Source: an uncultured delta proteobacterium
GTDB lineage: Bacteria > Desulfobacterota > Binatia > UBA9968
DNA length: 64,000 nt
Direction of reading: 5' to 3'
NCBI GenBank assembly: GCA_963728565.1
Contig: CAVSLC010000025.1
Location: 1 to 64,000, forward strand
A model generated the notes under the pieces. The model had not been told where the DNA came from. It worked only from the letters and a program-made list of their open reading frames with translations, and searched no databases. The position numbers and the translations under genes are program-made. This document shows positions 1 to 64,000 of this stretch, piece by piece. Each line of letters begins with the position of its first letter. Position 1 is the stretch's first letter.

Positions 1-2
1 CG

Positions 3-131
3 AGGGGCCATCGTGGGGCCTACCGCCCCCGCTACTACGGCTACGGCCACAAGCGTCACTATCAATGGCCCCGTTATGGCCACTACCGCTACTTCCCTAG
101 CTATCGTAACTTTCCCGGCTGTCGCTACTGA
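3..131 (+). CDS. 3' end of a gene entering the window; Tyr/His/Gly/Arg-rich low-complexity tail
   Basis: Frame 3 reads RGHRGAYRPRYYGYGHKRHYQWPRYGHYRYFPSYRNFPGCRY* (TGA 129-131) and is followed by a hairpin. Confidence 0.55.
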   Translation, partial: RGHRGAYRPRYYGYGHKRHYQWPRYGHYRYFPSYRNFPGCRY

Positions 132-144
132 CGCGCCGGACGGT

Positions 145-170
145 CGGTCCCCCCTTGTCGGGGGGGACCG
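145..170 (+). terminator. GC-rich hairpin after the partial gene
   Basis: CGGTCCCCCC-ttgtcg-GGGGGGACCG, 10-bp perfect stem; no U-tract. Confidence 0.45.
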
Positions 171-215
171 TGGGGGGCACAATACCGGCTTGCTGTTGAT
201 CCGAAAGGAGGGGCC

Positions 216-614
216 ATGCGCCGCCCGTCAAGAATTAATATCATCATCGCAAGTGGTCTCGCGGCGTCGATGACGTACGCTCAAGGCATCGCGATCCAGG
301 GCCCGGCCGATGTCGCCGGCAGTTGGGTGCTGGAGTCGACCGCTATATACCTAACGGGCAAACGAGCCCCCGAGGGTTCCAAATGGGTCTTCGGGGCCGA
401 CGGGAACCTGGCTCGGACCAGTCTCTACAAGTTCTCCGAGAGCCTCACCGGTGGCGGAAGTGAAGGGACGATAGAAGAGAAGTTCGAGGTCAAGGACGGC
501 AAGATCGTCACCGCGAACGGCGATACCTTCGCCCTCATCGAACGGAAACCCGATACCATGACCCTGAAGGGGCCGTTTGGGTTTTACTTCTTGAAGAAGA
601 ACGAGGAGGAGTAG
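216..614 (+). CDS. Secreted hypothetical protein, possibly lipocalin-like beta-barrel
   Basis: AAGGAGG RBS; signal peptide ending ..TYA; 'VAGSWVLES' resembles the lipocalin GxW motif. Confidence 0.7.
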   Translation: MRRPSRINIIIASGLAASMTYAQGIAIQGPADVAGSWVLESTAIYLTGKRAPEGSKWVFGADGNLARTSLYKFSESLTGGGSEGTIEEKFEVKDGKIVTANGDTFALIERKPDTMTLKGPFGFYFLKKNEEE

Positions 615-708
615 CCCGGCCCGATAGCGGGAACGAGCGTAGCGGATCCCGCCGCGCGTTCCGAGGCCCCGTCGCCGAGATTCGGCTGCGCCCCTTCCCA
701 GGCTGTCG

Positions 709-1130
709 CTACTGACGGCCCGCAGCCGAGAACCGGCGCGGTCGGTCGAGCACGTCCTTTCCGACGAACAGCATGCAGCGCCGGAACGCGACCGGGCTTT
801 CCACCAGCAATGCGGCTTTGAGGTTCTCCGGGCCGCCCCCCGTAGGCCGTTGCAGAAAGCGCCGCACGCCCTGGCCCAGTCTGGACAACGCAACCGCCAA
901 CACTTGGCCAGGTGCTCTGCCACCGCGGCCAGATAGGCATCCTGGACGACTCCGATCGCGCAAGGCTCATCCGCGATCATTTCCTGGCGGCGTTCCGGAT
1001 GGCTATAGAACTCGTCGAGGAACTCGCGTAACCCCGGATCGAAGGACTGCCCGGATCGCGTCCGCTCGGCGACTTCGTACAGCGAGCGGGGGCGATCGTG
1101 GCGGTTAGCGGCTGGCTTTATCACGCGCAT
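709..1130 (-). pseudogene. Frameshifted conserved hypothetical protein (antitoxin-like; RPxSLxEVA...DAYLAAVAEHLA...ESPxAFRR)
   Basis: N-terminal half is in ORF 351..1130; the C-terminal half (LKAALLVESPVAFRRCMLFV) is in ORF 709..963; frame switch near 875-880. Confidence 0.6.
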
Positions 1131-1176
1131 CTTGCGACGGCTCGCATCTCGCCTTGGCCGAACATCGAGCAGGCGC

Positions 1177-3249
<2,073 letters not shown>

Positions 3250-3402
3250 GGGTGAGCCTCCGATCCCGCATCTTATCGCAATCCCGGAGAACGCGATCGA
3301 ATTCATATCCCTTTTCACCGCGGTGTGTGTCTCGACAGGTTGCCCGGACACCGCCCCTTTGAGTACCCTGTGAAGTTGTTCCCTATCGCCAGGATCCCGA
3401 GC

Positions 3403-4071
3403 ATGGGCGCCACCATCCACTACACCCGCCCCGACGGCAGGCCCTGCCAGGGCTACTATGCTTCCCCCGCGAGCCGCGACCGGGCCGCCGGTATCGTCGT
3501 CATCCAGGAATGGTGGGGAGTGAACGACCAGATCAAGGGGGTCGCGGAACGCTTGGTAGGGATGGGCTATCGGACCCTGGTCCCGGACCTCTACCGCGGA
3601 GAGGTCACGGTGGAGGCGGCGGAGGCCGAGCATCTCATGAATGGGCTCGATTTCATGGATGCCACGACCCAGGACATCCAAGGCGCGGTCGATCATCTTC
3701 GGGCCGGGAGCCCGAAGGTGGCGGTCACCGGATTCTGCATGGGCGGGGCCTTGACCATCCTCTCGGCGGTCCGGGTCCAGGGACTCTCGGCGGGGGTCGC
3801 CTGGTACGGCTTTCCGCCGGCGGAGGCCGTCGATGTGAGGGGCATGGCCATTCCGCTGCTCGGCCACTTCGCCGAACAGGACGAGTTCTTTCCGATCGCC
3901 GGTGTGGACGAGCTGGAGGCGCGGCTCCAGGCCGCTAACGTCGCCTGCGAGATCCACCGCTATCCCTGCCGCCATGCCTTCGCCAACGAGACCCGCCAGA
4001 ACTACGATCCGGAGGCCGCAGCGCTGGCCTGGCGACGGACGGCGGCGTTTCTACGCACGCACCTGGCCTGA
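3403..4071 (+). CDS. Dienelactone hydrolase family protein
   Basis: [14 protein letters not shown] nucleophile, HAFAN; start at ATG 3403. Confidence 0.92.
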
Positions 4072-4082
4072 CTGGAGCGCAG

Positions 4083-4949
4083 GTGGTTGGTTTGATCGCG
4101 ACGGATCCGCGCGGACTGGACGAGCTCCGTGTGGTGCTGTGGCGGAGCCGTCGCGACCTCGCCAGCACTGGGATCGTGGTCTTCTGCATCAGCCTCGGCC
4201 TGTATCTCGATGGCGATGTGAGCCCCTTGGGTCGGGATCTCCTCGGCCAGTACTTCCTCGGCGCCTGCGCCTGGGGCTTTCTCGTGGCGCTATTGTCGCG
4301 GGAGCCCATCCCCATCCGGGTGCAGGTCGCGATCGCGATGCTGGCGGCCACGATCTGCGAGTACACCTTCGCGCCGCTGTATCACATCTACACCTATCGC
4401 TTCGACAACGTGCCGGCCTATGTCCCGCCGGGGCACGGCATGGTCTACCTCACGGCGGTGGTGCTGGCGCGCTCGCTGCTGTTCGAACGCTATGGCGCCT
4501 CGATCACCCGGGTCGCGCTCCTCATCGGCACGGCCTGGTCGCTGTGGGGTGTGACCTTCGCCGAGCGCCTGGATACCGGCGGTGCGACGCTCTTCTGCGT
4601 CTTCTGCGCGTTCGTGCTGCTGGGCCGCTCGCCGCTCGTGTACGTCGGCGCCTTCTTCGTGACCAGCTATCTGGAGTTGGTGGGCACCTACTGGGGCACC
4701 TGGGCGTGGGCCCTGCACTGGCCGTCCTGGGGCGGGCTCCCGCAGGCCAATCCGCCGAGCGGGATCGCCGCCGGTTATTGTTTCCTCGACATGCTGGCCC
4801 TCTGCTTCGCACCTCATTTGATGCGTTTCGTCGAATGGCTGCGGCCAAAAACCATCTATCAAACCGCATCCGGCCCGGCCATGCTCCCCGTACCGGTGAC
4901 ACAAGAGGCCGATCCCCACCGACCCGCGAAGCCACACCGGCCGGTCTAG
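4083..4949 (+). CDS. Multi-pass membrane protein of unknown function
   Basis: Several hydrophobic segments; YRFDNVPAYVPPGHG; 11 nt downstream of the hydrolase. Confidence 0.75.
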   Translation: MVGLIATDPRGLDELRVVLWRSRRDLASTGIVVFCISLGLYLDGDVSPLGRDLLGQYFLGACAWGFLVALLSREPIPIRVQVAIAMLAATICEYTFAPLYHIYTYRFDNVPAYVPPGHGMVYLTAVVLARSLLFERYGASITRVALLIGTAWSLWGVTFAERLDTGGATLFCVFCAFVLLGRSPLVYVGAFFVTSYLELVGTYWGTWAWALHWPSWGGLPQANPPSGIAAGYCFLDMLALCFAPHLMRFVEWLRPKTIYQTASGPAMLPVPVTQEADPHRPAKPHRPV

Positions 4950-5103
4950 CCGACCGGCTCCCGGACGGGGCCCGTACTCGGGATCGCGCCCGTATTGCAG
5001 CGCATCAAACGCGCGTTACAATGCCTGCTGCGATGCACAAGAGCCGCGCCCCACGGGCGTGCTTCCCCGAGCGCGGCGCACGACAACCTCATTGGAGAGA
5101 CCC

Positions 5104-5298
5104 ATGGACATACAAGGCAAAGTAGCGCTCGTGACGGGCGGTGCCAGCGGCATCGGCAGCGCTGTGGCGCGCGACCTGGCGAGGCGTGGCGCGAAGGCGG
5201 TGGCACTGGTCGATCAGAGCGATCGAGTCGCCGAGCTCGCCGCGCAGCTCGACCAGGAGGCGGGCCGGAAGGTCGCCCACCCGTTCCTCGGGAACGTT
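5104..5298 (+). CDS. SDR family oxidoreductase, N-terminal fragment (truncated at the junction)
   Basis: GGAGAG RBS; MDIQGKVALVTGGASGIG Rossmann motif; homology stops at ..HPFLGNV. Confidence 0.8.
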
Positions 5299-5585
5299 AT
5301 CGCCGCGCGGAAGCGTCCGCGTGAGTTGGCAATCGCATCAAGTGTCGCCGAGTTGTCGAGCCCGTGCACGCTTGGTTGCACGACCACGGCCCGCTCGATG
5401 CCGATGATCGTGGCCATTTTTTGATAGTGCTCCAACGGCGCCGCCGGGGGAGTGTACTCGTGGGTCGAAACGAACGGGAATTTTTCCGGCGGGCCAAACA
5501 CGTGGAAATGAGTATCGCAGGCTTCGGCTGGCGGAGTGAAGTGCGGCTTTTTGGTATTTGGATCCGGTGGATAGCAGTAGGTCAC
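5299..5585 (-). CDS. Amidohydrolase_2 family (2-pyrone-4,6-dicarboxylate lactonase-like), N-terminal fragment
   Basis: ACDTHFHVFGP, RAVVVQPSVHGLDNS; homology stops at ..GRFRAAI. Confidence 0.8.
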
Positions 5586-5740
5586 GGTATTCTCTTGACA
5601 GCTACTCTTAACGAATTGCGGGGCGGGTGTCCACTTGCTTTAGACCTGACATGCACCCCCTTGACCGCGGACGGCCGCGGGGATTAAAAGCTAGCCCGTG
5701 GGCTTATAAGCGCCGGGGGAAGTATCGAAGGAGAATGGAC

Positions 5741-6619
5741 ATGAAGCCTTTTGTGATTCAATCGCACGGCCGGCTCCAAGAATGGGTTGCCCAGGAAAAA
5801 GGTTATTTCACCGAAGAAGGCCTGGATTACGAGTTCCTCGTCAAACCGATAATCACTTGGTCCGCCGGCCTGCAGACCGTCGGCGAGGCGCCGGCTGAAA
5901 TCGGTCGCGGCGCATTCGAATCCATCGAAGAAGGCCGGGGCTGCAACCTGAGCGCGGCGTGCCATTGGACCGTGAACATGGCAGCCTCCGCGGGTCACGG
6001 AAAAATGTGGGCGCAAGCGTACTCCGTTGCTCCCTCTGGCGTTTTTGTGCCACCCGAATCGACAATACACAGGGCGGAGGATCTGGCGAATGTTCCCGTC
6101 ACCGTTGGCTATCACTCGGGTAGCCATTTCTCGACTCTTCAAGGTCTTGAGATGTTTCTTCGGCGCGAACAGATCAGACTCCACTTTGCCGGCTTGCTTC
6201 TCGATCGGCTGGCACTGCTCGTTGATCGCCAGGTTCCGGCGGCCAGCCTCTTTGGCGTGCCCTTCTATGTCGTGGAACAACTTGGTTTTCGCAAGCTTGT
6301 CGACACCACTTTCATGATCGGCCATTTGGCTACCGAGAGTGCCGATCGCGAGAACGTAGCGAGATACTTCAAGGCTCTGCGCCGGGCGCAGCGTGATATC
6401 GATCTGTCGCCGGAACTCTATAAGCACTATTTTTTACGTGAGCTGCCGGAGAGATATCACCCGCTGGTGGATGTTCGTAGGTTCGGTCCCGGTGAGCGCC
6501 TGGTGTTCGAGCCTTATCCGCAAGACGCATTCGAGCGCACACGCAAATGGATCGAGTCGTGGAATCTTTTTCGGCCGGAGCAGACCGGCGATACCGGTTA
6601 CCATGACGCGGTAATCTAA
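5741..6619 (+). CDS. ABC transporter substrate-binding protein (NMT1/SsuA-like)
   Basis: WVAQEKGYFTEEGLD, AEDLANVPVTVGYHSGSH; AAGGAG RBS before ATG 5741. Confidence 0.8.
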   Translation: MKPFVIQSHGRLQEWVAQEKGYFTEEGLDYEFLVKPIITWSAGLQTVGEAPAEIGRGAFESIEEGRGCNLSAACHWTVNMAASAGHGKMWAQAYSVAPSGVFVPPESTIHRAEDLANVPVTVGYHSGSHFSTLQGLEMFLRREQIRLHFAGLLLDRLALLVDRQVPAASLFGVPFYVVEQLGFRKLVDTTFMIGHLATESADRENVARYFKALRRAQRDIDLSPELYKHYFLRELPERYHPLVDVRRFGPGERLVFEPYPQDAFERTRKWIESWNLFRPEQTGDTGYHDAVI

Positions 6620-6823
6620 CGCGGATTGTTTACTGGCAGCAGCAATCGAGGAATGAGCCTGGAGCGCCGAAGGCAACAAGTCTGTGGCTCGAAACGGCTT
6701 GCAGAGTAAGTTTGTCGAGCGAAGCATTTGTCCACAAGCCGCCAGGATCAGCTACCGGGTGCATCTTTAGGGTGAACTCCACCGGAGTGGATCGAACGAG
6801 TTGAACTGTGTGAACGTTAAAAT

Positions 6824-7684
6824 TTAGAGTCCCATCTGTCTCAGCATGGCTTGCGCCAGCGGGCTATCGGCATCGGCTAAATGCTCTGACATCGTGTAGT
6901 GATTGGCGCCGGGGATGATGAGATATTCACAATCTACGCCGCGCTCTTTGCAAAGGTTGAAAAAGTCCTCTGACATTTGCTGCCAGCCTTTGGGCTCGGC
7001 GCCGCCGACCGCCACAATGACCGGACAGATGGGTAGCGGCGGATGATGAAATGGGCTGTTCCTTTTCGCCGATTCGGGCGTGAGCCTGACCTGTTCCTGG
7101 ACACTGATGCGCATCACCATATCGAGGTCATAGACGCCGGAAGTCGCGACAGCACCTTTGATGAGGTCCCTGGGGAGACCTTCGCTCGCCCAATCGTGCG
7201 CCAGCGCCATCGCCGTTAGATGTCCGCCCGCGGAATGACCCGAGAGATAAATTTTCGCAGGATTGCCGCTGTAGCGTAAAATATTCCTGTAAACCCAGGC
7301 GATGGCAGAGCGCGTCTGGCGGACGATGTCTGAGACGGTAACGTTAGGACAGAGGTCGTACTCGACCAGGACGACCGATGCGCCCTGTTTGGTGAATACG
7401 GGGACGAAGTTGCAGTTGTCCTCTTTGCTGCCGCTGCGCCAGTAGCCGCCGTGAATATAGATTAGAACTGGGCCACCCGGCTGATCTGCGGGGTAAATGT
7501 CCAGCTTCTCACGCGGCGAAGTGCCGTAAGGCACGCCCAGCCAAGATTTCGCGCTTTCGCGTACCCGGCGCGCCTCTTCGGCGCGCTTCTTTGCCAGATG
7601 CGGATACTCCGGCACCGATTCGCGCGGATTATATTGATATTCCATTTCCTCCTGGCGGAATCCTCTATAGCCGGTGTCAATCAT
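6824..7684 (-). CDS. Alpha/beta hydrolase (arylformamidase/kynurenine formamidase-like)
   Basis: YIHGGYW, GHSAGGHL, NHY. Confidence 0.9.
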   Translation of the reverse strand: MIDTGYRGFRQEEMEYQYNPRESVPEYPHLAKKRAEEARRVRESAKSWLGVPYGTSPREKLDIYPADQPGGPVLIYIHGGYWRSGSKEDNCNFVPVFTKQGASVVLVEYDLCPNVTVSDIVRQTRSAIAWVYRNILRYSGNPAKIYLSGHSAGGHLTAMALAHDWASEGLPRDLIKGAVATSGVYDLDMVMRISVQEQVRLTPESAKRNSPFHHPPLPICPVIVAVGGAEPKGWQQMSEDFFNLCKERGVDCEYLIIPGANHYTMSEHLADADSPLAQAMLRQMGL

Positions 7685-7923
7685 ATGTATCCTTCCCTGA
7701 TCTGATCAGCACTTTGTCCCTCCGGGGAACGTAATTTACTACGGTCTTCGATGTCAACTACCCTGAGTCTGACGTTTCCCTAGATTGAAGACGCAATCAG
7801 TCCGACCGCACCGAACCGTCAGGTCTGATCGCTTCAACTGAAATGGAAGGTTGGGGAAACTATCTGTCATGTAAACTTTGTTGCTAGTGTTTGTATCTTT
7901 AGCATCCTGATAGACACGCTGCG

Positions 7924-7948
7924 GTATCCAAAAGTATCAAGCAGTATC
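7924..7948. repeat. Three GTATC direct repeats at a 10-bp period; candidate activator (UAS) site
   Basis: GTATC at 7924, 7934 and 7944, about 90-110 bp upstream of the sigma-54 site at 8033. Confidence 0.4.
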
Positions 7949-8032
7949 GTTTAGGCAGTCATTTCAGCCGGGCATCGGTTGAAAGCCGAAGAAAGTGGCC
8001 GGTTAACGATGCCCAAAGAAGATTTAGGCAAA

Positions 8033-8048
8033 TGGCACAACCGATGCA
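8033..8048 (+). promoter_or_regulatory. Sigma-54 (-24/-12) promoter
   Basis: TGGCACAACCGATGCA has correct GG-N10-GC spacing; a near-identical copy lies upstream of the paralogue. Confidence 0.75.
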
Positions 8049-8098
8049 CTAAAGAAGCTGCAGGAAGTGAAAACTTGAACAGAAAGGAGGTGAGAAAG

Positions 8099-8398
8099 AT
8101 GAAAACTATACCGCTTCTAACCAACTTGATTATCTCTTCGACATTGTTCTGGGGAGTGCCGACAGTGGGCAGTCAGGAATTGATTCTCAAGGTGCCTGTC
8201 GAGACCACCCGCTACTGCCACATGAAGTTTCCCCCGATCAGCGAAGAGTCACTATTCTCCGGCAGCCCGGTGCTGAACGAGAGCGCCGGCAACAGCATCG
8301 ACTTCTACGGCTCGTGCGATCACGACCCGTTGGGATTAGATGAGATCCGCTCTCAGAGACAGCTACTTATGCGCGGGTACTTCGCCGATGGTGATTAA
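8099..8398 (+). CDS. Small secreted two-Cys protein (paralogue A)
   Basis: AGAAAGGAGGT RBS; signal peptide; YCHMKFP..IDFYGSCDHDPLG; close paralogue at 14942-15244. Confidence 0.85.
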   Translation: MKTIPLLTNLIISSTLFWGVPTVGSQELILKVPVETTRYCHMKFPPISEESLFSGSPVLNESAGNSIDFYGSCDHDPLGLDEIRSQRQLLMRGYFADGD

Positions 8399-8414
8399 GA
8401 CGATGAGCCGCAGT

Positions 8415-8449
8415 TCAGGGGAGGGCGAAAGCCCTCTCCTGAGTTTTTT
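8415..8449 (+). terminator. Intrinsic terminator
   Basis: CAGGGGAGGGC-gaaa-GCCCTCTCCTG followed by a T-run. Confidence 0.8.
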
Positions 8450-8737
8450 AAACTTGCTTAAAGCTTCGCCTAGTACTATATCCTTGCTCACTTCATTGCT
8501 TCTGCTTGCACCTCGTTTTTGGCTGGAACCGAACCGTCATAGATTGGATTAGTGAAAGCTTTGCGCTTCATTGATACACCAAAATGAATCATAGCTTGGC
8601 TGGTTTAATTGCCGCGCCTCGGCTCACAGGTCTAAATCTTGACAAGCAAACACGAGAGCCGCTGTCTGTCAGGCTGACTCCAGATTGTACTGTTTCGGAG
8701 TACCAATCGGAGCATTTAACCTCACCGACATTTTGAA

Positions 8738-10966
8738 ATGCTCCGTCTTCGTCAGGCAACGTATTTTGGCTTCATGATCGGCATCTTCGGGGTGCTCCTA
8801 AGTTTAATTCCTTGGGTAAATGAAATCGAGGAAGACTCGGGTCTGGGGATGTTGTTGAATCTTCGCGGTCCGAGAAAACCACCGTCGGAAACCGTCGTCG
8901 TGAGTATTGATAAAGAATCGTCGGAGTCTCTCAATGTTTCGGGAAATCCGGCGCGTTGGCATCGTTCCATCCATGCTCAGTTGATTGAAAAACTGGCGGC
9001 ACGGGGAGCGCTCGCCATCATCTTTGACGTCTATTTTATAGAACCGCGATCGTTATCGGAGGACAATTTACTTGCGGCCGCAGTAAAGAAAGCCGCGAAC
9101 GTTGTGCTTGCTGAGCCCCTCAGGGCCAGGGAATTTTCCGGCCGTAATGATTCGGGTCAGGGTGAACACCGCCTGGTCAGAGCAGTCAAACCCATTGCTG
9201 CTCTTTCAGAGAATGCCATCGCCACAGCCCCGTTTGTACTTCCAAGGCTGCCTGTCAAAGTGAATTATCATTGGACCTTTCAACCGGATGCCGGTGACTC
9301 GCCGACGTTTCCGGTGGTGGCGTTCCACCTCTATGCCTCAGAGGCATACGAGGACTTTCGCAGTATGCTCGAAAGGATAAGCCCGGATCAGGCGACAAGA
9401 ATCCCGAGCAACGTTGCGGCGCAGCAAAACGGCACCGTGGCTGTCATCAAAGCTGTCAGGCAGATGTTCCTAAGCCAGCCGTGGATTTACCAGCGCATGT
9501 TATCCGACCTAGAGGGCCCGGTTATCGGAGCCGCCCCTGGGAAGCATGACTTGGTAAAATCTCTGATAGAGCTGTACGGCGGGAGTTCCAAGCGCTACCT
9601 AAATTTTTACGGCCCGCCACGAACAATCGCCACCATTCCATTCCATCGCGCCTTACGGCTCGGCGAGCAAAGAGGCGAAGATGTGGATCTCAAGGGAAAA
9701 GTCGTTTTCGTTGGCATGTCGGAAACGTTGACTTCAGAGAGAGAAGACAGCTTTTATACGGTCTTTTCACAATCCAACGGTGTGTTTCTCAGCGGTGTGG
9801 AGATCGCCGCCACGGCGTTCTCTAACTTGCTCGCTAACGACTATATAAAACCGGTCAACTCACGAGATTACCTTCTGACGATTTTTACCTGGGGTATTCT
9901 TGTGGGACTGATTTGTCGAATGATGAATATGCTCGCCGCTGCGCTATGCGTAGCTGTGTTGAGCTTTTTTTATCTGTTCGCTGCCAAGTATCAGTTTCAG
10001 AGCGACGCCCTGTGGTATCCGATTATAGTTCCTCTGTTCTTGCAGTCTCCCGGGGCTTTCTTTGGTGCCGTGCTCTGGAACTCACTTGAGACCAACAAGG
10101 AGCGACGACACATCAGGAGGGCTCTCGGCTATTACGTGCCCAGTGAATTGGTTGATCTAATCGTCAAGAATAGAGTTGATTTGCGAAAAGGTGGCCAAAC
10201 GGTTTGCGGAGTTTGTCTATTTACGGATATCGCAGGATACACCAGTGTCTCAGAAAGCATGGGACCGCGTGAGTTAAGCGAATTGATGCACCGCTACTTC
10301 GAGGCGGTGTTCGCGCCGATCAAGCAAAACGGCGGCTTGATCACTGATCTCAAGGGCGACTCGATTCTTGCCATATGGAAGGCACCTCGCCCTGATACTG
10401 CGCTATGTCGGCAAGCGTGTATGGCTGCCCTCGGCATTGCCCACTCCGTCAGCCAGTTTAACAAAACGTCTGGCTCGAAACTTCCCACCCGTATCGGTCT
10501 TCATGCCGGGCAGATGTTTCTCGGCAACATTGGTGCCGGCGACCATTACGAGTACGGTCCTACAGGGGACACAGTCAATACCGCCTCCCGACTGGACAAT
10601 CTCAATAAAATGTTGGGCACGGAAATCCTTGTCTCCGAAGAAGCGATTCGAGGCCTCGATAGTTTCGTTACCAGAAAAATCGGAAATTTTCGGTTAAAGG
10701 GAAAGGCTCAACCGCTCACCGTTTACGAATTACTTTGTCGACAAGGCGAGGCCGCGGAACAACAACAAAAAGCTTGCACGTCATTCTTGGACGCGCTCGA
10801 AACATTTCATAGGCAATATTGGAATGAGGCCGAAGAAAAATTTCAACGCTGCAATAAAGTATGGCGAAACGATCGTTTGGCCGATTTCTATATAAGACGG
10901 TGCCAAGAGTATAGGAAAACTCCGCCTCCCGATTGGGACGGTGTAATTCCATTGGAAGAAAAATAG
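8738..10966 (+). CDS. CHASE2-domain membrane-bound class III adenylate/guanylate cyclase
   Basis: N-terminal TM; CHASE2 motifs (VVVSIDKES, WHRSIHAQLI, SGVEIAAT); TM helices; LFTDIAGYT, GDS, GDTVNTASRL; C-terminal PPPDWDGV. Confidence 0.93.
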   Translation: MLRLRQATYFGFMIGIFGVLLSLIPWVNEIEEDSGLGMLLNLRGPRKPPSETVVVSIDKESSESLNVSGNPARWHRSIHAQLIEKLAARGALAIIFDVYFIEPRSLSEDNLLAAAVKKAANVVLAEPLRAREFSGRNDSGQGEHRLVRAVKPIAALSENAIATAPFVLPRLPVKVNYHWTFQPDAGDSPTFPVVAFHLYASEAYEDFRSMLERISPDQATRIPSNVAAQQNGTVAVIKAVRQMFLSQPWIYQRMLSDLEGPVIGAAPGKHDLVKSLIELYGGSSKRYLNFYGPPRTIATIPFHRALRLGEQRGEDVDLKGKVVFVGMSETLTSEREDSFYTVFSQSNGVFLSGVEIAATAFSNLLANDYIKPVNSRDYLLTIFTWGILVGLICRMMNMLAAALCVAVLSFFYLFAAKYQFQSDALWYPIIVPLFLQSPGAFFGAVLWNSLETNKERRHIRRALGYYVPSELVDLIVKNRVDLRKGGQTVCGVCLFTDIAGYTSVSESMGPRELSELMHRYFEAVFAPIKQNGGLITDLKGDSILAIWKAPRPDTALCRQACMAALGIAHSVSQFNKTSGSKLPTRIGLHAGQMFLGNIGAGDHYEYGPTGDTVNTASRLDNLNKMLGTEILVSEEAIRGLDSFVTRKIGNFRLKGKAQPLTVYELLCRQGEAAEQQQKACTSFLDALETFHRQYWNEAEEKFQRCNKVWRNDRLADFYIRRCQEYRKTPPPDWDGVIPLEEK

Positions 10967-11016
10967 TAGCTTTGCTCGTATCCATCTATTGATCTGACGA
11001 CGAAAGCAGGTGAGCG

Positions 11017-14000
11017 ATGAAAACAGCCTGTTCATTCCGAATCGGGCTCCTGGCTTTTATCTCATCGATGATCTGGAGTTATTCGCAGATCTCATTCGCA
11101 GCTACGTCATGCGATCCGTGGATTGCCCAAATGGTCTCCGTACAGGGAAATGTCGAAGTGAGACGCGCAGGGCAAACGCAGTGGCAGCCGGCGCGATTAA
11201 ACGACCTATATTGTGCCGGTGACCGCGTCCAGGTTGGCGAAAGAAGTCGCGCCGACCTCGCCTTGGCCAATCAACCGATTTTGCGTCTCGATCAAAATAG
11301 CACCATCACTTTGGGAGAAATAAGAGAGCAAAGAACCGCCCTGGTAGAGTTACTGAGGGGCGCTCTGTTTTTTTTCAGCCGGCGGCCGCGCAATCTCGAG
11401 ATACAGACACCATTTGTCAATGCCGGGGTAGAGGGAACCGAAGGTTTTGTACTAGTTGATGCCACTCGAACCTTGATCAGCATTTTCGAGGGCACGGTGC
11501 AAGCCTCGAATCAACTCGGCATGCTGACTCTGGCTAGCGGTCAGACGGTAATAGCTGAACAAGGCAGGGCGCCGACACTGACAGTCACCGTTCGTCCTTA
11601 TGATGCGGTTGCCTGGGCATTGTACTATCTGCCCACCCTCTATTTCCGCCCGCAGGAATTTCCAGCTGGTTCGGGCTGGCAGGGAATGGTTCGAAGTTCG
11701 ATCGAGGCTTACGTCAGAGGTGATCTTGCCGCGGCCTTCGACAGCATTCAGGCAATTCCGGCCACGCTAAACGAGCCGCGCTTCTTCGCCTACCGAGCCG
11801 CGTTGCTCCTGGCGGTCGGGCGGGTCGATGAGGCAAGTCAGGACATCGAACGGGCACTGGATTTAAACCCCAACGACAACAATGCCCTCTCGCTTCAATC
11901 GAGTATCGCAGTGGTTCAAAACGAGAAGGAGAAAGCGCTTGCTCTCGGGCAAAGAGCTGTCACGGCTGATCCCCAATCGGCTTCCGCGCGGATCGCGCTT
12001 TCATATGCCCAGCAGGCCAATTTCGATCTCGACAACGCTTTGGATAGCCTGCAACAAGCAACGCAATTAGATCCCGATAATGCCCTAGCCTGGGCTAGAT
12101 TGGCTGAGGTTTGGCTGTCGCTCGGTCACCTCGATGAAGCCTTAGAGGCGGCTAAACGGGCGGTCGCGCTGGATCCAAACTTATCACGAACTCAGTCGGT
12201 TTTAGGCTTTGCCTTTTTAACCCGGGTCAATACGTACGAGGCGAAAGAGGCTTTCGAGAGAGCTATCCTGCTCGATCAGGCTGACCCGCTCGCTAGACTC
12301 GGATTAGGTTTAGCAAAGATCCGTGAAGGTGATCTCCACGAGGGGAGAATGGAAATAGAGATAGCCGTAAGCCTGGATCCCCAGAATGCGCTGATCCGCA
12401 GCTATTTGGGCAAAGCTTACTTTGAAGAGAAAAGGGGCAAACAAGCGGCTGATCAGTACGAAATGTCCAAAGGATTGGATCCGAGGGATCCGACGCCATA
12501 TTTCTATGATGCCATTCTCAAGCAAACCACCAACCGACCGGTCGAGGCTCTACGGGACATGGAGAAAGCCATTGAATTAAACCATAATCGCGCGGTTTAT
12601 CGTTCACGTCTTTTGCTTGATGCGGATCTCGCCGCGCGCAGCGCAGCGCTAAGTCGAATTTATAGCGATTTGGGTTTCCAGCAGCTTGCTCTGGTAGAGG
12701 GATGGAAGTCGGTCAACACCGACCCGACGAATTTTTCCGCGCACCGTTTTCTAGCGGACTCCTACTCTGTGTTGCCGCGCCACGAGATCGCCAGGGTCAG
12801 CGAGCTACTGCAGTCTCAATTGCTTCAGCCGCTCAACATGACGCCGATCCAGCCGCATCTTGCCGAAAGCAATTTGTTCCTCATCGGCGCTCAGGGTCCG
12901 GCAGCTCTCTCATTCAACGAGTTTCATCCGTTGTTTAGCCGAAACGGCGTGACATTTCAGACGACCGGGCTTGCGGGTGAAAACAAGACCTATGCGGGCG
13001 AAGGAGTGTTCTCCGGGATTTACAACAAGGCAGCGTTCAGTCTGGGTGGCTTTCACTTCCAAACGGATGGCTGGCGAAGAAATGCTGACCAACGGGACGG
13101 GATTGCCAACGCTTTTATTCAATTGCAACTAAGGCCTCAAACCAGCTTTCAATTCGAATATAGATTTAGAGATACGACCAATGGCGATCTTGAACTGAAT
13201 TTCTTCCGTGATGATTTTCTACCGAATCTGAGAGCCTCACAAGAACAAGAAACCTACCGTGCCGGTATACGGCATGACTTTTCGCCGACTTCCATCGTAC
13301 TCGCCTCGTTTATTCATCAACGGCAAGATATGCTTTCCCACGATGAACGGCCTCCTTTTGTTTCCGCCATAGATGTAAAGTCGCCGGGCACTCGATCCCT
13401 CAGCGCGGAGCTTCAACATCTTTTCCGCTCACAATACGTCAATTTTACAAGCGGTGTGGGGCATGTGAATCTCAATAGAGAACAAATACGTCGTTTCGAA
13501 GCTATCTTTCTGCCGTTCCCCCTCACTGAACGTATTGATCTCGATGTCAATCATACCAACCTCTATCTTTATTCTCATCTTAACCTTTTAAGAAACATCA
13601 TGGTCACCCTCGGTGGCAGTGGTGATATCTTTAAGACAGACAATAGTTCGACTTCAGAATCGAGAAACCAGTTCAACCCGAAATTTGGCGTGATCTGGAA
13701 TATACTTCCGAATACGACATTTCGGGCAGCGGCCATCCGAGCATTTAAACGGACGTTGATCACCGACCAGACCCTCGAGCCGACACAAATCGCCGGCTTC
13801 AATCAATTCTATGACGATATAGAATCTACCGAGTCGCGGCGTTACGGGATCGCTCTCGATCAAAAAATTTCCAACAAACTTTTTGGCGGAATCGAATACT
13901 CCCGACGGTACCTGAAGGTTCCGATTCCATTCACAGACCCGTTCACTGCTGTTTCTGAAATCATGCGCAAGGAGTGGCGCGAATATCTGGCTCGACCCTA

Positions 14001-14412
14001 CATTCTGTGGACGCCTCATGATTGGCTGGCCGTTAGTGGCGAGTATCAACATGAGCGTTTTTTGCGTGACTCATCGAATCTCAACTTTGGCTTGAAAGAA
14101 ATTACAAACAAAAGAGCTATTGTGGGAGTTAGATTTTTTCATCCTTCCGGATTCAGTTTAGGCGTGAAGAGCACTTATCTCGACCAAAGCGGCGATTTTC
14201 AGCGACAGGGTATTTGTTGCCAAACGGGCAGCAGTCGATTTTTCTTATTCGATGCGGCGATTAGCTACCGTTTCCCCCAACGCTACGGTTTCTTCACCGT
14301 CGGAGGTACAAACATCTTTGATCGGAAGTTCAAGTATCAGGAAACAGACTTTAGTAACCCGACTATACAACCGACCAGGATGTTATTTGCTAGGTTAACA
14401 TTGGCTTTTTAG
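11017..14412 (+). CDS. FecR-domain / TPR / TonB-dependent-like beta-barrel outer-membrane receptor (NsrA-like)
   Basis: Signal peptide; FecR motif (TPFVNAGVEGTEG); many TPRs; beta-strand-rich C-terminus ending in Phe. Confidence 0.88.
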   Translation: MKTACSFRIGLLAFISSMIWSYSQISFAATSCDPWIAQMVSVQGNVEVRRAGQTQWQPARLNDLYCAGDRVQVGERSRADLALANQPILRLDQNSTITLGEIREQRTALVELLRGALFFFSRRPRNLEIQTPFVNAGVEGTEGFVLVDATRTLISIFEGTVQASNQLGMLTLASGQTVIAEQGRAPTLTVTVRPYDAVAWALYYLPTLYFRPQEFPAGSGWQGMVRSSIEAYVRGDLAAAFDSIQAIPATLNEPRFFAYRAALLLAVGRVDEASQDIERALDLNPNDNNALSLQSSIAVVQNEKEKALALGQRAVTADPQSASARIALSYAQQANFDLDNALDSLQQATQLDPDNALAWARLAEVWLSLGHLDEALEAAKRAVALDPNLSRTQSVLGFAFLTRVNTYEAKEAFERAILLDQADPLARLGLGLAKIREGDLHEGRMEIEIAVSLDPQNALIRSYLGKAYFEEKRGKQAADQYEMSKGLDPRDPTPYFYDAILKQTTNRPVEALRDMEKAIELNHNRAVYRSRLLLDADLAARSAALSRIYSDLGFQQLALVEGWKSVNTDPTNFSAHRFLADSYSVLPRHEIARVSELLQSQLLQPLNMTPIQPHLAESNLFLIGAQGPAALSFNEFHPLFSRNGVTFQTTGLAGENKTYAGEGVFSGIYNKAAFSLGGFHFQTDGWRRNADQRDGIANAFIQLQLRPQTSFQFEYRFRDTTNGDLELNFFRDDFLPNLRASQEQETYRAGIRHDFSPTSIVLASFIHQRQDMLSHDERPPFVSAIDVKSPGTRSLSAELQHLFRSQYVNFTSGVGHVNLNREQIRRFEAIFLPFPLTERIDLDVNHTNLYLYSHLNLLRNIMVTLGGSGDIFKTDNSSTSESRNQFNPKFGVIWNILPNTTFRAAAIRAFKRTLITDQTLEPTQIAGFNQFYDDIESTESRRYGIALDQKISNKLFGGIEYSRRYLKVPIPFTDPFTAVSEIMRKEWREYLARPYILWTPHDWLAVSGEYQHERFLRDSSNLNFGLKEITNKRAIVGVRFFHPSGFSLGVKSTYLDQSGDFQRQGICCQTGSSRFFLFDAAISYRFPQRYGFFTVGGTNIFDRKFKYQETDFSNPTIQPTRMLFARLTLAF

Positions 14413-14477
14413 GTAATTACAGGCAAAGATCATGAGAGAAACACAACTTCAAACGAACTTTTAAAAGGAGGAAACGT

Positions 14478-14864
14478 ATGAACTTTTATTTGCATGCTGC
14501 ATCAATAGCGATGGCAATGGTCTTCGCATCATGTGCTGGCTACGACAGACACGTACAGCAACCCCCGGGTGGGGATGTGAGAAGTCCGTTCAAACCCGCT
14601 CCGTTAAAACGGGAAGAGAAAGTGGCAGACGGAAAATGCACTGCTGTGCTGGAGTTTGATACAAAAGGTCAAATCGCTAAAGTGAATTCTCCTGATTGCA
14701 TTACCGGACGGGGTAGATTGTTCGTCACGGCGGATAAAAAGCGGTTCTTTGAACTTAGGCATACCAACGAATCGATCACGTTTGGTGATAACACCACGAC
14801 GTGTTACGGCCCCGACAATCCCAGCCCTCCCTGGTGTGTCTGCACAGAAGCGCCGTGTCCCTGA
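14478..14864 (+). CDS. Cys-rich lipoprotein of unknown function
   Basis: AAGGAGG RBS; lipobox FASC; six further Cys including the terminal CVCTEAPCP. Confidence 0.75.
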   Translation: MNFYLHAASIAMAMVFASCAGYDRHVQQPPGGDVRSPFKPAPLKREEKVADGKCTAVLEFDTKGQIAKVNSPDCITGRGRLFVTADKKRFFELRHTNESITFGDNTTTCYGPDNPSPPWCVCTEAPCP

Positions 14865-14885
14865 ACGACAAAGCGTCGCATTCAT

Positions 14886-14920
14886 CAGTAGGAGGGAGGA
14901 ATGCTGCCTCCCTCCTACTG
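14886..14920. terminator. Bidirectional terminator hairpin between convergent genes
   Basis: Perfect 14-bp stem CAGTAGGAGGGAGG / CCTCCCTCCTACTG. Confidence 0.75.
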
Positions 14921-14941
14921 TGCGAATCGACGTCCGTCCAT

Positions 14942-15244
14942 TCACTCGCCATCGTCATAAATCCCGCGTCGTAGAACGCGCCGCTGGGCCTTGATTTCAT
15001 CCGCTCCCAACGGGTCATGATCACACGACCCATAGAAATCGATGATGTTGCCGGCGCTCTCATTAAGCATTGGATTTACCGAGAACAGGGTCTCTTCGCG
15101 TATCGATGGGAACTTCATGTGGCAGTAACTCGTGGTCTCAGCAGGGACCTTGACGATTCCTTCCTGACTCCCCGCAGTGGGCACGCCCCAAAACAATGTC
15201 GAGAACAGCAACAGGTTGATTACTAGTGATACTTTGTTTTTCAC
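14942..15244 (-). CDS. Small secreted two-Cys protein (paralogue B)
   Basis: Same RBS context AGAAAGGAGGTGAGAAA; GTG start at 15244; YCHMKFP..IDFYGSCDHDPLG. Confidence 0.85.
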   Translation of the reverse strand: MKNKVSLVINLLLFSTLFWGVPTAGSQEGIVKVPAETTSYCHMKFPSIREETLFSVNPMLNESAGNIIDFYGSCDHDPLGADEIKAQRRVLRRGIYDDGE

Positions 15245-15293
15245 TTTTCTCACCTCCTTTCTTTTTTTATTTTCACATCCTGCTTCTTCTAAG

Positions 15294-15309
15294 AGCATCA
15301 GTTGTGCCA
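15294..15309 (-). promoter_or_regulatory. Sigma-54 (-24/-12) promoter
   Basis: TGGCACAACTGATGCT on the minus strand; matches the site at 8033. Confidence 0.75.
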
Positions 15310-16216
15310 GGTCGGTATCGGCGGGTTTTTTACGTTCATGGCGGCCTAATAATTTTGAATGCGTCAACGTTTGCTGCGGTGCTGTCTACTTTGTTGTTGA
15401 CTAGTCGGCGGACGATGATTTCACATCAGGCCGTCTGCAAAGCAGGCGCAATCCAATCGAGATGATCGCCTGTCCAGTATGTGCGTGTAAAACCGCCGAG
15501 AGTAGAAGGCGGGGTAACGTTGACCAGACGTTAGCTGAACATGACTCGTTGTCCACGTGACCGTTTGCCGGGTGTTACCGCTAGCTCCGCTATTAGATCG
15601 AATAGAACCCTACCCAGGATGGCCTGATGGGGAGATGTGTCATCCAGTCCGAGAACGTCCGCAAGAACCCCTTCTCCGAAGAGCATGCCACTGACGTGTT
15701 TCTATCGGCATTTCTGAAAGCCGAATTATCGGACTCTTCCGTTTTAAAATGGTCAGCAATTTCAAGAGCCGTGCTGCCGTAACTGTCGTCACGCAAGTAA
15801 AAACTGTTCAAAGGCTCCTGCGCAATTTGAATGGCACCACGCGTCCGTCGAAAACGAGGCAGGTACAATCATCTAGTGTATGAGGACGGTCCGGTTTCCT
15901 GGCATGTTAATGCGTTTACGGAAGCGGACCGTTTGGCTATAGAAGTCTAACGCAAGCTGATATGATTTGGCGTCTGTCTAATCGGAGCTGATCGAAAGGG
16001 GACGGCAGCTGCTCAACGAGAGTGATACGAAAGTCACTCCGGATTTCTGTTGCTTACCGGATCCACGACGCACCGTTCGCCAAGTACTCGCGCGTAAGCA
16101 GCTCTCTCCGTTGGAGATCGATACGAATACACAGAAATCTAAACTGTTGCGGCATGATAATTTCGATATTGATTGATCGCTAGGGACCTGTTAGGAGAGA
16201 TCAGTCACTGGTAAGA

Positions 16217-17020
16217 ATGTACAATCGACGGCGAACCCGGAACAAAATGATCGGCATCGAAGCGGAGCCCCTTGGCAAAAATGATTTACATGTCCGCATC
16301 GCTTCCTTGGATCGCCGGAAGTCGGAGCGGGATTTTTTTGAAAGTATTCTTGCCGCCGATGAAATCAACCGAGCGAACCGCTTTTATTTTCAGAAGGACC
16401 GCAAACGGTTTATCGTCGGCCGAGGATTGTTGAGAGTGATCCTGAGTTCTTATGTCGGAGTGCCAGCCGATAAGATTATCTTCACTTACGGCAGCCACGG
16501 CAAGCCCGGGTTAGAACGGCAAGACGGTCAACCCGCGATCGAGTTCAACCTGTCTCACTCTGGTGGAACGGCAATCTACGCGATAACACGAGATCGGGCT
16601 ATGGGAGTAGACATCGAAGCACTTGAACCCGATTTTCCCACAGAGGACGTTGCTAGGAATTTTTTTTCTTTGACTGAACTGGCAGCACTCCGCAGTCTGC
16701 CAAAGGACATGCAAAGCGTGGCGTTCTTTAAATGTTGGACCCGAAAGGAAGCCTTCATAAAGGCTCTTGGCGATGGACTGAGTTGTCCTCTATCGGATTT
16801 TGACGTTTCGCTAATGCCGGGCCAGCCGGCAAAATTGTTACAGATTAGAGGGGCTTCCGAGGAAGCCTCTCGCTGGTACATGGAGGATATAGAATCTGTA
16901 GCAGGCTACGCGGCCGCCGTTGTTTTCTCTGGGCCGCAGTGCCGGATGCATGTTAGCCAATGGGACTCAAACAGCGGGAATGGAAATGAACCAGTTGTCG
17001 GAATATTGAATAGGGAATAG
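16217..17020 (+). CDS. 4'-phosphopantetheinyl transferase (Sfp-type)
   Basis: GKP, FNLSHS, GVDIE, WTRKEAFIKALG. Confidence 0.95.
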   Translation: MYNRRRTRNKMIGIEAEPLGKNDLHVRIASLDRRKSERDFFESILAADEINRANRFYFQKDRKRFIVGRGLLRVILSSYVGVPADKIIFTYGSHGKPGLERQDGQPAIEFNLSHSGGTAIYAITRDRAMGVDIEALEPDFPTEDVARNFFSLTELAALRSLPKDMQSVAFFKCWTRKEAFIKALGDGLSCPLSDFDVSLMPGQPAKLLQIRGASEEASRWYMEDIESVAGYAAAVVFSGPQCRMHVSQWDSNSGNGNEPVVGILNRE

Positions 17021-17109
17021 ATTAAAAGAGCGTACAGCTTCTTCTTTAGGCCTACCGAACTACCGCGCGATCTGACAGAACGGTCTAGCTGAAGCAGGGA
17101 GAAGCTGGG

Positions 17110-20100
17110 GTGAATTGCCCTCGCTGTAAGAATCAGAATCCTGACACCGCGGCTTTTTGCGATGAGTGCGGCACGCCGCTGGAAACCGCTTGTTCCAGCT
17201 GTGGCGAAGCTAATCGACGAGGAGCTAAGTTTTGTAAAAAATGCGGCCAGTCACTTAGCCGACCAGCGATTGCAAGTCAGAGCATCGCGGCCAACATCTC
17301 ACAACGCCAGCCAACTATTCCGAAACACCTTGCCGAAAAAATCCTGGCTGAGCGTCACACTTTGGAAGGTGAGCGAAAGCAGGTGACGATCTTATTTGCC
17401 GACATTAAAGATTCCACACGCCTTGTGGAAGGGCTCGACCCTGAGGATGCGCAGAAGCTACTAGATCCAATCCTAAAAGCCATGATGGATGCGGTGCATC
17501 GTTATGAAGGAACCGTTAATCATATCTTAGGGGACGGCATCATGGCGCTGTTTGGCGCACCGTTAGCTCATGAAGATCATGCAGTGCGCGCATGTTATGC
17601 CGCATTGGCAATGCAGCAGCTGCTGCGGCAGCATCGTGCCGGGATCGGTTCTTCAGAAGAATTACCACAGATATGTATCGGCTTGAATTCAGGCGAGGTG
17701 GTTGTCCGGACGATCGATAATGATCTCAATTTTGATTATCTGGCAGTGGGAGATTCTATTCATCTCGCGGCGCGAATGCAGGAACTGGCCGCACCCGACG
17801 CAATTTTGATCACCGCCAGAACCTTGCGCGAAGTAGAAGGCTTTGTTCAGGTCAAATCTCTTGGATTACAGCAACCCAAAGGATTTACCCGGCTGATTGA
17901 GACCTTTGAATTGACCGGCGTGACTGCTGTACGCAAGCGATTGCATGCCGCGGTTGTGCGAGGACTCAGTGGTTTTGTTGGGCGCGGGACAGAGATTGAG
18001 ATTTTTAAGCGTGTTTTGCAGCAAGCGAGTTCAGGTCACGGTCAGATCTTGGCGTTGTGTGGTGAGCCAGGGATGGGCAAATCACGGCTCGTCTATGAGT
18101 TCACGCACAGCCATCTACCTCCGGAATGGACAGTGCTCGAAGCAACCTCCGCATCTTACGGCAAAGCTACGCCGTACTATCCGTTAATTGAATTGCTTCG
18201 ACGTTATTTCCAAGTCAATGAAGGCGAGAACGGTGAAACGATTCGGCTCAAAGTTCAAAGGCATCTAATTGAATTGGATGCGAGACTAAAAGACGCAGTT
18301 CCGCCTCTTCTGGCTCTGTTAGACGCTTTGCCGGATGCGGAAACTCAGGGGAAAACCGATGGTTTTAGCAAAAATGATCGTGAGTTGTTTGAGCTCATCC
18401 AGAAGTTCGAATACCTGGAACCCCAACAACGACGGCGGCTAACTTTTGAAGCTCTCAAGCGAGTGTTGATCCGTGAAAGCTTGAAAAACCCCGTTCTGTT
18501 GCTGATGGAGGATCTTCACTGGATTGATAACGAGACCCAGGCGTTTCTCGACCATCTGGTGGAGAGTCTGCCCATGACCCGCCTGTTGCTCCTGGTTAAT
18601 CATCGACCCGGCTACAGCCACACTTGGTCGGACAAGAGTTATTACACCCAGATACGCGTCGATCCGTTGTCAGATCAAGGAGCGGAAGAATTACTGCGGA
18701 TTCTATTAGGTGATAATCAAGATCTAGCGTCTCTTAAAGAATTGTTGATCAAGCGAACCGAAGGAAATCCACTTTTTGCGGAGGAGAGCGTGCGCTCTTT
18801 GGTGGAAAGCGGGTTTCTGGTCGGTGACAAAGGGCATTACCGAGCTGGTCTTAAGATCGACAGCATTCGCATTCCCAGCACCGTGCAAACCGTTCTCGCG
18901 GATCGTATTGACCGATTACCGATCCCGGAAAAGCATCTCCTACAAACAGCGTCTGTTATCGGAGTCATTGTTCCCATGGCTCTGCTGCGCGCTGTAGCAG
19001 GATTGCCGGAAGACGAACTCTACCGTCAGCTTGCGAAGCTCCGCTCGTCGGAATTTCTTTACGAATCAAATCTTTTTCCCGATCTCGAATACACGTTTAA
19101 ACACGCGCTTACCAACGAGGTTGTTTATGGCGCGATGCTTCACGATCACAAAAGCCTTCTGCACGCACGGATTGTGAATGCGCTCGAGGAGTCAGCTGCA
19201 GAAATATCGCATGACCACATCGAGAAGCTGGCTCACCACGCCTTCCATGGCGAGCTTTGGGATAAGGCGGTTCCTTATTTAGAGGAGGCTGGCGCTAAAG
19301 CTGTTTCTCGATCATCTTTTCGTCATGCGGTGCTTCGTTTCGAACAGGCGTTGGAGGCGCTAAAGCATCTTCCAGAAATTCGCGTTAATCTTAAACACGC
19401 TGTCGACTTGCGGATTGAAATGCGCAACGCACTATTTATCCTCGGGGAATTTCGCCAGGGACTCGAGCGTCTGGAACAAGCAAAAGCGGCAGCGATTTTG
19501 TTGAACGATCAAAGTCGATTGGGAAAGTTGTTCAATCTAATAACGGCTCACTGGAATCTTGCAGGGAATCCTGAGCAGGCGATCGCCTCCGGTATGGAAG
19601 CACTGAATCATACGACGGCGCAAGCGAATATCGATCTACGTATTGTAACACATTATTTTCTCGGCGCGGCCTTCCATAACTTGGGTCAATTTCAGAAGGC
19701 TGTTGATGTACTTGAGCGCGCACTGACGCTCATAGGAGATCGACGCTTCGAGCTGTTCGGTACAACGGGCATTGTTTCAGTCATTAGTAGAGCCTGGTTG
19801 GTTCGGTGCCTTGCGCAGCTTGGCGAGTTTAGAGAAGCGGCTCATCATGTGGATGAGGCAATGCAGACTGCGGTGGAAAGTAAGCATCCTTACAGTATTG
19901 TTTATGCGTGTTACGGCGTGGGTATGTTCTACCTCGTGAAAGGAGAGTTTGATCAGAGCGTTCTTGTTCTCACCCGCGGATTAAAAGTATGTGACGAAGC
20001 GGAGATTCCGGTTCAGCGACCTCTGATCGGCTCATGTTTGGGTGCCGCTTACGCTTTTTTAGGACGATTTGATGAAGCTCTAAATCTTCTGGAAAGAGCG

Positions 20101-20541
20101 GTGGAGCATACTGAATCCATGAGAAGACTCGGCGGACAGGCTCTGCGAATGGCCTTATTGAGTGAAGCATATATGTTAGCCGGACGCGCGGTTGAAGCGG
20201 AAGCGCTTGCGCGCCGCGGTTTGGAGATGTCGGTCCAGACTAAAGATAAAGGAAGCCAGGCATCGTTGCTTCGGGTTTTAGGCCACATCATCGCTTCGCG
20301 GGATTCATTGGATGCGGAGGAGGCCGCGGTGACTTTCAACCAAGCGTTGATTCTTGCTCAAGAATTAGGGATGCGTCCGATGCAAGCGCATTGTCACCTT
20401 GGAATTGGGCAAGTTCATTTAAAGGCGAAGAATCTTGTAGAAGCTCGTTCTGAAATCCTTGAGGCTGCAAATCTGTACCGACGCATGTCAATGCCCTTCT
20501 GGCTTTTAAAGGCAGAAACGTGGCTTGATAGTCTGGCTTAG
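17110..20541 (+). CDS. Double zinc ribbon - class III cyclase - STAND (AAA_16) ATPase - TPR protein
   Basis: Four CxxC; GERKQVTILFAD; GDGIMALFG; GEPGMGKS Walker A; EDLHWID; GNPLF; C-terminal TPRs. Confidence 0.93.
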   Translation: MNCPRCKNQNPDTAAFCDECGTPLETACSSCGEANRRGAKFCKKCGQSLSRPAIASQSIAANISQRQPTIPKHLAEKILAERHTLEGERKQVTILFADIKDSTRLVEGLDPEDAQKLLDPILKAMMDAVHRYEGTVNHILGDGIMALFGAPLAHEDHAVRACYAALAMQQLLRQHRAGIGSSEELPQICIGLNSGEVVVRTIDNDLNFDYLAVGDSIHLAARMQELAAPDAILITARTLREVEGFVQVKSLGLQQPKGFTRLIETFELTGVTAVRKRLHAAVVRGLSGFVGRGTEIEIFKRVLQQASSGHGQILALCGEPGMGKSRLVYEFTHSHLPPEWTVLEATSASYGKATPYYPLIELLRRYFQVNEGENGETIRLKVQRHLIELDARLKDAVPPLLALLDALPDAETQGKTDGFSKNDRELFELIQKFEYLEPQQRRRLTFEALKRVLIRESLKNPVLLLMEDLHWIDNETQAFLDHLVESLPMTRLLLLVNHRPGYSHTWSDKSYYTQIRVDPLSDQGAEELLRILLGDNQDLASLKELLIKRTEGNPLFAEESVRSLVESGFLVGDKGHYRAGLKIDSIRIPSTVQTVLADRIDRLPIPEKHLLQTASVIGVIVPMALLRAVAGLPEDELYRQLAKLRSSEFLYESNLFPDLEYTFKHALTNEVVYGAMLHDHKSLLHARIVNALEESAAEISHDHIEKLAHHAFHGELWDKAVPYLEEAGAKAVSRSSFRHAVLRFEQALEALKHLPEIRVNLKHAVDLRIEMRNALFILGEFRQGLERLEQAKAAAILLNDQSRLGKLFNLITAHWNLAGNPEQAIASGMEALNHTTAQANIDLRIVTHYFLGAAFHNLGQFQKAVDVLERALTLIGDRRFELFGTTGIVSVISRAWLVRCLAQLGEFREAAHHVDEAMQTAVESKHPYSIVYACYGVGMFYLVKGEFDQSVLVLTRGLKVCDEAEIPVQRPLIGSCLGAAYAFLGRFDEALNLLERAVEHTESMRRLGGQALRMALLSEAYMLAGRAVEAEALARRGLEMSVQTKDKGSQASLLRVLGHIIASRDSLDAEEAAVTFNQALILAQELGMRPMQAHCHLGIGQVHLKAKNLVEARSEILEAANLYRRMSMPFWLLKAETWLDSLA

Positions 20542-20559
20542 TTCATCGTTGAGGGCTGC

Positions 20560-23500
20560 GTGTCTGCGCATCAAAAGTCCTTCGTTTCGTTCAGCAGAGC
20601 TGAGGTGGAACAAACGGTCCCTCAACGCTTTAAACAACAGGCGGACAAATACCCCAATAATATTGCCATCAAGACCCGACGTGATCAGCTCACTTACTCC
20701 GAGTTGAATCGTTCTGCGAACCGGCTAGCTCAGGCGATAGGACAAAGATCCTACAATAACAACCCTGTCGCCCTTCTTTTAGCACACGATGCACCTGCCA
20801 TCGTCGCGATACTCGGAGTATTGAAAGCAGGAAAGTGCTTTGTTCCGATTGACCTGTCTCTTCCTCGCGCTCGCATTCAGTACATTCTAGATGACTCGGA
20901 AGCAACGCTGGTTGTAGCAAACAGCGAAGCTTTGCTTCTTGCTCAGGATGTGGATGGTGGCTCTCGTAGTCTGCTTAATTTGGATCAGCTGGACACATCG
21001 GTGTCGGCTGAGGACCCGCTAACGCCCGGCGCGGCGGACAACGTCAGCTGTATTCTTTATACGTCTGGTTCCACCGGGCTGCCTAAAGGCGTGCTCCACA
21101 CTCACCGCAACGAACTCCATAACGCAATGCATCACACCAATAGCCTGCACCTCAGTGAGCAGGACCGGCTTACTCTCTTTGGCTCCTACAGCACTGGTCA
21201 GGGCATACAAGACATTCACTGTGCATTGATGAACGGAGCAACGCTGTGTCCGTGGAATCTTAAGTCGGATGGGTTCAGTGGCCTTTCTGATTGGTTAATT
21301 CAGGAACGGATTACCATCTATCACTCCGCCGCGACCGTTTTTCGTCACTTCATTCGCAATCTAAGCGGACGCGAAGAATTTTCGGATCTTCGAATTGTAA
21401 GGTTAGGTAGTGAGCGGGTTACTTCGAAGGATGTGGAAACCTATAAACGGCACTTTTCAAAAGAATGTGTCTTCGTAAATGCACTGTCCAGCTCAGAGAC
21501 TAAAACGATTCGACAGCACGTTATCAATAAAGACACACAAACATTCGGAATCGTTCCTGTGGGTTACCCTGTCGAGGACATGGATGTTTTTGTCGTTGAT
21601 GAGAATGGTCGTCAGTTAGGCCCTAACCAAACTGGTGAAATTGTTGTTCGTAGTGGATACATCTCTCCAGGATACTGGAAGAAGCCGGATCTTACGAGTG
21701 CCGCCTTTTTGCCCAACGGTAGCGATCCCGACATGCGGATTTTTAGAACGGGAGAGTGGGGTAGGATCGCTTCTGATGGTTGTCTCGAACATCTCGGACG
21801 AAAAGATGCTCAGATAAAAATCCGCGGTTATCGGGTCGAAACCTATGAGACGGAGTCGGCACTGCTAAAACATCCGGCGGTAGATCAAGTTCTTGTTATG
21901 TCCCGGGAAAATCCGACAGGAGACAAATTCCTTGTAGCCTATATCGTTACTGACCCGGCATCGAGTCCTACAGTCAGCATGCTGCGAAAATTCCTCGAAC
22001 AACGAATACCAAACTATATGGTGCCGTCCGCTTTTGTTTTTCTAGAATCTTTACCGTTCACACCAAACGGCAAGGTTGATCGTACCGCGTTGCCCGAGCC
22101 TACCGCAGCACGTCCAGTGCTCGAGACGCCGTTTGTTATTCCTCGGGATGACCAAGAGCAGGTCCTCGCAGACATATGGAGCGAGATACTAGGGATTAAC
22201 GAGTTAGGAGTGCACGATAACTTTTTCGATCTCGGTGGAACGTCCATCTTGGCAATGCAACTTGTTTTTCGTCTCGAAAGGATCTTCGGAGCGAATCTGT
22301 CGTTGCAGGAATTTCTCGAATCACCAACCATTGATGACTTGAGCCGAAGTATCTCAGCTAATCGTGGGTCGCAACAAGTTTTGAAACGGTTGGCGTTAGA
22401 GCCCTCAGAACGAACTGATAATCTCCCACTGTCATTTTCTCAGCAGCGATTATGGTTTTTGGACCAGTGGGAACCAGGCAATGCGGTTTATAATATTTGC
22501 CGGGCTCACCATTTGAGCGGCCACGTGGACGTCACAGCGCTCCAGCAAGGTATTGATGCAATCGTACAGCGCCACGAAGTTCTCCGTACGATATTCCCAG
22601 CTAGGAACGGGCACCCGACGCAGTTCATTTTGCCCGACTTGACTTGCTGGCTATCAGTCATTGATCTAGCAGACCTGCCCTCAGAAACGCGACATAAGCA
22701 AAGCTCCCAGCTAATTACCAAAGAAGCGAGCAGCGCGTTTGATCTTTCTCAAGGACCATTACTAAGAGCGACATTGGTGCGTTTGGCCGAAGAAGAGCAC
22801 CTGTTTATCTTTACCATTCACCAGATTGTCTGTGACGGTTGGTCGGTTCATGTGTTCTATCGTGACTTCTGGGCCCTCTATGAGGCTTTTTGTGAGAAGC
22901 GCGAGGCAACCCTTCCGGTTCTGACGTATCAATTCGCCGACTTGGCGCTGTGGCAGCACCAATTAATCAAGGGAGAGTTATTAAGCTCGCAGCTTTCTTT
23001 TTGGAAAGATCAGCTCGGAGATGCTTTGTCAGTTCTAAATCTTCCGACCGATCGGTGTCCGCCAAAGCTGCAGAGTTTTCGTGGAGCGCGGCACGTGGTG
23101 AGATACTCAGAGTTCTTAACGGACGCGCTCAAAAAATTGAGCAGAGGTGAATCGGTCACTCTCTTTATGACATTGATGGCAGCATATCAGACGCTGCTCT
23201 ACCGATACACGGAACAAGAGGATGTAGTTGTCGGTTTTCCAATTGCAAATCGTAATTCGCACGAGGCTAAGGATGTGATGGGTTTTTTTGTCAATACCTT
23301 GGTTGCGCGTACCGATCTAACAGGAAACCCTCGATTTACCGAGCTTCTTGCCCGAGTCCGGGATGTTTGCGTGGCGGCGTATAGTAATCAGGATCTTCCC
23401 TTCGAAAGACTCGTAGAGGAGTTACATCCGCAAAGGGACGGAAGTCGTAATCCGCTGTTCCAGGTCATGTTCACGTTTCAAAGTCCGGATCCAACCCGCT

Positions 23501-26500
23501 TCGAAGGGCGAAGTATGAAAGCGGAAGCTTTGGAAGTGGACGGCGGAACATCCAAGTTTGATCTAATGCTTTCTCTAACGAACAGGGGTAAAGACCTAAT
23601 CGGATATTTCGAATACAGCACGGATCTGTTCGACGGCTTAACGATTGAGAGGATGGCTGGAAATTTTCAAACATTGCTCGAAGGGATTGTCGCAGATTCG
23701 GATAAGCGCTTATCGGATCTGCCGCTGTTAACCGGAACCGAAAGATATCAGCTTCTGACAGAATGGAATACCACTCAATTCTACTACCCCGAAGATCAAT
23801 GCATTCATCAGCTGTTCGAAGCCCAAGCGAATCGAACCCCTGAGGCGATCGCTTTGTCGTTTGCGGACAAAGAAATCAGCTACGGAGAACTAAACAAACG
23901 CGCTAATCAGTTGGCGCATTATTTAATCGAGTTGGGAGTTGGGCCTGGGACGTTGGTCGGAGTTTGTTTAGAGCGATCATTGGATTTGATTGTTGGGCTA
24001 TTGGGAATACTTAAAGCTGGGGGTGCCTATGTCCCGCTGGATCCATTGTTTCCTAAAGAACGTCTCGCCTTCATGCTGCAACACGCCCAGGTTTCTATAT
24101 TGCTGAGCGAGAATAAATTGCACGAATCATTGTCCGTGTTGTCTTCCTCAGTTCGGGTTGTTCGTTTGGATAGAGACTGGAAAGAGATCGCTGAACAACG
24201 AGACGACCATCCGTCAACCGAAGTTCATTCTGATAACCTGGCCTATGCTATTTACACTTCCGGGTCGACGGGCAGGCCGAAAGCAGTTCAAGTCTCACAC
24301 CGATCCGTCGTCAACTCCTTGTATTCTATTCGTCACACGGTTGGATTTACTGAAGATGATATTTTTCTTGCTCTTGCCACGATTTCGTTCGATATTGCCG
24401 CGCTTAGAACTTTATCTTGCCGTTATTGATCGGGGCCCGGGTTGTGCTCGCCAATCGAGAAGAAGTTTGGACGGGAGGGAGTTGGCGACAGATGATAGGG
24501 TCGTCGGGGGTGACGGTGATGCAAGCAACACCGTCGACCTTGAGGCTTTTGCTTGAAGCGGATGGCGAGGCCGTGAAGAGTTCAAGATTCTCTTGTGGTG
24601 GCGAAGTTCTATCTCCGGCGACTGGCCGATCAGTTGCTCGATGGTGGCGCCTCGTTATGGAATCTCTATGGTCCGACTGAGACTACCATTTGGTCCACTC
24701 TGCTAAAGGTTGAACCTGGAGAAGATCCGGTGCCGATTGGACGGCCCATCGGGAACACCCAAATATATGTCTTGGATTCCTACTTGCAGCCAGTGCCGGT
24801 GGGAGTACACGGCGAGCTTTATATCGGCGGTGATGGTGTGGCGCGAGGCTATATGAACCAGCCGGAGCTAACCGCGGAGAAATTCGTACCAGATATTTTC
24901 AGTGATCAAACGGGATGCACGTCTCTACCGCACGGGAGATCGCGCTCGTTACCGGCCAAACGGAAACATCGAATTCCTTGGTCGCGTCGATAACCAGGTT
25001 AAGATCCGTGGCCACAGAATCGAGTTAGGCGAAATTGAGTTTGTGCTCAATCAGCATCCTGCGGTGAAAGAATCCGTCGTTGTATGTCATGAAGGTGAAA
25101 CGTGCGAGGAAAAGGAGTTTGTAGCCTACATCGCTCCAAATCGCGACTCAGTGTTTTCGGTGAATGATCTGAGGATATTTGCTTGTCAAAAGCTGCCCGG
25201 CTACATGATTCCTCCTACGTTTGTAATTTTGGAGGCCTTACCGCTAACGCCTAACGGCAAGATCGACCGCAAATCACTGCCGCCGCCGGACGGCGACAGA
25301 CCGCTACTAGACCAAGCTTTTACTGAACCGCGTACGGAGATTGAGGAGTTAGTCGCGCAAGTGTGGCGTGAAGTGCTGAAGCGCGACAAGATTGGTGTTT
25401 ACGATAATTTCTTCGATTTGGGCGGACACTCACTGCTCGCGATACGCGTGGTTGTACGTTTAAGGAGCGCTTTCCAGATCGATCTCGCGTTGCGTAAACT
25501 GTTCGAGCGGTCCACCGTCGCGGGTCTCGCGGAGCATATCGAAACCTTACGCCGCAGCGCCGCGGGGACGTTCATCCCGCCGCTTGTGGCCATTGCTCGA
25601 AATCGTTCGCTGCCGTTGTCTTTCTCCCAGCGTCGCCTCTGGTACTTGCAAAAAGTTGATTCAAATCTGAGTGCGTACAATATCCCGGCGGCGTTCCGTA
25701 TTCGAGGCGATCTCAATCATGCGGCTTTGGAGCAAGCGCTCAATGACGTGCTCGGACGTCATGAGGTACTGCGCAGCTACACTAAAGAAATCGACGGACA
25801 ACCGAGTCAGGAATACGTACCTGGCATACGTATTTCGCTGCCGATGATCGACCTGACCGATCTCCCTAGGGAAGAAGCGGAAGCCGAGGCGAATCGCCGA
25901 TGCGACGCTGACGCACACCAACTTTATGATCTGGGAATCGCCCCCTTGATCCGCGCAGCGCTCCTCAAGCTGGCCACAGGTGAGCATGTATTGATGCTCA
26001 ATTTTCATCACATCATCGTCGACGGCTCGTCGCTGGCGATTTTCTACCGCGAGCTCGGGCTCTTCTACGAAGCTACCTGCGAAGGTAGGAAAGCTTCTCT
26101 GTCACCACTTCCAGTTCAGTACTCTGACTTCGCAGCCTGGCAACAGGAGTGGCTCAAGTCCGAGGCCTTCGACATCCAAATCGCCTACTGGAAACGTCAG
26201 CTCGCCGATTTGCCGCGAGCGTTCGAATTGCCAAACGCTTTCGACCGTCCGGAGCTGCTTTCCCATTGCGGTGCTCGAGTGTGCCGACAGTTGTCCGACG
26301 CCTTAACCGCCGCGCTAAAAACTTTTAGTCGGCAATACGGCGCAACGACGTTCATGGCGCTCTTCGCGGCCTTCAATGCCTTACTGTCGCGCCTCACCTG
26401 TCGTGAAGACATCATCGTCGGGTCGACGATCGCCGGGCGTAATCGTCCCGAAACTGAAGGCCTGATCGGTTTTTTTATCAATGCCCTACCACTTCGCACT

Positions 26501-28903
26501 GACCTTTCCGGTGATCCGAGTTTCAAAGTGCTGCTTGAGCGTGTCCGCGAGACTTGTCTCGACGCCTATACCCATCAGGACATGCCATTCGAAAAAATTG
26601 TCGAAGAGCTGCGGCCGTCCCGAGATCCGGGGCACAATCCGATTTTTGACATCCTCTTCAATGTTGCCGATCGCTCCGAGCGCACTCTGACGTTGACTGG
26701 CTGCCAAGTGAGCAAGCTTGCGCAATCAAATCCGGACGCAAAATTCGACCTGGTGATTCACGCACCGGACGTCGACGGTAAGATCGAACTGGCCATTGTC
26801 TACAATACCGCGCTATTCCGCGAAGTTCGCATGGCGCTCTTGTTGGAGCAATGGGCAAATCTTTTAGCTCAAGCAGTGAGCAGCCCTGAGCTGCCCATCA
26901 GCCGGCTGTCCCTGATCACAGAAAATTCGAAAGTATTGCTGCCCGATCCCACTGCAACGCTCGACGGCAAGTGGGAAGGCGCCATTCATGAGATTTTGGC
27001 GCAGCATGCTCGGCGGTCACCGGACGAATTGGCGCTGGTCGATCCGAATCAAAGCTGGAGTTATCGCGACCTTGATAAGGGCGCCGATCGTCTTGCTAAC
27101 GCACTCATAGCCGCGGGAATCAAACCGAAAGATCGGATCGCAATTTACGCTGAGCGAAATTCATCTCTTGTCGTCGCGATATTCGGCATTCTCAAAGTGG
27201 GTGCAGCATTTCTTATCCTGGACCCCGCCTACCCGCAGGCGCGAACGATTGAGTACCTCCGCGCTGTGCAGCCGAAAGGATGGCTACAGCTCAGCAGCAT
27301 CGGCGAGTACGATGAACTGGCGAGCTATCTCGATGCACTAGATTTGCGTTGCCGCATAAAAATTCCGCATGCGAAGGGCGAATTGCTGCAAAACTTGGTG
27401 TCGTTCTCGGATAGCGTGCCGAGCGCTCGAGTTGGTGCCGATGATCCCGCCTACATCGCGTTCACTTCCGGCTCTACGGGGGAGCCAAAGGCCGTGCTCT
27501 GTCGCCACGGGCCCATAACTCACTTTCTGCCGTGGCAGAAGGAAGCCTTCGGGTTCACAGAGAACGATCGGTTTGCCATGCTCTCCGGACTGGCCTATAG
27601 CCATTTGCACCGGGATATTTTTACCCCTATACAACTGGGGGCGACGATTTTCATTCCGAGTTCCTCACAAGCGCGCTCACCCAATGAGCTCGCATATTGG
27701 CTCCAGCGGAATGCCATCACGGTTCTCCATCTCACGCCGGCACTCGGGCAATTATTAATGACCGGCGCGAACATGCCGCTTCCAGCAGTGCGCCGGGTGT
27801 TTTTTGGTGGCGACGTTCTGACGATGGGAATCGTTGCGCAAACGTGTGAGTTGGCGCCAAATGCAGTTATTGGAAGCTTCTATGGATCAACGGAGACCCA
27901 ACGTGCCGTGGGCTATTATGAGATCACGAATGATCCGAAGATTCGATCGAGTAACGCGGTTCCGCTCGGCAAGGGAATTCGAGACGTACAGCTCCTGGTG
28001 CTCAGCAAGAGCGGACAATTAGCCGGTGTGGGCGAGCTCGGCGAAATATTCGTGCGCAGCCCTCATCTGGCCACAGGCTACATCAGCGACGACGCACTGA
28101 CGCAGCGTATGTTCATAATCAGTCCGTTCACCAATGATCCGGCGGACCGCCTGTACCGAACTGGCGAACTAGGTCGATACATGCTGGACGGCAACGTCGA
28201 ATGGGCCGGCCGCAACGACCGGCGTGTGAACATCCGCGGTTTCCGGGTTGAGTTAGAAGAGATCGAATCGCTTCTTAACAGCCATCCGGCAGTCAAAAAC
28301 GCCGCGGTGGTACTGCAAGCATTTGACGAGAAATTCTACAGAACGCCAGAATCGGGAGGGTCCGATTTCGACGAACGAAAATCGAAAATTGAAAATCCAA
28401 AATCTGACAGCCGTTTAATGGCATACATTGCCACCGATGAAGAGTCACAAAGCCTCGAAAACCAGCTGCGTTCGTATTTGAGCGCACGGCTGCCCGACTA
28501 CATGGTACCCGCTCATTTAATAATATTGAGCTCGCTGCCGCTAAGCTCTAACGGCAAAATCGATTATCGAGCGCTGCCACCGATACGATTTTCGGTCGCC
28601 CCGACATCTATAGAGCCGCGCAACGCAATTGAAGCGAAGCTCCAAGCGATCTTCACCGAGGTGCTTGGACGATCGGACATCGGTATTGATGATAATTTCT
28701 TCCGCCTCGGCGGACATTCATTGCTTGCAGCACGCGCCGCCGTCCGGATTACCGATGCCTTCGGGGGGCTCAGCCTGGGACTTTCGGCTTTCCTGGAGAC
28801 TCCAACCGTAAAGGGGTTGGCATTAAAAATGGCTTCAGCACTCTCTGCTGGACAAAGAAGCACGCACTCGGATAAAGACGGGCGCGAGGAGTTTGATTTA
28901 TAA
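20560..28903 (+). CDS. NRPS 1 (A-T-C-A-T-C-A-T), interrupted by a cluster of indels at about 24400-24620 and about 24910
   Basis: Three A domains (YTSGSTG), three GG[T/H]S PCP motifs, two C domains; A2 continues across ORFs 20560..24429, 24417..24680, 24595..24993 and 24902..28903. Confidence 0.88.
28378..28405. repeat. Heptamer tandem repeat, in frame inside the NRPS A3 domain
   Basis: AAAATCG AAAATTG AAAATCC AAAATCT encodes KSKIENPKS. Confidence 0.7.
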
Positions 28904-31900
28904 ACTCAGACGAGTTTGTCGCATATCTTGAGGAGCTGGGAGTTCGGCTTAGTGCCGAAGGCGAACGTCTCCACGTAAATGCGCTCAGGGGGAAACTGCC
29001 CAACGACGTGCGCGCCCAGATCGCCGAACAGAAAGCGGGGATCCTTGCATTTCTGCGCAGGCGACGCTCCAATCGAGTCACCGCACCACCCGTCAAACCT
29101 CGCTCAACTGCTGATCCAGCCCCTTTATCGTTTGCTCAGGAACGGCTCTGGTTCTTAGACCAACTCGACCCGGGACGTGCCGTTTACAATATCTGCCGGG
29201 CATCGCGTCTGCTCGGAACTCTAAACACCCCCGTTCTACAAACCAGTCTCAACGCCGCCGTCAATCGACATGAAACCCTGAGAACCGCCTTCAGACTAAT
29301 CGATGGCCAGCCGAAACAAGTCGTTCAGCCCAGCCGGACCATTTCCCTCGAAACTGTCGACCTAAGCACCGTGCAAGAAAGCGAGCGCGCCGCGAATATC
29401 CAGCGCGAAATCGAATCGCAAGCCCTACGTTCTTTCGATCTCCAGTCCGGCGCAATGCTGAGATGCGTGTTGCTGCGGGTTGGTGAACAAGAACATATCC
29501 TCATCTTGGCGACCCACCATAGCGCCGCCGATGCCTGGTCGCTGGGGACCCTGACGCGGGAGTTGTGGACACTTTATGATGCATTCTCCAATGGCAGGCC
29601 ATACGCCTTAGAGCCGCTCGCCGTGCAGTACTCGGACTACGCGGTTTGGCAACGTGAGTGGTTGACAGGGGATGTGCTCGAATTGCAGCTGGGCTATTGG
29701 AAGAAACGCCTCAAGGATGTTTCGGTTCTCAATCTGCCGACGGATCGGCCGAGAAGGCCGCGTCAGAGTTTTCACGGCTCGCGGCTGACCATCGAGTTGC
29801 CGGACGACCTGACAAGCGCCGTGAACGAAATGAGCCATCGCTTTGCGGTGACGCCCTTCATGATCTTGCTCGCGGCGTTTCAGGTGTTGCTCTACCGTTA
29901 CACGGGACAGGAAGATGTCGTAGTTGGCTCCCCGATTGCCAATCGCTGCCGCACGGAACTTGAGGGGTTGATGGGATTCTTCGTCAACACGCTGGTCTTG
30001 CGCGCCGACCTCTCTGGAAACCTCTCGTTCAGCGAATTTCTGTCACGGGTGAGAGACACTTGTGTTGGCGCCGATGCCAATCAAGACTTGCCTTTCGAAA
30101 AGCTAGTTCAGGAACTGCAACCCGAACGCGACCAAAGCCGCAATCCGCTGTTCCAAGTCATGTTCGTTTTGCAAAATGCGACGCGCCCGTTTACCGGCAT
30201 TCCGGGGCTACGAATCGAGCCACTGGAAGTCGCTACCACCCGCTCACCATTCGATCTGTCGCTGTTCCTGCGTGAGCGCGACCGTAAGTATGTCGGCAAT
30301 ATCGAATACAGCACCGACCTGTTTGATCACGACCGAATCGAGAGAATGGCTGGTCATTTTCAGATTTTATTGGAGGCGATCGTCAAAGAGCCCGACCAAT
30401 CAATCGCGAAATTGCCGATACTCACCGAGGCAGAGCGGCATCGAATTTTGGTCGAATGGAACGACACCGCGGCCGATTATCCCAAAGACAAGTGCATCCA
30501 CCAGCTATTCGAAGCGCAAGTCGAGCGTACACCGGAAGGCATCGCAGTGGAATTTGAAGACCAGCAGATCACTTACCGGGAGCTCAATCGGCGAGCGAAC
30601 CAGCTCGCGCATTACTTACTGACACTTGCGGTCGGGCCGGAGAAGTTGGTCGGCATCTGCGTGGAGCGGTCCATTGAGATGGTGGTCGGATTGTTAGGGA
30701 TTCTCAAAGCAGGCAGCGCCTATGTGCCGTTAGATCCGGCTTATCCTAAAGAGCGTCTCCGTTTCATGTTGAAAGATGCAAACATCTCAGTGTTAGTGAC
30801 ACAGGAAAAGCTCTTAGAAAGTACTCAAAATTTAACGCACCGCACTCGGCACTTCGATGTCTGTCTCGATCGTGACTTACCGATGATCGAGCAGCAAAGG
30901 AGTGAGAACCCAGTAGCCCTAATTGACTCTCACAATCTCGCTTATGTGATTTACACCTCAGGTTCGATGGGGCAACCCAAAGGCATTGCCATTGAACATC
31001 AAAACACCGTCGCGCTACTCAACTGGGCAAAGGAGGTGTTTTTACCAGTAGAAATTGCCGGTGTGCTGGCTTCGACATCAATTTGTTTCGATCTATCCGT
31101 CTTCGAGTTGTTGGTACCATTGAGTCAAGGCGGCAAGATTGTTCTCGTTGAGAATGTATTGTTCTTGCACGAAGCAGCAAGCAACGGAATCACGTTGGTA
31201 AACACAGTCCCTTCCGCGATGGCAGCCTTGCTGGCTGCCGGAGCATTGCCCGCTTCAGTTCGGGTCGTAAACCTAGCGGGTGAGCCACTCCGATCAGAGC
31301 TGGTGAATCAACTTTATCAAACCGGTACGGTCAAAAAGGTGTACGACTTATACGGTCCCTCGGAAACAACAACCTACTCGACATTCACACGCCGAACTGC
31401 TATCGGCCCGGCTACAATCGGCCGGCCGATAGCAAATACGCGTGTGTACTTACTGGACTCACACTTGCAGCCGGTCCCCGTCGGTGTGCCGGGTGAGCTT
31501 TGCATCGGTGGAGCAGGCGTAGCTCGTGGTTACTTGCATCGCCCCGAATTGAGCGCGGCCAAATTCATTACCGATCCCTTTAGCAAAGATCCCAACGCGC
31601 GCATTTACCGCACCGGAGACCTCGCGCGCTACCTACCGGACGGCAACATCGAATTCCTCGGCCGCACAGACAATCAGGTAAAAATCCGTGGATACCGCGT
31701 CGAGCTTGGCGAAATTGAAAGCGTACTCAACCAGCATCCAGTCGTGACAGAGTCCGTAGTCGTTGCGTCTTCATTTCCTACCCCTAGACAGGGGAGGATT
31801 AAGGTGGAGGTGGCACTCCCGACAAACAGCATGCGAGAAGAGACACCCCTATCCCAACCGTACCCCGTCGAGGGGGAAGGAGTTTCGGAATCGAATCGCA

Positions 31901-33732
31901 ACTTAATCGCGTACTTTGTGTCTAATACTGAAAAGCCTTCAGCACCCGAGCTACGGAGTTTTCTCAGTCAAAGACTTCCTGAGTACATGATTCCTTCAGC
32001 ATTTGTAGTCTTGGAGGCCTTACCTCTAACCCTTAACGGCAAAATCGATCGATCGAAGTTGCCACCGCCCGATCGCGCGAGACAGGAGATCGATCAAAGG
32101 TTTGTTGAGCCTCTATCAGAGAATGAAGAGTTGGTCGCACAAATCTGGCGCGAAGTGCTCAAGCTCGACAAGATAGGCATCCACGACAACTTCTTCGAAT
32201 TGGGCGGACACTCGCTTCTAGCAACTCAGGTAGCTGCGCGGCTCAGCGATGCCTTCAATCGAGAAATTCCGTTGAAGACTCTCTTCGACGCGCCAAGCGT
32301 CGCGATGCTGACGGAAAGCCTTGAAAGCATCATCAGGGATGGCAACACGCCCAAACTTCCGCCGATTGTTCCGATGGCCCGCGACCGGCCGCTGCCGTTA
32401 TCTGTGAACCAGGAGCATTTGTGGCGTTTGGATCAGATGATTCCGGGCACGCATTTCTTCAATATGCCTTTTGTCTATCAGCTAAGCGGTTGTCTGAATA
32501 TAAAAGCTCTCGAGAAAGCCATTGCGGAAATCATCAGGCGCCAGGAAGCGCTACGTACTGTCTTTATCGATACGGACGGCCGGCCAGCTCAAGTCATTGA
32601 ACCGGCTTCTGACTTCCAACTGCCTGTCACCGATCTTCGAAGCCGCGCGGCGGCTAGCCTGGCAGAACATGCGGCTAGTTTGATACTGGAAGAACGGGAA
32701 CAGCCGTTTGCTCTATCGAGAGGTCCACTCTTTAGGACAAAACTCCTGCGGTTGACCGATGATGATCATCTGTTTCTGATCACAATGCACCATATTATTG
32801 GCGATCATTGGTCAATGTTGGTATTTCGTCGAGAGTTAGTCGTCCTCTACAAAGCCTTTTCCCATGGCCGCAGCGCTCCCTTACCCGAACTCTCCATTCA
32901 GTTCGCCGACTTTGCGTGTTGGGAACGGCGGGCAATCGAACGAGGATCCATGAAACACCAGCTCGTGTACTGGAAGAAGCAGCTTGCTGCGCCTGCGCCC
33001 GAGCTTAGGTTTCAGAGAGATGGGAGACGGCGAAAGCGGCTACCCTTTCAGATCTGCCGGCAATCCATGGAGTTTGATGAAAATCTGTTTGTCTCGGTTA
33101 AAGCGCTGGCGCGTAAGGAGAACTGCACACCTTTTTTGATCGTGCTCACAGCTTTAAACGCGATGCTTTACCTTTACACCCGAGAGACGGATATTCCGAT
33201 AGGCACGCTGGTGGCCAACCGGCGCCGACCGGGAACGGAAGGATTGATCGGCCACTTTGTTAACACTGTCGTGCTACGCACCCGATTTTCGCCCGAGATG
33301 ACCTTTAGTCAATTATTAGCACAGGTACGAGAGGTTACCCTCTCAGCCCATGCGCACCAGGAGCTTCCGTTTGAACACTTAGCCCATAGATTAGACCGAA
33401 AGAAAAACACGAGAAGTGGCTCGCTCTTTCAGGTCCTATTCATCTATCAGAATTGGAGCTTTCCGTCTCAAGATACAGCTGGCCTTAGTCTTGCCTCTGT
33501 AGATATGCGTCAAGCAGCAGCCGAACAGGAATTAATGCCTACAACGTTTGACTTGATTTTTAATCTAAGGGAAGCGTCAACGATGTTAACAGGAACTATC
33601 AACTATAAAGTCGAAAGTGTTGACGAGGACATCGTTCGCAGGATGCGTGGATCGTTTGGCGAGGTGTTGCAAAGGATGATAGCTCACATAGGGCAACGGT
33701 TTGCAAATCTTTCTGTGGATGTGGAGATTTAG
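28900..33732 (+). CDS. NRPS 2 (TubC_N docking - C - A - T - C terminal)
   Basis: The frame upstream of GTG 29008 reads INSDEFVAYLEELGVRLSAEGERLHVNALRG (TubC_N-like) from ATA 28900 after a GAGGAG RBS; HHSAAD, YTSGSMGQPKG, GGHSL, terminal HHIIGD; no TE. Confidence 0.88.
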   Translation: MNSDEFVAYLEELGVRLSAEGERLHVNALRGKLPNDVRAQIAEQKAGILAFLRRRRSNRVTAPPVKPRSTADPAPLSFAQERLWFLDQLDPGRAVYNICRASRLLGTLNTPVLQTSLNAAVNRHETLRTAFRLIDGQPKQVVQPSRTISLETVDLSTVQESERAANIQREIESQALRSFDLQSGAMLRCVLLRVGEQEHILILATHHSAADAWSLGTLTRELWTLYDAFSNGRPYALEPLAVQYSDYAVWQREWLTGDVLELQLGYWKKRLKDVSVLNLPTDRPRRPRQSFHGSRLTIELPDDLTSAVNEMSHRFAVTPFMILLAAFQVLLYRYTGQEDVVVGSPIANRCRTELEGLMGFFVNTLVLRADLSGNLSFSEFLSRVRDTCVGADANQDLPFEKLVQELQPERDQSRNPLFQVMFVLQNATRPFTGIPGLRIEPLEVATTRSPFDLSLFLRERDRKYVGNIEYSTDLFDHDRIERMAGHFQILLEAIVKEPDQSIAKLPILTEAERHRILVEWNDTAADYPKDKCIHQLFEAQVERTPEGIAVEFEDQQITYRELNRRANQLAHYLLTLAVGPEKLVGICVERSIEMVVGLLGILKAGSAYVPLDPAYPKERLRFMLKDANISVLVTQEKLLESTQNLTHRTRHFDVCLDRDLPMIEQQRSENPVALIDSHNLAYVIYTSGSMGQPKGIAIEHQNTVALLNWAKEVFLPVEIAGVLASTSICFDLSVFELLVPLSQGGKIVLVENVLFLHEAASNGITLVNTVPSAMAALLAAGALPASVRVVNLAGEPLRSELVNQLYQTGTVKKVYDLYGPSETTTYSTFTRRTAIGPATIGRPIANTRVYLLDSHLQPVPVGVPGELCIGGAGVARGYLHRPELSAAKFITDPFSKDPNARIYRTGDLARYLPDGNIEFLGRTDNQVKIRGYRVELGEIESVLNQHPVVTESVVVASSFPTPRQGRIKVEVALPTNSMREETPLSQPYPVEGEGVSESNRNLIAYFVSNTEKPSAPELRSFLSQRLPEYMIPSAFVVLEALPLTLNGKIDRSKLPPPDRARQEIDQRFVEPLSENEELVAQIWREVLKLDKIGIHDNFFELGGHSLLATQVAARLSDAFNREIPLKTLFDAPSVAMLTESLESIIRDGNTPKLPPIVPMARDRPLPLSVNQEHLWRLDQMIPGTHFFNMPFVYQLSGCLNIKALEKAIAEIIRRQEALRTVFIDTDGRPAQVIEPASDFQLPVTDLRSRAAASLAEHAASLILEEREQPFALSRGPLFRTKLLRLTDDDHLFLITMHHIIGDHWSMLVFRRELVVLYKAFSHGRSAPLPELSIQFADFACWERRAIERGSMKHQLVYWKKQLAAPAPELRFQRDGRRRKRLPFQICRQSMEFDENLFVSVKALARKENCTPFLIVLTALNAMLYLYTRETDIPIGTLVANRRRPGTEGLIGHFVNTVVLRTRFSPEMTFSQLLAQVREVTLSAHAHQELPFEHLAHRLDRKKNTRSGSLFQVLFIYQNWSFPSQDTAGLSLASVDMRQAAAEQELMPTTFDLIFNLREASTMLTGTINYKVESVDEDIVRRMRGSFGEVLQRMIAHIGQRFANLSVDVEI
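31775..31881. repeat. REP-like palindromic element inserted in frame in the NRPS A4 domain
   Basis: 38-nt arms (31775-31812 and 31844-31881) are reverse-complementary at 25/38 positions by manual count; each arm is internally CCCC..GGGG. Confidence 0.65.
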
Positions 33733-33836
33733 TTCGCCGCGATAGCATTGTGTCGACGCCAACGCCGCAGATGTCTTTGTGTAGAGGCAAGAGAGTCAAC
33801 TTAACAATCCGCAATCTATTTGAATGGGGGTGACGT

Positions 33837-35942
33837 ATGTCATCGTTAACAAGCTGGGAACCGTCGGAACGCGCAGGACTTGGAGAATCATTGGAATACA
33901 TCCAGAGGTTGATCAGAGTGCCCTTGGATCATGATAACGAAAAAGAAGGTGAGTTCGATTTATACTACTTCATTCACAAACCCGTTGGATCAGTGAAAGA
34001 TGGTCTGAAAACTGTGCTCTTCTGCGCCGGCGGGCCAGGCCAAATAGTCCGGCCTCGCGATGAAAATTTATTGAAGTTTCTTAGAGATGAAAATACCGCT
34101 TATCGGATAGTCCATTTCCATCTTCGCGGCTCAGGCTTTAGCCAAATCCCACCAGATAGTGAGTCTGATAGATTTGTAAGAACATCCCAGGCGGTTCGAG
34201 ATATAGAAAGAATTCGTTTAGCCGTTCTTAAAGATCAACCATGGGACGGAATAGTTGGTTACAGTTATGGAACGGTGCTGGCACAGCAATATGCCAGTAA
34301 ATACAAACTAATGGTTCGAAAATTGATCCTGATCGGACCGCTATCGATGCACAAATTCAAGTCGCTCAAACCGGCAGAGGTAAAGGCTGCGTTCGATGTA
34401 TACGCAAAGGAGGTTCAGAAAGTTCGACAAACGGTGATAGGCAAGATTTACGAAAAGAATGAAGAATTTAAAGATAAGGTTTCCGAAGCCGACATAACCG
34501 AAATTGAAGCCAAGCTAGCGGACGTTTTTGACAGGATTGAAGGAAGCTTTGGCAGCGAAAAGTTTGTCGCCGACAAGCACAGCAAATTTTTTGATGATGG
34601 TAAGTTGGAGAAAGCGCAGTTGGAAAAGTACAGTAAACTCTTTTTCGAGAAGCTGTGCGAATTACGATTTATCGGCTGGCAACCCACTGAGATTGAGAAT
34701 CTCAGGGCTCGACAAGTGGAAGCGGCAAGGGTGATAGCGTTGGAATTAAAATCCGATGATCTTAGTTTAGGGGGTAAACTGGGCACCTTAGAGCCTAAAA
34801 ATGATTCCGCCGACGACCCTGTCGATGAATCATACAGAACGTTGTATGTAATGTGGGCCTACGACGGTTTTCGCCCGAGGTTTTTAAAAGAGTTGGCGGA
34901 AAGCAATCAAGATATCGGCGCCGCGCTCAAAAAGGGCGCCGAGAGAGTGGGCGGCAACGAGTTCATTGAAAAGATCGGGATCAGTAATGTCAAGCCAACG
35001 GTATGGGATCCCGCAGAGCATAAACACGACGTGCCGACTCTTATTTTAGAAGGAGATGCCGATCCTGTTACAGCAGATGGACAAGCGGAACATTACTTCG
35101 AGCAGGCTCTTACGGGGCCAAGAACTTTCATTAAGTTCGCAGGAGTTGGGCATGGATTCGATTTACCCCTGATCAACATCGAGAAGCCGTATCTAATCGG
35201 CTCGGTTCTTATCGATCCGAAGACCGTCAAAAAAGGGGAGAGCAACCTGGAGCTGTCGGGCTCGATTCCTAGTGTCGCTCGAATCATTGATAGTGGCGGA
35301 GGTGGAAACGATAGAGTCGCTGCAGTGAGCGGTTCCAATCTCGAATTTCAAGACGCCATAATACTCCGCGACAACAAAGTGTCTGTTAGGGTCATTAATC
35401 GCTCGGCTCAGGAAGAGGATACGGCGAATATCCATCTTACGATTAAGCACAATCTATTTACCGCCGGAGTCACCCTGAAAGACTCAAAGGTCCCTCGAAA
35501 AGGCAAGTCCTGGGTTTCCGGGACGTTTAAAATAAACGAGGAGAATTACGTTCTGAAACCACCGGCCAATCTGGAAGATGGGCTGGAGCTAATTGAAGAA
35601 TCTGTGCAATTGGAACTTCCCGATAAGGTGTCCCTTAAGATCAAAAACACCGCTGATCATGACGTGGAGGCTAAACCCAAAAATTGGATCTACATGCCGA
35701 CTCGTGGAGCAAAGTTTAAGGGCCCCTGTCAGGGGAAGGGTCTTCCTTCGCGAAATTGTCTAATCTATGCTTTTTTAGAGATGGAACATGAAGATTTCCG
35801 AAACCAGAAGTCTGAATTTCTGGAATTGGGCGGAGAAATACGTCAGTACATACGAACCATAGATCATCGTCCCGGCAAGACCGGTGAACAGATTCAATCG
35901 TCCAGTGAAATCTTTGAAAAGGTACCTGAGAATGTTTCATAG
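33837..35942 (+). CDS. Alpha/beta-hydrolase (S33/TAP-like peptidase) with a large C-terminal beta-rich extension
   Basis: AGGPG oxyanion motif, RGSGFS, GYSYGT nucleophile, EGDADPVT, GVGHG. Confidence 0.85.
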   Translation: MSSLTSWEPSERAGLGESLEYIQRLIRVPLDHDNEKEGEFDLYYFIHKPVGSVKDGLKTVLFCAGGPGQIVRPRDENLLKFLRDENTAYRIVHFHLRGSGFSQIPPDSESDRFVRTSQAVRDIERIRLAVLKDQPWDGIVGYSYGTVLAQQYASKYKLMVRKLILIGPLSMHKFKSLKPAEVKAAFDVYAKEVQKVRQTVIGKIYEKNEEFKDKVSEADITEIEAKLADVFDRIEGSFGSEKFVADKHSKFFDDGKLEKAQLEKYSKLFFEKLCELRFIGWQPTEIENLRARQVEAARVIALELKSDDLSLGGKLGTLEPKNDSADDPVDESYRTLYVMWAYDGFRPRFLKELAESNQDIGAALKKGAERVGGNEFIEKIGISNVKPTVWDPAEHKHDVPTLILEGDADPVTADGQAEHYFEQALTGPRTFIKFAGVGHGFDLPLINIEKPYLIGSVLIDPKTVKKGESNLELSGSIPSVARIIDSGGGGNDRVAAVSGSNLEFQDAIILRDNKVSVRVINRSAQEEDTANIHLTIKHNLFTAGVTLKDSKVPRKGKSWVSGTFKINEENYVLKPPANLEDGLELIEESVQLELPDKVSLKIKNTADHDVEAKPKNWIYMPTRGAKFKGPCQGKGLPSRNCLIYAFLEMEHEDFRNQKSEFLELGGEIRQYIRTIDHRPGKTGEQIQSSSEIFEKVPENVS

Positions 35943-36014
35943 CCGGAAAACTGCTTGACAAGCGGAGCATCATGTTGTTAGGAATAACCGCAAAAGCGTA
36001 ACAAGGAGGTTGCC

Positions 36015-36251
36015 ATGACCCTTACCAGCCAAGCGCTCGAAGATGAAGACGCTGCGGATTACGAAAAAATCAAGAAAAGACATTTGCAACTAAGCTCAGA
36101 CAAGCAAAAGGAATTAGGCGACGAACAAGCGAAAATTGTTCAAGAGGCTATCGGCTCGGTCGATCCGGAGACTCGCGCTACAATAATTAAAAAGATGGCT
36201 CCGTTAATAAAGAGCCAGATCCTCACGAACCCTAAATTCAAGAACGCTTAA
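36015..36251 (+). CDS. Small helical hypothetical protein
   Basis: Strong AAGGAGGT RBS; 78 aa; co-oriented with the cluster. Confidence 0.6.
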   Translation: MTLTSQALEDEDAADYEKIKKRHLQLSSDKQKELGDEQAKIVQEAIGSVDPETRATIIKKMAPLIKSQILTNPKFKNA

Positions 36252-36516
36252 AAACGTTCTGTCAGACCGTATCAGAACCTGTTAAGGTTCTTCGTAATTC
36301 CCGGCTGCTCAGGGTTAGCGTGGGCTAGGTTTACCGCTTTTCGCTCCTGGGGTTTATTGAATTTGAAACTTGCGGCGAATCTGGCTGCCAGCCCAATTTG
36401 CTTATGTTTTCCATATTGTTATCGGGAATCCGCCACTGGAAATCCATAAACTAATCGTCAGGATGCTGGGGACACCCGCTATCGCTACATGAACGTTCTC
36501 CGCGGCGGCTTTTCCG

Positions 36517-38088
36517 TCAAATTCCCAACCTCTTTAATTTCTTGATCAACCCCTGGCGGCTGAGACCCAGGGCTTGGGCCGCTTTCTGTTTATTGCCGCC
36601 GGAGTCGCGCAGCGCTTCGGCGATCATGCGACGCTCGAGGGCTTCGACGGCATCGGGCAACGACTTGAACCAACGCGCCGGCGCCTCTGCGGCTTTTTCC
36701 ATTGCCGGCTTTGTCAGTGCGGCTGTCGAGCCTTCAGGGGGTTTCTCCGGAGTGCGAATGGACGGATCGATATGTTCCTCCCCAATAGTTTTTCCTCTAA
36801 CTGAAGCTACAAGGCGTTTGATCTCATTCTCTAGCTCCCGCTCGTTACCTGGCCAGTGATAACTTGTCAGGTACTCCAAGGCGGCCGGAGTAAACTGCTT
36901 TGGCTCGATCTTCATCGACTTGCAGTATTTCGCCAGAAAATGGTTTGCCAGCAGCGGAATATCTTCCGGTACTTCCCGCAAAGCCGGAGTTTCGATGTGG
37001 ATCACTTTTAAGCGGTAGTATAGGTCGACGCGGAAGTGTCCGTTCTTGATCTCGGCTTCCAGATCTTTGTTGGTGGCGGCGATGATGCGCAGGTCCAGGG
37101 GCAGCGCCGTTCGGCCGCCGACCCGGGTGAGAGACCTTTCCTGGAGTATGCGCAGAATCTTGGCTTGCGAGGGCAAACTGAGATCGCCGATTTCGTCGAG
37201 GAATAACGTGCCGCCTTGAGCCTCTTCGAACTTGCCGCTACGCCGGTCCACGCCGGTGGCGATGCCTCTTTCAATGCCGAACAATTCCGCTTCGACGATG
37301 CTCTCAGGCAGAGCCGCACAATTGACCGCGACAAACGGATGTTTTGCTCGCGGGCTGTTGTAGTGCAAGGCCTTGGCCACCAACTCTTTGCCGGTTCCAC
37401 TCTCGCCCTGAATCAGCACGTCGACCGAACTATCGCGAATTTGATCGATGAGGCGCACGACCGACTGAATGCGATGGCTCATGCCGATGATGTTTCGGGT
37501 CGAGAATTCCCCGCCGATTTCCTTCCCGACCTCCGCGCCTTGTGGATTCGGTATTGCCCTATCAATCTGTGTAGTCTCAATGGCATCGCAGATATGGGAG
37601 GCCAGTGACTGAAGGATCTCGGCATCCTCGTTGGTGAACATGCCGCTCTTTTTGTTGATGGCTTCGCCGACACCGATGATTTCGCCGAGGGAATTTCTGA
37701 TTGGCACGGCAAGCAGTGTTTTGGTGCGATAGCCGATCCTTTGATCGACTTCCTTGAAGAATAGCGGATGCTCGTAAGCATCGGCGACGTTGATCGTCTG
37801 GCCGTTCATCGCCGCTGCACCGGCTATGCCCAAGCGGGCATCGAACAGCAGAATTCTTTTCTCATTCTCATGGGTAATGACCGACCAGAGCTCGCATTTC
37901 TCGCGATCGAGAAGAAAAATGCTTGCCCGGTCGGCGTGAAGCAGCGCGGCAGCCTCGTTGGTGATCAGCTCCAGAAGAGAAATGATGTCCCCTACGGAGG
38001 TCATTCGTTTGCAGGCGTTGAGGACCGTTCGCAATTGTTCCAAGCGGGGCGTCTGGATTTCAGGAGAGGCTGGCACGGCTTCGTCCAT
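36517..38088 (-). CDS. GAF-domain sigma-54-dependent Fis-family transcriptional activator
   Basis: GAF; GESGTGKE; ELFGIERGIATGV; LFLDEIG; WPGNERELEN; Fis-type HTH. Confidence 0.93.
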   Translation of the reverse strand: MDEAVPASPEIQTPRLEQLRTVLNACKRMTSVGDIISLLELITNEAAALLHADRASIFLLDREKCELWSVITHENEKRILLFDARLGIAGAAAMNGQTINVADAYEHPLFFKEVDQRIGYRTKTLLAVPIRNSLGEIIGVGEAINKKSGMFTNEDAEILQSLASHICDAIETTQIDRAIPNPQGAEVGKEIGGEFSTRNIIGMSHRIQSVVRLIDQIRDSSVDVLIQGESGTGKELVAKALHYNSPRAKHPFVAVNCAALPESIVEAELFGIERGIATGVDRRSGKFEEAQGGTLFLDEIGDLSLPSQAKILRILQERSLTRVGGRTALPLDLRIIAATNKDLEAEIKNGHFRVDLYYRLKVIHIETPALREVPEDIPLLANHFLAKYCKSMKIEPKQFTPAALEYLTSYHWPGNERELENEIKRLVASVRGKTIGEEHIDPSIRTPEKPPEGSTAALTKPAMEKAAEAPARWFKSLPDAVEALERRMIAEALRDSGGNKQKAAQALGLSRQGLIKKLKRLGI

Positions 38089-38119
38089 CCGGTTCTGAGT
38101 AACACATCAGCAAAAACGC

Positions 38120-38178
38120 TGTCAACGAAGGTGACGCACTGTCAACGCCGTCGCTGTCCTGTGGCTTGCGTGTCAAGG
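38120..38178. promoter_or_regulatory. Repeated TGTCAA motifs; candidate activator binding sites
   Basis: TGTCAACG at 38120 and 38140, TGTCAAGG at 38171; GTCAAC-gaa-GGTGAC quasi-palindrome. Confidence 0.45.
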
Positions 38179-38240
38179 CAGGTCTTCTCGCGATCATGGG
38201 CGGTCGATACGGCCATGGCGGCCCCGGCCGGGGACGGGAG

Positions 38241-38256
38241 AGGCATTCCCATTGCG
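38241..38256 (+). promoter_or_regulatory. Sigma-54 promoter divergent from the activator gene
   Basis: AGGCATTCCCATTGCG has GG-N10-GC spacing with TTGC. Confidence 0.55.
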
Positions 38257-38372
38257 GATTATGATTTCTCCTGGGATTGATGACCGGGGAGATAAACCAA
38301 TGATGATCGGCTGATAGTTACTTTGGGATATTGCTCATTATTAAGCCTCTGTCCCGTAGTGAGGACGATCCA

Positions 38373-39374
38373 CTACTCCCGGCCTGCTTGAAGCTCCGAG
38401 TAATTTTCGATCCCAAGTTGCCTTTTTCCCGTTTCAAGCTCATGAATCATCGCTAAGACTCTTCGGCACAGGCCAACAGAGAGATTCATCCTTTCGCCTT
38501 CGCGAACGACGTAGCCCAATGTGAAGTCTACTTCCGTCGGTACTCCTTTCTGAATCTGCCGCAGCGGCCCTTTGCGGTCATCGTCTTTCCACGACTTTGC
38601 CATTTCATTGATGACACCGAGCCTTCGGTCGATGGGAATACTTGGGTGAAGATCAGGCGGGTTGTATTCTGCGAGCCGAATAAAGCGTGCCCCGGCGGCA
38701 GTCCCTATTGCGACCACTTCGGTTAAGAAATCCGCGAGCAACCGCCGGTTAGCATCGCCGGCGCAACTGGTCGCCAGCGCGACATCGGCAAGGGACCCAA
38801 AGAAGCCAAGGCATGTATAAGTGAGCTTGCTCCAGAGCACGCCCAGGATGTTGTCGGAAATCTCGGTGTCTATCACTGGGTCCAGCAACTTGTGCAATCG
38901 ACTCAGCTGCGGCGTCGTCCTGCCGTGCAAATGGCCGATATACAGATGCCCGCGGGTGGAAGTTTGGACATGACCTGGAGCAACCCTGCGGCAACCCATG
39001 CGGATGGCGATACCCACGGTGCGCTCGGCGCCGACCTTTTCTTGGAGCAGGGGAGGATTGATGCCGTTTTGCATCGAGACCAGCAGCCCGTCATCGTTAA
39101 GGGCAGGGAGGACCGTTGCAAGCGCATCAGGAGTATAGTTCGAACGCACGGCAATAAAGCCGATATCGAACTTGCCCTTTATCTCCTGCGGAAAAACAAT
39201 GTTAACTTTGACGTTGAAGGCGCCGTCAGGAACGTCCACCTGCAGTCCATTAGCGCGAATGGCCTCGATGTGTTCTTTATCAACATCGACGAACATGATG
39301 TCATGGCCGGCGCGCGCTAAACGGCCGCCGATAATTCCGCCGATGGGCCCAGTTCCGATTACGATTATGCGCAT
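38373..39374 (-). CDS. Ketopantoate reductase (PanE/ApbA) family protein
   Basis: MRIIVIGTGPIGG, SMQNG, LWSKL, TEVD. Confidence 0.88.
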   Translation of the reverse strand: MRIIVIGTGPIGGIIGGRLARAGHDIMFVDVDKEHIEAIRANGLQVDVPDGAFNVKVNIVFPQEIKGKFDIGFIAVRSNYTPDALATVLPALNDDGLLVSMQNGINPPLLQEKVGAERTVGIAIRMGCRRVAPGHVQTSTRGHLYIGHLHGRTTPQLSRLHKLLDPVIDTEISDNILGVLWSKLTYTCLGFFGSLADVALATSCAGDANRRLLADFLTEVVAIGTAAGARFIRLAEYNPPDLHPSIPIDRRLGVINEMAKSWKDDDRKGPLRQIQKGVPTEVDFTLGYVVREGERMNLSVGLCRRVLAMIHELETGKRQLGIENYSELQAGRE

Positions 39375-39534
39375 AAAGAAGATCCTTTTTATGTTTGAAA
39401 TGACCGATTCCATTCTTATGCGAAATCAAGCAATGGGGTCAAATCGTTCCCGAGCCCATCCACGGGAGCCGCAGTCCCGGAGAATCTAGGGTCCTTGTCT
39501 TGACCCTGCTTTCACAAGGTCTCTATACTCAGTC

Positions 39535-40719
39535 ATGATACGCGCCGGAGTAGGATGGTCCACCGAAGCCTCCGCTGAGAAAGCCGTTGAGCAGGCTTTT
39601 GCCGCGGCTCTTGCCCGTGCAGAGATCAGGCAGGCTGATATGGCACTGATTGTTTTTACGGCGGAACACATGCGTGATCAGGAAAGACTTCGAAATGCTG
39701 TGTCTCACGCGTCCAACCACGCCGTCGTGGTCGGCTCCAGTGCCGCCGGTATTCTCACGGGCGAGGGCGAAGTCGAGGGCAGTCATGGGATCGCAGTACT
39801 TGCGCTTGCTTCCGATCAACTGCAAACGAACGCTTTTTTGTTTGAACCGCTGCGCGGGCATGATGCCGAAGCGGGAGCGAGAATAGCGAAACTCACCGGA
39901 CCCGGCCCGGGTGGCAATCTGCTCACAGTGCTTATGCCTGACAGCTACAATGGCCAGGCGCAGGAAATGCTGCAAGCGATGGCGCGCGAGATCGGCTACT
40001 CGCCGGTAATCGGAGCAGGCTCTTCGGAGAGTGGCGTTGCCGGCGCGACTTTTCAATTGTGCAACGATAAGGTTGCCACCAATGCCGTCACCGGCCTCCA
40101 TTTGTCGGGTTCGTTTGAGTCATTTATCGACATTACGCAAGGCTGCCAGCCGATTACCGAGCCGCTGGTGATCACCAGGGCCGATGGAAATATCATCTAT
40201 GAGATCGATAACCGTCCAGCGTTTGAGGTCTTTACCTCTGTGCTCAAGGGGCCGTTGCTCGAAGATCTCAGGCGGGCATTGATGTACGTATTCGTCGGCG
40301 TGCCAGCTGATCGCCGCAGGAATACCGTGGGCGGAGGCGAGTATCTAGTACGCAACATCATCGGCTTGGATTCCGAGAAAAAAATCATCGGTGTCGCGGA
40401 CGAAGTAACTGAAGGACAAGCGATGATTTTCACGTTGCGCGACGGGCATAGGGCGCGCGACGATCTGGGACAAATGCTAAAGCGTCAGGCGCAACGCCTG
40501 GACGGCAAAAAGCCGGTTTTCGGTGTTTACTTCAACTGTTGCGCGCGCGGCGCCTCGCTGTACGGCATCCCCGGCATCGACAGCGCTTACATTCGGCAGG
40601 TTCTGGGGGATTTCCCTTTGATCGGAATGTTTGGTGGATACGAGCTTGCGCCTCTGGGTGGCGCGAACCATCTTTTTGCCTATACAGGCGTCTTGGCGCT
40701 GATCGCAGAAGGGAATTGA
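39535..40719 (+). CDS. FIST N/C domain signal transduction protein
   Basis: VGSSAAG, TQGCQPI, FNCCARG, GMFGGYE. Confidence 0.9.
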   Translation: MIRAGVGWSTEASAEKAVEQAFAAALARAEIRQADMALIVFTAEHMRDQERLRNAVSHASNHAVVVGSSAAGILTGEGEVEGSHGIAVLALASDQLQTNAFLFEPLRGHDAEAGARIAKLTGPGPGGNLLTVLMPDSYNGQAQEMLQAMAREIGYSPVIGAGSSESGVAGATFQLCNDKVATNAVTGLHLSGSFESFIDITQGCQPITEPLVITRADGNIIYEIDNRPAFEVFTSVLKGPLLEDLRRALMYVFVGVPADRRRNTVGGGEYLVRNIIGLDSEKKIIGVADEVTEGQAMIFTLRDGHRARDDLGQMLKRQAQRLDGKKPVFGVYFNCCARGASLYGIPGIDSAYIRQVLGDFPLIGMFGGYELAPLGGANHLFAYTGVLALIAEGN

Positions 40720-40812
40720 TCGGCGACTTAGAAAGGAGATCCGCAGCGGACTTCAAGCGACATTTCAGACGTGGTTAATACTGGTGCGAACAGAGGGAAT
40801 CATCGCCTCTAA

Positions 40813-42639
40813 TTAGCGGCTGCCGATCCGCTTGCGTTTATTCGCCAGATAATCGACCACGATGTAGTTGCCCATCTGATCGGGCGAGGTATAAAAAACT
40901 CGGCCGGCGTTGAGCCGGGAGAGCTGGTCAACGAAACCCTGCCGATAAAAATCTGCGCCCAGCATGAAGGTATTGATCTTGATCCCGTTTTGGGTGCAAC
41001 GCCTGACCTCCTTGAGAGTTTCACGAACAATGCGGCCGTGCAGCATTGCTGAGCCCCAGCCGCTGTGCAATCTGCCGCCCTGATCAAGAGTCGCGGCGGT
41101 GGGTTCGCCGTCGGTGATGAGAATGATTTGGCGATTTGCCGATCGGTTTGAACCGAGAAGCTGACGCGCGAAACGAAGCGCTTCTTTGATATCGGTGCCA
41201 TGCTCCATGAAATACGTCAGTGAGACAATCGACGGCAAATCTTCGGCTCTGATTATTTTCGCGTTTGACCGGAATGCCACCAGATGGAGCTTGTCTTGGG
41301 GAAATTTCGTTTCAATCAAGCGATGCAGCGCGAGGGCAACCTTTTTGCCAGCGTGTAACGCGTCATTCATTAGCATCGAGTAGCTGACGTCGATGCACAG
41401 GACAGTTTCACTATCCGTCGAGAACTCGTTGCGATGAACCGAAAAATCTTCCGGCCTTAAACGAACTGGAACGCTGCGGTTGCCGCTCTCCAGCGCGTTC
41501 ATCAGTGTCTCGCTGATATTTACATTGAGCGGATCACCAAACTCATAGGGCTTGGTTTGTTCCAGCTGCTCACCTTGAGAGCCGCGCGCAGAGGTGGAGT
41601 GATCACCCCAGCGGTTCTTGTTGAGCATGTGGAATATTTCCCGCAGCGCCTTATCGCCGATTTTTCTCATCCCCTTCGGCGTGAGTCTCATGCCGTGACC
41701 GGTCCGTATGATGTACCCTTCTTCTTCGAGCATCTGTTCAACGCCCTTGAGATATTTAAGCTGCTCGTAGGCGTCTTCGCCTAACATATTGCGAATCTCA
41801 TCCAGATCGAGCTCGGACGGATCGCCCATGCCGCGCTGACCCCAACGAAGAAATTTTTCCAAACCGCGTAATTGTCCGAGGATCTGGCCTGCTTCACCCA
41901 TGCCCATCCGTTGCGAACCCTGAAACGGATACTGGTTCATCAGCTGCTCAAGTTGTTGCATCTGATTCATCATGTCACTGAGCTGCTGCAACTGCTCTTG
42001 GGTGAGTGAGTCGAGATTATCCAGCATATTGTCCAGATCATCGACCGCGGCATCGAGCATATTGGGCAGATTCTTCAGGAAGTTTTCATCCTCCAGCAGC
42101 TTATTCATCCGGTCCAACATGTTCATCATGCCCTGATAATCCTGCCCGCCGGGATTGGTAGACTGTTGACTGCTGCGGTCTGCGATCTGATTTTTCAAAC
42201 GTTTCTGCAATTCTTGATAACGCTGATAAGCCTCCTTCATCTTACGGTTCATCTCGTCCATGCTGTCGGCATAACGACCCGAGAGACGTTCCATAAAGTT
42301 GCGCATTTTATCGTGATACGCTTCGAGCTTTTCAGCGAGGCTGTTGAGCTTGTCGCTAAGTTGCTGGGTTTCTTCCGGGCTCAATTTGAATGAGTCGGGA
42401 GAATACTTGTTGAGCAATTCTCGCCGCTTCTCGTCGGCTTGCCGAAGAAAGTCACGCATGCCTTTGACCGAACGCTGGCCATCTTCCGATGTCAGGCCGC
42501 GCCGCATCAGATCGCGTAGGGCACGCCGCACTCCTTCTTCCTCGAGAAGGTTGTCGGATAAATGTTTGAGTAGATCTTCGGTGGTGGGAAAGAGAACCTG
42601 TTGTGTGCCATCCCAGTGAGTATAGCGATGGATTCTCAT
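40813..42639 (-). CDS. VWA domain-containing protein
   Basis: RYTHWDG N-terminus; LTPKGMRKIG; MIDAS DVSYSM; ITDGEPT. Confidence 0.9.
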   Translation of the reverse strand: MRIHRYTHWDGTQQVLFPTTEDLLKHLSDNLLEEEGVRRALRDLMRRGLTSEDGQRSVKGMRDFLRQADEKRRELLNKYSPDSFKLSPEETQQLSDKLNSLAEKLEAYHDKMRNFMERLSGRYADSMDEMNRKMKEAYQRYQELQKRLKNQIADRSSQQSTNPGGQDYQGMMNMLDRMNKLLEDENFLKNLPNMLDAAVDDLDNMLDNLDSLTQEQLQQLSDMMNQMQQLEQLMNQYPFQGSQRMGMGEAGQILGQLRGLEKFLRWGQRGMGDPSELDLDEIRNMLGEDAYEQLKYLKGVEQMLEEEGYIIRTGHGMRLTPKGMRKIGDKALREIFHMLNKNRWGDHSTSARGSQGEQLEQTKPYEFGDPLNVNISETLMNALESGNRSVPVRLRPEDFSVHRNEFSTDSETVLCIDVSYSMLMNDALHAGKKVALALHRLIETKFPQDKLHLVAFRSNAKIIRAEDLPSIVSLTYFMEHGTDIKEALRFARQLLGSNRSANRQIILITDGEPTAATLDQGGRLHSGWGSAMLHGRIVRETLKEVRRCTQNGIKINTFMLGADFYRQGFVDQLSRLNAGRVFYTSPDQMGNYIVVDYLANKRKRIGSR

Positions 42640-42788
42640 ATGGCTTGACTATAGCCCAGTTCATAAGTGAAAAAAACCCTATTTTGCAAACGAATGGAAA
42701 GGTAAATGGGAGCCGTAAAGGATCTGTTCGCTATGGCCGAATCCGCTAGAATCCGCTATGAATATTCTTCGAAGGATCGATCTGAAGT

Positions 42789-43901
42789 ATGATTTCGGCT
42801 GAATGTGTAATCATCGGCGCTGGTTTTGCCGGCGCCGCCACCGCTTATCATCTCGCCCGCCGCGGTGTAGCCGATATCATCCTGTTGGAACAAGAAGCTA
42901 TCCCGGGCTTTCATTCGTCGGGTCGCAATGCGGCGATGATCCGTCAATGCGTCTCTGAGCCTGCTCTCTTTGATCTGACCCGAGACGGCGCCGCTTTCCT
43001 GCGTAATTTGCCCGGCGACTGGCCCGTCCCCGTGCAGTTCAAACAGAATGGCTCACTCCTGCTCGGTAGCGCTGACGGCTGGAAAAAGCTGCAAAAGGAA
43101 GCCGAGATCGGTCGCAGTTTAGGAGTCGACGTGGAGCTGTGGACGACTGCGCAGGCGCGGCGGCAGGTCGCGGCTTTACAGGATGCGCAGTTCGACGGCG
43201 CTGTATGGTGCGCTACTGATGGCGTTGTCGATATTCATGGACTGCTCTCAGGCTATTTGAAGTACGCCACTGCTCATGGGACGAAAGTTCATTATGGGGC
43301 TGATGTTTGCGTCATCCGGCGCACGGCAGATGATGCCTTCGAGCTGCGCACCAAGAATCAAATGATTACTACGCGCATCTTGATAAACGCCGGCGGCGCA
43401 TGGGCCAATGTCGTGGCGCAAATGGCCGGAGCTAGTGCGTTACCGCTTCGTCCCTACCGCCGCCATCTATTTACCTCGCCGCCATTAACTTGGGTCGATT
43501 CGCGTTGGCCTTTCGTCTGGGATGTGACACATGATATTTACTTTCGACCCGAGGGCGAGGGGCTGCTACTTTGCGCCTGTGATCAGCAGGAATTAGCCCC
43601 CGGAGATCCGCCGCTGGATCCGACGATTGGTGAACTGCTTGCGGAAAAGATTCAGCGCTACATGCCCGCGCTGGAAGGTGTGTCGATTCACAAATACTGG
43701 GCCGGCTTTAGAACGATTTCAAGCGATGGTCGTTTTGTCATTGGCTGGGATCCCCGCCTCGTGGGGTTTTTCTGGGTGGCGGGTCTCGGCGGGCATGGAG
43801 TAACGACCAGCTCGGCGGTCGGTGCGCTCGCCGCAGACTTGATAATCGCTGGAGCTGGCAAAAAGGCCGCGGCTTTTTCGCCCGCTAGGTTCATCAAATA
43901 A
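42789..43901 (+). CDS. FAD-dependent oxidoreductase (DAO / glycine oxidase-like)
   Basis: IIGAGFAG, HSSGRNAA, NAGGAWA, WAGFRT, GLGGHG. Confidence 0.9.
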   Translation: MISAECVIIGAGFAGAATAYHLARRGVADIILLEQEAIPGFHSSGRNAAMIRQCVSEPALFDLTRDGAAFLRNLPGDWPVPVQFKQNGSLLLGSADGWKKLQKEAEIGRSLGVDVELWTTAQARRQVAALQDAQFDGAVWCATDGVVDIHGLLSGYLKYATAHGTKVHYGADVCVIRRTADDAFELRTKNQMITTRILINAGGAWANVVAQMAGASALPLRPYRRHLFTSPPLTWVDSRWPFVWDVTHDIYFRPEGEGLLLCACDQQELAPGDPPLDPTIGELLAEKIQRYMPALEGVSIHKYWAGFRTISSDGRFVIGWDPRLVGFFWVAGLGGHGVTTSSAVGALAADLIIAGAGKKAAAFSPARFIK

Positions 43902-44220
43902 AGATCCGTGTTTTCTTCGGGTGAGCTGATTGCTCGAGGCTGATCTTCGAAGACAAAATAGTGAAGTGCAGCTTAGATGGAAGGTATTGGGCGGCGCAGT
44001 TGTTCAAGATGCGAACTCATTCTCGGTCCGGAGACCATTCCGTCACTCCTTTTTCTAACAACTCAGCGGACGACTGAAGCAGAGCGAATTTCAGCGGCCG
44101 CTCGAAAGTCAGCAATTACACCGTCGTCTGCCAGGCGCAAGGATTCAATGCGGTAAGAGTTGCAAGCCGGCCATCTACTCGAGAGACAGACAAGCTTCAC
44201 AGCGCTAGTTTCCCAACTGC

Positions 44221-44406
44221 TCAATCGTGTTGCTCACTGCTTCGTCCGCTTTTACGCAGCGGCTCCAGCTGCTCGCTGTTCCATTTACGGATGCCGAATC
44301 GCCTTGTGGGCTTTGGTAATTTGCCGTCCCTTATCCACCCTTCAATGGTCCGCTTAGAAACGCCGAAGAGCTGAGCGACCTGGTCTACGTTTAATAATTT
44401 GCGCAT
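44221..44406 (-). CDS. Small AlpA/excisionase-like HTH protein
   Basis: LLNVDQVAQLFGVSKRTIEGWIRDGKLPKP. Confidence 0.75.
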   Translation of the reverse strand: MRKLLNVDQVAQLFGVSKRTIEGWIRDGKLPKPTRRFGIRKWNSEQLEPLRKSGRSSEQHD

Positions 44407-44621
44407 TGGTTGAGATGGACCTATGGGAGACTATAGTAGCAGCAAACGGGATCCGAATTCACGTGCAGACACTGTTTTTTCGAAGGAGTCGCAAGTAGTC
44501 TGAACGCCTCCTCCAGACTTGTCACTAGCTCATCGTAGGATGAACCGGCTTCCTCATAACAAAGCGCGTCCTGATCGTGTCCTAGTTTGCTTCAGATGCG
44601 GATTATGTTAAAAAATTCGCT

Positions 44622-44831
44622 GTGACGCGATCGGATTTGCTGGCGGCGTGGGGGATGGGGCTGATTATTGTAGGGGTAGCTTTTTTCCTGGTGCGCGATC
44701 TTCGGCGTCGATTTGAGCGAATCGATCTTTTTTTTGATCAATTGGAAGGCCGCTTTCGGTATGTGCCTTTTATAGCTCCGGCTTCCGCTTTACTGGGGGC
44801 TGTTTTGATGCTGTTGGCGCTCGTGGTTTAA
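44622..44831 (+). CDS. Small two-TM membrane protein
   Basis: Two hydrophobic helices; 69 aa. Confidence 0.5.
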   Translation: MTRSDLLAAWGMGLIIVGVAFFLVRDLRRRFERIDLFFDQLEGRFRYVPFIAPASALLGAVLMLLALVV

Positions 44832-44916
44832 TGCGTGCGTCAGTCAAATGATCTTCGAACGCGCAGATAGCGGAGCGGGAAGCGACCGGATCGATGGATT
44901 CCTCGCTTCCGGAGTT

Positions 44917-45540
44917 TTAGGATTCGCGGCGCTCTAGCAGAACTTTCGTTCCACTGTCATCCAAGAAAAAACGTTCCCCCTCTTTACTCTCGAATATCGG
45001 GCGACCGTCAGCTCTAATCCGAGTCACCCATACCTTCAGTTCCGGTTCGGTTCGCTTTCGATGTAATTGAAATTGCGGCGCTGCCGTTTTTTTCGTAATA
45101 GTCTCTATTTTGTGATGACTTTGAGAGTTTTGAGGATTGGTCGGCTTGGCCATTTCCTTACGCGAGATGCGCTGGCTCCGGTTGTTGGGTTGCGCGCGAT
45201 TTACTGAACGAGCGTCCTTGATCACATCGAATGGAGCCGCTTCCGGCTCAAGGGTGGTTTCTACGATCGCGCCCGACTGCTCGGGGGTAGTTGTCGAATC
45301 TGCATACGGCCACGTGCGCCCCAAAGCGATGTACTGATTTTTCAATCTTTGAACCATCTGAGTTTTGGAATCGAAGCTCAGCCGCCTATAGGGGCCGTCA
45401 TGGCAATGATAGTACTTTTGATCCTGATCGTGATGACACCCGAATTGATCCAACCGTCCGTCGTGAGCCTGAGCTGGTGACAGCGAAGACGAAGTGGTGC
45501 TCGCGAGCGCAAAGCACAAAATGATTATTCTCTTATACAT
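44917..45540 (-). CDS. Secreted YHYH-domain protein
   Basis: Signal peptide ending AQA, then HDGRLDQFGCHHDQDQKYYHCH. Confidence 0.8.
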   Translation of the reverse strand: MYKRIIILCFALASTTSSSLSPAQAHDGRLDQFGCHHDQDQKYYHCHDGPYRRLSFDSKTQMVQRLKNQYIALGRTWPYADSTTTPEQSGAIVETTLEPEAAPFDVIKDARSVNRAQPNNRSQRISRKEMAKPTNPQNSQSHHKIETITKKTAAPQFQLHRKRTEPELKVWVTRIRADGRPIFESKEGERFFLDDSGTKVLLERRES

Positions 45541-45950
45541 CGGAAACTCCAGATGTCGGAAAATGTTGACTAGCGATTTCTTCCAGTGTCGCAGGCAGAT
45601 GCATACTTCGTTCCAGGGCAGAAGCTAGTAATTACTCGTAATCAAAAGACCTTTAGGGCAGGGCGTTTGACAGTGCTGCCCGAGGCGATGGCGTCACTGA
45701 CACAGGCGATGTCGACGCTGCGATGCTTAGGGACTGAGAACGATGAACGTCGAAGTTAGCTAAGCCGCCGAGTTGCCGTTGAAGCGTCCGGAGGCCGGTA
45801 ATGAATGCAAAGCGCTTCCGTGCAAGTCCGAGCATGTTGGTTACCATCTGTGAGCGCCCGCTTGACATTCATTCAAGAAGCAGATCAATGAGCGTCCAGA
45901 TTGATGACTTTGCCCATCTTCGTTGACAGCCTGCGCTCGTTTCCGCTAGG

Positions 45951-47018
45951 GTGCCGTGGCATATGAGCAAGGACGTAACGACTCACACAAATCAACGAAT
46001 CAAACACTCAGTTCCGGATGCTACGCTTCGTTCCGGGCCGGACACCGTCCTATGGGGCTATATCGCGGCGAATCTACCCCCGGCGCTGAGTATCAAATCA
46101 GGCGCCGTCGTCGAGATCGAAGCGCTCTCGCACCAGGGCCTAACGACGGAGAAGGATCCTGAAAAATTTTTCGCCAGCTACGGTATATCAGGCGCGGAGG
46201 TTTTGTCTGACGCAAAGGCGGTCTTCTCCAGTGTGAAGCGTCCGAAAGGAGCAAGTGTTCATATTCTCACCGGACCGATTTACATTGAAGGGGCCGAGCC
46301 GGGCGATACTTTGGAGGTGCGCGTGCTCGATATCAGGTTCCGCGTGCCTTATGGGGTGAATAATACCGGTCCTGGTAAAGGTGTGTTGCCCAAGCTGCTA
46401 AAAGAACCGTCGGCCAAGCTGATCCGGCTCGATCTGGAGCGGCGAGTCGCACTCTTCTCCAGCGAAATCGAAATTCCACTCAATCCGTTCATGGGGATCA
46501 TGGCGGTGTCGCCGCCGACTAGCCTTGGTATGGTATCTTCGACGCCGCCGGGCGCCTGGGGCGGCAATATGGATTTGAAATTTCTGGGTGTGGGTTCATC
46601 GCTGTATCTTCCGGTGTTCAACAACGGAGCGCAGTTTTTTACCGGCGACGGTCATGCCGTGCAAGGCGATGGTGAGGTTGATGGCGGCGCCATCGAGATC
46701 TCATTGGCGCCGAACCTGCAATTCCTTCTTCATAAAGGCAAGACTATCAAGCTGCCGCGGGTCGAAACGGCTACGGATTATTTGTTGACGGGGCTTAGCG
46801 TTGATCTAAACGAGGCGGCTCGTATCGCGCTGCAAGAAACCGTTGACTTTCTGCAGGCTGAGAAAGGTTTGACCGCCGCCGACGCGTATGCGTTGTCGAG
46901 CTTGGCCGTGGATCTGGGAATCGGTGAAGCGGTGGACATCGTTAATCTTGTCTACGCCAAAATTCCTAAGAATATCTTCAGAAGCAATCCACCTTTTTGG
47001 GCTTCCACCGAGCGATGA
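45951..47018 (+). CDS. Acetamidase/formamidase family protein
   Basis: HILTGPIYIEGAEPGD, GGNMD, GDGHAVQGDGEV. Confidence 0.92.
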   Translation: MPWHMSKDVTTHTNQRIKHSVPDATLRSGPDTVLWGYIAANLPPALSIKSGAVVEIEALSHQGLTTEKDPEKFFASYGISGAEVLSDAKAVFSSVKRPKGASVHILTGPIYIEGAEPGDTLEVRVLDIRFRVPYGVNNTGPGKGVLPKLLKEPSAKLIRLDLERRVALFSSEIEIPLNPFMGIMAVSPPTSLGMVSSTPPGAWGGNMDLKFLGVGSSLYLPVFNNGAQFFTGDGHAVQGDGEVDGGAIEISLAPNLQFLLHKGKTIKLPRVETATDYLLTGLSVDLNEAARIALQETVDFLQAEKGLTAADAYALSSLAVDLGIGEAVDIVNLVYAKIPKNIFRSNPPFWASTER

Positions 47019-47090
47019 CTAGTCGCGAGTGGTCATGCGCTGCACCGAAAACACCAGTCCGGCTGAGAGGTGAGAAAAGCTCAAGTCTTC

Positions 47091-48125
47091 TCACTGCGTC
47101 AAGAAAATCTTGCGAAAGTCTTCCTTGAGTTTGACGAACTGTTCGTCTGATGGATTCTCCATGAAGACTGCATGAGCCACCACTCGCTCGGCGTCTTTAA
47201 GATTGGGATAGATCCCGGGAGCGATCGGGAAGTCGCCGCTGTCGGCGATGATCTTTTGCGCATCCGCGGTGCAGAGATAATCGATGTAGAGCTTGGCCGC
47301 GTTGGGAGCCGCAGCTTTGGCGCTGAGAGCGAGATCGGTCGAATCGGTCAAGACTTTGTCGAAAACGACATGGCTGAGCGGCCCCTTTACCTGAGTAATA
47401 TACTGCGCGTAAGTAATCCCAAGGTGCGCTTCACCCTTTACCAAGGCAGTCGGCACAGGCGCGAAAGACTCCAGCAAAAACGGCTTCTGTTTGGCGAGCG
47501 CTCTGGCGTAATCCATCCACTTTTCACCTTTAATTTTCTGCATGTTCCAGAGAAACTGCGCGGTACTGGTATGCCTGGAAGGATCGGGCATGGCGATTTT
47601 GCCTTGCCATTTTGGATTCAAGAGATCATCGAAATTTTTTGGCAGATCGGCGGGCTTTACCAGTTCTGTGTTGTAGAGAATGCTCACGGGAGTATGGCGA
47701 AACGCCGTCAGCACGCCATCCTTGTCTTTCAAGTGGGCGGGAAACTTGGCCGCTGCTGGCGCGGTAAATTTGGCCAGTGCATTTTCGCGTTTAAGCAGAG
47801 CTATCGTTCCGTTGATTGCAAATAGAACGTCGAAGCCCGGTTTGCCGGCGCGCCACTCGGTGATCGCTCGGTCAACAACGGCGGTGGCCGATGCGCGCCA
47901 ATAATCGACTTTAACTCCGTATTTTTTTTCAAACCCGGTATGAATAGGCGCCATGACATTCGGAATTGTCGTGCCGTAGACGACAATTCTACTTTCCTTT
48001 TTCGCCGCCTCCTGATCGAGTGTCTGAGCCAAAATTTCATTGCTGAAACAGAAAAGCGTCAAGCTGATCGAGAGAACCAGCTTTAATTTCGTTGCGATCG
48101 ATGGAATCATTTTATTATTTTCCAC
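47091..48125 (-). CDS. Extracellular solute-binding protein (Fe3+/AfuA-like ABC SBP)
   Basis: Signal peptide; YNTELV, DLLNPKWQGKIA, PNAAKLYIDYL. Confidence 0.85.
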   Translation of the reverse strand: MENNKMIPSIATKLKLVLSISLTLFCFSNEILAQTLDQEAAKKESRIVVYGTTIPNVMAPIHTGFEKKYGVKVDYWRASATAVVDRAITEWRAGKPGFDVLFAINGTIALLKRENALAKFTAPAAAKFPAHLKDKDGVLTAFRHTPVSILYNTELVKPADLPKNFDDLLNPKWQGKIAMPDPSRHTSTAQFLWNMQKIKGEKWMDYARALAKQKPFLLESFAPVPTALVKGEAHLGITYAQYITQVKGPLSHVVFDKVLTDSTDLALSAKAAAPNAAKLYIDYLCTADAQKIIADSGDFPIAPGIYPNLKDAERVVAHAVFMENPSDEQFVKLKEDFRKIFLTQ

Positions 48126-48321
48126 TGTGACGTTACCCGCCCATTGATTAAACTACAATCCGCCGCGGCGTAATTTCCCATACTCTAAGGCCAGGGCGTC
48201 CGGTCAATAGCGGACACAACATACATTGGTCGGCATGGCGTGATCAAGGGCAGCCGGGCAGTGCTCCGACAGATATTCTTTGCGGCTGGCCGGCTCTGGA
48301 TTGCGTGCAATCAACGCTCGA

Positions 48322-49248
48322 CTATATCGCTTTATCTTCATGGTGTTGCTTGAGCACAGACGCCAGAATGGAAATCAGCAAGATCCCGCCGACCACGCCT
48401 AACGAAATGCCGATGGGGATTTTGTAGAACTCGGCAATCAGCATCTTCGCGCCGACGAAACAGAGCACGAACGCGAGGCCAACCCTGAGATAGCGGAACA
48501 TCTCCATGACGCCGGCGAGAAGGAAGAAAAGAGCCCGAAGCCCAAGGATGGCAAAGACATTGGAGGTATATACGATGAATGGGTCTAAAGTGATAGCGAA
48601 GATCGCCGGGATTGAATCGACCGCGAAAATAACATCAGTGGTCTCGACAACGACAAGCACCAAAAAGAGAGGGGTAGCCCACAGCTTTCCATCTTTGCGG
48701 ATGAAGAATTGTTGTCCCTGGTAGTCCGGGGTCACGTTGATGAATCGACGCACCAAGCGGACAGCCGGATTTTTTTCCGGCTCAATTTTTTCGTCGCCGA
48801 CGAATAGCAACTTAATGCCGGTGAAAATGAGAAAGCCGCCAAAAACATAGATCATCCAGTGGAAGTTGGACAGCAAGGCTGTTCCGGTCGCGATGAAGCC
48901 GGCTCGCAAGACCAGAGCCCCTAGAATACCCCAGAAGAGGACGCGGTGCTGGTAGCTCGACGGAACTGCGAAGTAGGAGAAAATGACCAGGAAGACAAAC
49001 AGATTATCCACGCTCAAAGACCACTCGATCACATAGCCGGTCAAAAACTCCAGCCCCTTTTCCCCGCCGCGAAAAAAATAAATACCCACGCCGAAAAGAA
49101 GGGCCAGGGAAACCCAGACGCAGCTCCAAGCCAAGGCTTCTCGCAGCGAAACAGCGTGGGCTTTGCGATGCAGCACTAGCAGGTCGAGCGCCAGTATGCC
49201 TAAAACAAAGACGTTAAAAACGACCCATAAAAACAGTTGCGAATCCAT
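48322..49248 (-). CDS. TerC/Alx family metal homeostasis membrane protein
   Basis: EWSLSVDNLFVF, QHRVLFWGILGA, ETTDVIFAVDSIPA, TSNVFAILGLR. Confidence 0.95.
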   Translation of the reverse strand: MDSQLFLWVVFNVFVLGILALDLLVLHRKAHAVSLREALAWSCVWVSLALLFGVGIYFFRGGEKGLEFLTGYVIEWSLSVDNLFVFLVIFSYFAVPSSYQHRVLFWGILGALVLRAGFIATGTALLSNFHWMIYVFGGFLIFTGIKLLFVGDEKIEPEKNPAVRLVRRFINVTPDYQGQQFFIRKDGKLWATPLFLVLVVVETTDVIFAVDSIPAIFAITLDPFIVYTSNVFAILGLRALFFLLAGVMEMFRYLRVGLAFVLCFVGAKMLIAEFYKIPIGISLGVVGGILLISILASVLKQHHEDKAI

Positions 49249-49282
49249 GCGTTGTGTATCCCTTGAAGTCTTGGCCGTTTTT

Positions 49283-49612
49283 TTAAATTTGCAAAAGGAC
49301 GTTAAAGGCGCGCAGATTTTGATGGCAACTGTGCGCGCGCAGGTGAATCGTGTCGTAAGACAAGACCTGTTGAAATGAAACTTCGCTGGCGGTCACCGCC
49401 CGCGCGTGCACCGTTACCAACTTACGGCCGCCGGTGCGAAATCTGCGGATGATGGGGGATCTCGTCGAATCGTCCAGTCGGTCCGACGTGACAAAGTCTC
49501 CGGTGGAAATCTCAGCATAGCTTTCAAGTCGATGAGAATCGGTCGCTAATCCGCCGATGAGAAAAAAAATTGTTAAGACCCAAGAAGAAATCGCCGGCTT
49601 CATCAGACGCAC
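49283..49612 (-). CDS. Putative leader ORF upstream of TerC (signal-peptide-like N-terminus)
   Basis: Homologous to 54880..55200; ends NLRAFNVLLQI* just upstream of terC. Confidence 0.6.
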   Translation of the reverse strand: MRLMKPAISSWVLTIFFLIGGLATDSHRLESYAEISTGDFVTSDRLDDSTRSPIIRRFRTGGRKLVTVHARAVTASEVSFQQVLSYDTIHLRAHSCHQNLRAFNVLLQI

Positions 49613-50594
49613 GTGGTATCAATTCATATGCATTTAGTCAATCAAGCCTGGGTGAATCAGTCAGCGTCGGTTCGTGGGATATGCCAACCAGCGGGAAATC
49701 GAGACGAACATTGTGGTGACCGCGATAGCCACGCAAAAACTTCTCACCCGCCCATCCGTGAATACTGATGCTCGCGGATAGTGATGAACTTCAATGGCGC
49801 AGCTTTGCGTTTCCGTGACTTTTGTGAGGCGCTGAAGGACGGGTGAAAAGTCGCGCATACAACGACCGACGATGTGCTTCCCAGCGTGAAGGAAGGCGGT
49901 TGGGATTCCCTGCGAAAAGAAGATCCCGAAATTTCCCGGCACATTGAGCGGCATTGAAGAGTGTGGCAATTTTAACCGCAGAAATTCCGGGGGTTGAGTG
50001 ATTTACGACCCATGCGTTGGTGCTCTTAGCCGAGATTGATCGGTGGTAATTGACTATTCGCATAGCCGTGGTATACGTTTTGCCTGGTGAAACAGATCAC
50101 TATCGGCATAACTCTCTTCCTTTTTTTTTCATCTTCTTCCCTGAAGAGCTTAGAGCAACTCTCGGCTCGTTTTGACGCCGATTCGCAAGAGTCTCTTTGG
50201 ACTTTAAATGACGATTTGTCTTCGGACAATGCCCGTGGCCGTCGCCCCTGAAACGGTCGCAAAGAGTCAAATCCTCAGTTAACAGCTTGCGCGGCGTGGA
50301 AAAACCAGCGCCGGCGATTTCTCTTATCGTCCGGATAATGGAATCGTTCATTTCTCATTATTCCAGGTCGCGCGTTTATCAGCAGACAAACGTCTACAGA
50401 ATTTAACCCGTCCGTCTTCGCTGCACACGAAGCACTTCAAGATCAGGGACATGAATCGCGAAGTTCCCTGTACAGAAGTCACTTGGACAAAAGACGAACG
50501 AACCCGCCAACTCACCGAAATCATAATACTGTTTTCAAACTGGAATGAAAGCCAAAAATTGTGAGCGCTTTAGAATCCACACTACGAGGGATCT

Positions 50595-53296
50595 ATGGCA
50601 AACATACAATGGCATTCGACGCAGGTTGATTCCGTCCTCGGTCAACTGGGTACCGATCCACAGCAAGGCTTGACCGTTGAGGAGGCTGGACGGCGACTGG
50701 AGGTACACGGTTACAACGAACTGAAAAAGGAAGAGAAGAGTTCTCCCTTCATCCTTCTCATCAATCAGTTCAAGAACACTCTCATTATCATACTGGCGGT
50801 TGCCACGGTGCTATCCGCGATCATCGGCGACCTGCTTGACGCCGGCATTATCCTGGCGATCATCGTCTTCTGCGCTCTGTTGGGATTTGTTCAGGAGTAT
50901 CGCGCTGAGCGCGCCCTGGACGCTTTGAAGAAAATGCTCACTCCAACGATTACGGCGCTGAGAGGAGGGCGGGAAGAGGAAATTCCATCAAAGGAACTGG
51001 TCCCTGGTGATATCATCCTGCTCGAGGCCGGAGATAAGATACCCGCCGACGGGCGCTTAGTCGAAATTCACTCACTGCAGTGCGACGAGGCTCCATTGAC
51101 GGGAGAGTCCTTTCCCGTGGAGAAAGATCTCAAAGTTTTACCCGAAGCGGTACCGGTAGGCGATAGAAAAAATATGGTATTTACCGGTACCGCGGTTAGC
51201 TATGGCGAGGCAAGGCAGTGGTGACGGATACTGGATTCAAAACCGAGTTCGGGAAGATCGCCAGTGAATTGGCGACCGTTTCGCAGGAGAAAACGCCTCT
51301 GGAAAAACGCACGGAAGAGATCGGAAAATGGCTTGGAATCATTGCCGTGAGCGCCTGTGTTTTGGTTGTGGTGACCAGCATCGTTCGGGAAGCGATCGGC
51401 GGAAGCTTGGATCTGCAATTCATTCTAATGATGCTGATGTTCGCAATTGCCCTGGCAGTAGCTGCCGTTCCCGAAGCGCTTCCCGCCATCGTGACGGGAG
51501 CCTTGGCCATAGGCATGCGTGAAATGGCAAAGCGTAATGCGCTCGTAAGGAAAATGCCGGCAGTGGAAACTCTGGGTTGCACGACGGTGATCTGTTCCGA
51601 CAAGACCGGAACTTTGACGAAAGGAGAGATGACGGTCCGGCGGGTCTTTGGGGGCGGAAAGCCCGTCGAAGTGAGCGGCGTAGGTTATGCGCCCGAAGGC
51701 GGCTTAAGTCCGGCTTCTAATAACCCGTCATTGAACATGCTGTTTAAAGGCGGAATCCTGTGCAACGACTCCACGCTTTTGGAAACGGGAGGCAAGTGGT
51801 CCATCAAAGGCGATCCGACCGAAGCCGCCCTCATGGTCCTTGCAGCCAAGGCAGGGCTGGGGCGAGAGCAAATCAGAAATCAATGTCCTAGGATCGGGGA
51901 ATTTCCTTTCAGCTCGGATAGAAAACGGATGACTACGATCCACACGATGGAGGACGGCAAGCGCAGGGGGTTTATGAAGGGAGCCCCGGAAGTGATCCTC
52001 GATCGATGTTCGTCCATCTTGAGTGGAGATGAGATAAGCGCGTTGGACGACAGCGAACGTAAAAGAATCCTTTCGGCAAACGAGGAAATGGCTACCGATG
52101 CGTTGAGGGTTCTTGCGATAGCCTACAGCGACCTTCCGGAGGCGGATCAATATAACGAAGATTTCGTTGAAAAAGACCTCGTGTTTCTAGGCCTGATCGG
52201 CATGATGGATCCGCCCAGAGAGGAGGCCCTCGAGGCAGTGCGAGTGTGCCGGCAGGTGTCAATTAAGCCCATCATGATCACCGGCGATCACAAACTCACT
52301 GCCCTCGCTGTAGCGAAGGAACTTGGAATTCACCGCGAAGGAGATCTCGTATTTACGGGGGAAGAGCTTAGTAAAATTGACGATGACGAATTTGAACGCA
52401 TTGTTGATAAGATTACCGTCTACGCCAGGGTCTCGCCACTCGATAAACTCAAAATTGTCAAGGCGTGGAAGAACCGGGGCGAAGTTGTTGCCATGACCGG
52501 TGACGGGGTCAACGATGCCCCAGCCTTGAAACACGCCGACATCGGGATAGCGATGGGCATCACCGGCACCGAAGTGGCGAAAGAGGCAGCGGATATCGTC
52601 CTGAGCGATGATAATTTTGCCACAATTGTCCGTGCCATCGAGCGGGGCAGATGGATCTATGACAATATTAAAAAATATTTAACCTATCTACTCAGAGCGA
52701 ATATTACCGAAGTCGTGGTGTTAGGCGGCGTTGTCATGGTCATGGGGCCCGAGTACTTGCCGCTTCTTCCGGCGGCGATCCTGTATATCAACCTGGCAAC
52801 CGATGGGCTTCCAGCGCTCGCGCTGGGGGTGGCGCCTGCGGATCCGGATATCATGCAGAGAGCTCCGCGCGACCCTAGGGAGAGCGTGTTTTCAAAGGAT
52901 GTAAGAATGCTGATCCTGATGGCCGTACTCATCGAGTGCCCGCTATTCCTGTGGATGTTCTTTCGATCCCAACCGGATATGGAACTTGCGCGGACTCTAA
53001 TCTTTTTCATGTTCGTTTTTATCGAGCTCCTCATTGCCGTTAACTTCCGCTCTCTAAGGTACAGCCTGATACAAGCGCCGCCGCACAAGTGGCTCCTGAT
53101 CGCCATCGGCTGGGAACTGGCTCTGATTGTCGTGTTGATTCAATTTCCAGCGGTCCGAGATGCCTTCGGAATCACCATGCCGTCGGCCTCCGACATCGGG
53201 ATGATCGTTGCCCTTGGCGTCGGCATCGTCATTGTAATCGAGATAGCGAAGGCCGGTTTCAGGACGACGACGCGCGGGCGCACTATGACGGCTTAG
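50595..53296 (+). CDS. P-type IIA cation (Ca2+/Mn2+)-transporting ATPase; one frameshift near 51207
   Basis: LTGES, PEALP, CSDKTGTLT, KGAPE, DPPR, MITGD, TGDGVNDAPALK; split between ORFs 50595..51224 and 51218..53296. Confidence 0.9.
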
Positions 53297-53825
53297 GCGG
53301 AACGGCGGTAGGCCAACCCACGTTTTCCCGAGCGGACTGCCCGACCTGGCGGCCCTTCTCGTTGTCAGCGAGCGTCGAGGGCATTCCAATTTTTTCCGCG
53401 ATCCTATCTCGTCAATCGCGCCGAGCCGGCGCGCCGCTGATGGAGGCGATGGGCGAGAAAATGTCTGCTTGATGAACGATCATGGCGCGCCGTCACCGAC
53501 AAGACGACTGAAGATACGACCGTTCGTTGGTGACGTATCCAACAGCGCAGCTTTGCGGTCCCGTGATTTTTCTGGCGCGCTGAAGCGGCCAGGAGGTATC
53601 TGGCGGTGAGCTACGGCAGCGGCACTGATCCGCTCGGACTCAAGCTTCCACGAAGACGGACGTGGTTTCGCGGGCTGCAAGAATACCGATCATTTCCTAT
53701 GAGAATGAAGATCTCGGCGCCAGCGCGCAGCGCTGAAGAATGCGAGTTTGTTCTTGGGGATCCGCGAGTAGCTCCTGTCTCTCGTAGGAGTATCGCTTGC
53801 TGAATGGGTTCAGCCTGGCATCGTG

Positions 53826-54812
53826 CTAAGCTTCGTCTCCGGTTAGATCCGCTTTGACGGGCTTTTGCAAATGCGGTTCTTTAGGATTTTTGGGCTTGAT
53901 CAGCCACGATGCAATGATCGAGAGCAGCAACACGCCGCCGATGACCGCCAAGGAAACACCGATCGGAATCTTGTAGATGTCGACGAGCATCATTTTGGCG
54001 CCGACGAAGCAAAGAACAACAGATAGACCGATTTTTAGATACACGAACATTTCCATGACACCGGCAAGCATAAAGTAGAGGGCACGCAGTCCGAGAATCG
54101 CAAACACGTTCGATGTATAGATGATGAAGGGATCGTCGGTTATGGCGAAAATCGCCGGAATGGAGTCGATGGCGAAAATCACGTCGGTGGTTTCGACCAC
54201 GATGAGCACCAGCATCAAAAGCGTAGCGTAACTCTTGCCTTCACGGCGAATAAAAAAGTTCTGACCATCGTACTTTCTGATGATCGGTACCAATCTTTCG
54301 AACAGCCTCACCACGGGATTTTTCTCCGGCTCGATCTTTTCGTCTCCTTGAAGGTACATTTTGATTCCGGTGACGACCAAGAAGCCGCCGAAAATATAGA
54401 TCATCCAATGGAAATTGCTCAGCAGCGCGGATCCGGTGGCAATGAAAATGGCGCGTAAGATCAAAGCGCCGAGAATACCCCAAAAAAGCACGCGGTGCTG
54501 GTATTCGCTGGGCGTGCTGAAATATTGAAAGATCATCAGAAACACGAACAAGTTGTCGACGCTCAGGGATTTTTCGATGACATATCCGGTGAGGAACTCG
54601 AGCGCTTTTTCAGATCCCCACGCGTAATAGATCCCAACATTGAAGATCATCGCCAAGCAGACCCAGACAACGCTCCAGATCGATGCTTCCTTAATCGAAA
54701 TCGTGTGGGCTTTGCGGTGGAATACACCCAAATCCAAGGCAAGCATCCCTAAGACAAAAATGTTAAAGCCGATCCAAAGAAATAGTCGTTCCGATTCCAT
54801 TATGACTTCCAT
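53826..54812 (-). CDS. TerC/Alx family protein, second paralogue (start may be 54800)
   Basis: EKSLSVDNLFVF, QHRVLFWGILGA, ETTDVIFAIDSIPA. Confidence 0.95.
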   Translation of the reverse strand: MEVIMESERLFLWIGFNIFVLGMLALDLGVFHRKAHTISIKEASIWSVVWVCLAMIFNVGIYYAWGSEKALEFLTGYVIEKSLSVDNLFVFLMIFQYFSTPSEYQHRVLFWGILGALILRAIFIATGSALLSNFHWMIYIFGGFLVVTGIKMYLQGDEKIEPEKNPVVRLFERLVPIIRKYDGQNFFIRREGKSYATLLMLVLIVVETTDVIFAIDSIPAIFAITDDPFIIYTSNVFAILGLRALYFMLAGVMEMFVYLKIGLSVVLCFVGAKMMLVDIYKIPIGVSLAVIGGVLLLSIIASWLIKPKNPKEPHLQKPVKADLTGDEA

Positions 54813-54879
54813 TCTCCTGATGTTCGGCGATTGCGCCGAGCTACCCTGTTAAGACAACGACGGGATTGGAGAAAGAAGT

Positions 54880-55200
54880 CTAAATGCGGAAGACTCGTAG
54901 TAGCCGATGCAAATTTCCAGGGCTACTGCGGGGTGGTGAGAGTGACGTGAGCGAGGATTGCGCTTTTCTAGCTGCGTGTCGGCTGCCGATCTGGGAATTG
55001 AGAGATCGGGCCAATCTTTTCCGGTGCGGTCGAGCTTTGCGTGCTTCCGAATGTCTCAGAATTTGTTCTTGCAGCTTCTCGGAGGAAATAGGCTCGTCGG
55101 CGGACTCCGCGAGCGCCGATTGAAGCACGAAAATATCCATCCCGGAGAGGCCGAAAGTCAGGAAGAAAAGCAAAATCATGTAGCGCAGTGGCGGTACCAT
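54880..55200 (-). CDS. Putative leader ORF upstream of the second TerC
   Basis: Hydrophobic N-terminus, basic middle; ends NLHRLLRVFRI*. Confidence 0.6.
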   Translation of the reverse strand: MVPPLRYMILLFFLTFGLSGMDIFVLQSALAESADEPISSEKLQEQILRHSEARKARPHRKRLARSLNSQIGSRHAARKAQSSLTSLSPPRSSPGNLHRLLRVFRI

Positions 55201-55242
55201 AAGCTTACATCGCTAACAATTAGGCAAGGTCAAGTCAATCAG

Positions 55243-56889
55243 TCACTGGCCGAATCGAGAATAGTCGTGCTCACGGCTGGTGATGAACTCCAAGAGCGCC
55301 GCCTTACCCTCCTGGGTGGCCTTCTTGGCGCGCTCGAAGGCCGGCGCGATTTTATCCGGATCCTCGACTCTTTCGCTCCAACCGCCGAGCGCCCGACCAA
55401 TATCTGCATAATTGCCGCCGACGTTTTGCGTGCCAAAAAGTTTATGCGAGGTCGCCATGTGGCGCGTTTCAGCGGCCATGAAATTATTGTTCAACACGAC
55501 TGTTAGGATCGGAATATTGCATCGGACTGCCGTTTCGAAGTCCAGCCCGGTCATGCCGAAGGCAGCATCGCCCATGAAGTTGACGCAGAATTTTTCTGGT
55601 GCTGCCAATTTGGCGCCCATGATGAGCCCAAGTCCGGTGCCCAGCGCATGAGATTTTCCCCATCCGATGTAACTGCGCGGGATCGGCGCTTGATAAAACG
55701 GAACCAGTTGATTGCGCGGGCTGCCGGCATCATGAGTGATAATCGCGTCTCTGGGATCGATGGCGCGCATGAACTCCCAAAAAACCCGATAGGGGTTAAT
55801 CGGAACTTCTTTGGAAGTGAGCTTAGGCATCCACTGCTCTAGCCAGGGATCCCTTATTTCCTTGATCTTCGCGGTTACCGCATCCACTTTTTTTGGTCGG
55901 TTCACGCCTTGAGCATCTTTTACCGCTTCAATAAATTGACTGAGCACCGGCTTGGCATCACCTAGGATCGGAACGTCGGCGATATAGTGTTTATTGAGGT
56001 CGCGCTCGTCGTTGGTCGCATGGATAATGGTTTTGCCAGGAGGAATAGGCGCAGCGACGATGCTATGCCGGGTAAGACTCGCGCCGATAGCGAATACGAC
56101 ATCGGCCGTCCGCAAAAACTCGTGCACTGTCGGGGGCATAACCCCAGCGCCGGTGCCGAGCGACAATGGATGAGTTTCCGGGAATGCGCTCTTGCCTTCG
56201 AGCGGCGTGGTCACCGGCGCTTGCAGCAATTCGGCAAGCTCGAGCAACTCATCCGATGCCTCGGCGTAGAGTACGCCTTGTCCGGCAATGATAACCGGGC
56301 GATGAGCTTGCACCAGAATCCGCGCAGCTTCAGCGATATCCTGGGGATTCGCGCCACTAACCGTGCGTCTGACCGGGGCATAAATGAGTTCGTTATCGTT
56401 CATCTCCTCAGTCGCTACATCGGCCGGAATCTCAACAAGCACGGGTCCGGGCCGGCCCATTTTCAGAAGGCTGAATGCGCGTCGCATGACGTCGCTGGTA
56501 TGAGAAGCCAGGGCAATTTCTTCGGTCCACTTGGTTACCGTCGCGTAGGATTGCGTTGATCTAAAGAAGTGATGGACCTGAGAAGTGGATCGAGCGTGGC
56601 CGACCGGTAAAAGCAGAACTGGAACCGAGTCGGAATAGGCAGTAGTAATGCCTGAATAGGCGTTTTCCGCGTCCGGGCCCGCCTGCATCGTAAACACGCC
56701 AATGCGCCGGCCATTTAAAATCCGGGTATAACCGTCGGCGATGCCGACACCGACTCTTTCTTGACGACAGATCAACGGCTTAATCCCCGCCGCCGCGGCA
56801 GCCTCGATCAGGGTATTGGTTGGATAGCAAGCAAGAAAATCCACACCTTCACGTTTTAGGATTTGGCTGATGGCATCGACAACTCGCAT
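55243..56889 (-). CDS. Thiamine pyrophosphate-requiring protein (acetolactate synthase-like)
   Basis: CRQERVGVGIADG, RPGPVLVEIP, GDAAFGM...LNN TPP motif. Confidence 0.92.
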   Translation of the reverse strand: MRVVDAISQILKREGVDFLACYPTNTLIEAAAAAGIKPLICRQERVGVGIADGYTRILNGRRIGVFTMQAGPDAENAYSGITTAYSDSVPVLLLPVGHARSTSQVHHFFRSTQSYATVTKWTEEIALASHTSDVMRRAFSLLKMGRPGPVLVEIPADVATEEMNDNELIYAPVRRTVSGANPQDIAEAARILVQAHRPVIIAGQGVLYAEASDELLELAELLQAPVTTPLEGKSAFPETHPLSLGTGAGVMPPTVHEFLRTADVVFAIGASLTRHSIVAAPIPPGKTIIHATNDERDLNKHYIADVPILGDAKPVLSQFIEAVKDAQGVNRPKKVDAVTAKIKEIRDPWLEQWMPKLTSKEVPINPYRVFWEFMRAIDPRDAIITHDAGSPRNQLVPFYQAPIPRSYIGWGKSHALGTGLGLIMGAKLAAPEKFCVNFMGDAAFGMTGLDFETAVRCNIPILTVVLNNNFMAAETRHMATSHKLFGTQNVGGNYADIGRALGGWSERVEDPDKIAPAFERAKKATQEGKAALLEFITSREHDYSRFGQ

Positions 56890-57175
56890 GGTTCACCTCG
56901 TTTCGAATCAATCGGATTAAACGTTTGAGGCCGGTTTCAAACAGTCAGTACTTCGAGAGAAATGTATCGGTCTCGGTTGCTTAACGGATCAGACTCAGAA
57001 CTGCGCGCCTCCGTTCCACGCGTGCAGCGATGGCATCGAGGCGCATCCGGGATAGCCCGCCAGCCGTGGACGCTATCACTCCTGGATGGTTTTTCAACCG
57101 GCAGTTTACTGATAACGATCGGAACCAAGCAGTCAATGGTTCGGCTGCGTCCGTTCGATGATCGCAGCGGTGCTG

Positions 57176-57943
57176 CTACGAATCAAATTGAATCCGCCAG
57201 TAATAGTTCGCAAGGCCGATGTACTCGTGCACCGTTGCGTATATGCCGCGAGCGGCGCCTTCGCCCGGGAAAAAATCCAGTGGCGTGAGTCGCAGCTTGC
57301 CGAGCGTGTAATCGCCCGGCGCCGGAACCGGTTCCGGGGCTTTTGCTTTGAATGCCAGCATGCTGCGCGGCATGTGCAGTGCTGATGTAACCAGCAAGTA
57401 GCGCTTCCAACCCCGCCGTTTGAGAAGCTTTTGCACTTCAGCTGCGCTCTCGAAGGTATCTCGGGATCTGCCCTCGCCAATGACATGGTGTTTCGGCACG
57501 CCCCAGCGAATCAGATACTCGCGACCGATCCGGTTCTCGTCTTTATCGGGGGTGAACGGATTGACGTGCCCGCCGGATAGAATAATCGGCTTGGGTTGGA
57601 TTCGATAAAGACGCCAGGCTTCATCGAGACGGCGAAACATATGCTCGTCTATGGTCGAGAAAGGAATCAGCCCTTCGGGCGGGATCATACTGCCGGTGAG
57701 GACCACGATGGCGTCGTAAGAGAGAGCGCCCGGATCGAGCAGCGGCGCATAGCGTGACTCAAGGGGATAGCGCAACGCATAACCAACCAAGCTGCTGTGC
57801 AACGCGGTGATCAGCACCAAGGTCAACAGAAGTAACTTGCGGGCCCAGCGCCGGCGCCAAAATATCAGCACCGCCAGCAGCATCAGCAGCCATGGGGTTG
57901 GCGGTAGAACGAGCGCTTTCAGAAACTGCTTAAGTACGAACAT
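57176..57943 (-). CDS. YdcF/DUF218 family protein
   Basis: AIVVLTG, EGRSRDTFESA, LLVTSALHMPRS, HEYIG. Confidence 0.9.
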   Translation of the reverse strand: MFVLKQFLKALVLPPTPWLLMLLAVLIFWRRRWARKLLLLTLVLITALHSSLVGYALRYPLESRYAPLLDPGALSYDAIVVLTGSMIPPEGLIPFSTIDEHMFRRLDEAWRLYRIQPKPIILSGGHVNPFTPDKDENRIGREYLIRWGVPKHHVIGEGRSRDTFESAAEVQKLLKRRGWKRYLLVTSALHMPRSMLAFKAKAPEPVPAPGDYTLGKLRLTPLDFFPGEGAARGIYATVHEYIGLANYYWRIQFDS

Positions 57944-58049
57944 CGATGGTCATCAGAAGCCTGACGAGAAAAGGCATGGATCAACAATTGGAGTATGCTC
58001 GTCCACCTCGAACATAAACGAACTGCCGGCTGATCATCGCGACTGCTAA

Positions 58050-58695
58050 CTATTCCGCGTCGGGTTGGTGTTCCGGCGCGGCATTGGCAAACGCTGGAAG
58101 GGACATACAGGCAGATTCGACTGCGAGCAGTTTTGGGTACGCTGACAGATCGACACCGAAGCGGCGCGCATTGCCGAGTTGCGGCACAAGGCAGATATCG
58201 GCCATGGTCGGCGTTTTGCCGAAGCAAAAATCTTCCCTGTCCGGTAACCGAATTTATCATCTGTTCCAGCGCCGAAAACCCAAGATTGATCCAATGGCGC
58301 GCCCAACGGATCGTGTCGTCATCGGATTGTTTGTGATCGCTCTTGAGGTGATTCAGCACCCGGAGATTTTGAATCGGATGCACCTCGCAGGCAATCAGCA
58401 GCGCCATGCTGCGCACGACCGCGCGCTCGGCTGCATCGCTGGGGAGCAAAGGCGGTTTTGGATAGCGCTCATCCAGATACTCGATAATCGCTAAAGACTG
58501 TGAAAAAATTTGTCCCTCATCTTCCAGCGCCGGCACTAGAGCCTGTGGATTGATCGCCTTGTACGCCGGCTTCAACTGCTCGCCGCCGCCGCGCCGCAAG
58601 TGTATCGGCGCCTGCTCGTAATCCAGACCTTTTATGTTAAGCGCGATGCGTACGCGGTAGGATGCCGAACTGCGAAAAAATGTATAAAGCTTCAT
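58050..58695 (-). CDS. maiA: Maleylacetoacetate isomerase (GST-zeta); +1 frameshift in a homopolymer at 58226-58230
   Basis: FRSSASYRVRIAL, INPQALVP, HPIQNLRVL; removing one T gives FCFGKTPTMADICLVPQ...QPDAE*. Confidence 0.88.
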
Positions 58696-58802
58696 CTTGG
58701 ACCTTTGTCAGGGAGCCTCAGAACTATCCACTTCGATAATAGCCGTTGGCGGGCCTGCACGAATTACTGCAGCCTGCCCGAAACTGTGCCACGCGGCAGT
58801 TT

Positions 58803-59774
58803 TTACGCTGCTAACTCCACCGATGTGACGAACGGCAGACCGGTGACAATCTCGCGCGCGCCGGCGTCATCGATAACCAGCAGAGTCCCGTCGGAGGTGC
58901 CGGCGATCATGCCTTTGCCGTCCGGCAGCGGGCACATGTGCATGACGCCACCTTTGAGATTATCGATGATTTTCTCCCAAGTGGATCCTTTATCTTGGCT
59001 GCGGAAAATAGCGGCCATGGCGCCCTCTTTACGAATCCATCCATTAGGCCGTCCCTTTGCGCTGCCGAGATATACGACGCCATCGTTGTCCTCGGCCACG
59101 GATGTGCCGTAGTCGTGGCTCTTGGGAGTGATCGCTTCCCAATGGGCTGCACGATCGAAACTGCGAAACGCAGCCTCGCCGCACGCCGCGAACACCAATC
59201 CTGCAGTACTTCTCGACGCCAGAACTTCATGGATATCCATGTCGGTCAGCCCTTCATTGGCCGGCTGCCAGTTCTGACCGTCGTCATCGCTAACGAGCAC
59301 GCCGCCGACTTCGATTCCGGCATAGATGCGGTTGGGAGAAGCGGGATCGAATGTCAAATAACGCGTCCGTGATTGCAGTTCGGGACTTGGCGGAAAATTC
59401 GCCCCCGCGCTGTTGATCCGTACCCCTTCCAACTCTTCCCAGCCGCCGTTCTTGCTGCGGTAAACCGCCGAGGGAATCGTGCCCACCATGACTCGCCCAT
59501 TTAACGCGAGTATGGCAAACAACATCATCTTGGGGACATTTGGCTGCGCACGATTCCAACTCGCTCCGGCATTATCGGTGTAAAACAGACCGGAATGCTC
59601 GGTGCCCGCGTAAATCTTCTGCGAGTTCTCCGGGTCAACCGACATACACGTCAGGCTCCAGTATGACAGATCGCGTTTGGTTTGTTGCCACTCCCTGCCG
59701 TCCCGTTCGAAGCGATACCAACCGGACAGTGTCGCGACATGCAATGCCTTTTTCTTACCATTGAACTCCGTCAT
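58803..59774 (-). CDS. BNR/YCF48-like beta-propeller protein
   Basis: Repeated S/T-x-D-x-G-x-x-W motifs (TDNAGASW, SDDDGQNW, SQDKGSTW); AAGGAG RBS. Confidence 0.85.
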   Translation of the reverse strand: MTEFNGKKKALHVATLSGWYRFERDGREWQQTKRDLSYWSLTCMSVDPENSQKIYAGTEHSGLFYTDNAGASWNRAQPNVPKMMLFAILALNGRVMVGTIPSAVYRSKNGGWEELEGVRINSAGANFPPSPELQSRTRYLTFDPASPNRIYAGIEVGGVLVSDDDGQNWQPANEGLTDMDIHEVLASRSTAGLVFAACGEAAFRSFDRAAHWEAITPKSHDYGTSVAEDNDGVVYLGSAKGRPNGWIRKEGAMAAIFRSQDKGSTWEKIIDNLKGGVMHMCPLPDGKGMIAGTSDGTLLVIDDAGAREIVTGLPFVTSVELAA

Positions 59775-59890
59775 GGTTATCTCCTTTTGGCGTGCCGCAG
59801 CGAATTGAGACATTTCTAACTCGTTCAGGGGACAGATCGCAACCGCGTGTTTGCCTAGATCTAAAAAAACATGACGCTGGCGAGCGGATG

Positions 59891-60254
59891 TCAGTTGGGT
59901 ATGGTTTGGCGGATGTATTCGATTGCCTGGCTGACGAAGGACTGAAAACGTTTGGTTGCGGATTGGTCGGTCAACTCGCGGGTTCTCGCCGCTATGAGAA
60001 CCGCCAGTGCCTCGGGCGAGGCAAATGTCACTAAGCCTTCGAGTGCTGCTTGCTAATTTCTTCGTCCCTGTGGTCCAGCGCTTCAGTCAGGAGCTGAATT
60101 GCCATCGGATCGCGCCGCTCCCAGGCAACCTTGACGAGGAAAGCGGGCGGTTAACACCGGAAGCACGTCCCCCGGCATTTCAAGTAGTTCAAAAATGCAT
60201 GTTCTTTGGCGCCGCCACAAAATCGTTCCAGAATTTTCTAATGTCGATTGCCAC
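59891..60254 (-). pseudogene. Degenerate HEAT-repeat-like gene
   Basis: Fragments in several frames join into EHAF.ELLEMPG..FLVKVAWERRDPMAIQLLTEALD..QAALEGLVTFASPEALAVL..*. Confidence 0.5.
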
Positions 60255-60262
60255 CGCCGAGC

Positions 60263-60895
60263 CTATTTCCGCCAGAGATCAATCAATCTGGAAGAATCCA
60301 CCAGATCGCCGAATCTTTCGATGCGTTTAAGCGCGGCATTGTGACCTTCTTCGGTATAAGTGCCGACGCAGTCGCGCACGACAACCATGAAGTAACCGCG
60401 ATTATGACCATCGCGAACCGTCGCTTCGACGCCGCCGTCCGTCGTACAGCCGATCATCACCACAGTCGACGCGCCGCGATTGTTGAGAATCGTTGCGAAC
60501 TCGTTGCCGATAAACATCGTCGGTCGCCGCTTGTCGATGATCATATCGTTTTCACCGGGTTTAAATGGTTCCATGAATTGCCAGCCAAAGCTGCCGTGGA
60601 GCCGGCGCGGTTTCAGTTGGTTTGGATCATCGACCTTTTGATCTTTCATGCCGCGGCGGATCCAGCTTGGCGCCTCGTCCTTCCACAAGAAAGGCGTTTG
60701 TCGCGTGTAGATCGTCTTTATGCGGCTATGAGCGGCTGCGGCGATTACCGGCGGGCTGTTGCGTATCAAATCCTGTTTGTTGAATGCACCGCCGGCCTGA
60801 TCGTTTTGCATGTCCCAAACCAGCAGTACCGAGCGGCTCGGGTCAACGATTTCACTTAACTCGACAGGTATTTTTCTTCCTTCGAACTCGATCAT
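60263..60895 (-). CDS. Cysteine hydrolase (isochorismatase family)
   Basis: LLVWDMQND, IDKRR, GCTTDGGVEATVRD. Confidence 0.9.
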   Translation of the reverse strand: MIEFEGRKIPVELSEIVDPSRSVLLVWDMQNDQAGGAFNKQDLIRNSPPVIAAAAHSRIKTIYTRQTPFLWKDEAPSWIRRGMKDQKVDDPNQLKPRRLHGSFGWQFMEPFKPGENDMIIDKRRPTMFIGNEFATILNNRGASTVVMIGCTTDGGVEATVRDGHNRGYFMVVVRDCVGTYTEEGHNAALKRIERFGDLVDSSRLIDLWRK

Positions 60896-61060
60896 ACGCG
60901 CACCGCTTCTTTCCGGGTTGTCGCTGAATCCCTTCTGTAAAGGAACGACTGCGAAAGCACTTTCACTTTCCGAGATCTGCCTTCGTCAGTATTGGCCGTA
61001 TTGTTGGTCTCGGCGCGGAGCCATCAAGTAATCGCGTCGTCATCAGCCGGAGCTCATTAG

Positions 61061-62248
61061 CTAGCCGCGGTTGGTGTCGTTGGCGTTTGGAACCTTGCGC
61101 ACCGACAGCCTGAGGGTCGAAGGGCTGACGTCCTGCAACGTGAGCTCTTTCGGATATTGAATGTTTTTCTCTGAAATCGTGAAGGTGCGCCGCCCAAGCT
61201 CCGCCATGGAAACGTCGATTGCGACTTTGATCTTGCTCGAATTAAACAGATAAAAAGCCCGGCGCGGCCCGCGAAAGGTGGCGTTTACCACCGGCGGCTC
61301 GATGTCTTCCACTTGAAGATCGGGGGGAAGATTCTCAACGCTCACCGGAACCGTATAGCTGACGTCGACCGTCTTAGAACCGGGCACGAAGATGTACCAA
61401 AACCCAATTGCCAGCGCGATGGCGATGGCTTTGGCGATCCAGTTCTCGCGAAAAAGCGGTAAGGCGAAATGGTTTTCCGTCGATGATGGAAACCTCGATT
61501 GCAAAAAACTTTCGAGAACGGCGCCAAGCTCTTGTATGTTCTGTACTTCGCGAAGCTTGCCCTCCGTTGCCACTGAAATTGTGCCGCGCTCCTCGGACAC
61601 CACGACGCACAACGCATCGGTCAGTTCCGCCAATCCCAGAGCCGCCGAGTGCCGGGTGCCGACATTGGCGAGTTGTCTGAGATCCTTGGATAGCGGTAGG
61701 TGAGCCGCGAATCTCGAGATGTTATCTTGGTCCACCAGAACCGCGCCGTCATGCCCCGGTGAATGGGGATCGAAAATGCTCTTGAGCAGCGGCGCGCTTA
61801 CTTTGCCGTCCAGAGGGATTCCGCCGGTAATGTGTCGCTCGAGCGGATCGTTGCCGCGGATGACGATCAACGCGCCGACGTGTTCCTTGGCGAGATCGGC
61901 TACGGTGCGAACCAGGACGTCTGAAGTGCTCGAACCCAAAGTCGGGGTTCTCTTCCGCGCCAGGCTCCAGACCGCGATGCGCTCGAATAACTGGCGCAAT
62001 TCCTCCTGAAAGATCACCACGATCATGATCAAGAAAATCGCGAAGAAACCCTGAAAGATCCATGCGGTCATCTGCAGATCGAGGTACTTGGCGATGATGT
62101 AAATGGAACCGAGGATTAAAATTCCTCGGACCACAAAAGCAGCGCGGGTCTGTTGCGCCCAAACAATGGCTGTGTAGAGGAGAATAGCGACAAAGACGAC
62201 GTCGAGCATCTCCGGCAAGGTGACGGTCCAGAATGGGTTATCGATCAT
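61061..62248 (-). CDS. Diadenylate cyclase (DisA_N) fused to a TM helix and a YbbR domain
   Basis: 3 TM, VIFQEELR, GALIV, HDGA, GTRHSAA, VSEERG, then TM and YbbR-like tail. Confidence 0.92.
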   Translation of the reverse strand: MIDNPFWTVTLPEMLDVVFVAILLYTAIVWAQQTRAAFVVRGILILGSIYIIAKYLDLQMTAWIFQGFFAIFLIMIVVIFQEELRQLFERIAVWSLARKRTPTLGSSTSDVLVRTVADLAKEHVGALIVIRGNDPLERHITGGIPLDGKVSAPLLKSIFDPHSPGHDGAVLVDQDNISRFAAHLPLSKDLRQLANVGTRHSAALGLAELTDALCVVVSEERGTISVATEGKLREVQNIQELGAVLESFLQSRFPSSTENHFALPLFRENWIAKAIAIALAIGFWYIFVPGSKTVDVSYTVPVSVENLPPDLQVEDIEPPVVNATFRGPRRAFYLFNSSKIKVAIDVSMAELGRRTFTISEKNIQYPKELTLQDVSPSTLRLSVRKVPNANDTNRG

Positions 62249-62561
62249 TTTTATGAAGAGTCCCGATAGTTCGCTGCCGGCATTACCGGTAGTAAAGCAT
62301 TCGGATCGATGATGCTTGCGGGCCGCATTCTCTGCGGCTCTTTCTCGAAAAATAGCATGCTAAAAGTCGAAGTTATACTGCCTTTGAAAAAACAAAGACC
62401 TTGGAGGACGCAAATTTAAGCTCTCAGCAGCGAGCGCCGTATCTGCGCCCAATGACACCACGCAGGTGGAATTCGTAACCGAACCTAATCACGCTCGACG
62501 GCTGCCTTGTGTCGCCTCAGCCAATCGTCAAATCAGACGGTCGGCCTTGCAAGCGGGTTGA

Positions 62562-63089
62562 TTAGACGAAGCCAACTATGCCCGCCAGCGCGCCGGCGGC
62601 GAACAGCCAAAGAGGATTCCATGGCTTGCGCAGGACCACGACGACGGCAACGATCGTGATCAAGTAGCCGCGCCAATCGTGGTTCACTGCGCGCATCAAA
62701 ATCGTCGCGCTCGCGAAGACAAGCCCAATGGTAATCGGCATCAAACCTCGTCGAATGGCGCGAGCACCCCGGGCATTGGGATAGCGCTGGTTGAGATGGC
62801 CGACTAGCAACGTGAGAGTGGTAGCCGGAACGAGCAGCGGGATCGTCGTCGCGGCTACGCCCTTCCATCCCGCCAGGTGCCAGCCGATCAGAGTAACGTA
62901 CATCGCGTTAGGACCGGGTGCGACCTGCGCCAACGTGTAGAGTTCGACAAACTCCGCGTTGCTCAACAGGTGGTGCACTTCCACCAAGTAGCGATGAATA
63001 TCCGGAAGTATTGTCGACGGACCGCCGATGGCCAGGAACCAGAGAATTAAAAAATGAAGAAACAGGCCGCCGAGGTCGAGACGATCCAT
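62562..63089 (-). CDS. Chromate transporter (short-chain CHR, subunit 2)
   Basis: AIGG, LAQVAPGPN; start overlaps the upstream stop (TAATG). Confidence 0.9.
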   Translation of the reverse strand: MDRLDLGGLFLHFLILWFLAIGGPSTILPDIHRYLVEVHHLLSNAEFVELYTLAQVAPGPNAMYVTLIGWHLAGWKGVAATTIPLLVPATTLTLLVGHLNQRYPNARGARAIRRGLMPITIGLVFASATILMRAVNHDWRGYLITIVAVVVVLRKPWNPLWLFAAGALAGIVGFV

Positions 63090-63643
63090 TATCCCGGCTC
63101 TTTCCACGCAGCAAAGACAGCCCATGGTGCGAGAGCGGCCATGACCCACAGCAGCGGCCAGCGCATGACGCCGACACCCGCGAAGGCCAGCGCGCCGAAC
63201 AGCCACGGTCGCCAGTGTCGCGGCAACACCATCGCCAACTTGATCACGGTGGCGAGCAGCAGCCCTGCCGCCACGCTCGACATGCCGGTGAGCGCCTGCT
63301 GCACCTGCGGCAGAGCGCCGTAACGCTGGTACAGCATCCCCATGCCGACGACCATGAGGCAAGGCCAACCCAAGAAGCCGGCGATTCCCGCCGCGGCGCC
63401 GGTCCAGCCGGCAAAACGATGACCAACGATCACCGTGAGATTGAGCACATTAGGGCCGGGCAGGAGTTGTCCGAGCGTGAAGACGTCGACAAACTCTCGC
63501 TCCGTAAGCCAGCGCTGCCGCTCGACCAGTTCGCGCCTTGCCCAGAAAATTGCGCCGCCGAAGCTCGACAAGCTAATCCGTGAAAAAGCCAGGAACAGGT
63601 CGAGCTGGCTGACGCGCGCCTTGCGTGACTCAATTTGATTCAT
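63089..63643 (-). CDS. Chromate transporter (short-chain CHR, subunit 1)
   Basis: SSFGG, LVERQRWL, GQLLPGPN. Confidence 0.9.
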   Translation of the reverse strand: MNQIESRKARVSQLDLFLAFSRISLSSFGGAIFWARRELVERQRWLTEREFVDVFTLGQLLPGPNVLNLTVIVGHRFAGWTGAAAGIAGFLGWPCLMVVGMGMLYQRYGALPQVQQALTGMSSVAAGLLLATVIKLAMVLPRHWRPWLFGALAFAGVGVMRWPLLWVMAALAPWAVFAAWKEPG

Positions 63644-64000
63644 GTTGTTTCGCTTGCACCTGAAACCAACTGGGATCTGCTCAGCACGAGAACGTCGGGA
63701 TTAGAAGTGGCGGAGTTTATTGAGCCAACAGCTAATCGGAAATCGAATTGGCCGAGCAGGTTCTGCCTTGGGTTTAAATACGAGCGATAGCTAGAAAAGC
63801 GGAGCTAACTCGATCTAGACTCGAAGCTGCGTCTTCTCGCATATCGTGCCAATTTCTCAGGTGAGAAGTTACCATTCAATCTTACTCATTTGCCAGCATC
63901 GTGAGGGAAAAATTCCTAATTGGCACGAATGTTAAGGAGACTTTCGAAAGACGACCAGTCTAGCGTATATAAAAGCGGGTCTTTTAACTCACTAGCTGAG

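Follow-up and report, generated by a model that had tools for sequence, protein, structure and literature searches.

The reading of this locus that we consider the most likely, at somewhat better than an even chance, is that two cyclase inputs feed one transcriptional activator gated by cNMP. The locus lies in a 64,000-nt stretch (henceforth the window), taken from the forward strand of contig CAVSLC010000025.1 of a soil-derived uncultured delta proteobacterium (GCA_963728565.1), and its wiring appears to run from a surface receptor and from an enzyme of an NRPS cluster to cAMP or cGMP, and from there to a sigma-54 activator. We hold it probable, as an explanation of the whole, that the receptor-cyclase pair forms one module and the STAND-NRPS-hydrolase block another, the two having a common reader and being joined in the window genome. 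Bacterial cAMP and cGMP are read mostly by Crp-family proteins, and we know of no sigma-54 GAF activator described as a reader of either. An earlier note on this DNA had placed all these parts in one block; their domains were verified by Pfam, and the parts recur together in Candidatus Binatia (Table 1).

Table 1. Genes and predicted regulatory elements of the locus, in window coordinates.
Feature	Position	Strand	Basis or remark
Predicted operator	7870..7886	.	12.8 bits; 163 nt upstream of the 8033 sigma-54 site
Sigma-54 promoter of small protein A	8033..8048	+	motif, conserved in relatives
Small secreted protein A, 99 aa	8099..8398	+	signal-like N-terminus; YCH...DFYGSCD motif; predicted output gene
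Terminator-like hairpin after small protein A	8419-8440		
Sigma-70-like promoter CTTGCTT-17-TATAT	8453..8483	+	before cyclase-receptor operon
CHASE2 membrane cyclase, class III	8738..10966	+	Pfam; catalytic D, D, N, R intact
FecR + TPR + beta-barrel outer-membrane receptor (NsrA-like)	11017..14412	+	Pfam
128-aa lipoprotein, Cys-rich tail	14478..14864	+	variable slot behind receptor
Small secreted protein B, 100 aa, paralog of A	14942..15244	-	predicted output gene
Sigma-54 promoter of small protein B	15294..15309	-	motif, conserved in relatives
Weaker predicted operator region	15363..15401	.	upstream of small protein B promoter; best site ~15383-15399
4'-Phosphopantetheinyl transferase	16217..17020	+	Pfam
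STAND cyclase (zinc ribbon, class III cyclase, AAA, TPR)	17110..20541	+	Pfam
NRPS1, A-T-C-A-T-C-A-T	20560..28903	+	Pfam
NRPS2, C-A-T-C, terminal C domain	29008..33732	+	Pfam
Sigma-54-like element GG-N10-GC inside NRPS2	33480..33495	+	weak match; 96 nt upstream of intragenic operator
Predicted strong operator in NRPS2 3' end	33575..33591	.	19.9 bits; 260 nt before hydrolase
Alpha/beta hydrolase, proline-iminopeptidase-like	33837..35942	+	Pfam; possible activator target
78-aa ORF, no known family	36015..36251	+	also in G120
GAF-AAA-HTH enhancer-binding protein (activator)	36517..38088	-	CyaB2/PDE-type GAF; loop GIATGV; recognition helix SRQGLIKK
Activator's own sigma-70-like promoter	38096..38156	-	TTGACA 38120-38125; TG-n-TA box near 38096-38104
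Predicted operator over activator -35 box	38120-38136		15.7 bits; weak second site 20 nt away
Sigma-54-like match	38241..38256	+	chance match or relic, not activator promoter

Pfam resolves the activator into a GAF domain, a sigma54-AAA domain (PF00158, with Walker motifs) and a Fis-type HTH, the layout of the Group III enhancer-binding proteins NifA, NorR, FhlA and PexR, whose GAFs sense 2-oxoglutarate, NO, formate or peroxide. The best PDB sequence matches of the activator GAF are CyaB2 (E 1.5e-40), an HD-GYP GAF and PDE2A. Base contacts in CyaB2 GAF-B are given, in the available portion of the source, as R291, T293, I308, T309, D356 and N359 (PMC4411481). The first five align to R, S, I, T and D in the window activator, which has Ile at the N359 position, where 53 of 69 homologs have Thr. 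Of the 69 homologs, 67 retain the pocket residues R, S/T, D, N, K/R and F; across the same 69, the NKFDE motif shows N in 67, K/R in 67, F in 67, D in 65 and E in 48. Fold, NKFDE-type motif and named pocket residues are thereby like those of Anabaena CyaB2 and the PDE2/5/6/10 GAFs (1YKD, 1MC0; PMC4411481, in part), though theirs are tandem GAFs on an enzyme, whereas the activator has a single, predicted cNMP-binding GAF on a transcriptional AAA ATPase. These residues support the assignment of the GAF to the cNMP-binding CyaB2/PDE type.

The activator might still be a real sigma-54 regulator of the small genes whose GAF senses another small molecule, while Crp or other proteins read the cyclases and the neighbourhood merely reflects shared islands. 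The PDE-like fold does occur without a known cNMP ligand, and the top structural match of the activator GAF is such a case, the HD-GYP GAF 4MCW, which is not known to have a cNMP ligand. The window genome (G000) also has one Crp-like gene, outside the locus with none inside it, and most of the distant activator loci have no cyclase within 10 kb (23 of 31 show none nearby). Every one of these 31 genomes has a cyclase somewhere. Yet the pocket is near-invariant, and a class III cyclase is found in the retrieved stretch of 8 of the 31 activator loci of other lineages where 0.80 would be expected, a roughly tenfold enrichment that is overstated, as are the linkage counts given below, because the genomes are kin. 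The cyclases concerned are of unrelated types (CHASE2, 7TM-DISM, receiver-fused and STAND), and in two of the genomes (L212 and L234) the sole cyclase found adjoins the activator. We regard a GAF with another ligand as unlikely, if credible. That a GAF sigma-54 activator, not Crp, reads cNMP and drives the small proteins, as the earlier note proposed, is supported by the pocket residues, the cyclase neighbourhood in other lineages, the linkage of receptor and activator, and the shared operator and sigma-54 promoter; its exclusion of Crp is tempered by the Crp-like gene elsewhere in the genome.

The sigma-54 contact loop, overlooked in that note, is non-canonical: GAFTGA is absent from the activator, which lacks the Phe and reads GIATGV in the window and GVATGV in homologs, near-invariantly across lineages. 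The recognition helix is likewise conserved across activator homologs. The G(I/V)ATGV loop and scores below every NCBIfam cut-off (nifA 347 versus 529 bits) set the protein apart from NifA, NorR, FhlA and PexR. The one precedent for this loop that we found in the literature, itself a prediction, is Desulfovibrio vulgaris DVUA0100, which the available part of the source describes as a GVATGV protein predicted to activate sigma-54 promoters of type III secretion targets (PMC4641369). The two proteins share the loop type and are likened by description, not by sequence; DVUA0100 has an N-terminal domain of unknown kind where the window activator has a GAF. A search for rpoN in the window genome assembly, which is 80.6% complete, returned no gene, and rpoN is present in five of five relatives.

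The GTCAAC motifs to which the earlier note had drawn attention turned out to be halves of a 17-bp palindrome, TGTCAAC-N3-GTTGACA. GTCAAC by itself is too common (0.45 per kb) to carry weight, and what stands is the palindrome at 38120 and, more weakly, at 15383-15399; the site at 33575 had been missed. With a matrix trained on other lineages, the 7870 operator, which is kept in G119 and G121, ranks first of 120 sigma-54-like sites in the genome, and the best site of the 15363..15401 region (7.6 bits) ranks fourth. Predicted operators of at least 8 bits precede 18 of 39 small genes, against a background of 3.9%. Outside Binatia, the left half of the palindrome has a match at 15 of 18 loci, and this does not depend on how the loci were selected. 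The arrangement of promoter and operator before the activator gene is conserved across lineages. We rejected the idea that GTCAAC is a mere reversed -35 box, since the second half of the palindrome shows conservation of its own and the site also occurs away from -35 boxes.

Small proteins A and B, both present as the earlier note had it, are 70% identical and belong to a family found in 80 of 123 genomes of the order. Small protein B falls in Binatota clusters of the Atlas, all hypothetical, and NCBIfam has no name for any small protein of the locus. Their role as outputs is predicted from the shared operator and promoter. The sigma-54 sites at 8033 and 15294 are real: the same motif stands ~65 nt before the start in 28 of 39 homologous small genes, compared with 1.2% of random 450-nt windows. 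A third sigma-54 promoter had been proposed at 38241, but on the plus strand it points away from the minus-strand activator gene, which rules it out as that gene's promoter, and it has no gene to drive. Equal-scoring matches occur inside ORFs, and the 7-nt core of the site is inverted in G121, the sister genome. Three soil RNA libraries share only 5-7% of words; their contigs span the two small genes and the lipoprotein gene and leave most of the receptor uncovered, a pattern uninformative on transcription or its level.

The operator inside NRPS2 reaches 8 bits or more in 15 of 17 relatives, its wobble positions are invariant (16-17 of 17), and the sigma-54-like element upstream keeps its place in most relatives. 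Conservation of the protein does not account for the site, since third codon positions are fixed while the residue varies and the internal C domains of the NRPS lack the operator.

Loss of the GAFTGA Phe suggests another possibility, namely that the activator binds cNMP but cannot contact sigma-54, acting as a repressor or sigma-70 regulator while a different enhancer-binding protein fires the sigma-54 promoters. Operators over a -35 box and within coding sequence would then resemble roadblocks, and G000 encodes 13 other activators with near-canonical loops. We nevertheless find this quite improbable: predicted operators are found 70-250 nt ahead of sigma-54 promoters that are themselves conserved, often in the gap that separates the activator gene from a divergent small gene, the loop hardly varies across lineages, and DVUA0100, with the same kind of loop, is likewise predicted at sigma-54 promoters.

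On the input side, HHalign aligns the receptor over 975 columns (99.5%, E 1.2e-22) with an S. meliloti pSymB protein that adjoins a CHASE2 cyclase, and by this comparison it is homologous over its full length to the Sinorhizobium FecR-TPR-barrel protein. The pSymB record carries no annotation, and we infer the names NsrA and CyaK for that pair from position and architecture. The S. meliloti pathway runs from NsrA through CyaK, CyaD1 and CyaD2 and cAMP to Clr, its signal being a protein, uL2, as far as the available parts of the sources describe it (PMC13001267, PMC7529298, PMC10463352). The window shares with it the FecR-TPR-barrel protein adjoining a class III CHASE2 cyclase, with full-length homology to the pSymB pair, and departs from it in the reader (a GAF sigma-54 activator instead of the Crp-family Clr), in the gene order (cyclase, then receptor), in the variable small Cys-tailed genes behind the receptor, and in the STAND-NRPS block with its common reader. 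The available portion of an account of Campylobacterota describes the same input module, a conserved cluster of CHASE2 cyclase, phosphodiesterase, FecR outer-membrane protein and TPR, and mentions there no GAF sigma-54 reader or NRPS (PMC9239204).

Of 53 metagenome loci with 1 kb or more of sequence upstream of the receptor, 41 have a cyclase or CHASE2 gene there. The receptor adjoins Crp in one locus (L335), a GAF activator with a GAFTGA loop in another (L310) and cNMP-domain sigma54-AAA proteins in two more (L298 and L331), which we count in favour of the circuit, as other cNMP readers in the activator's place. Both catalytic Asp residues and the Arg are kept in 29 of 29 CHASE2 cyclases compared. 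Their first specificity site is D in 12, E in 9, N in 5, G in 2 and A in 1, the adenylyl-type Lys at this site occurs in none of the 29, and the second site is G/A; D/E/N + G stands here where the pSymB cyclase has K. With D + G, against E + G in the guanylyl cyclase Cya2, the window enzyme looks like the guanylyl cyclase type. There is a mismatch between this cGMP-type appearance and the GAF, which resembles the cAMP-binding CyaB2 type.

The second module begins with the STAND gene, which precedes NRPS1 in 19 of 19 relatives with the cluster start on the contig, and whose cyclase is non-canonical, having Q/H in place of the Lys and H in place of the Asn. In the window, the single gene for NRPS1 is split by three frame changes at ~24400-24915 and reads as two ORFs; relatives carry it as one ORF of 2190-2860 aa. 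The A domains presumably resemble Gly, Ala, beta-Ala and Lys2-like types, with a TIGR03443 match that is below cut-off.

The earlier note saw in the NRPS product a possible ligand or output, and an autoinducer loop would indeed follow if the peptide were the receptor ligand or the activator turned on the NRPS operon. Such a loop would suit the joint travel of the NRPS with the STAND cyclase and the activator (by hand count, the activator is present in 21 of the 23 genomes that have an NRPS ortholog), the recurrence of the entire receptor and NRPS block in two genomes, G042 and G048, and in L264, where the NRPS is shortened, and A-domain core sequences that vary between relatives at modules 2 and 4, as signal variants would. 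The receptor, however, is present in only 12 of those 23 genomes, NRPS and activator also occur without it, and five genomes (G053, which is 98% complete in 7 contigs, G119, G089, G050 and G039) have receptor and activator within 11 kb and no NRPS ortholog. Nor does any operator or sigma-54 site lie within 450 nt of the start of the STAND gene (0/19) or NRPS1 (0/8); 1 of 17 operons has a predicted operator within 1.5 kb of its start, and a sigma-70-like promoter precedes 10 of 19 STAND genes instead, as judged with the CTTGCTT-17-TATAT pattern, drawn up by eye. Since the operon start lacks the operator, and the NRPS travels with the STAND cyclase and activator and not with the receptor, the NRPS operon is neither a direct activator output nor an obligatory ligand source, and we consider an autoinducer loop improbable.

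Linkage of the parts recurs among relatives, though gene order varies. Receptor and activator lie within 40 kb in 8 of 22 genomes holding both, and the linkage is seen again in metagenome contigs L264, L270 and L273. In 13 of the 22 they are on different contigs, in G076 they are 804 kb apart, the activator is missing at E <= 1e-100 in 9 of 31 receptor genomes, and of the 25 metagenome receptor loci flanked by 8 kb or more, just 2 have it. The variable order and separate contigs would suit unrelated signalling genes gathered by chance in one island, a very remote prospect that the repeated linkage, the shared conserved operator and the DNA-level conservation of the intragenic site largely refute.

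In the two-input circuit that we favour, an extracellular protein or peptide would dock on the barrel receptor, and the TPR and FecR domains would relay the signal to the CHASE2 cyclase, as homology to a known type of step suggests; the product, going by the specificity residues, is probably cGMP. The STAND cyclase at the head of the NRPS operon would provide the other input, from inside the cell, and may sense the NRPS product; both the cyclase-receptor and the STAND-NRPS operons would start at sigma-70-like promoters. Residues and gene context suggest that cNMP in the GAF turns on the activator's ATPase. Sequence conservation then points to an activator that would bind TGTCAAC-N3-GTTGACA, repress its own sigma-70 promoter and fire the sigma-54 promoters of the small secreted proteins; the hydrolase gene would probably be activated too, via a promoter inside the last NRPS gene. 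PexR, in the portion of the source available, represses a sigma-A promoter and activates sigma-54 promoters (PMC12754779), a likeness to the predicted self-repression and activation here.

If true, the circuit would connect nucleotide messengers to enhancer-dependent transcription in a new way, through a sigma-54 activator gated by a PDE-type GAF, and cGMP would gain a transcriptional reader that is not a Crp-family protein. The GVATGV loop would probe how far the sigma-54 contact loop may vary, and the predicted operator, promoters and pocket residues make the circuit testable in E. coli without culturing the host. More tentatively, as one joint and rather doubtful proposal, activators with a GVATGV loop, a CyaB2-type GAF and the TGTCAAC-N3-GTTGACA operator may form a widespread undescribed class gated directly by cAMP or cGMP, serving in place of Crp in Binatia and in genomes that bear the labels Acidobacteria, Nitrospira, Dadabacteria, Spirochaetia and Gemmatimonadota. 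Under the same proposal, the class would in Binatia combine two inputs: a cGMP-making surface receptor for cognate disulfide-hairpin peptides, hypervariable and encoded next to it, which would act as a kin or quorum signal, and an intracellular STAND cyclase that monitors an NRPS product.

The variable small cysteine-tailed genes behind the receptor are better ligand candidates than the NRPS product and would supply candidate ligands for NsrA-type receptors. The hairpin-peptide genes do not look like activator outputs: of 25 rows, 2 have an operator of at least 8 bits, and these belong to a single locus. The hairpin profile had no match in 301 genomes drawn across the phylum, a search that had no known positive. 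Membership of the lipoprotein in the hairpin family is unsupported, at 2 bits against a profile built without it; an Atlas search with it returned no cluster, and a predicted complex of its residues 48-128 with receptor residues 215-1131 gave no answer, with a score of 0.01. The lipoprotein may be a ligand or co-sensor of the receptor, and in 4 of 80 metagenome loci a homolog of it (39-48% identity) comes immediately after the receptor gene.

The circuit is real and conserved, and Pfam confirmed the presence of every protein named in the earlier note. The central idea of that note, that a GAF sigma-54 activator reads a cyclic nucleotide (cNMP), gains support from comparative sequence evidence, and we lean towards a model in which the activator would be cNMP-gated. 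By sequence and by fold (a predicted model of pLDDT 75.5), the best PDB matches of its GAF domain are CyaB2, an HD-GYP GAF and PDE2A. The ligand contacts of CyaB2 GAF-B, as named in PMC4411481, correspond in the window to R, S, I, T and D, with I at the position of N359, and R, S/T, D, T, N, K/R and F of the domain are retained in 67 of 69 sequences, the other two being gapped. Out of 80 loci, we took 31 activator loci whose titles set them apart from close kin of the window, though some may be mislabelled kin, and a class III cyclase lies in the fetched stretch of 8 of these 31 against 0.80 expected from per-genome cyclase counts (seven are Pfam-confirmed; one was found only with our own profile, partly trained on these loci). 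At L212 and L234 the neighbouring cyclase is the single one found in the genome. The next nearest GAF relatives are tandem-GAF adenylyl-cyclase-like proteins of CyaB layout from Desulfobacterales and Acidobacteria (L239-L241, L243-L245, L247-L250, L252). A caveat previously missed is that the sigma-54 contact loop reads GIATGV in the window, where homologs have GVATGV; the one relevant precedent found by full-text literature search, PMC4641369, describes the GVATGV protein DVUA0100 as a predicted activator of sigma-54 promoters.

The receptor profile aligns with a FecR-TPR-barrel protein of S. meliloti pSymB (975 columns, HHalign 99.5%), whose gene is followed by a CHASE2 cyclase. The record is unannotated, and we take the pair, by position, to be NsrA and CyaK. 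In S. meliloti a protein signal acts through NsrA and CHASE2 cyclases on Clr (PMC13001267 and PMC7529298). All 29 Binatia CHASE2 cyclase sequences retain the two catalytic Asp residues and the Arg; at the specificity sites the adenylyl Lys occurs in 0 of 29, with D, E or N in 26 and G at the second site in 26. In this they resemble Cya2, which aligns with E and G at these sites, its guanylyl pair according to PMC4215837, and for this reason cGMP is the likelier product. Since CyaB2 GAF-B on its own accepts cAMP as well as cGMP (PMC4411481), the mismatch between a CyaB2-type GAF and a guanylyl cyclase is softened. The STAND cyclases carry Q at the Lys site (16/17) and H at the Asn site (15/17). 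Active mycobacterial cyclases carry similar changes, and catalytic activity is plausible here.

The two small secreted proteins are paralogs (70% identical). Of three proposed sigma-54 promoters, the two before these genes hold up, the motif being found before 28 of the 39 homologous small genes, where the background rate is 1.2%; the third, at 38241, is rejected as the activator's promoter, as it lies on the plus strand and faces away from that gene. There, the window's genome and its sister G121 (L032) carry a 7-nt hairpin loop in opposite orientations. Ahead of activator genes, a TTGACA box is overlapped by a palindrome, frequently present twice with a spacing of about 20 nt. Its consensus, TGTCAAC-N3-GTTGACA, comes from a matrix whose training set left out the window's subgroup; the left half, which played no part in selection, is matched at 15 of the 18 non-Binatia loci, and the HTH recognition helix is conserved alongside. 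This operator matrix ranks the two small-gene promoters 1st and 4th of 120 sigma-54-like sites in the genome. Predicted operators of at least 8 bits stand upstream of 15/17 hydrolase genes and 18/39 small genes (not all independent, some using the activator's own upstream site), with a background of 3.9%; the same threshold gave 0/19 for STAND, 0/8 for NRPS1, 0/26 for receptor and 1/23 for CHASE2 genes. The hydrolase operator sits within NRPS2, where 16-17 of 17 sequences agree at the third codon positions although residues vary, and internal C domains lack an operator of this type. With a weak GG-N10-GC element 96 nt 5' of it, we read the site as a putative internal promoter with a downstream enhancer; action as a roadblock is possible. 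In the window and close relatives, a conserved -10-like box only about 7 nt before the activator ATG suggests a leaderless mRNA.

The first two NRPS reading frames are a single gene carrying three frame changes, unbroken in relatives and likely an assembly error, because other genes of the assembly are split as well. Frameshifts also split a P-type ATPase of the window, and elsewhere in G000, the window's genome, they break a STAND cyclase paralog and two further sigma-54 activators (contigs C22, C20 and C21), which suggests indel errors. The cluster runs A-T-C-A-T-C-A-T, C-A-T-C, hydrolase; the STAND cyclase directly precedes NRPS1 in 19/19 relatives with the cluster start on the contig, and the activator faces the hydrolase end in 16. 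A sigma-70-like pattern, derived from these same sequences, precedes the STAND-NRPS operon in 10/19 (background 0.3%), and also the window's CHASE2 gene. Within NRPS1, the first C domain (residue 755 region) has HQIVCDG instead of HHxxxDG, and the usual amine-binding Asp is apparently missing from the first and third A domains. A-domain cores are swapped between relatives at modules 2 and 4 (L113, L158 compared).

Across 123 genomes of the order, we counted the receptor in 31, the activator in 42 and the small-protein family in 80. Receptor and activator occur together in 22 of 90 family genomes (Fisher p 7e-4, overstated owing to kinship), less than 40 kb apart in 8, 804 kb apart in one and on separate contigs in 13. 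An NRPS ortholog is present in 23/90 (E <= 1e-150 for the third A domain; 34/90 match at 1e-130), and by hand count 21 of these 23 carry the activator and 12 the receptor. Receptor and activator lie 1.7-10.8 kb apart without an NRPS ortholog in G053 (98% complete, 7 contigs), G119, G089, G050 and G039. From this distribution, receptor and NRPS therefore belong to two modules, both of which are tied to the activator; the proposed loop, with the NRPS product as ligand or output, is not supported. Metagenomes gave 80 receptor loci. Of these, 53 extend 1 kb or more upstream, and 41 of the 53 have a cyclase or CHASE2 domain there; a window-type activator is present in 3/80, and in 2 of the 25 loci flanked by 8 kb or more. 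Different nucleotide readers lie near other receptors: Crp (L335), a GAF activator with canonical GAFTGA (L310) and cNMP-domain sigma54-AAA proteins (L298, L331). The L310 activator, directly 5' of a CHASE2-receptor operon, has a similar recognition helix, TRQGLLNK. The fusions adjoin the receptor, that of L298 adding a 4Fe-4S domain, and are a possible second cNMP-to-AAA link.

In relatives, the slot behind the receptor holds variable small genes. One type, an undescribed family of 70-100 aa with a C-terminal C-x7-12-C hairpin, forms 57 clusters at 50% identity, and its matches in the 90 family genomes lie less than 0.5 kb from a receptor in 7/7 cases, the query having been seeded from such neighbours. 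It occurs in 1-3 copies, with signal or lipoprotein peptides in some members and none in most. The window's lipoprotein occupies this slot, as do homologs in 4/80 metagenome loci; it is not assigned to the hairpin family. Other receptors are followed by secreted Cys-rich proteins of 230-290 aa, those of L261 and L262 matching the lipoprotein in their C-terminal part. Peptide binding is common among TPR domains and S. meliloti responds to a protein signal, so the products of these slot genes would be stronger candidates for ligand or co-sensor than the NRPS product.

The input pair is known, as are GAF activators; the combination of the receptor-cyclase pair with a GAF activator, and the ligand class, appear new. 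Full-text searches, judged from result lists and the openings of abstracts and with most subscription papers outside their coverage, returned no description of a cNMP-binding enhancer-binding protein or of this Binatia cluster. The genome (4.5 Mb, 80.6% complete) has close relatives whose titles read Candidatus Binatia or uncultured delta proteobacterium. The window starts its contig. GC content is about 65% in the window's first segment, higher than the 54% of the genome and the roughly 50% of the block that follows, which points to a transferred stretch or to a chimera at the contig end. Another nucleotide-signalling gene, a diadenylate cyclase of CdaA/YbbR type, lies 23 kb from the circuit genes.

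Positions of features in the window and in compared loci
Feature	Position	Strand
High-GC segment	1-6000	
Small-gene sigma-54 promoters	8033; 15294-15309	
Activator	36517-38088	minus
-10-like box	within 38088-38101	
Inverted hairpin loop	within 38241-38256	
P-type ATPase	50595-53296	
Diadenylate cyclase	61061-62248	
cNMP-AAA fusions	L298:6286-9072; L331:11514-13217	
GAFTGA GAF activator	L310:837-2393	
Disulfide-hairpin family	L061:16001-16252; L065:7544-8134; L066:8808-9430; L100:11704-12344; L170:10834-11361	
Cys-rich proteins	L067:16722-17429; L069:16538-18249; L081:6119-8182; L099:7150-7965; L261; L262

Follow-up and report, generated by a model that had tools for sequence, protein, structure and literature searches.

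Organisation of the operon

The locus at 16217–36251 raises the question of which product, if any, is made by a nonribosomal peptide synthetase (NRPS) line in which two adenylation (A) domains lack the aspartate that binds an alpha-amine, the last domain is a condensation (C) domain and the reading frame is broken within the second module. Within the 64-kb window (the whole stretch of DNA analysed), Pfam and NCBIfam domain calls placed in this region, all on the forward strand, a phosphopantetheinyl transferase (PPTase), a STAND-type cyclase, NRPS1, NRPS2, a hydrolase of 701 aa and, last, a small ORF, which confirmed the gene and domain order of the original prediction. Four A, four carrier (T) and four C domains of NRPS1 and NRPS2 passed the Pfam cut-offs and lie in colinear modules, with a GGTS or GGHS motif carrying the GGxS serine in T1–T4. 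No operon protein had a Pfam match to a thioesterase (TE, PF00975), an NAD_binding_4 reductase, a methyltransferase or a transporter, in agreement with the earlier statement that TE, epimerisation (E), reductase and exporter functions are lacking.

The Sfp/HetI-type 4′-phosphopantetheinyl transferase (16217–17020, 267 aa) passed the Pfam cut-offs for ACPS (67.5 bits) and AASDHPPT_N (56.4 bits), and scored 189.5 bits on the NCBIfam HetI model (NF042922), under the cut-off of 370 for a HetI equivalog; these profiles place it in the Sfp/ACPS superfamily and no further. The STAND-type signalling protein (17110–20541) starts 89 bp after the PPTase gene, ends 18 bp before NRPS1 and combines a double zinc ribbon, an adenylate/guanylate cyclase (Guanylate_cyc), an AAA_16 NTPase and TPR repeats. 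It scored 296.5 bits on TOMM_kin_cyc (TIGR03903), below the cut-off of 705.75 for that family, with a match that begins at model position 281 and spans the cyclase-to-TPR part only, and its N-terminus is the zinc ribbon instead of the kinase domain that TIGR03903 requires. A putative gene of 78 aa (36015–36251), for which all Pfam matches were sub-threshold, closes the operon.

Pattern scans for sigma-54 promoters gave 27 matches against 29.4 expected, none of them upstream of the operon on the forward strand, and a scan of 14300–17200 gave three sigma-70 promoter-like sites (2.3 expected) and three terminator-like sites (3.3 expected). A sigma-54 activator gene adjoins the operon, and the pattern scan gives no link between them. 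A PanE/ApbA-like reductase (38373–39413, reverse strand) and a DAO-type oxidase (42789–43901) were considered as suppliers of alpha-hydroxy or alpha-keto acids and rejected, as nothing ties them to the operon.

Frame breaks in the second adenylation domain

NRPS1 (20560–28903, A1-T1-C2-A2-T2-C3-A3-T3, ending ...GREEFDL) is spread over the ORFs 20560–24429, 24417–24680, 24595–24993 and 24902–28903, which together are colinear with single intact ORFs of the relatives L001 and L002. The frame is broken within A2 (23791–25261, delimited by frameshift-aware alignments to six intact relatives) by at least six, and possibly eight, single-base indels within 510 bp (24403–24913), at about 24403, 24416, 24558 (a deletion), 24593, 24615 and 24913. 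The six events were recovered with five of the six guide proteins; with guide L002 the first two appear as a single 2-nt event, and with guide P0007 the second falls at 24428. A possible further pair at about 24465–24493 was placed by two of four guides in a later alignment set and, if applied, brings back a D and an L that are conserved in the family. The A2 specificity code had been read as about DILQLGLIWK, and this is indeed the code after frame repair and only then, with L299 sitting in a third-frame stretch; the repair itself is not the simple one implied, given the number of indels. The same code is found unchanged in the intact orthologues L001 and L002.

The remaining ~13 kb of NRPS coding sequence has no frame-breaking indel. 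After repair, conserved columns were broken at 5/59 positions in the patch and 12/134 in its flanks (Fisher p = 1.0), and identity to the family consensus was 73% and 61%, respectively. Since the indels are clustered and conservation in the repaired patch matches that of its flanks, we regard a local error of sequencing or assembly, rather than decay, as the most likely origin, with the native gene probably intact.

The indels may nevertheless be real in this genome, in which case NRPS1 would be a recently inactivated pseudogene, with translation ending partway through A2, beyond A1-T1-C2, and the line would yield no tetramodular product. The breaks do stand in the deposited contig, of 189,491 bp, from which a 1333-aa fragment has entered the database as a protein, and the insertion sites are not long homopolymers. 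Out-of-frame stretches also occur in relatives from long contigs (P0042 and P0123) and likewise in the L002 orthologue, as they would if the family decayed often, although such stretches can equally be counted towards an artefact. Against this, random mutation after loss of function fits poorly with six to eight indels packed into 510 bp and none across the other ~13 kb, with a patch that shows no excess of substitutions, and with a downstream frame of 4 kb that is still fully open; another gene in the window, for a P-type ATPase, is moreover split by one missing G in a short G-run. We consider a genuine pseudogene unlikely, if still a reading to be taken seriously.

NRPS2 and possible release of the chain

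NRPS2 (28900–33732, canonical ORF 29008–33732) has the order TubC_N docking-C4-A4-T4-C5. Its TubC_N domain (28909–29058; PF18563, 55.9 bits against a cut-off of 26, profile positions 2–51 of 52) starts upstream of the first canonical start codon, GTG at 29008, and the only in-frame near-cognate codon further upstream is ATA at 28900, which overlaps the NRPS1 stop. Next come C4 (29113–30447, HHSAADA), A4 (30508–32043), T4 (32131–32316) and the terminal C5 (about 32365–33729, HHIIGDH). The previously read A4 code DLFNNALTYK was borne out: among PDB structures the A4 core matches the McyA adenylation domain 8jbr_A best (E 4.9e-87), and 9/9 aligned code positions are identical (D-L-F-N-N-A-L-T-Y). 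The McyA module activates Ala and has an E domain after it, whereas NRPS2 ends in a C-type domain.

C5 carries the motifs FADFACWERR and IGHFVNTVVLR, which are of the condensation type, and is thus read as a C domain; an epimerisation domain was ruled out on these motifs. The line has no dedicated TE or reductase release domain, NRPS2 ending in C5 and a separate alpha/beta hydrolase gene following it. Searching representative sequences with T4-C5 returned, as the best 150 matches, only multi-modular NRPSs of 3,662–7,929 aa with 4–9 matched stretches each at 30–40% identity, and no NRPS2 orthologue was picked out among them because the ranking is driven by summed domains.

C5 could also be an ordinary elongation domain, with its acceptor, an A1-like A-T or A-T-TE protein, encoded elsewhere and a product of more than four units. 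Its complete HHxxxD and condensation-type motifs would suit such a role, as would its matches to T-C junctions inside giant NRPSs at 30–40% identity and the many free-standing A-T and A-T-TE relatives of A1. The 64-kb window holds no further module gene, however, and NRPS2 ends ...LSVDVEI without a recognisable C-terminal docking tail, so that an incomplete line appears improbable and a line terminating at C5 is retained here.

The 701-aa alpha/beta hydrolase (33837–35942, Pfam Abhydrolase_1) has a GYSYG nucleophile elbow, a large helical lid and a C-terminal beta-sandwich (about residues 445–637). Its relatives comprise 109 matches in all, with top identities of 92, 86 (from a named Binatia MAG) and 83%, and across 31 aligned sequences S143 and H439 do not vary, with a conservation of 90% or more for D409. 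Foldseek comparison of an AF2 model (pLDDT 78.5, pTM 0.85) gave S33/S28-type peptidases as best matches (DM3, Hip1, prolylcarboxypeptidase, TnmK1 and tricorn factor F1), with E-values of 5e-9 to 1e-6 across the core and helical lid, albeit with low TM-scores (0.2–0.33 of the query) and 9–16% identity. The GxSxG elbow is shared with these peptidases, and the proline iminopeptidase models of NCBIfam match weakly; the beta-sandwich is an addition relative to S33/S28 peptidases and has no Pfam match. The protein is not a type II thioesterase of the PF00975 family.

Adenylation domains lacking Asp235

HMMER alignment to LgrA placed G (A1) and S (A3) at position 235 (PheA numbering), which upheld the earlier observation that these two domains lack the amino-binding Asp; Asp235 is present in A2 and A4. 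A1 (20629–22074; Pfam AMP-binding at residues 24–373, AMP-binding_C at 430–505) has a code of about GQQHRGAxxK and core motifs A5 (NALSSSE) and A7 (FRTGE), and is one of a large family whose members are free-standing A-T and A-T-TE proteins and differ in their pockets. It is followed by T1 (22162–22347, GGTS, PP-binding residues 535–596) and by C2 (22417–23757, Condensation residues 620–1066). The remaining domains of NRPS1 are T2 (25349–25540, PP-binding residues 150–213 of the ORF 24902–28903), C3 (25607–26932, HHIIVDG), A3 (27000–28590, 3′ limit approximate) and T3 (28679–28870, limits approximate; GGHS, the second PP-binding stretch). Modules 2 and 4 had been said to resemble each other at the nucleotide level, and do so over three segments, with an identity of only 64–74% that is ordinary for paralogous modules; a special repeat relation was ruled out.

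The second His of the C-domain motif is usually regarded as catalytic. HHxxxD is present in C3, C4 and C5, and C2 has HQIVCDG in place of HHxxxDG, a point against the pathway proposed below. According to passages of PMC11546977, the C domain of streptothricin ORF18, with HQxxxDM, is catalytically active; the likeness to C2, a Gln in place of the second His, is one of motif and not of sequence comparison. ORF18 consists of C and T domains and uses a free aminosugar as acceptor, whereas C2 lies where an elongation C domain normally does, with T1 before it and A2 after it.

A3, with the code SHRHFGFRAK (identical in L002), is most like Lys2-type A domains, whose substrates are amino-dicarboxylic acids activated at the distal carboxyl, and shares with Lys2 the core motif ...SGLAxxxxxRDIFTP.... 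The second half of C3, A3 and T3 match the Lys2/aminoadipate-reductase (AAR) model TIGR03443 at 740.8 bits, under the equivalog cut-off of 1030.1, and the match covers model positions 2–927 of 1390 and stops there, without the reductase domain of the A-T-R architecture. Unlike the fungal alpha-aminoadipate reductase, A3 sits inside an elongation module, and its positions 235/236 are S-H where the nearest D-P type relatives have D-P. Passages of PMC2823734 note bacterial sequences that group beside AARs. In uncharacterised cyanobacterial dimodular A-T-C-A-T-TE NRPSs (L003, L005, L008 and others) the second A domain is 41–44% identical to A3 and has the code DPRHF(G/A/S)(F/Y)QAK, with R239, H278, F299, A331 and K517 in common. 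These proteins keep Asp235-Pro236, have Gln at 330 where A3 has Arg, end in a TE and lack an HQ-type C domain.

A family of related synthetases

Family counts were taken over the best 119 listed database relatives of the A3 region, 83 of which have the complete C-A-T-C-A-T order in some 2200 aa. The first C domain carries HQxxxD in 82 of these 83 and QQ in the remaining one. An AAR-like A domain without Asp235 is present in 115/119 listed relatives, positions 235/236 being NH (65), SH (40), NY (5), SL (3), AH (1) and TH (1), with DP in the other four, and RHFGFRAK occupies code positions 3–10 in 84/119. A docking tail of the type REExx, as at the end of NRPS1, terminates 110/119. That, even without Asp235, A1 and A3 accept ordinary alpha-amino acids, to give a plain linear or cyclic tetrapeptide, would accord with core motifs A3, A8 and A10 all being present in both domains and with the canonical HHxxxD(G/A) of C3 and C4, which need a nucleophile on X3, but is very improbable given the absence of Asp235 from A1, A3 and nearly all of these relatives and the high score of A3 on the aminoadipate-reductase model.

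Source names point to Binatia for the closest relatives and to Rokubacteria and Acidobacteriota for more distant ones. Only generic names occur among the listed relatives, with no characterised close match found, and every named NRPS equivalog of NCBIfam stays far short of its cut-off. In L002, NRPS1 is followed by an NRPS2 orthologue, and three NRPS/hydrolase pairs of relatives share exactly equal longest-contig sizes (26620, 25192 and 15614), which is suggestive of NRPS-hydrolase linkage and no stronger than that; conservation of the linkage with NRPS2, hydrolase, PPTase and cyclase is read from one short contig (L002) and from these contig-size coincidences. On this comparison of sequences, the operon belongs to a widespread, uncharacterised NRPS cluster family.

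Literature searches found nothing pairing Binatia with a nonribosomal peptide, and nothing on this NRPS family among the papers listed for biosynthetic gene clusters of Binatota. No match was found to the A3-type, Gly or Ala code strings either, which says little because well-known codes were equally blank, and the 'Lys2' matches in PMC12042044 are residue numbers, not the enzyme.

Proposed pathway and product

From the observed domain order we infer the following chemistry. The Sfp-type PPTase would prime T1–T4, and A1, with its polar, basic pocket and no Asp to bind an alpha-amine, would load a non-alpha-amino carboxylic acid X1 onto T1. C2, with the conserved HQxxxDG variant, would couple X1 to Gly on T2, and C3 would couple X1-Gly to X3, loaded onto T3 by A3. 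Because A3 is most like Lys2-type A domains, X3 may well be an amino acid that is linked by a carboxyl other than the usual one; the likeliest candidate is an acidic building block held on T3 through its non-alpha carboxyl. The ...REEFDL tail of NRPS1 is predicted to dock physically onto the TubC_N domain of NRPS2, after which Ala would be added on T4 by C4. C5 may then release the chain onto a nucleophile from outside the cluster (a free amine or alcohol, or water) or onto an internal group; by Pfam, there is no C5 acceptor and no exporter within the cluster. The hydrolase, S33-like and conserved, may help in this release or act afterwards, and the STAND cyclase would act as a regulator.

The product had been proposed as acyl-Gly-X-Ala with non-alpha-amino units. 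Domain order and specificity codes together support the order X1-Gly-X3-Ala, where DILQLGLIWK would specify Gly and DLFNNALTYK Ala, substrate readings that, like those of the Ser and 'DPRH' types, are putative. A fatty 'acyl' X1 does not follow from the variable pockets of the A1 family, nor does the Lys2-like character of A3 bear out an X3 devoid of an amino group. The product is plausibly a new scaffold. The explanation that we find best, and hold to be rather probable, is a co-directional operon of a widespread orphan NRPS family, in an uncultured soil bacterium that is probably Binatia-related, working as proposed and with A2 indels that are most likely artefactual.

More tentatively, and somewhat short of what we would call probable, the operon may stand for a large NRPS family of uncultured bacteria with an invariant core of an HQ-type C domain, a small-residue module (Gly/Ser/Ala) and an Asp235-less AAR-like A domain, which would build into every product the same non-alpha-peptide bond (iso-peptide or ester, via the distal carboxyl) and so define a new scaffold class, released by an unusual pair of terminal C domain and peptidase-like hydrolase. 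The loading by an Asp235-less Lys2-like A domain, the mechanism of an HQ condensation domain and release by a TE-less line become testable enzymology, for which intact relatives of ~2200 aa (such as P0022 or P0023) are better starting points for expression, the frame breaks here being probably technical. If the domains do predict the product, this would be a well-delimited biosynthetic family, found widely and entirely orphan, in a phylum without cultured producers.

Gene and domain order of the NRPS locus

The gene and domain order originally predicted for positions 16217–36251 was confirmed by the ORF map and Pfam/NCBIfam scans, which placed on the plus strand a PPTase (16217–17020), a regulator with zinc ribbon, cyclase, AAA_16 and TPR domains (17110–20541), NRPS1 (20560–28903), NRPS2 (canonical start at 29008, end at 33732), a 701-aa alpha/beta hydrolase (33837–35942) and a 78-aa ORF (36015–36251). 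The NRPS1/NRPS2 junction excepted, the intergenic gaps are short (89, 18, 104 and 72 bp), and it is thus plausible that these six co-directional reading frames form one operon. With adenylation (A), carrier (T) and condensation (C) domains numbered along both proteins, NRPS1 reads A1-T1-C2-A2-T2-C3-A3-T3 and NRPS2 reads docking-C4-A4-T4-C5. The predicted lack of thioesterase (TE) and reductase domains was borne out, as Pfam/NCBIfam scans of the operon proteins found neither, nor any methyltransferase or transporter domain. C5 was rejected as an epimerase on its motifs, and is read instead as condensation-type.

In the upstream flank (8738–14412) lie genes for a CHASE2 adenylate/guanylate cyclase, the second cyclase within 12 kb when the STAND cyclase of the operon is counted, and for a 1131-aa FecR-TPR-TonB-barrel protein. 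Downstream, the minus strand (36517–39413) encodes a GAF sigma-54 activator as well as a PanE/ApbA-like 2-dehydropantoate reductase homologue, and the best plus-strand sigma-54 promoter-like match (8033–8048, TGGCAC-N5-ATGCA, one mismatch) lies approximately 700 bp 5′ of the CHASE2 cyclase gene, not 5′ of the NRPS operon. The G+C content is about 0.65–0.69 over 1–5500 and about 0.47–0.60 over 5500–64000, and this step near 5.5 kb could represent foreign DNA or a chimeric assembly join; the NRPS cluster (0.47–0.56) is not the compositional outlier.

Frame breaks in A2

NRPS1 was split into four listed ORFs over three frames in the ORF map, with the equivalent region being a single open frame in the relative loci L001 (Candidatus Binatia MAG, 67% identity) and L002 (Deltaproteobacteria MAG, 62% identity). 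A purpose-written frameshift-aware alignment with six intact guides (L001, L002 and the relative proteins P0023, P0057, P0033 and P0007) located single-base events at approximately 24403, 24416, 24558 (a deletion), 24593, 24615 and 24913; the first two fused into one 2-nt event with L002, and the second moved to 24428 with P0007. A further indel pair near 24465–24493, obtained with two of the four guides of a second alignment set, brings back two residues that 90% or more of 59 family members share. The A2 frame is broken and yields its code after indel repair, as originally proposed, and the break amounts to 6–8 indels within 510 bp, the remaining ~13 kb of NRPS coding sequence being open. 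Divergence in the repaired patch (24403–24913) does not exceed that in its flanks: the patch breaks 5/59 conserved columns versus 12/134 in the flanks (Fisher p = 1.0), with 73% and 61% identity to the family consensus, respectively. The indel sites are not long homopolymers. This sequence pattern points to a local fault in sequencing or assembly as the more probable cause of the breaks.

Further signs of indel trouble were seen. Elsewhere in the window, a P-type cation ATPase (50595–53296) is split by another frame break into two ORFs, with E1-E2_ATPase profile positions 2–81 in the first and 85–181 in the second, and the junction (approximately 51215–51224) reads as though one G had been lost from a G-run. 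Two adjoining, overlapping minus-strand ORFs at 62562–63643, each with one chromate-transporter domain, could represent either a naturally occurring short-ChrA pair or one more split gene. In L002, the NRPS2 orthologue (6210–7475) has two frame changes (near 6500 and 7002), at sites differing from the breaks in the window. Among the matches listed, the closest A3 relative (P0042, 1157 aa, contig of 737,547 bp) begins inside T2 and has a short stretch in A3 looking out-of-frame, and the closest A1 relative (P0123, 759 aa) has A-T and a C domain followed by nonsense sequence; both look indel-damaged, in long contigs.

Start of NRPS2

The TubC_N docking domain of NRPS2 (55.9 bits) begins at 28909, which is 99 nt 5′ of the first ATG, GTG or TTG codon. 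The sole in-frame near-cognate codon is an ATA at 28900, overlapping the NRPS1 stop, and this overlap reads ATTTATAA in both the window (28894–29060) and L002 (about 6100–6260), where NRPS2 also follows NRPS1. Since many of the differences between the two docking stretches are synonymous, the stretch upstream of the canonical start is very likely translated, which suggests a non-canonical NRPS2 start or termination-reinitiation coupling with NRPS1.

Specificity codes

Code positions were taken from motif anchors and HMMER alignments to LgrA and McyA, and alignment supported both codes read originally. A2 has DILQLGLIWK, with L299 present only after frame repair and the same code in L001 and L002, and A4 has DLFNNALTYK, matching McyA chain 8jbr_A, the top PDB match, at 9/9 aligned positions; by published code tables, these would be Gly and Ala codes, and DVWHxSLIWK in relatives a Ser code. 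In L001 (1–311) and L002 (194–1310), the N-terminal portion of the A domain of module 2 has 82% and 71% nucleotide identity to A4 of the window (30461–30983), and lower identity (67% and 64%) to its A2 (23396–24096), a hint that modules have recombined or undergone gene conversion with one another in this family.

HMMER alignments gave approximately G-Q-Q-H-R-G-A-x-x-K for A1 and S-H-R-H-F-G-F-R-A-K for A3, and Asp235 is absent from both, as the original prediction of a missing amino-binding Asp had it. In alpha-amino-acid A domains this residue pairs with the alpha-amine (PMC12042044).

On TIGR03443, the model for alpha-aminoadipate reductase, the segment from the second half of C3 to T3 scored 740.8 bits, versus 316 and 357 bits for the other two NRPS pieces. 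As this falls short of the model's cut-off and T3 is not followed by a reductase domain, A3 is a relative, not a member, of that family. The A3-type code forms a gradient across nearer relatives, from DPRHF(G/A/S)(F/Y)QAK in cyanobacterial A-T-C-A-T-TE proteins, via NKRHFGFRGK and NIRHFAFRAK in the TE-containing terminal modules of two more distant clusters (L027 and L022), to (S/N)HRHFGFRAK in the close family of A3. In an amino-dicarboxylic acid, it is the distal carboxyl that Lys2-type domains activate, and the unit loaded by A3 (X3 in the proposed order X1-Gly-X3-Ala) would hence most likely be acidic and tethered via a non-alpha carboxyl. A lysine-rich insert, (R)KSKIENPKS(D), is located in A3 in the loop that precedes the A9 strand (approximately 28400–28470) and recurs in A3, and sometimes A2, of relatives P0003, P0004, P0005 and P0023; at the equivalent position, A4 and the L002 domains have another insert, rich in proline and arginine.

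Chain release and family context

The hydrolase has a GYSYG elbow, with S143 and H439 invariant and D409 nearly invariant in 31 aligned sequences, and its relatives reach 92, 86 (a Binatia MAG) and 83% identity. Its AF2 model (pLDDT 78.5, pTM 0.85) predicts an alpha/beta core, a large helical lid and a C-terminal beta-sandwich, and Foldseek matched S33/S28-type peptidases and TnmK1 (E 5e-9 to 1e-6), with low TM-scores. Three NRPS/hydrolase relative pairs have exactly equal 'longest contig' values, which hints at linkage of both genes in relatives. Release from T4 could proceed by hydrolysis by this hydrolase, by cyclisation, by C5-mediated transfer to an outside nucleophile, or via a further module encoded elsewhere.

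All 119 relatives listed by the search with A3 (the window's own fragment excluded) were analysed, and 83 are full-length C-A-T-C-A-T proteins of about 2200 aa. The first C motif begins with HQ in 82 of these (QQ in one), and C2 need not be dead, since the HQxxxDM condensation domain of streptothricin ORF18 is reported to be active (PMC11546977). The first A domain is Gly-type in 54 of the full-length proteins and Ser-type in 15, and has the Ala code DLFNNALTYK in 12 (plus two variants). Across all 119, A3 positions 235/236 are NH (65), SH (40), NY (5), DP (4), SL (3), AH (1) or TH (1), code positions 3–10 are RHFGFRAK in 84, and 110 have a REExx docking tail at the protein end. All their source names are generic. 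In the window this core is fused to the starter A1-T1; A1-like units elsewhere are mostly stand-alone A-T (620–680 aa) or A-T-TE (about 900 aa) proteins, and P0123 has the same A-T-C fusion. These A1-like units have 46–54% identity to A1, Binatia and Rokubacteria names and variable pocket residues. Each component of the locus is of a known kind, and none of the matches examined is a named counterpart of their combination, in which an HQ condensation domain is joined by a Lys2-like elongation A domain lacking Asp235 and by a TE-less end accompanied by a peptidase-like hydrolase.
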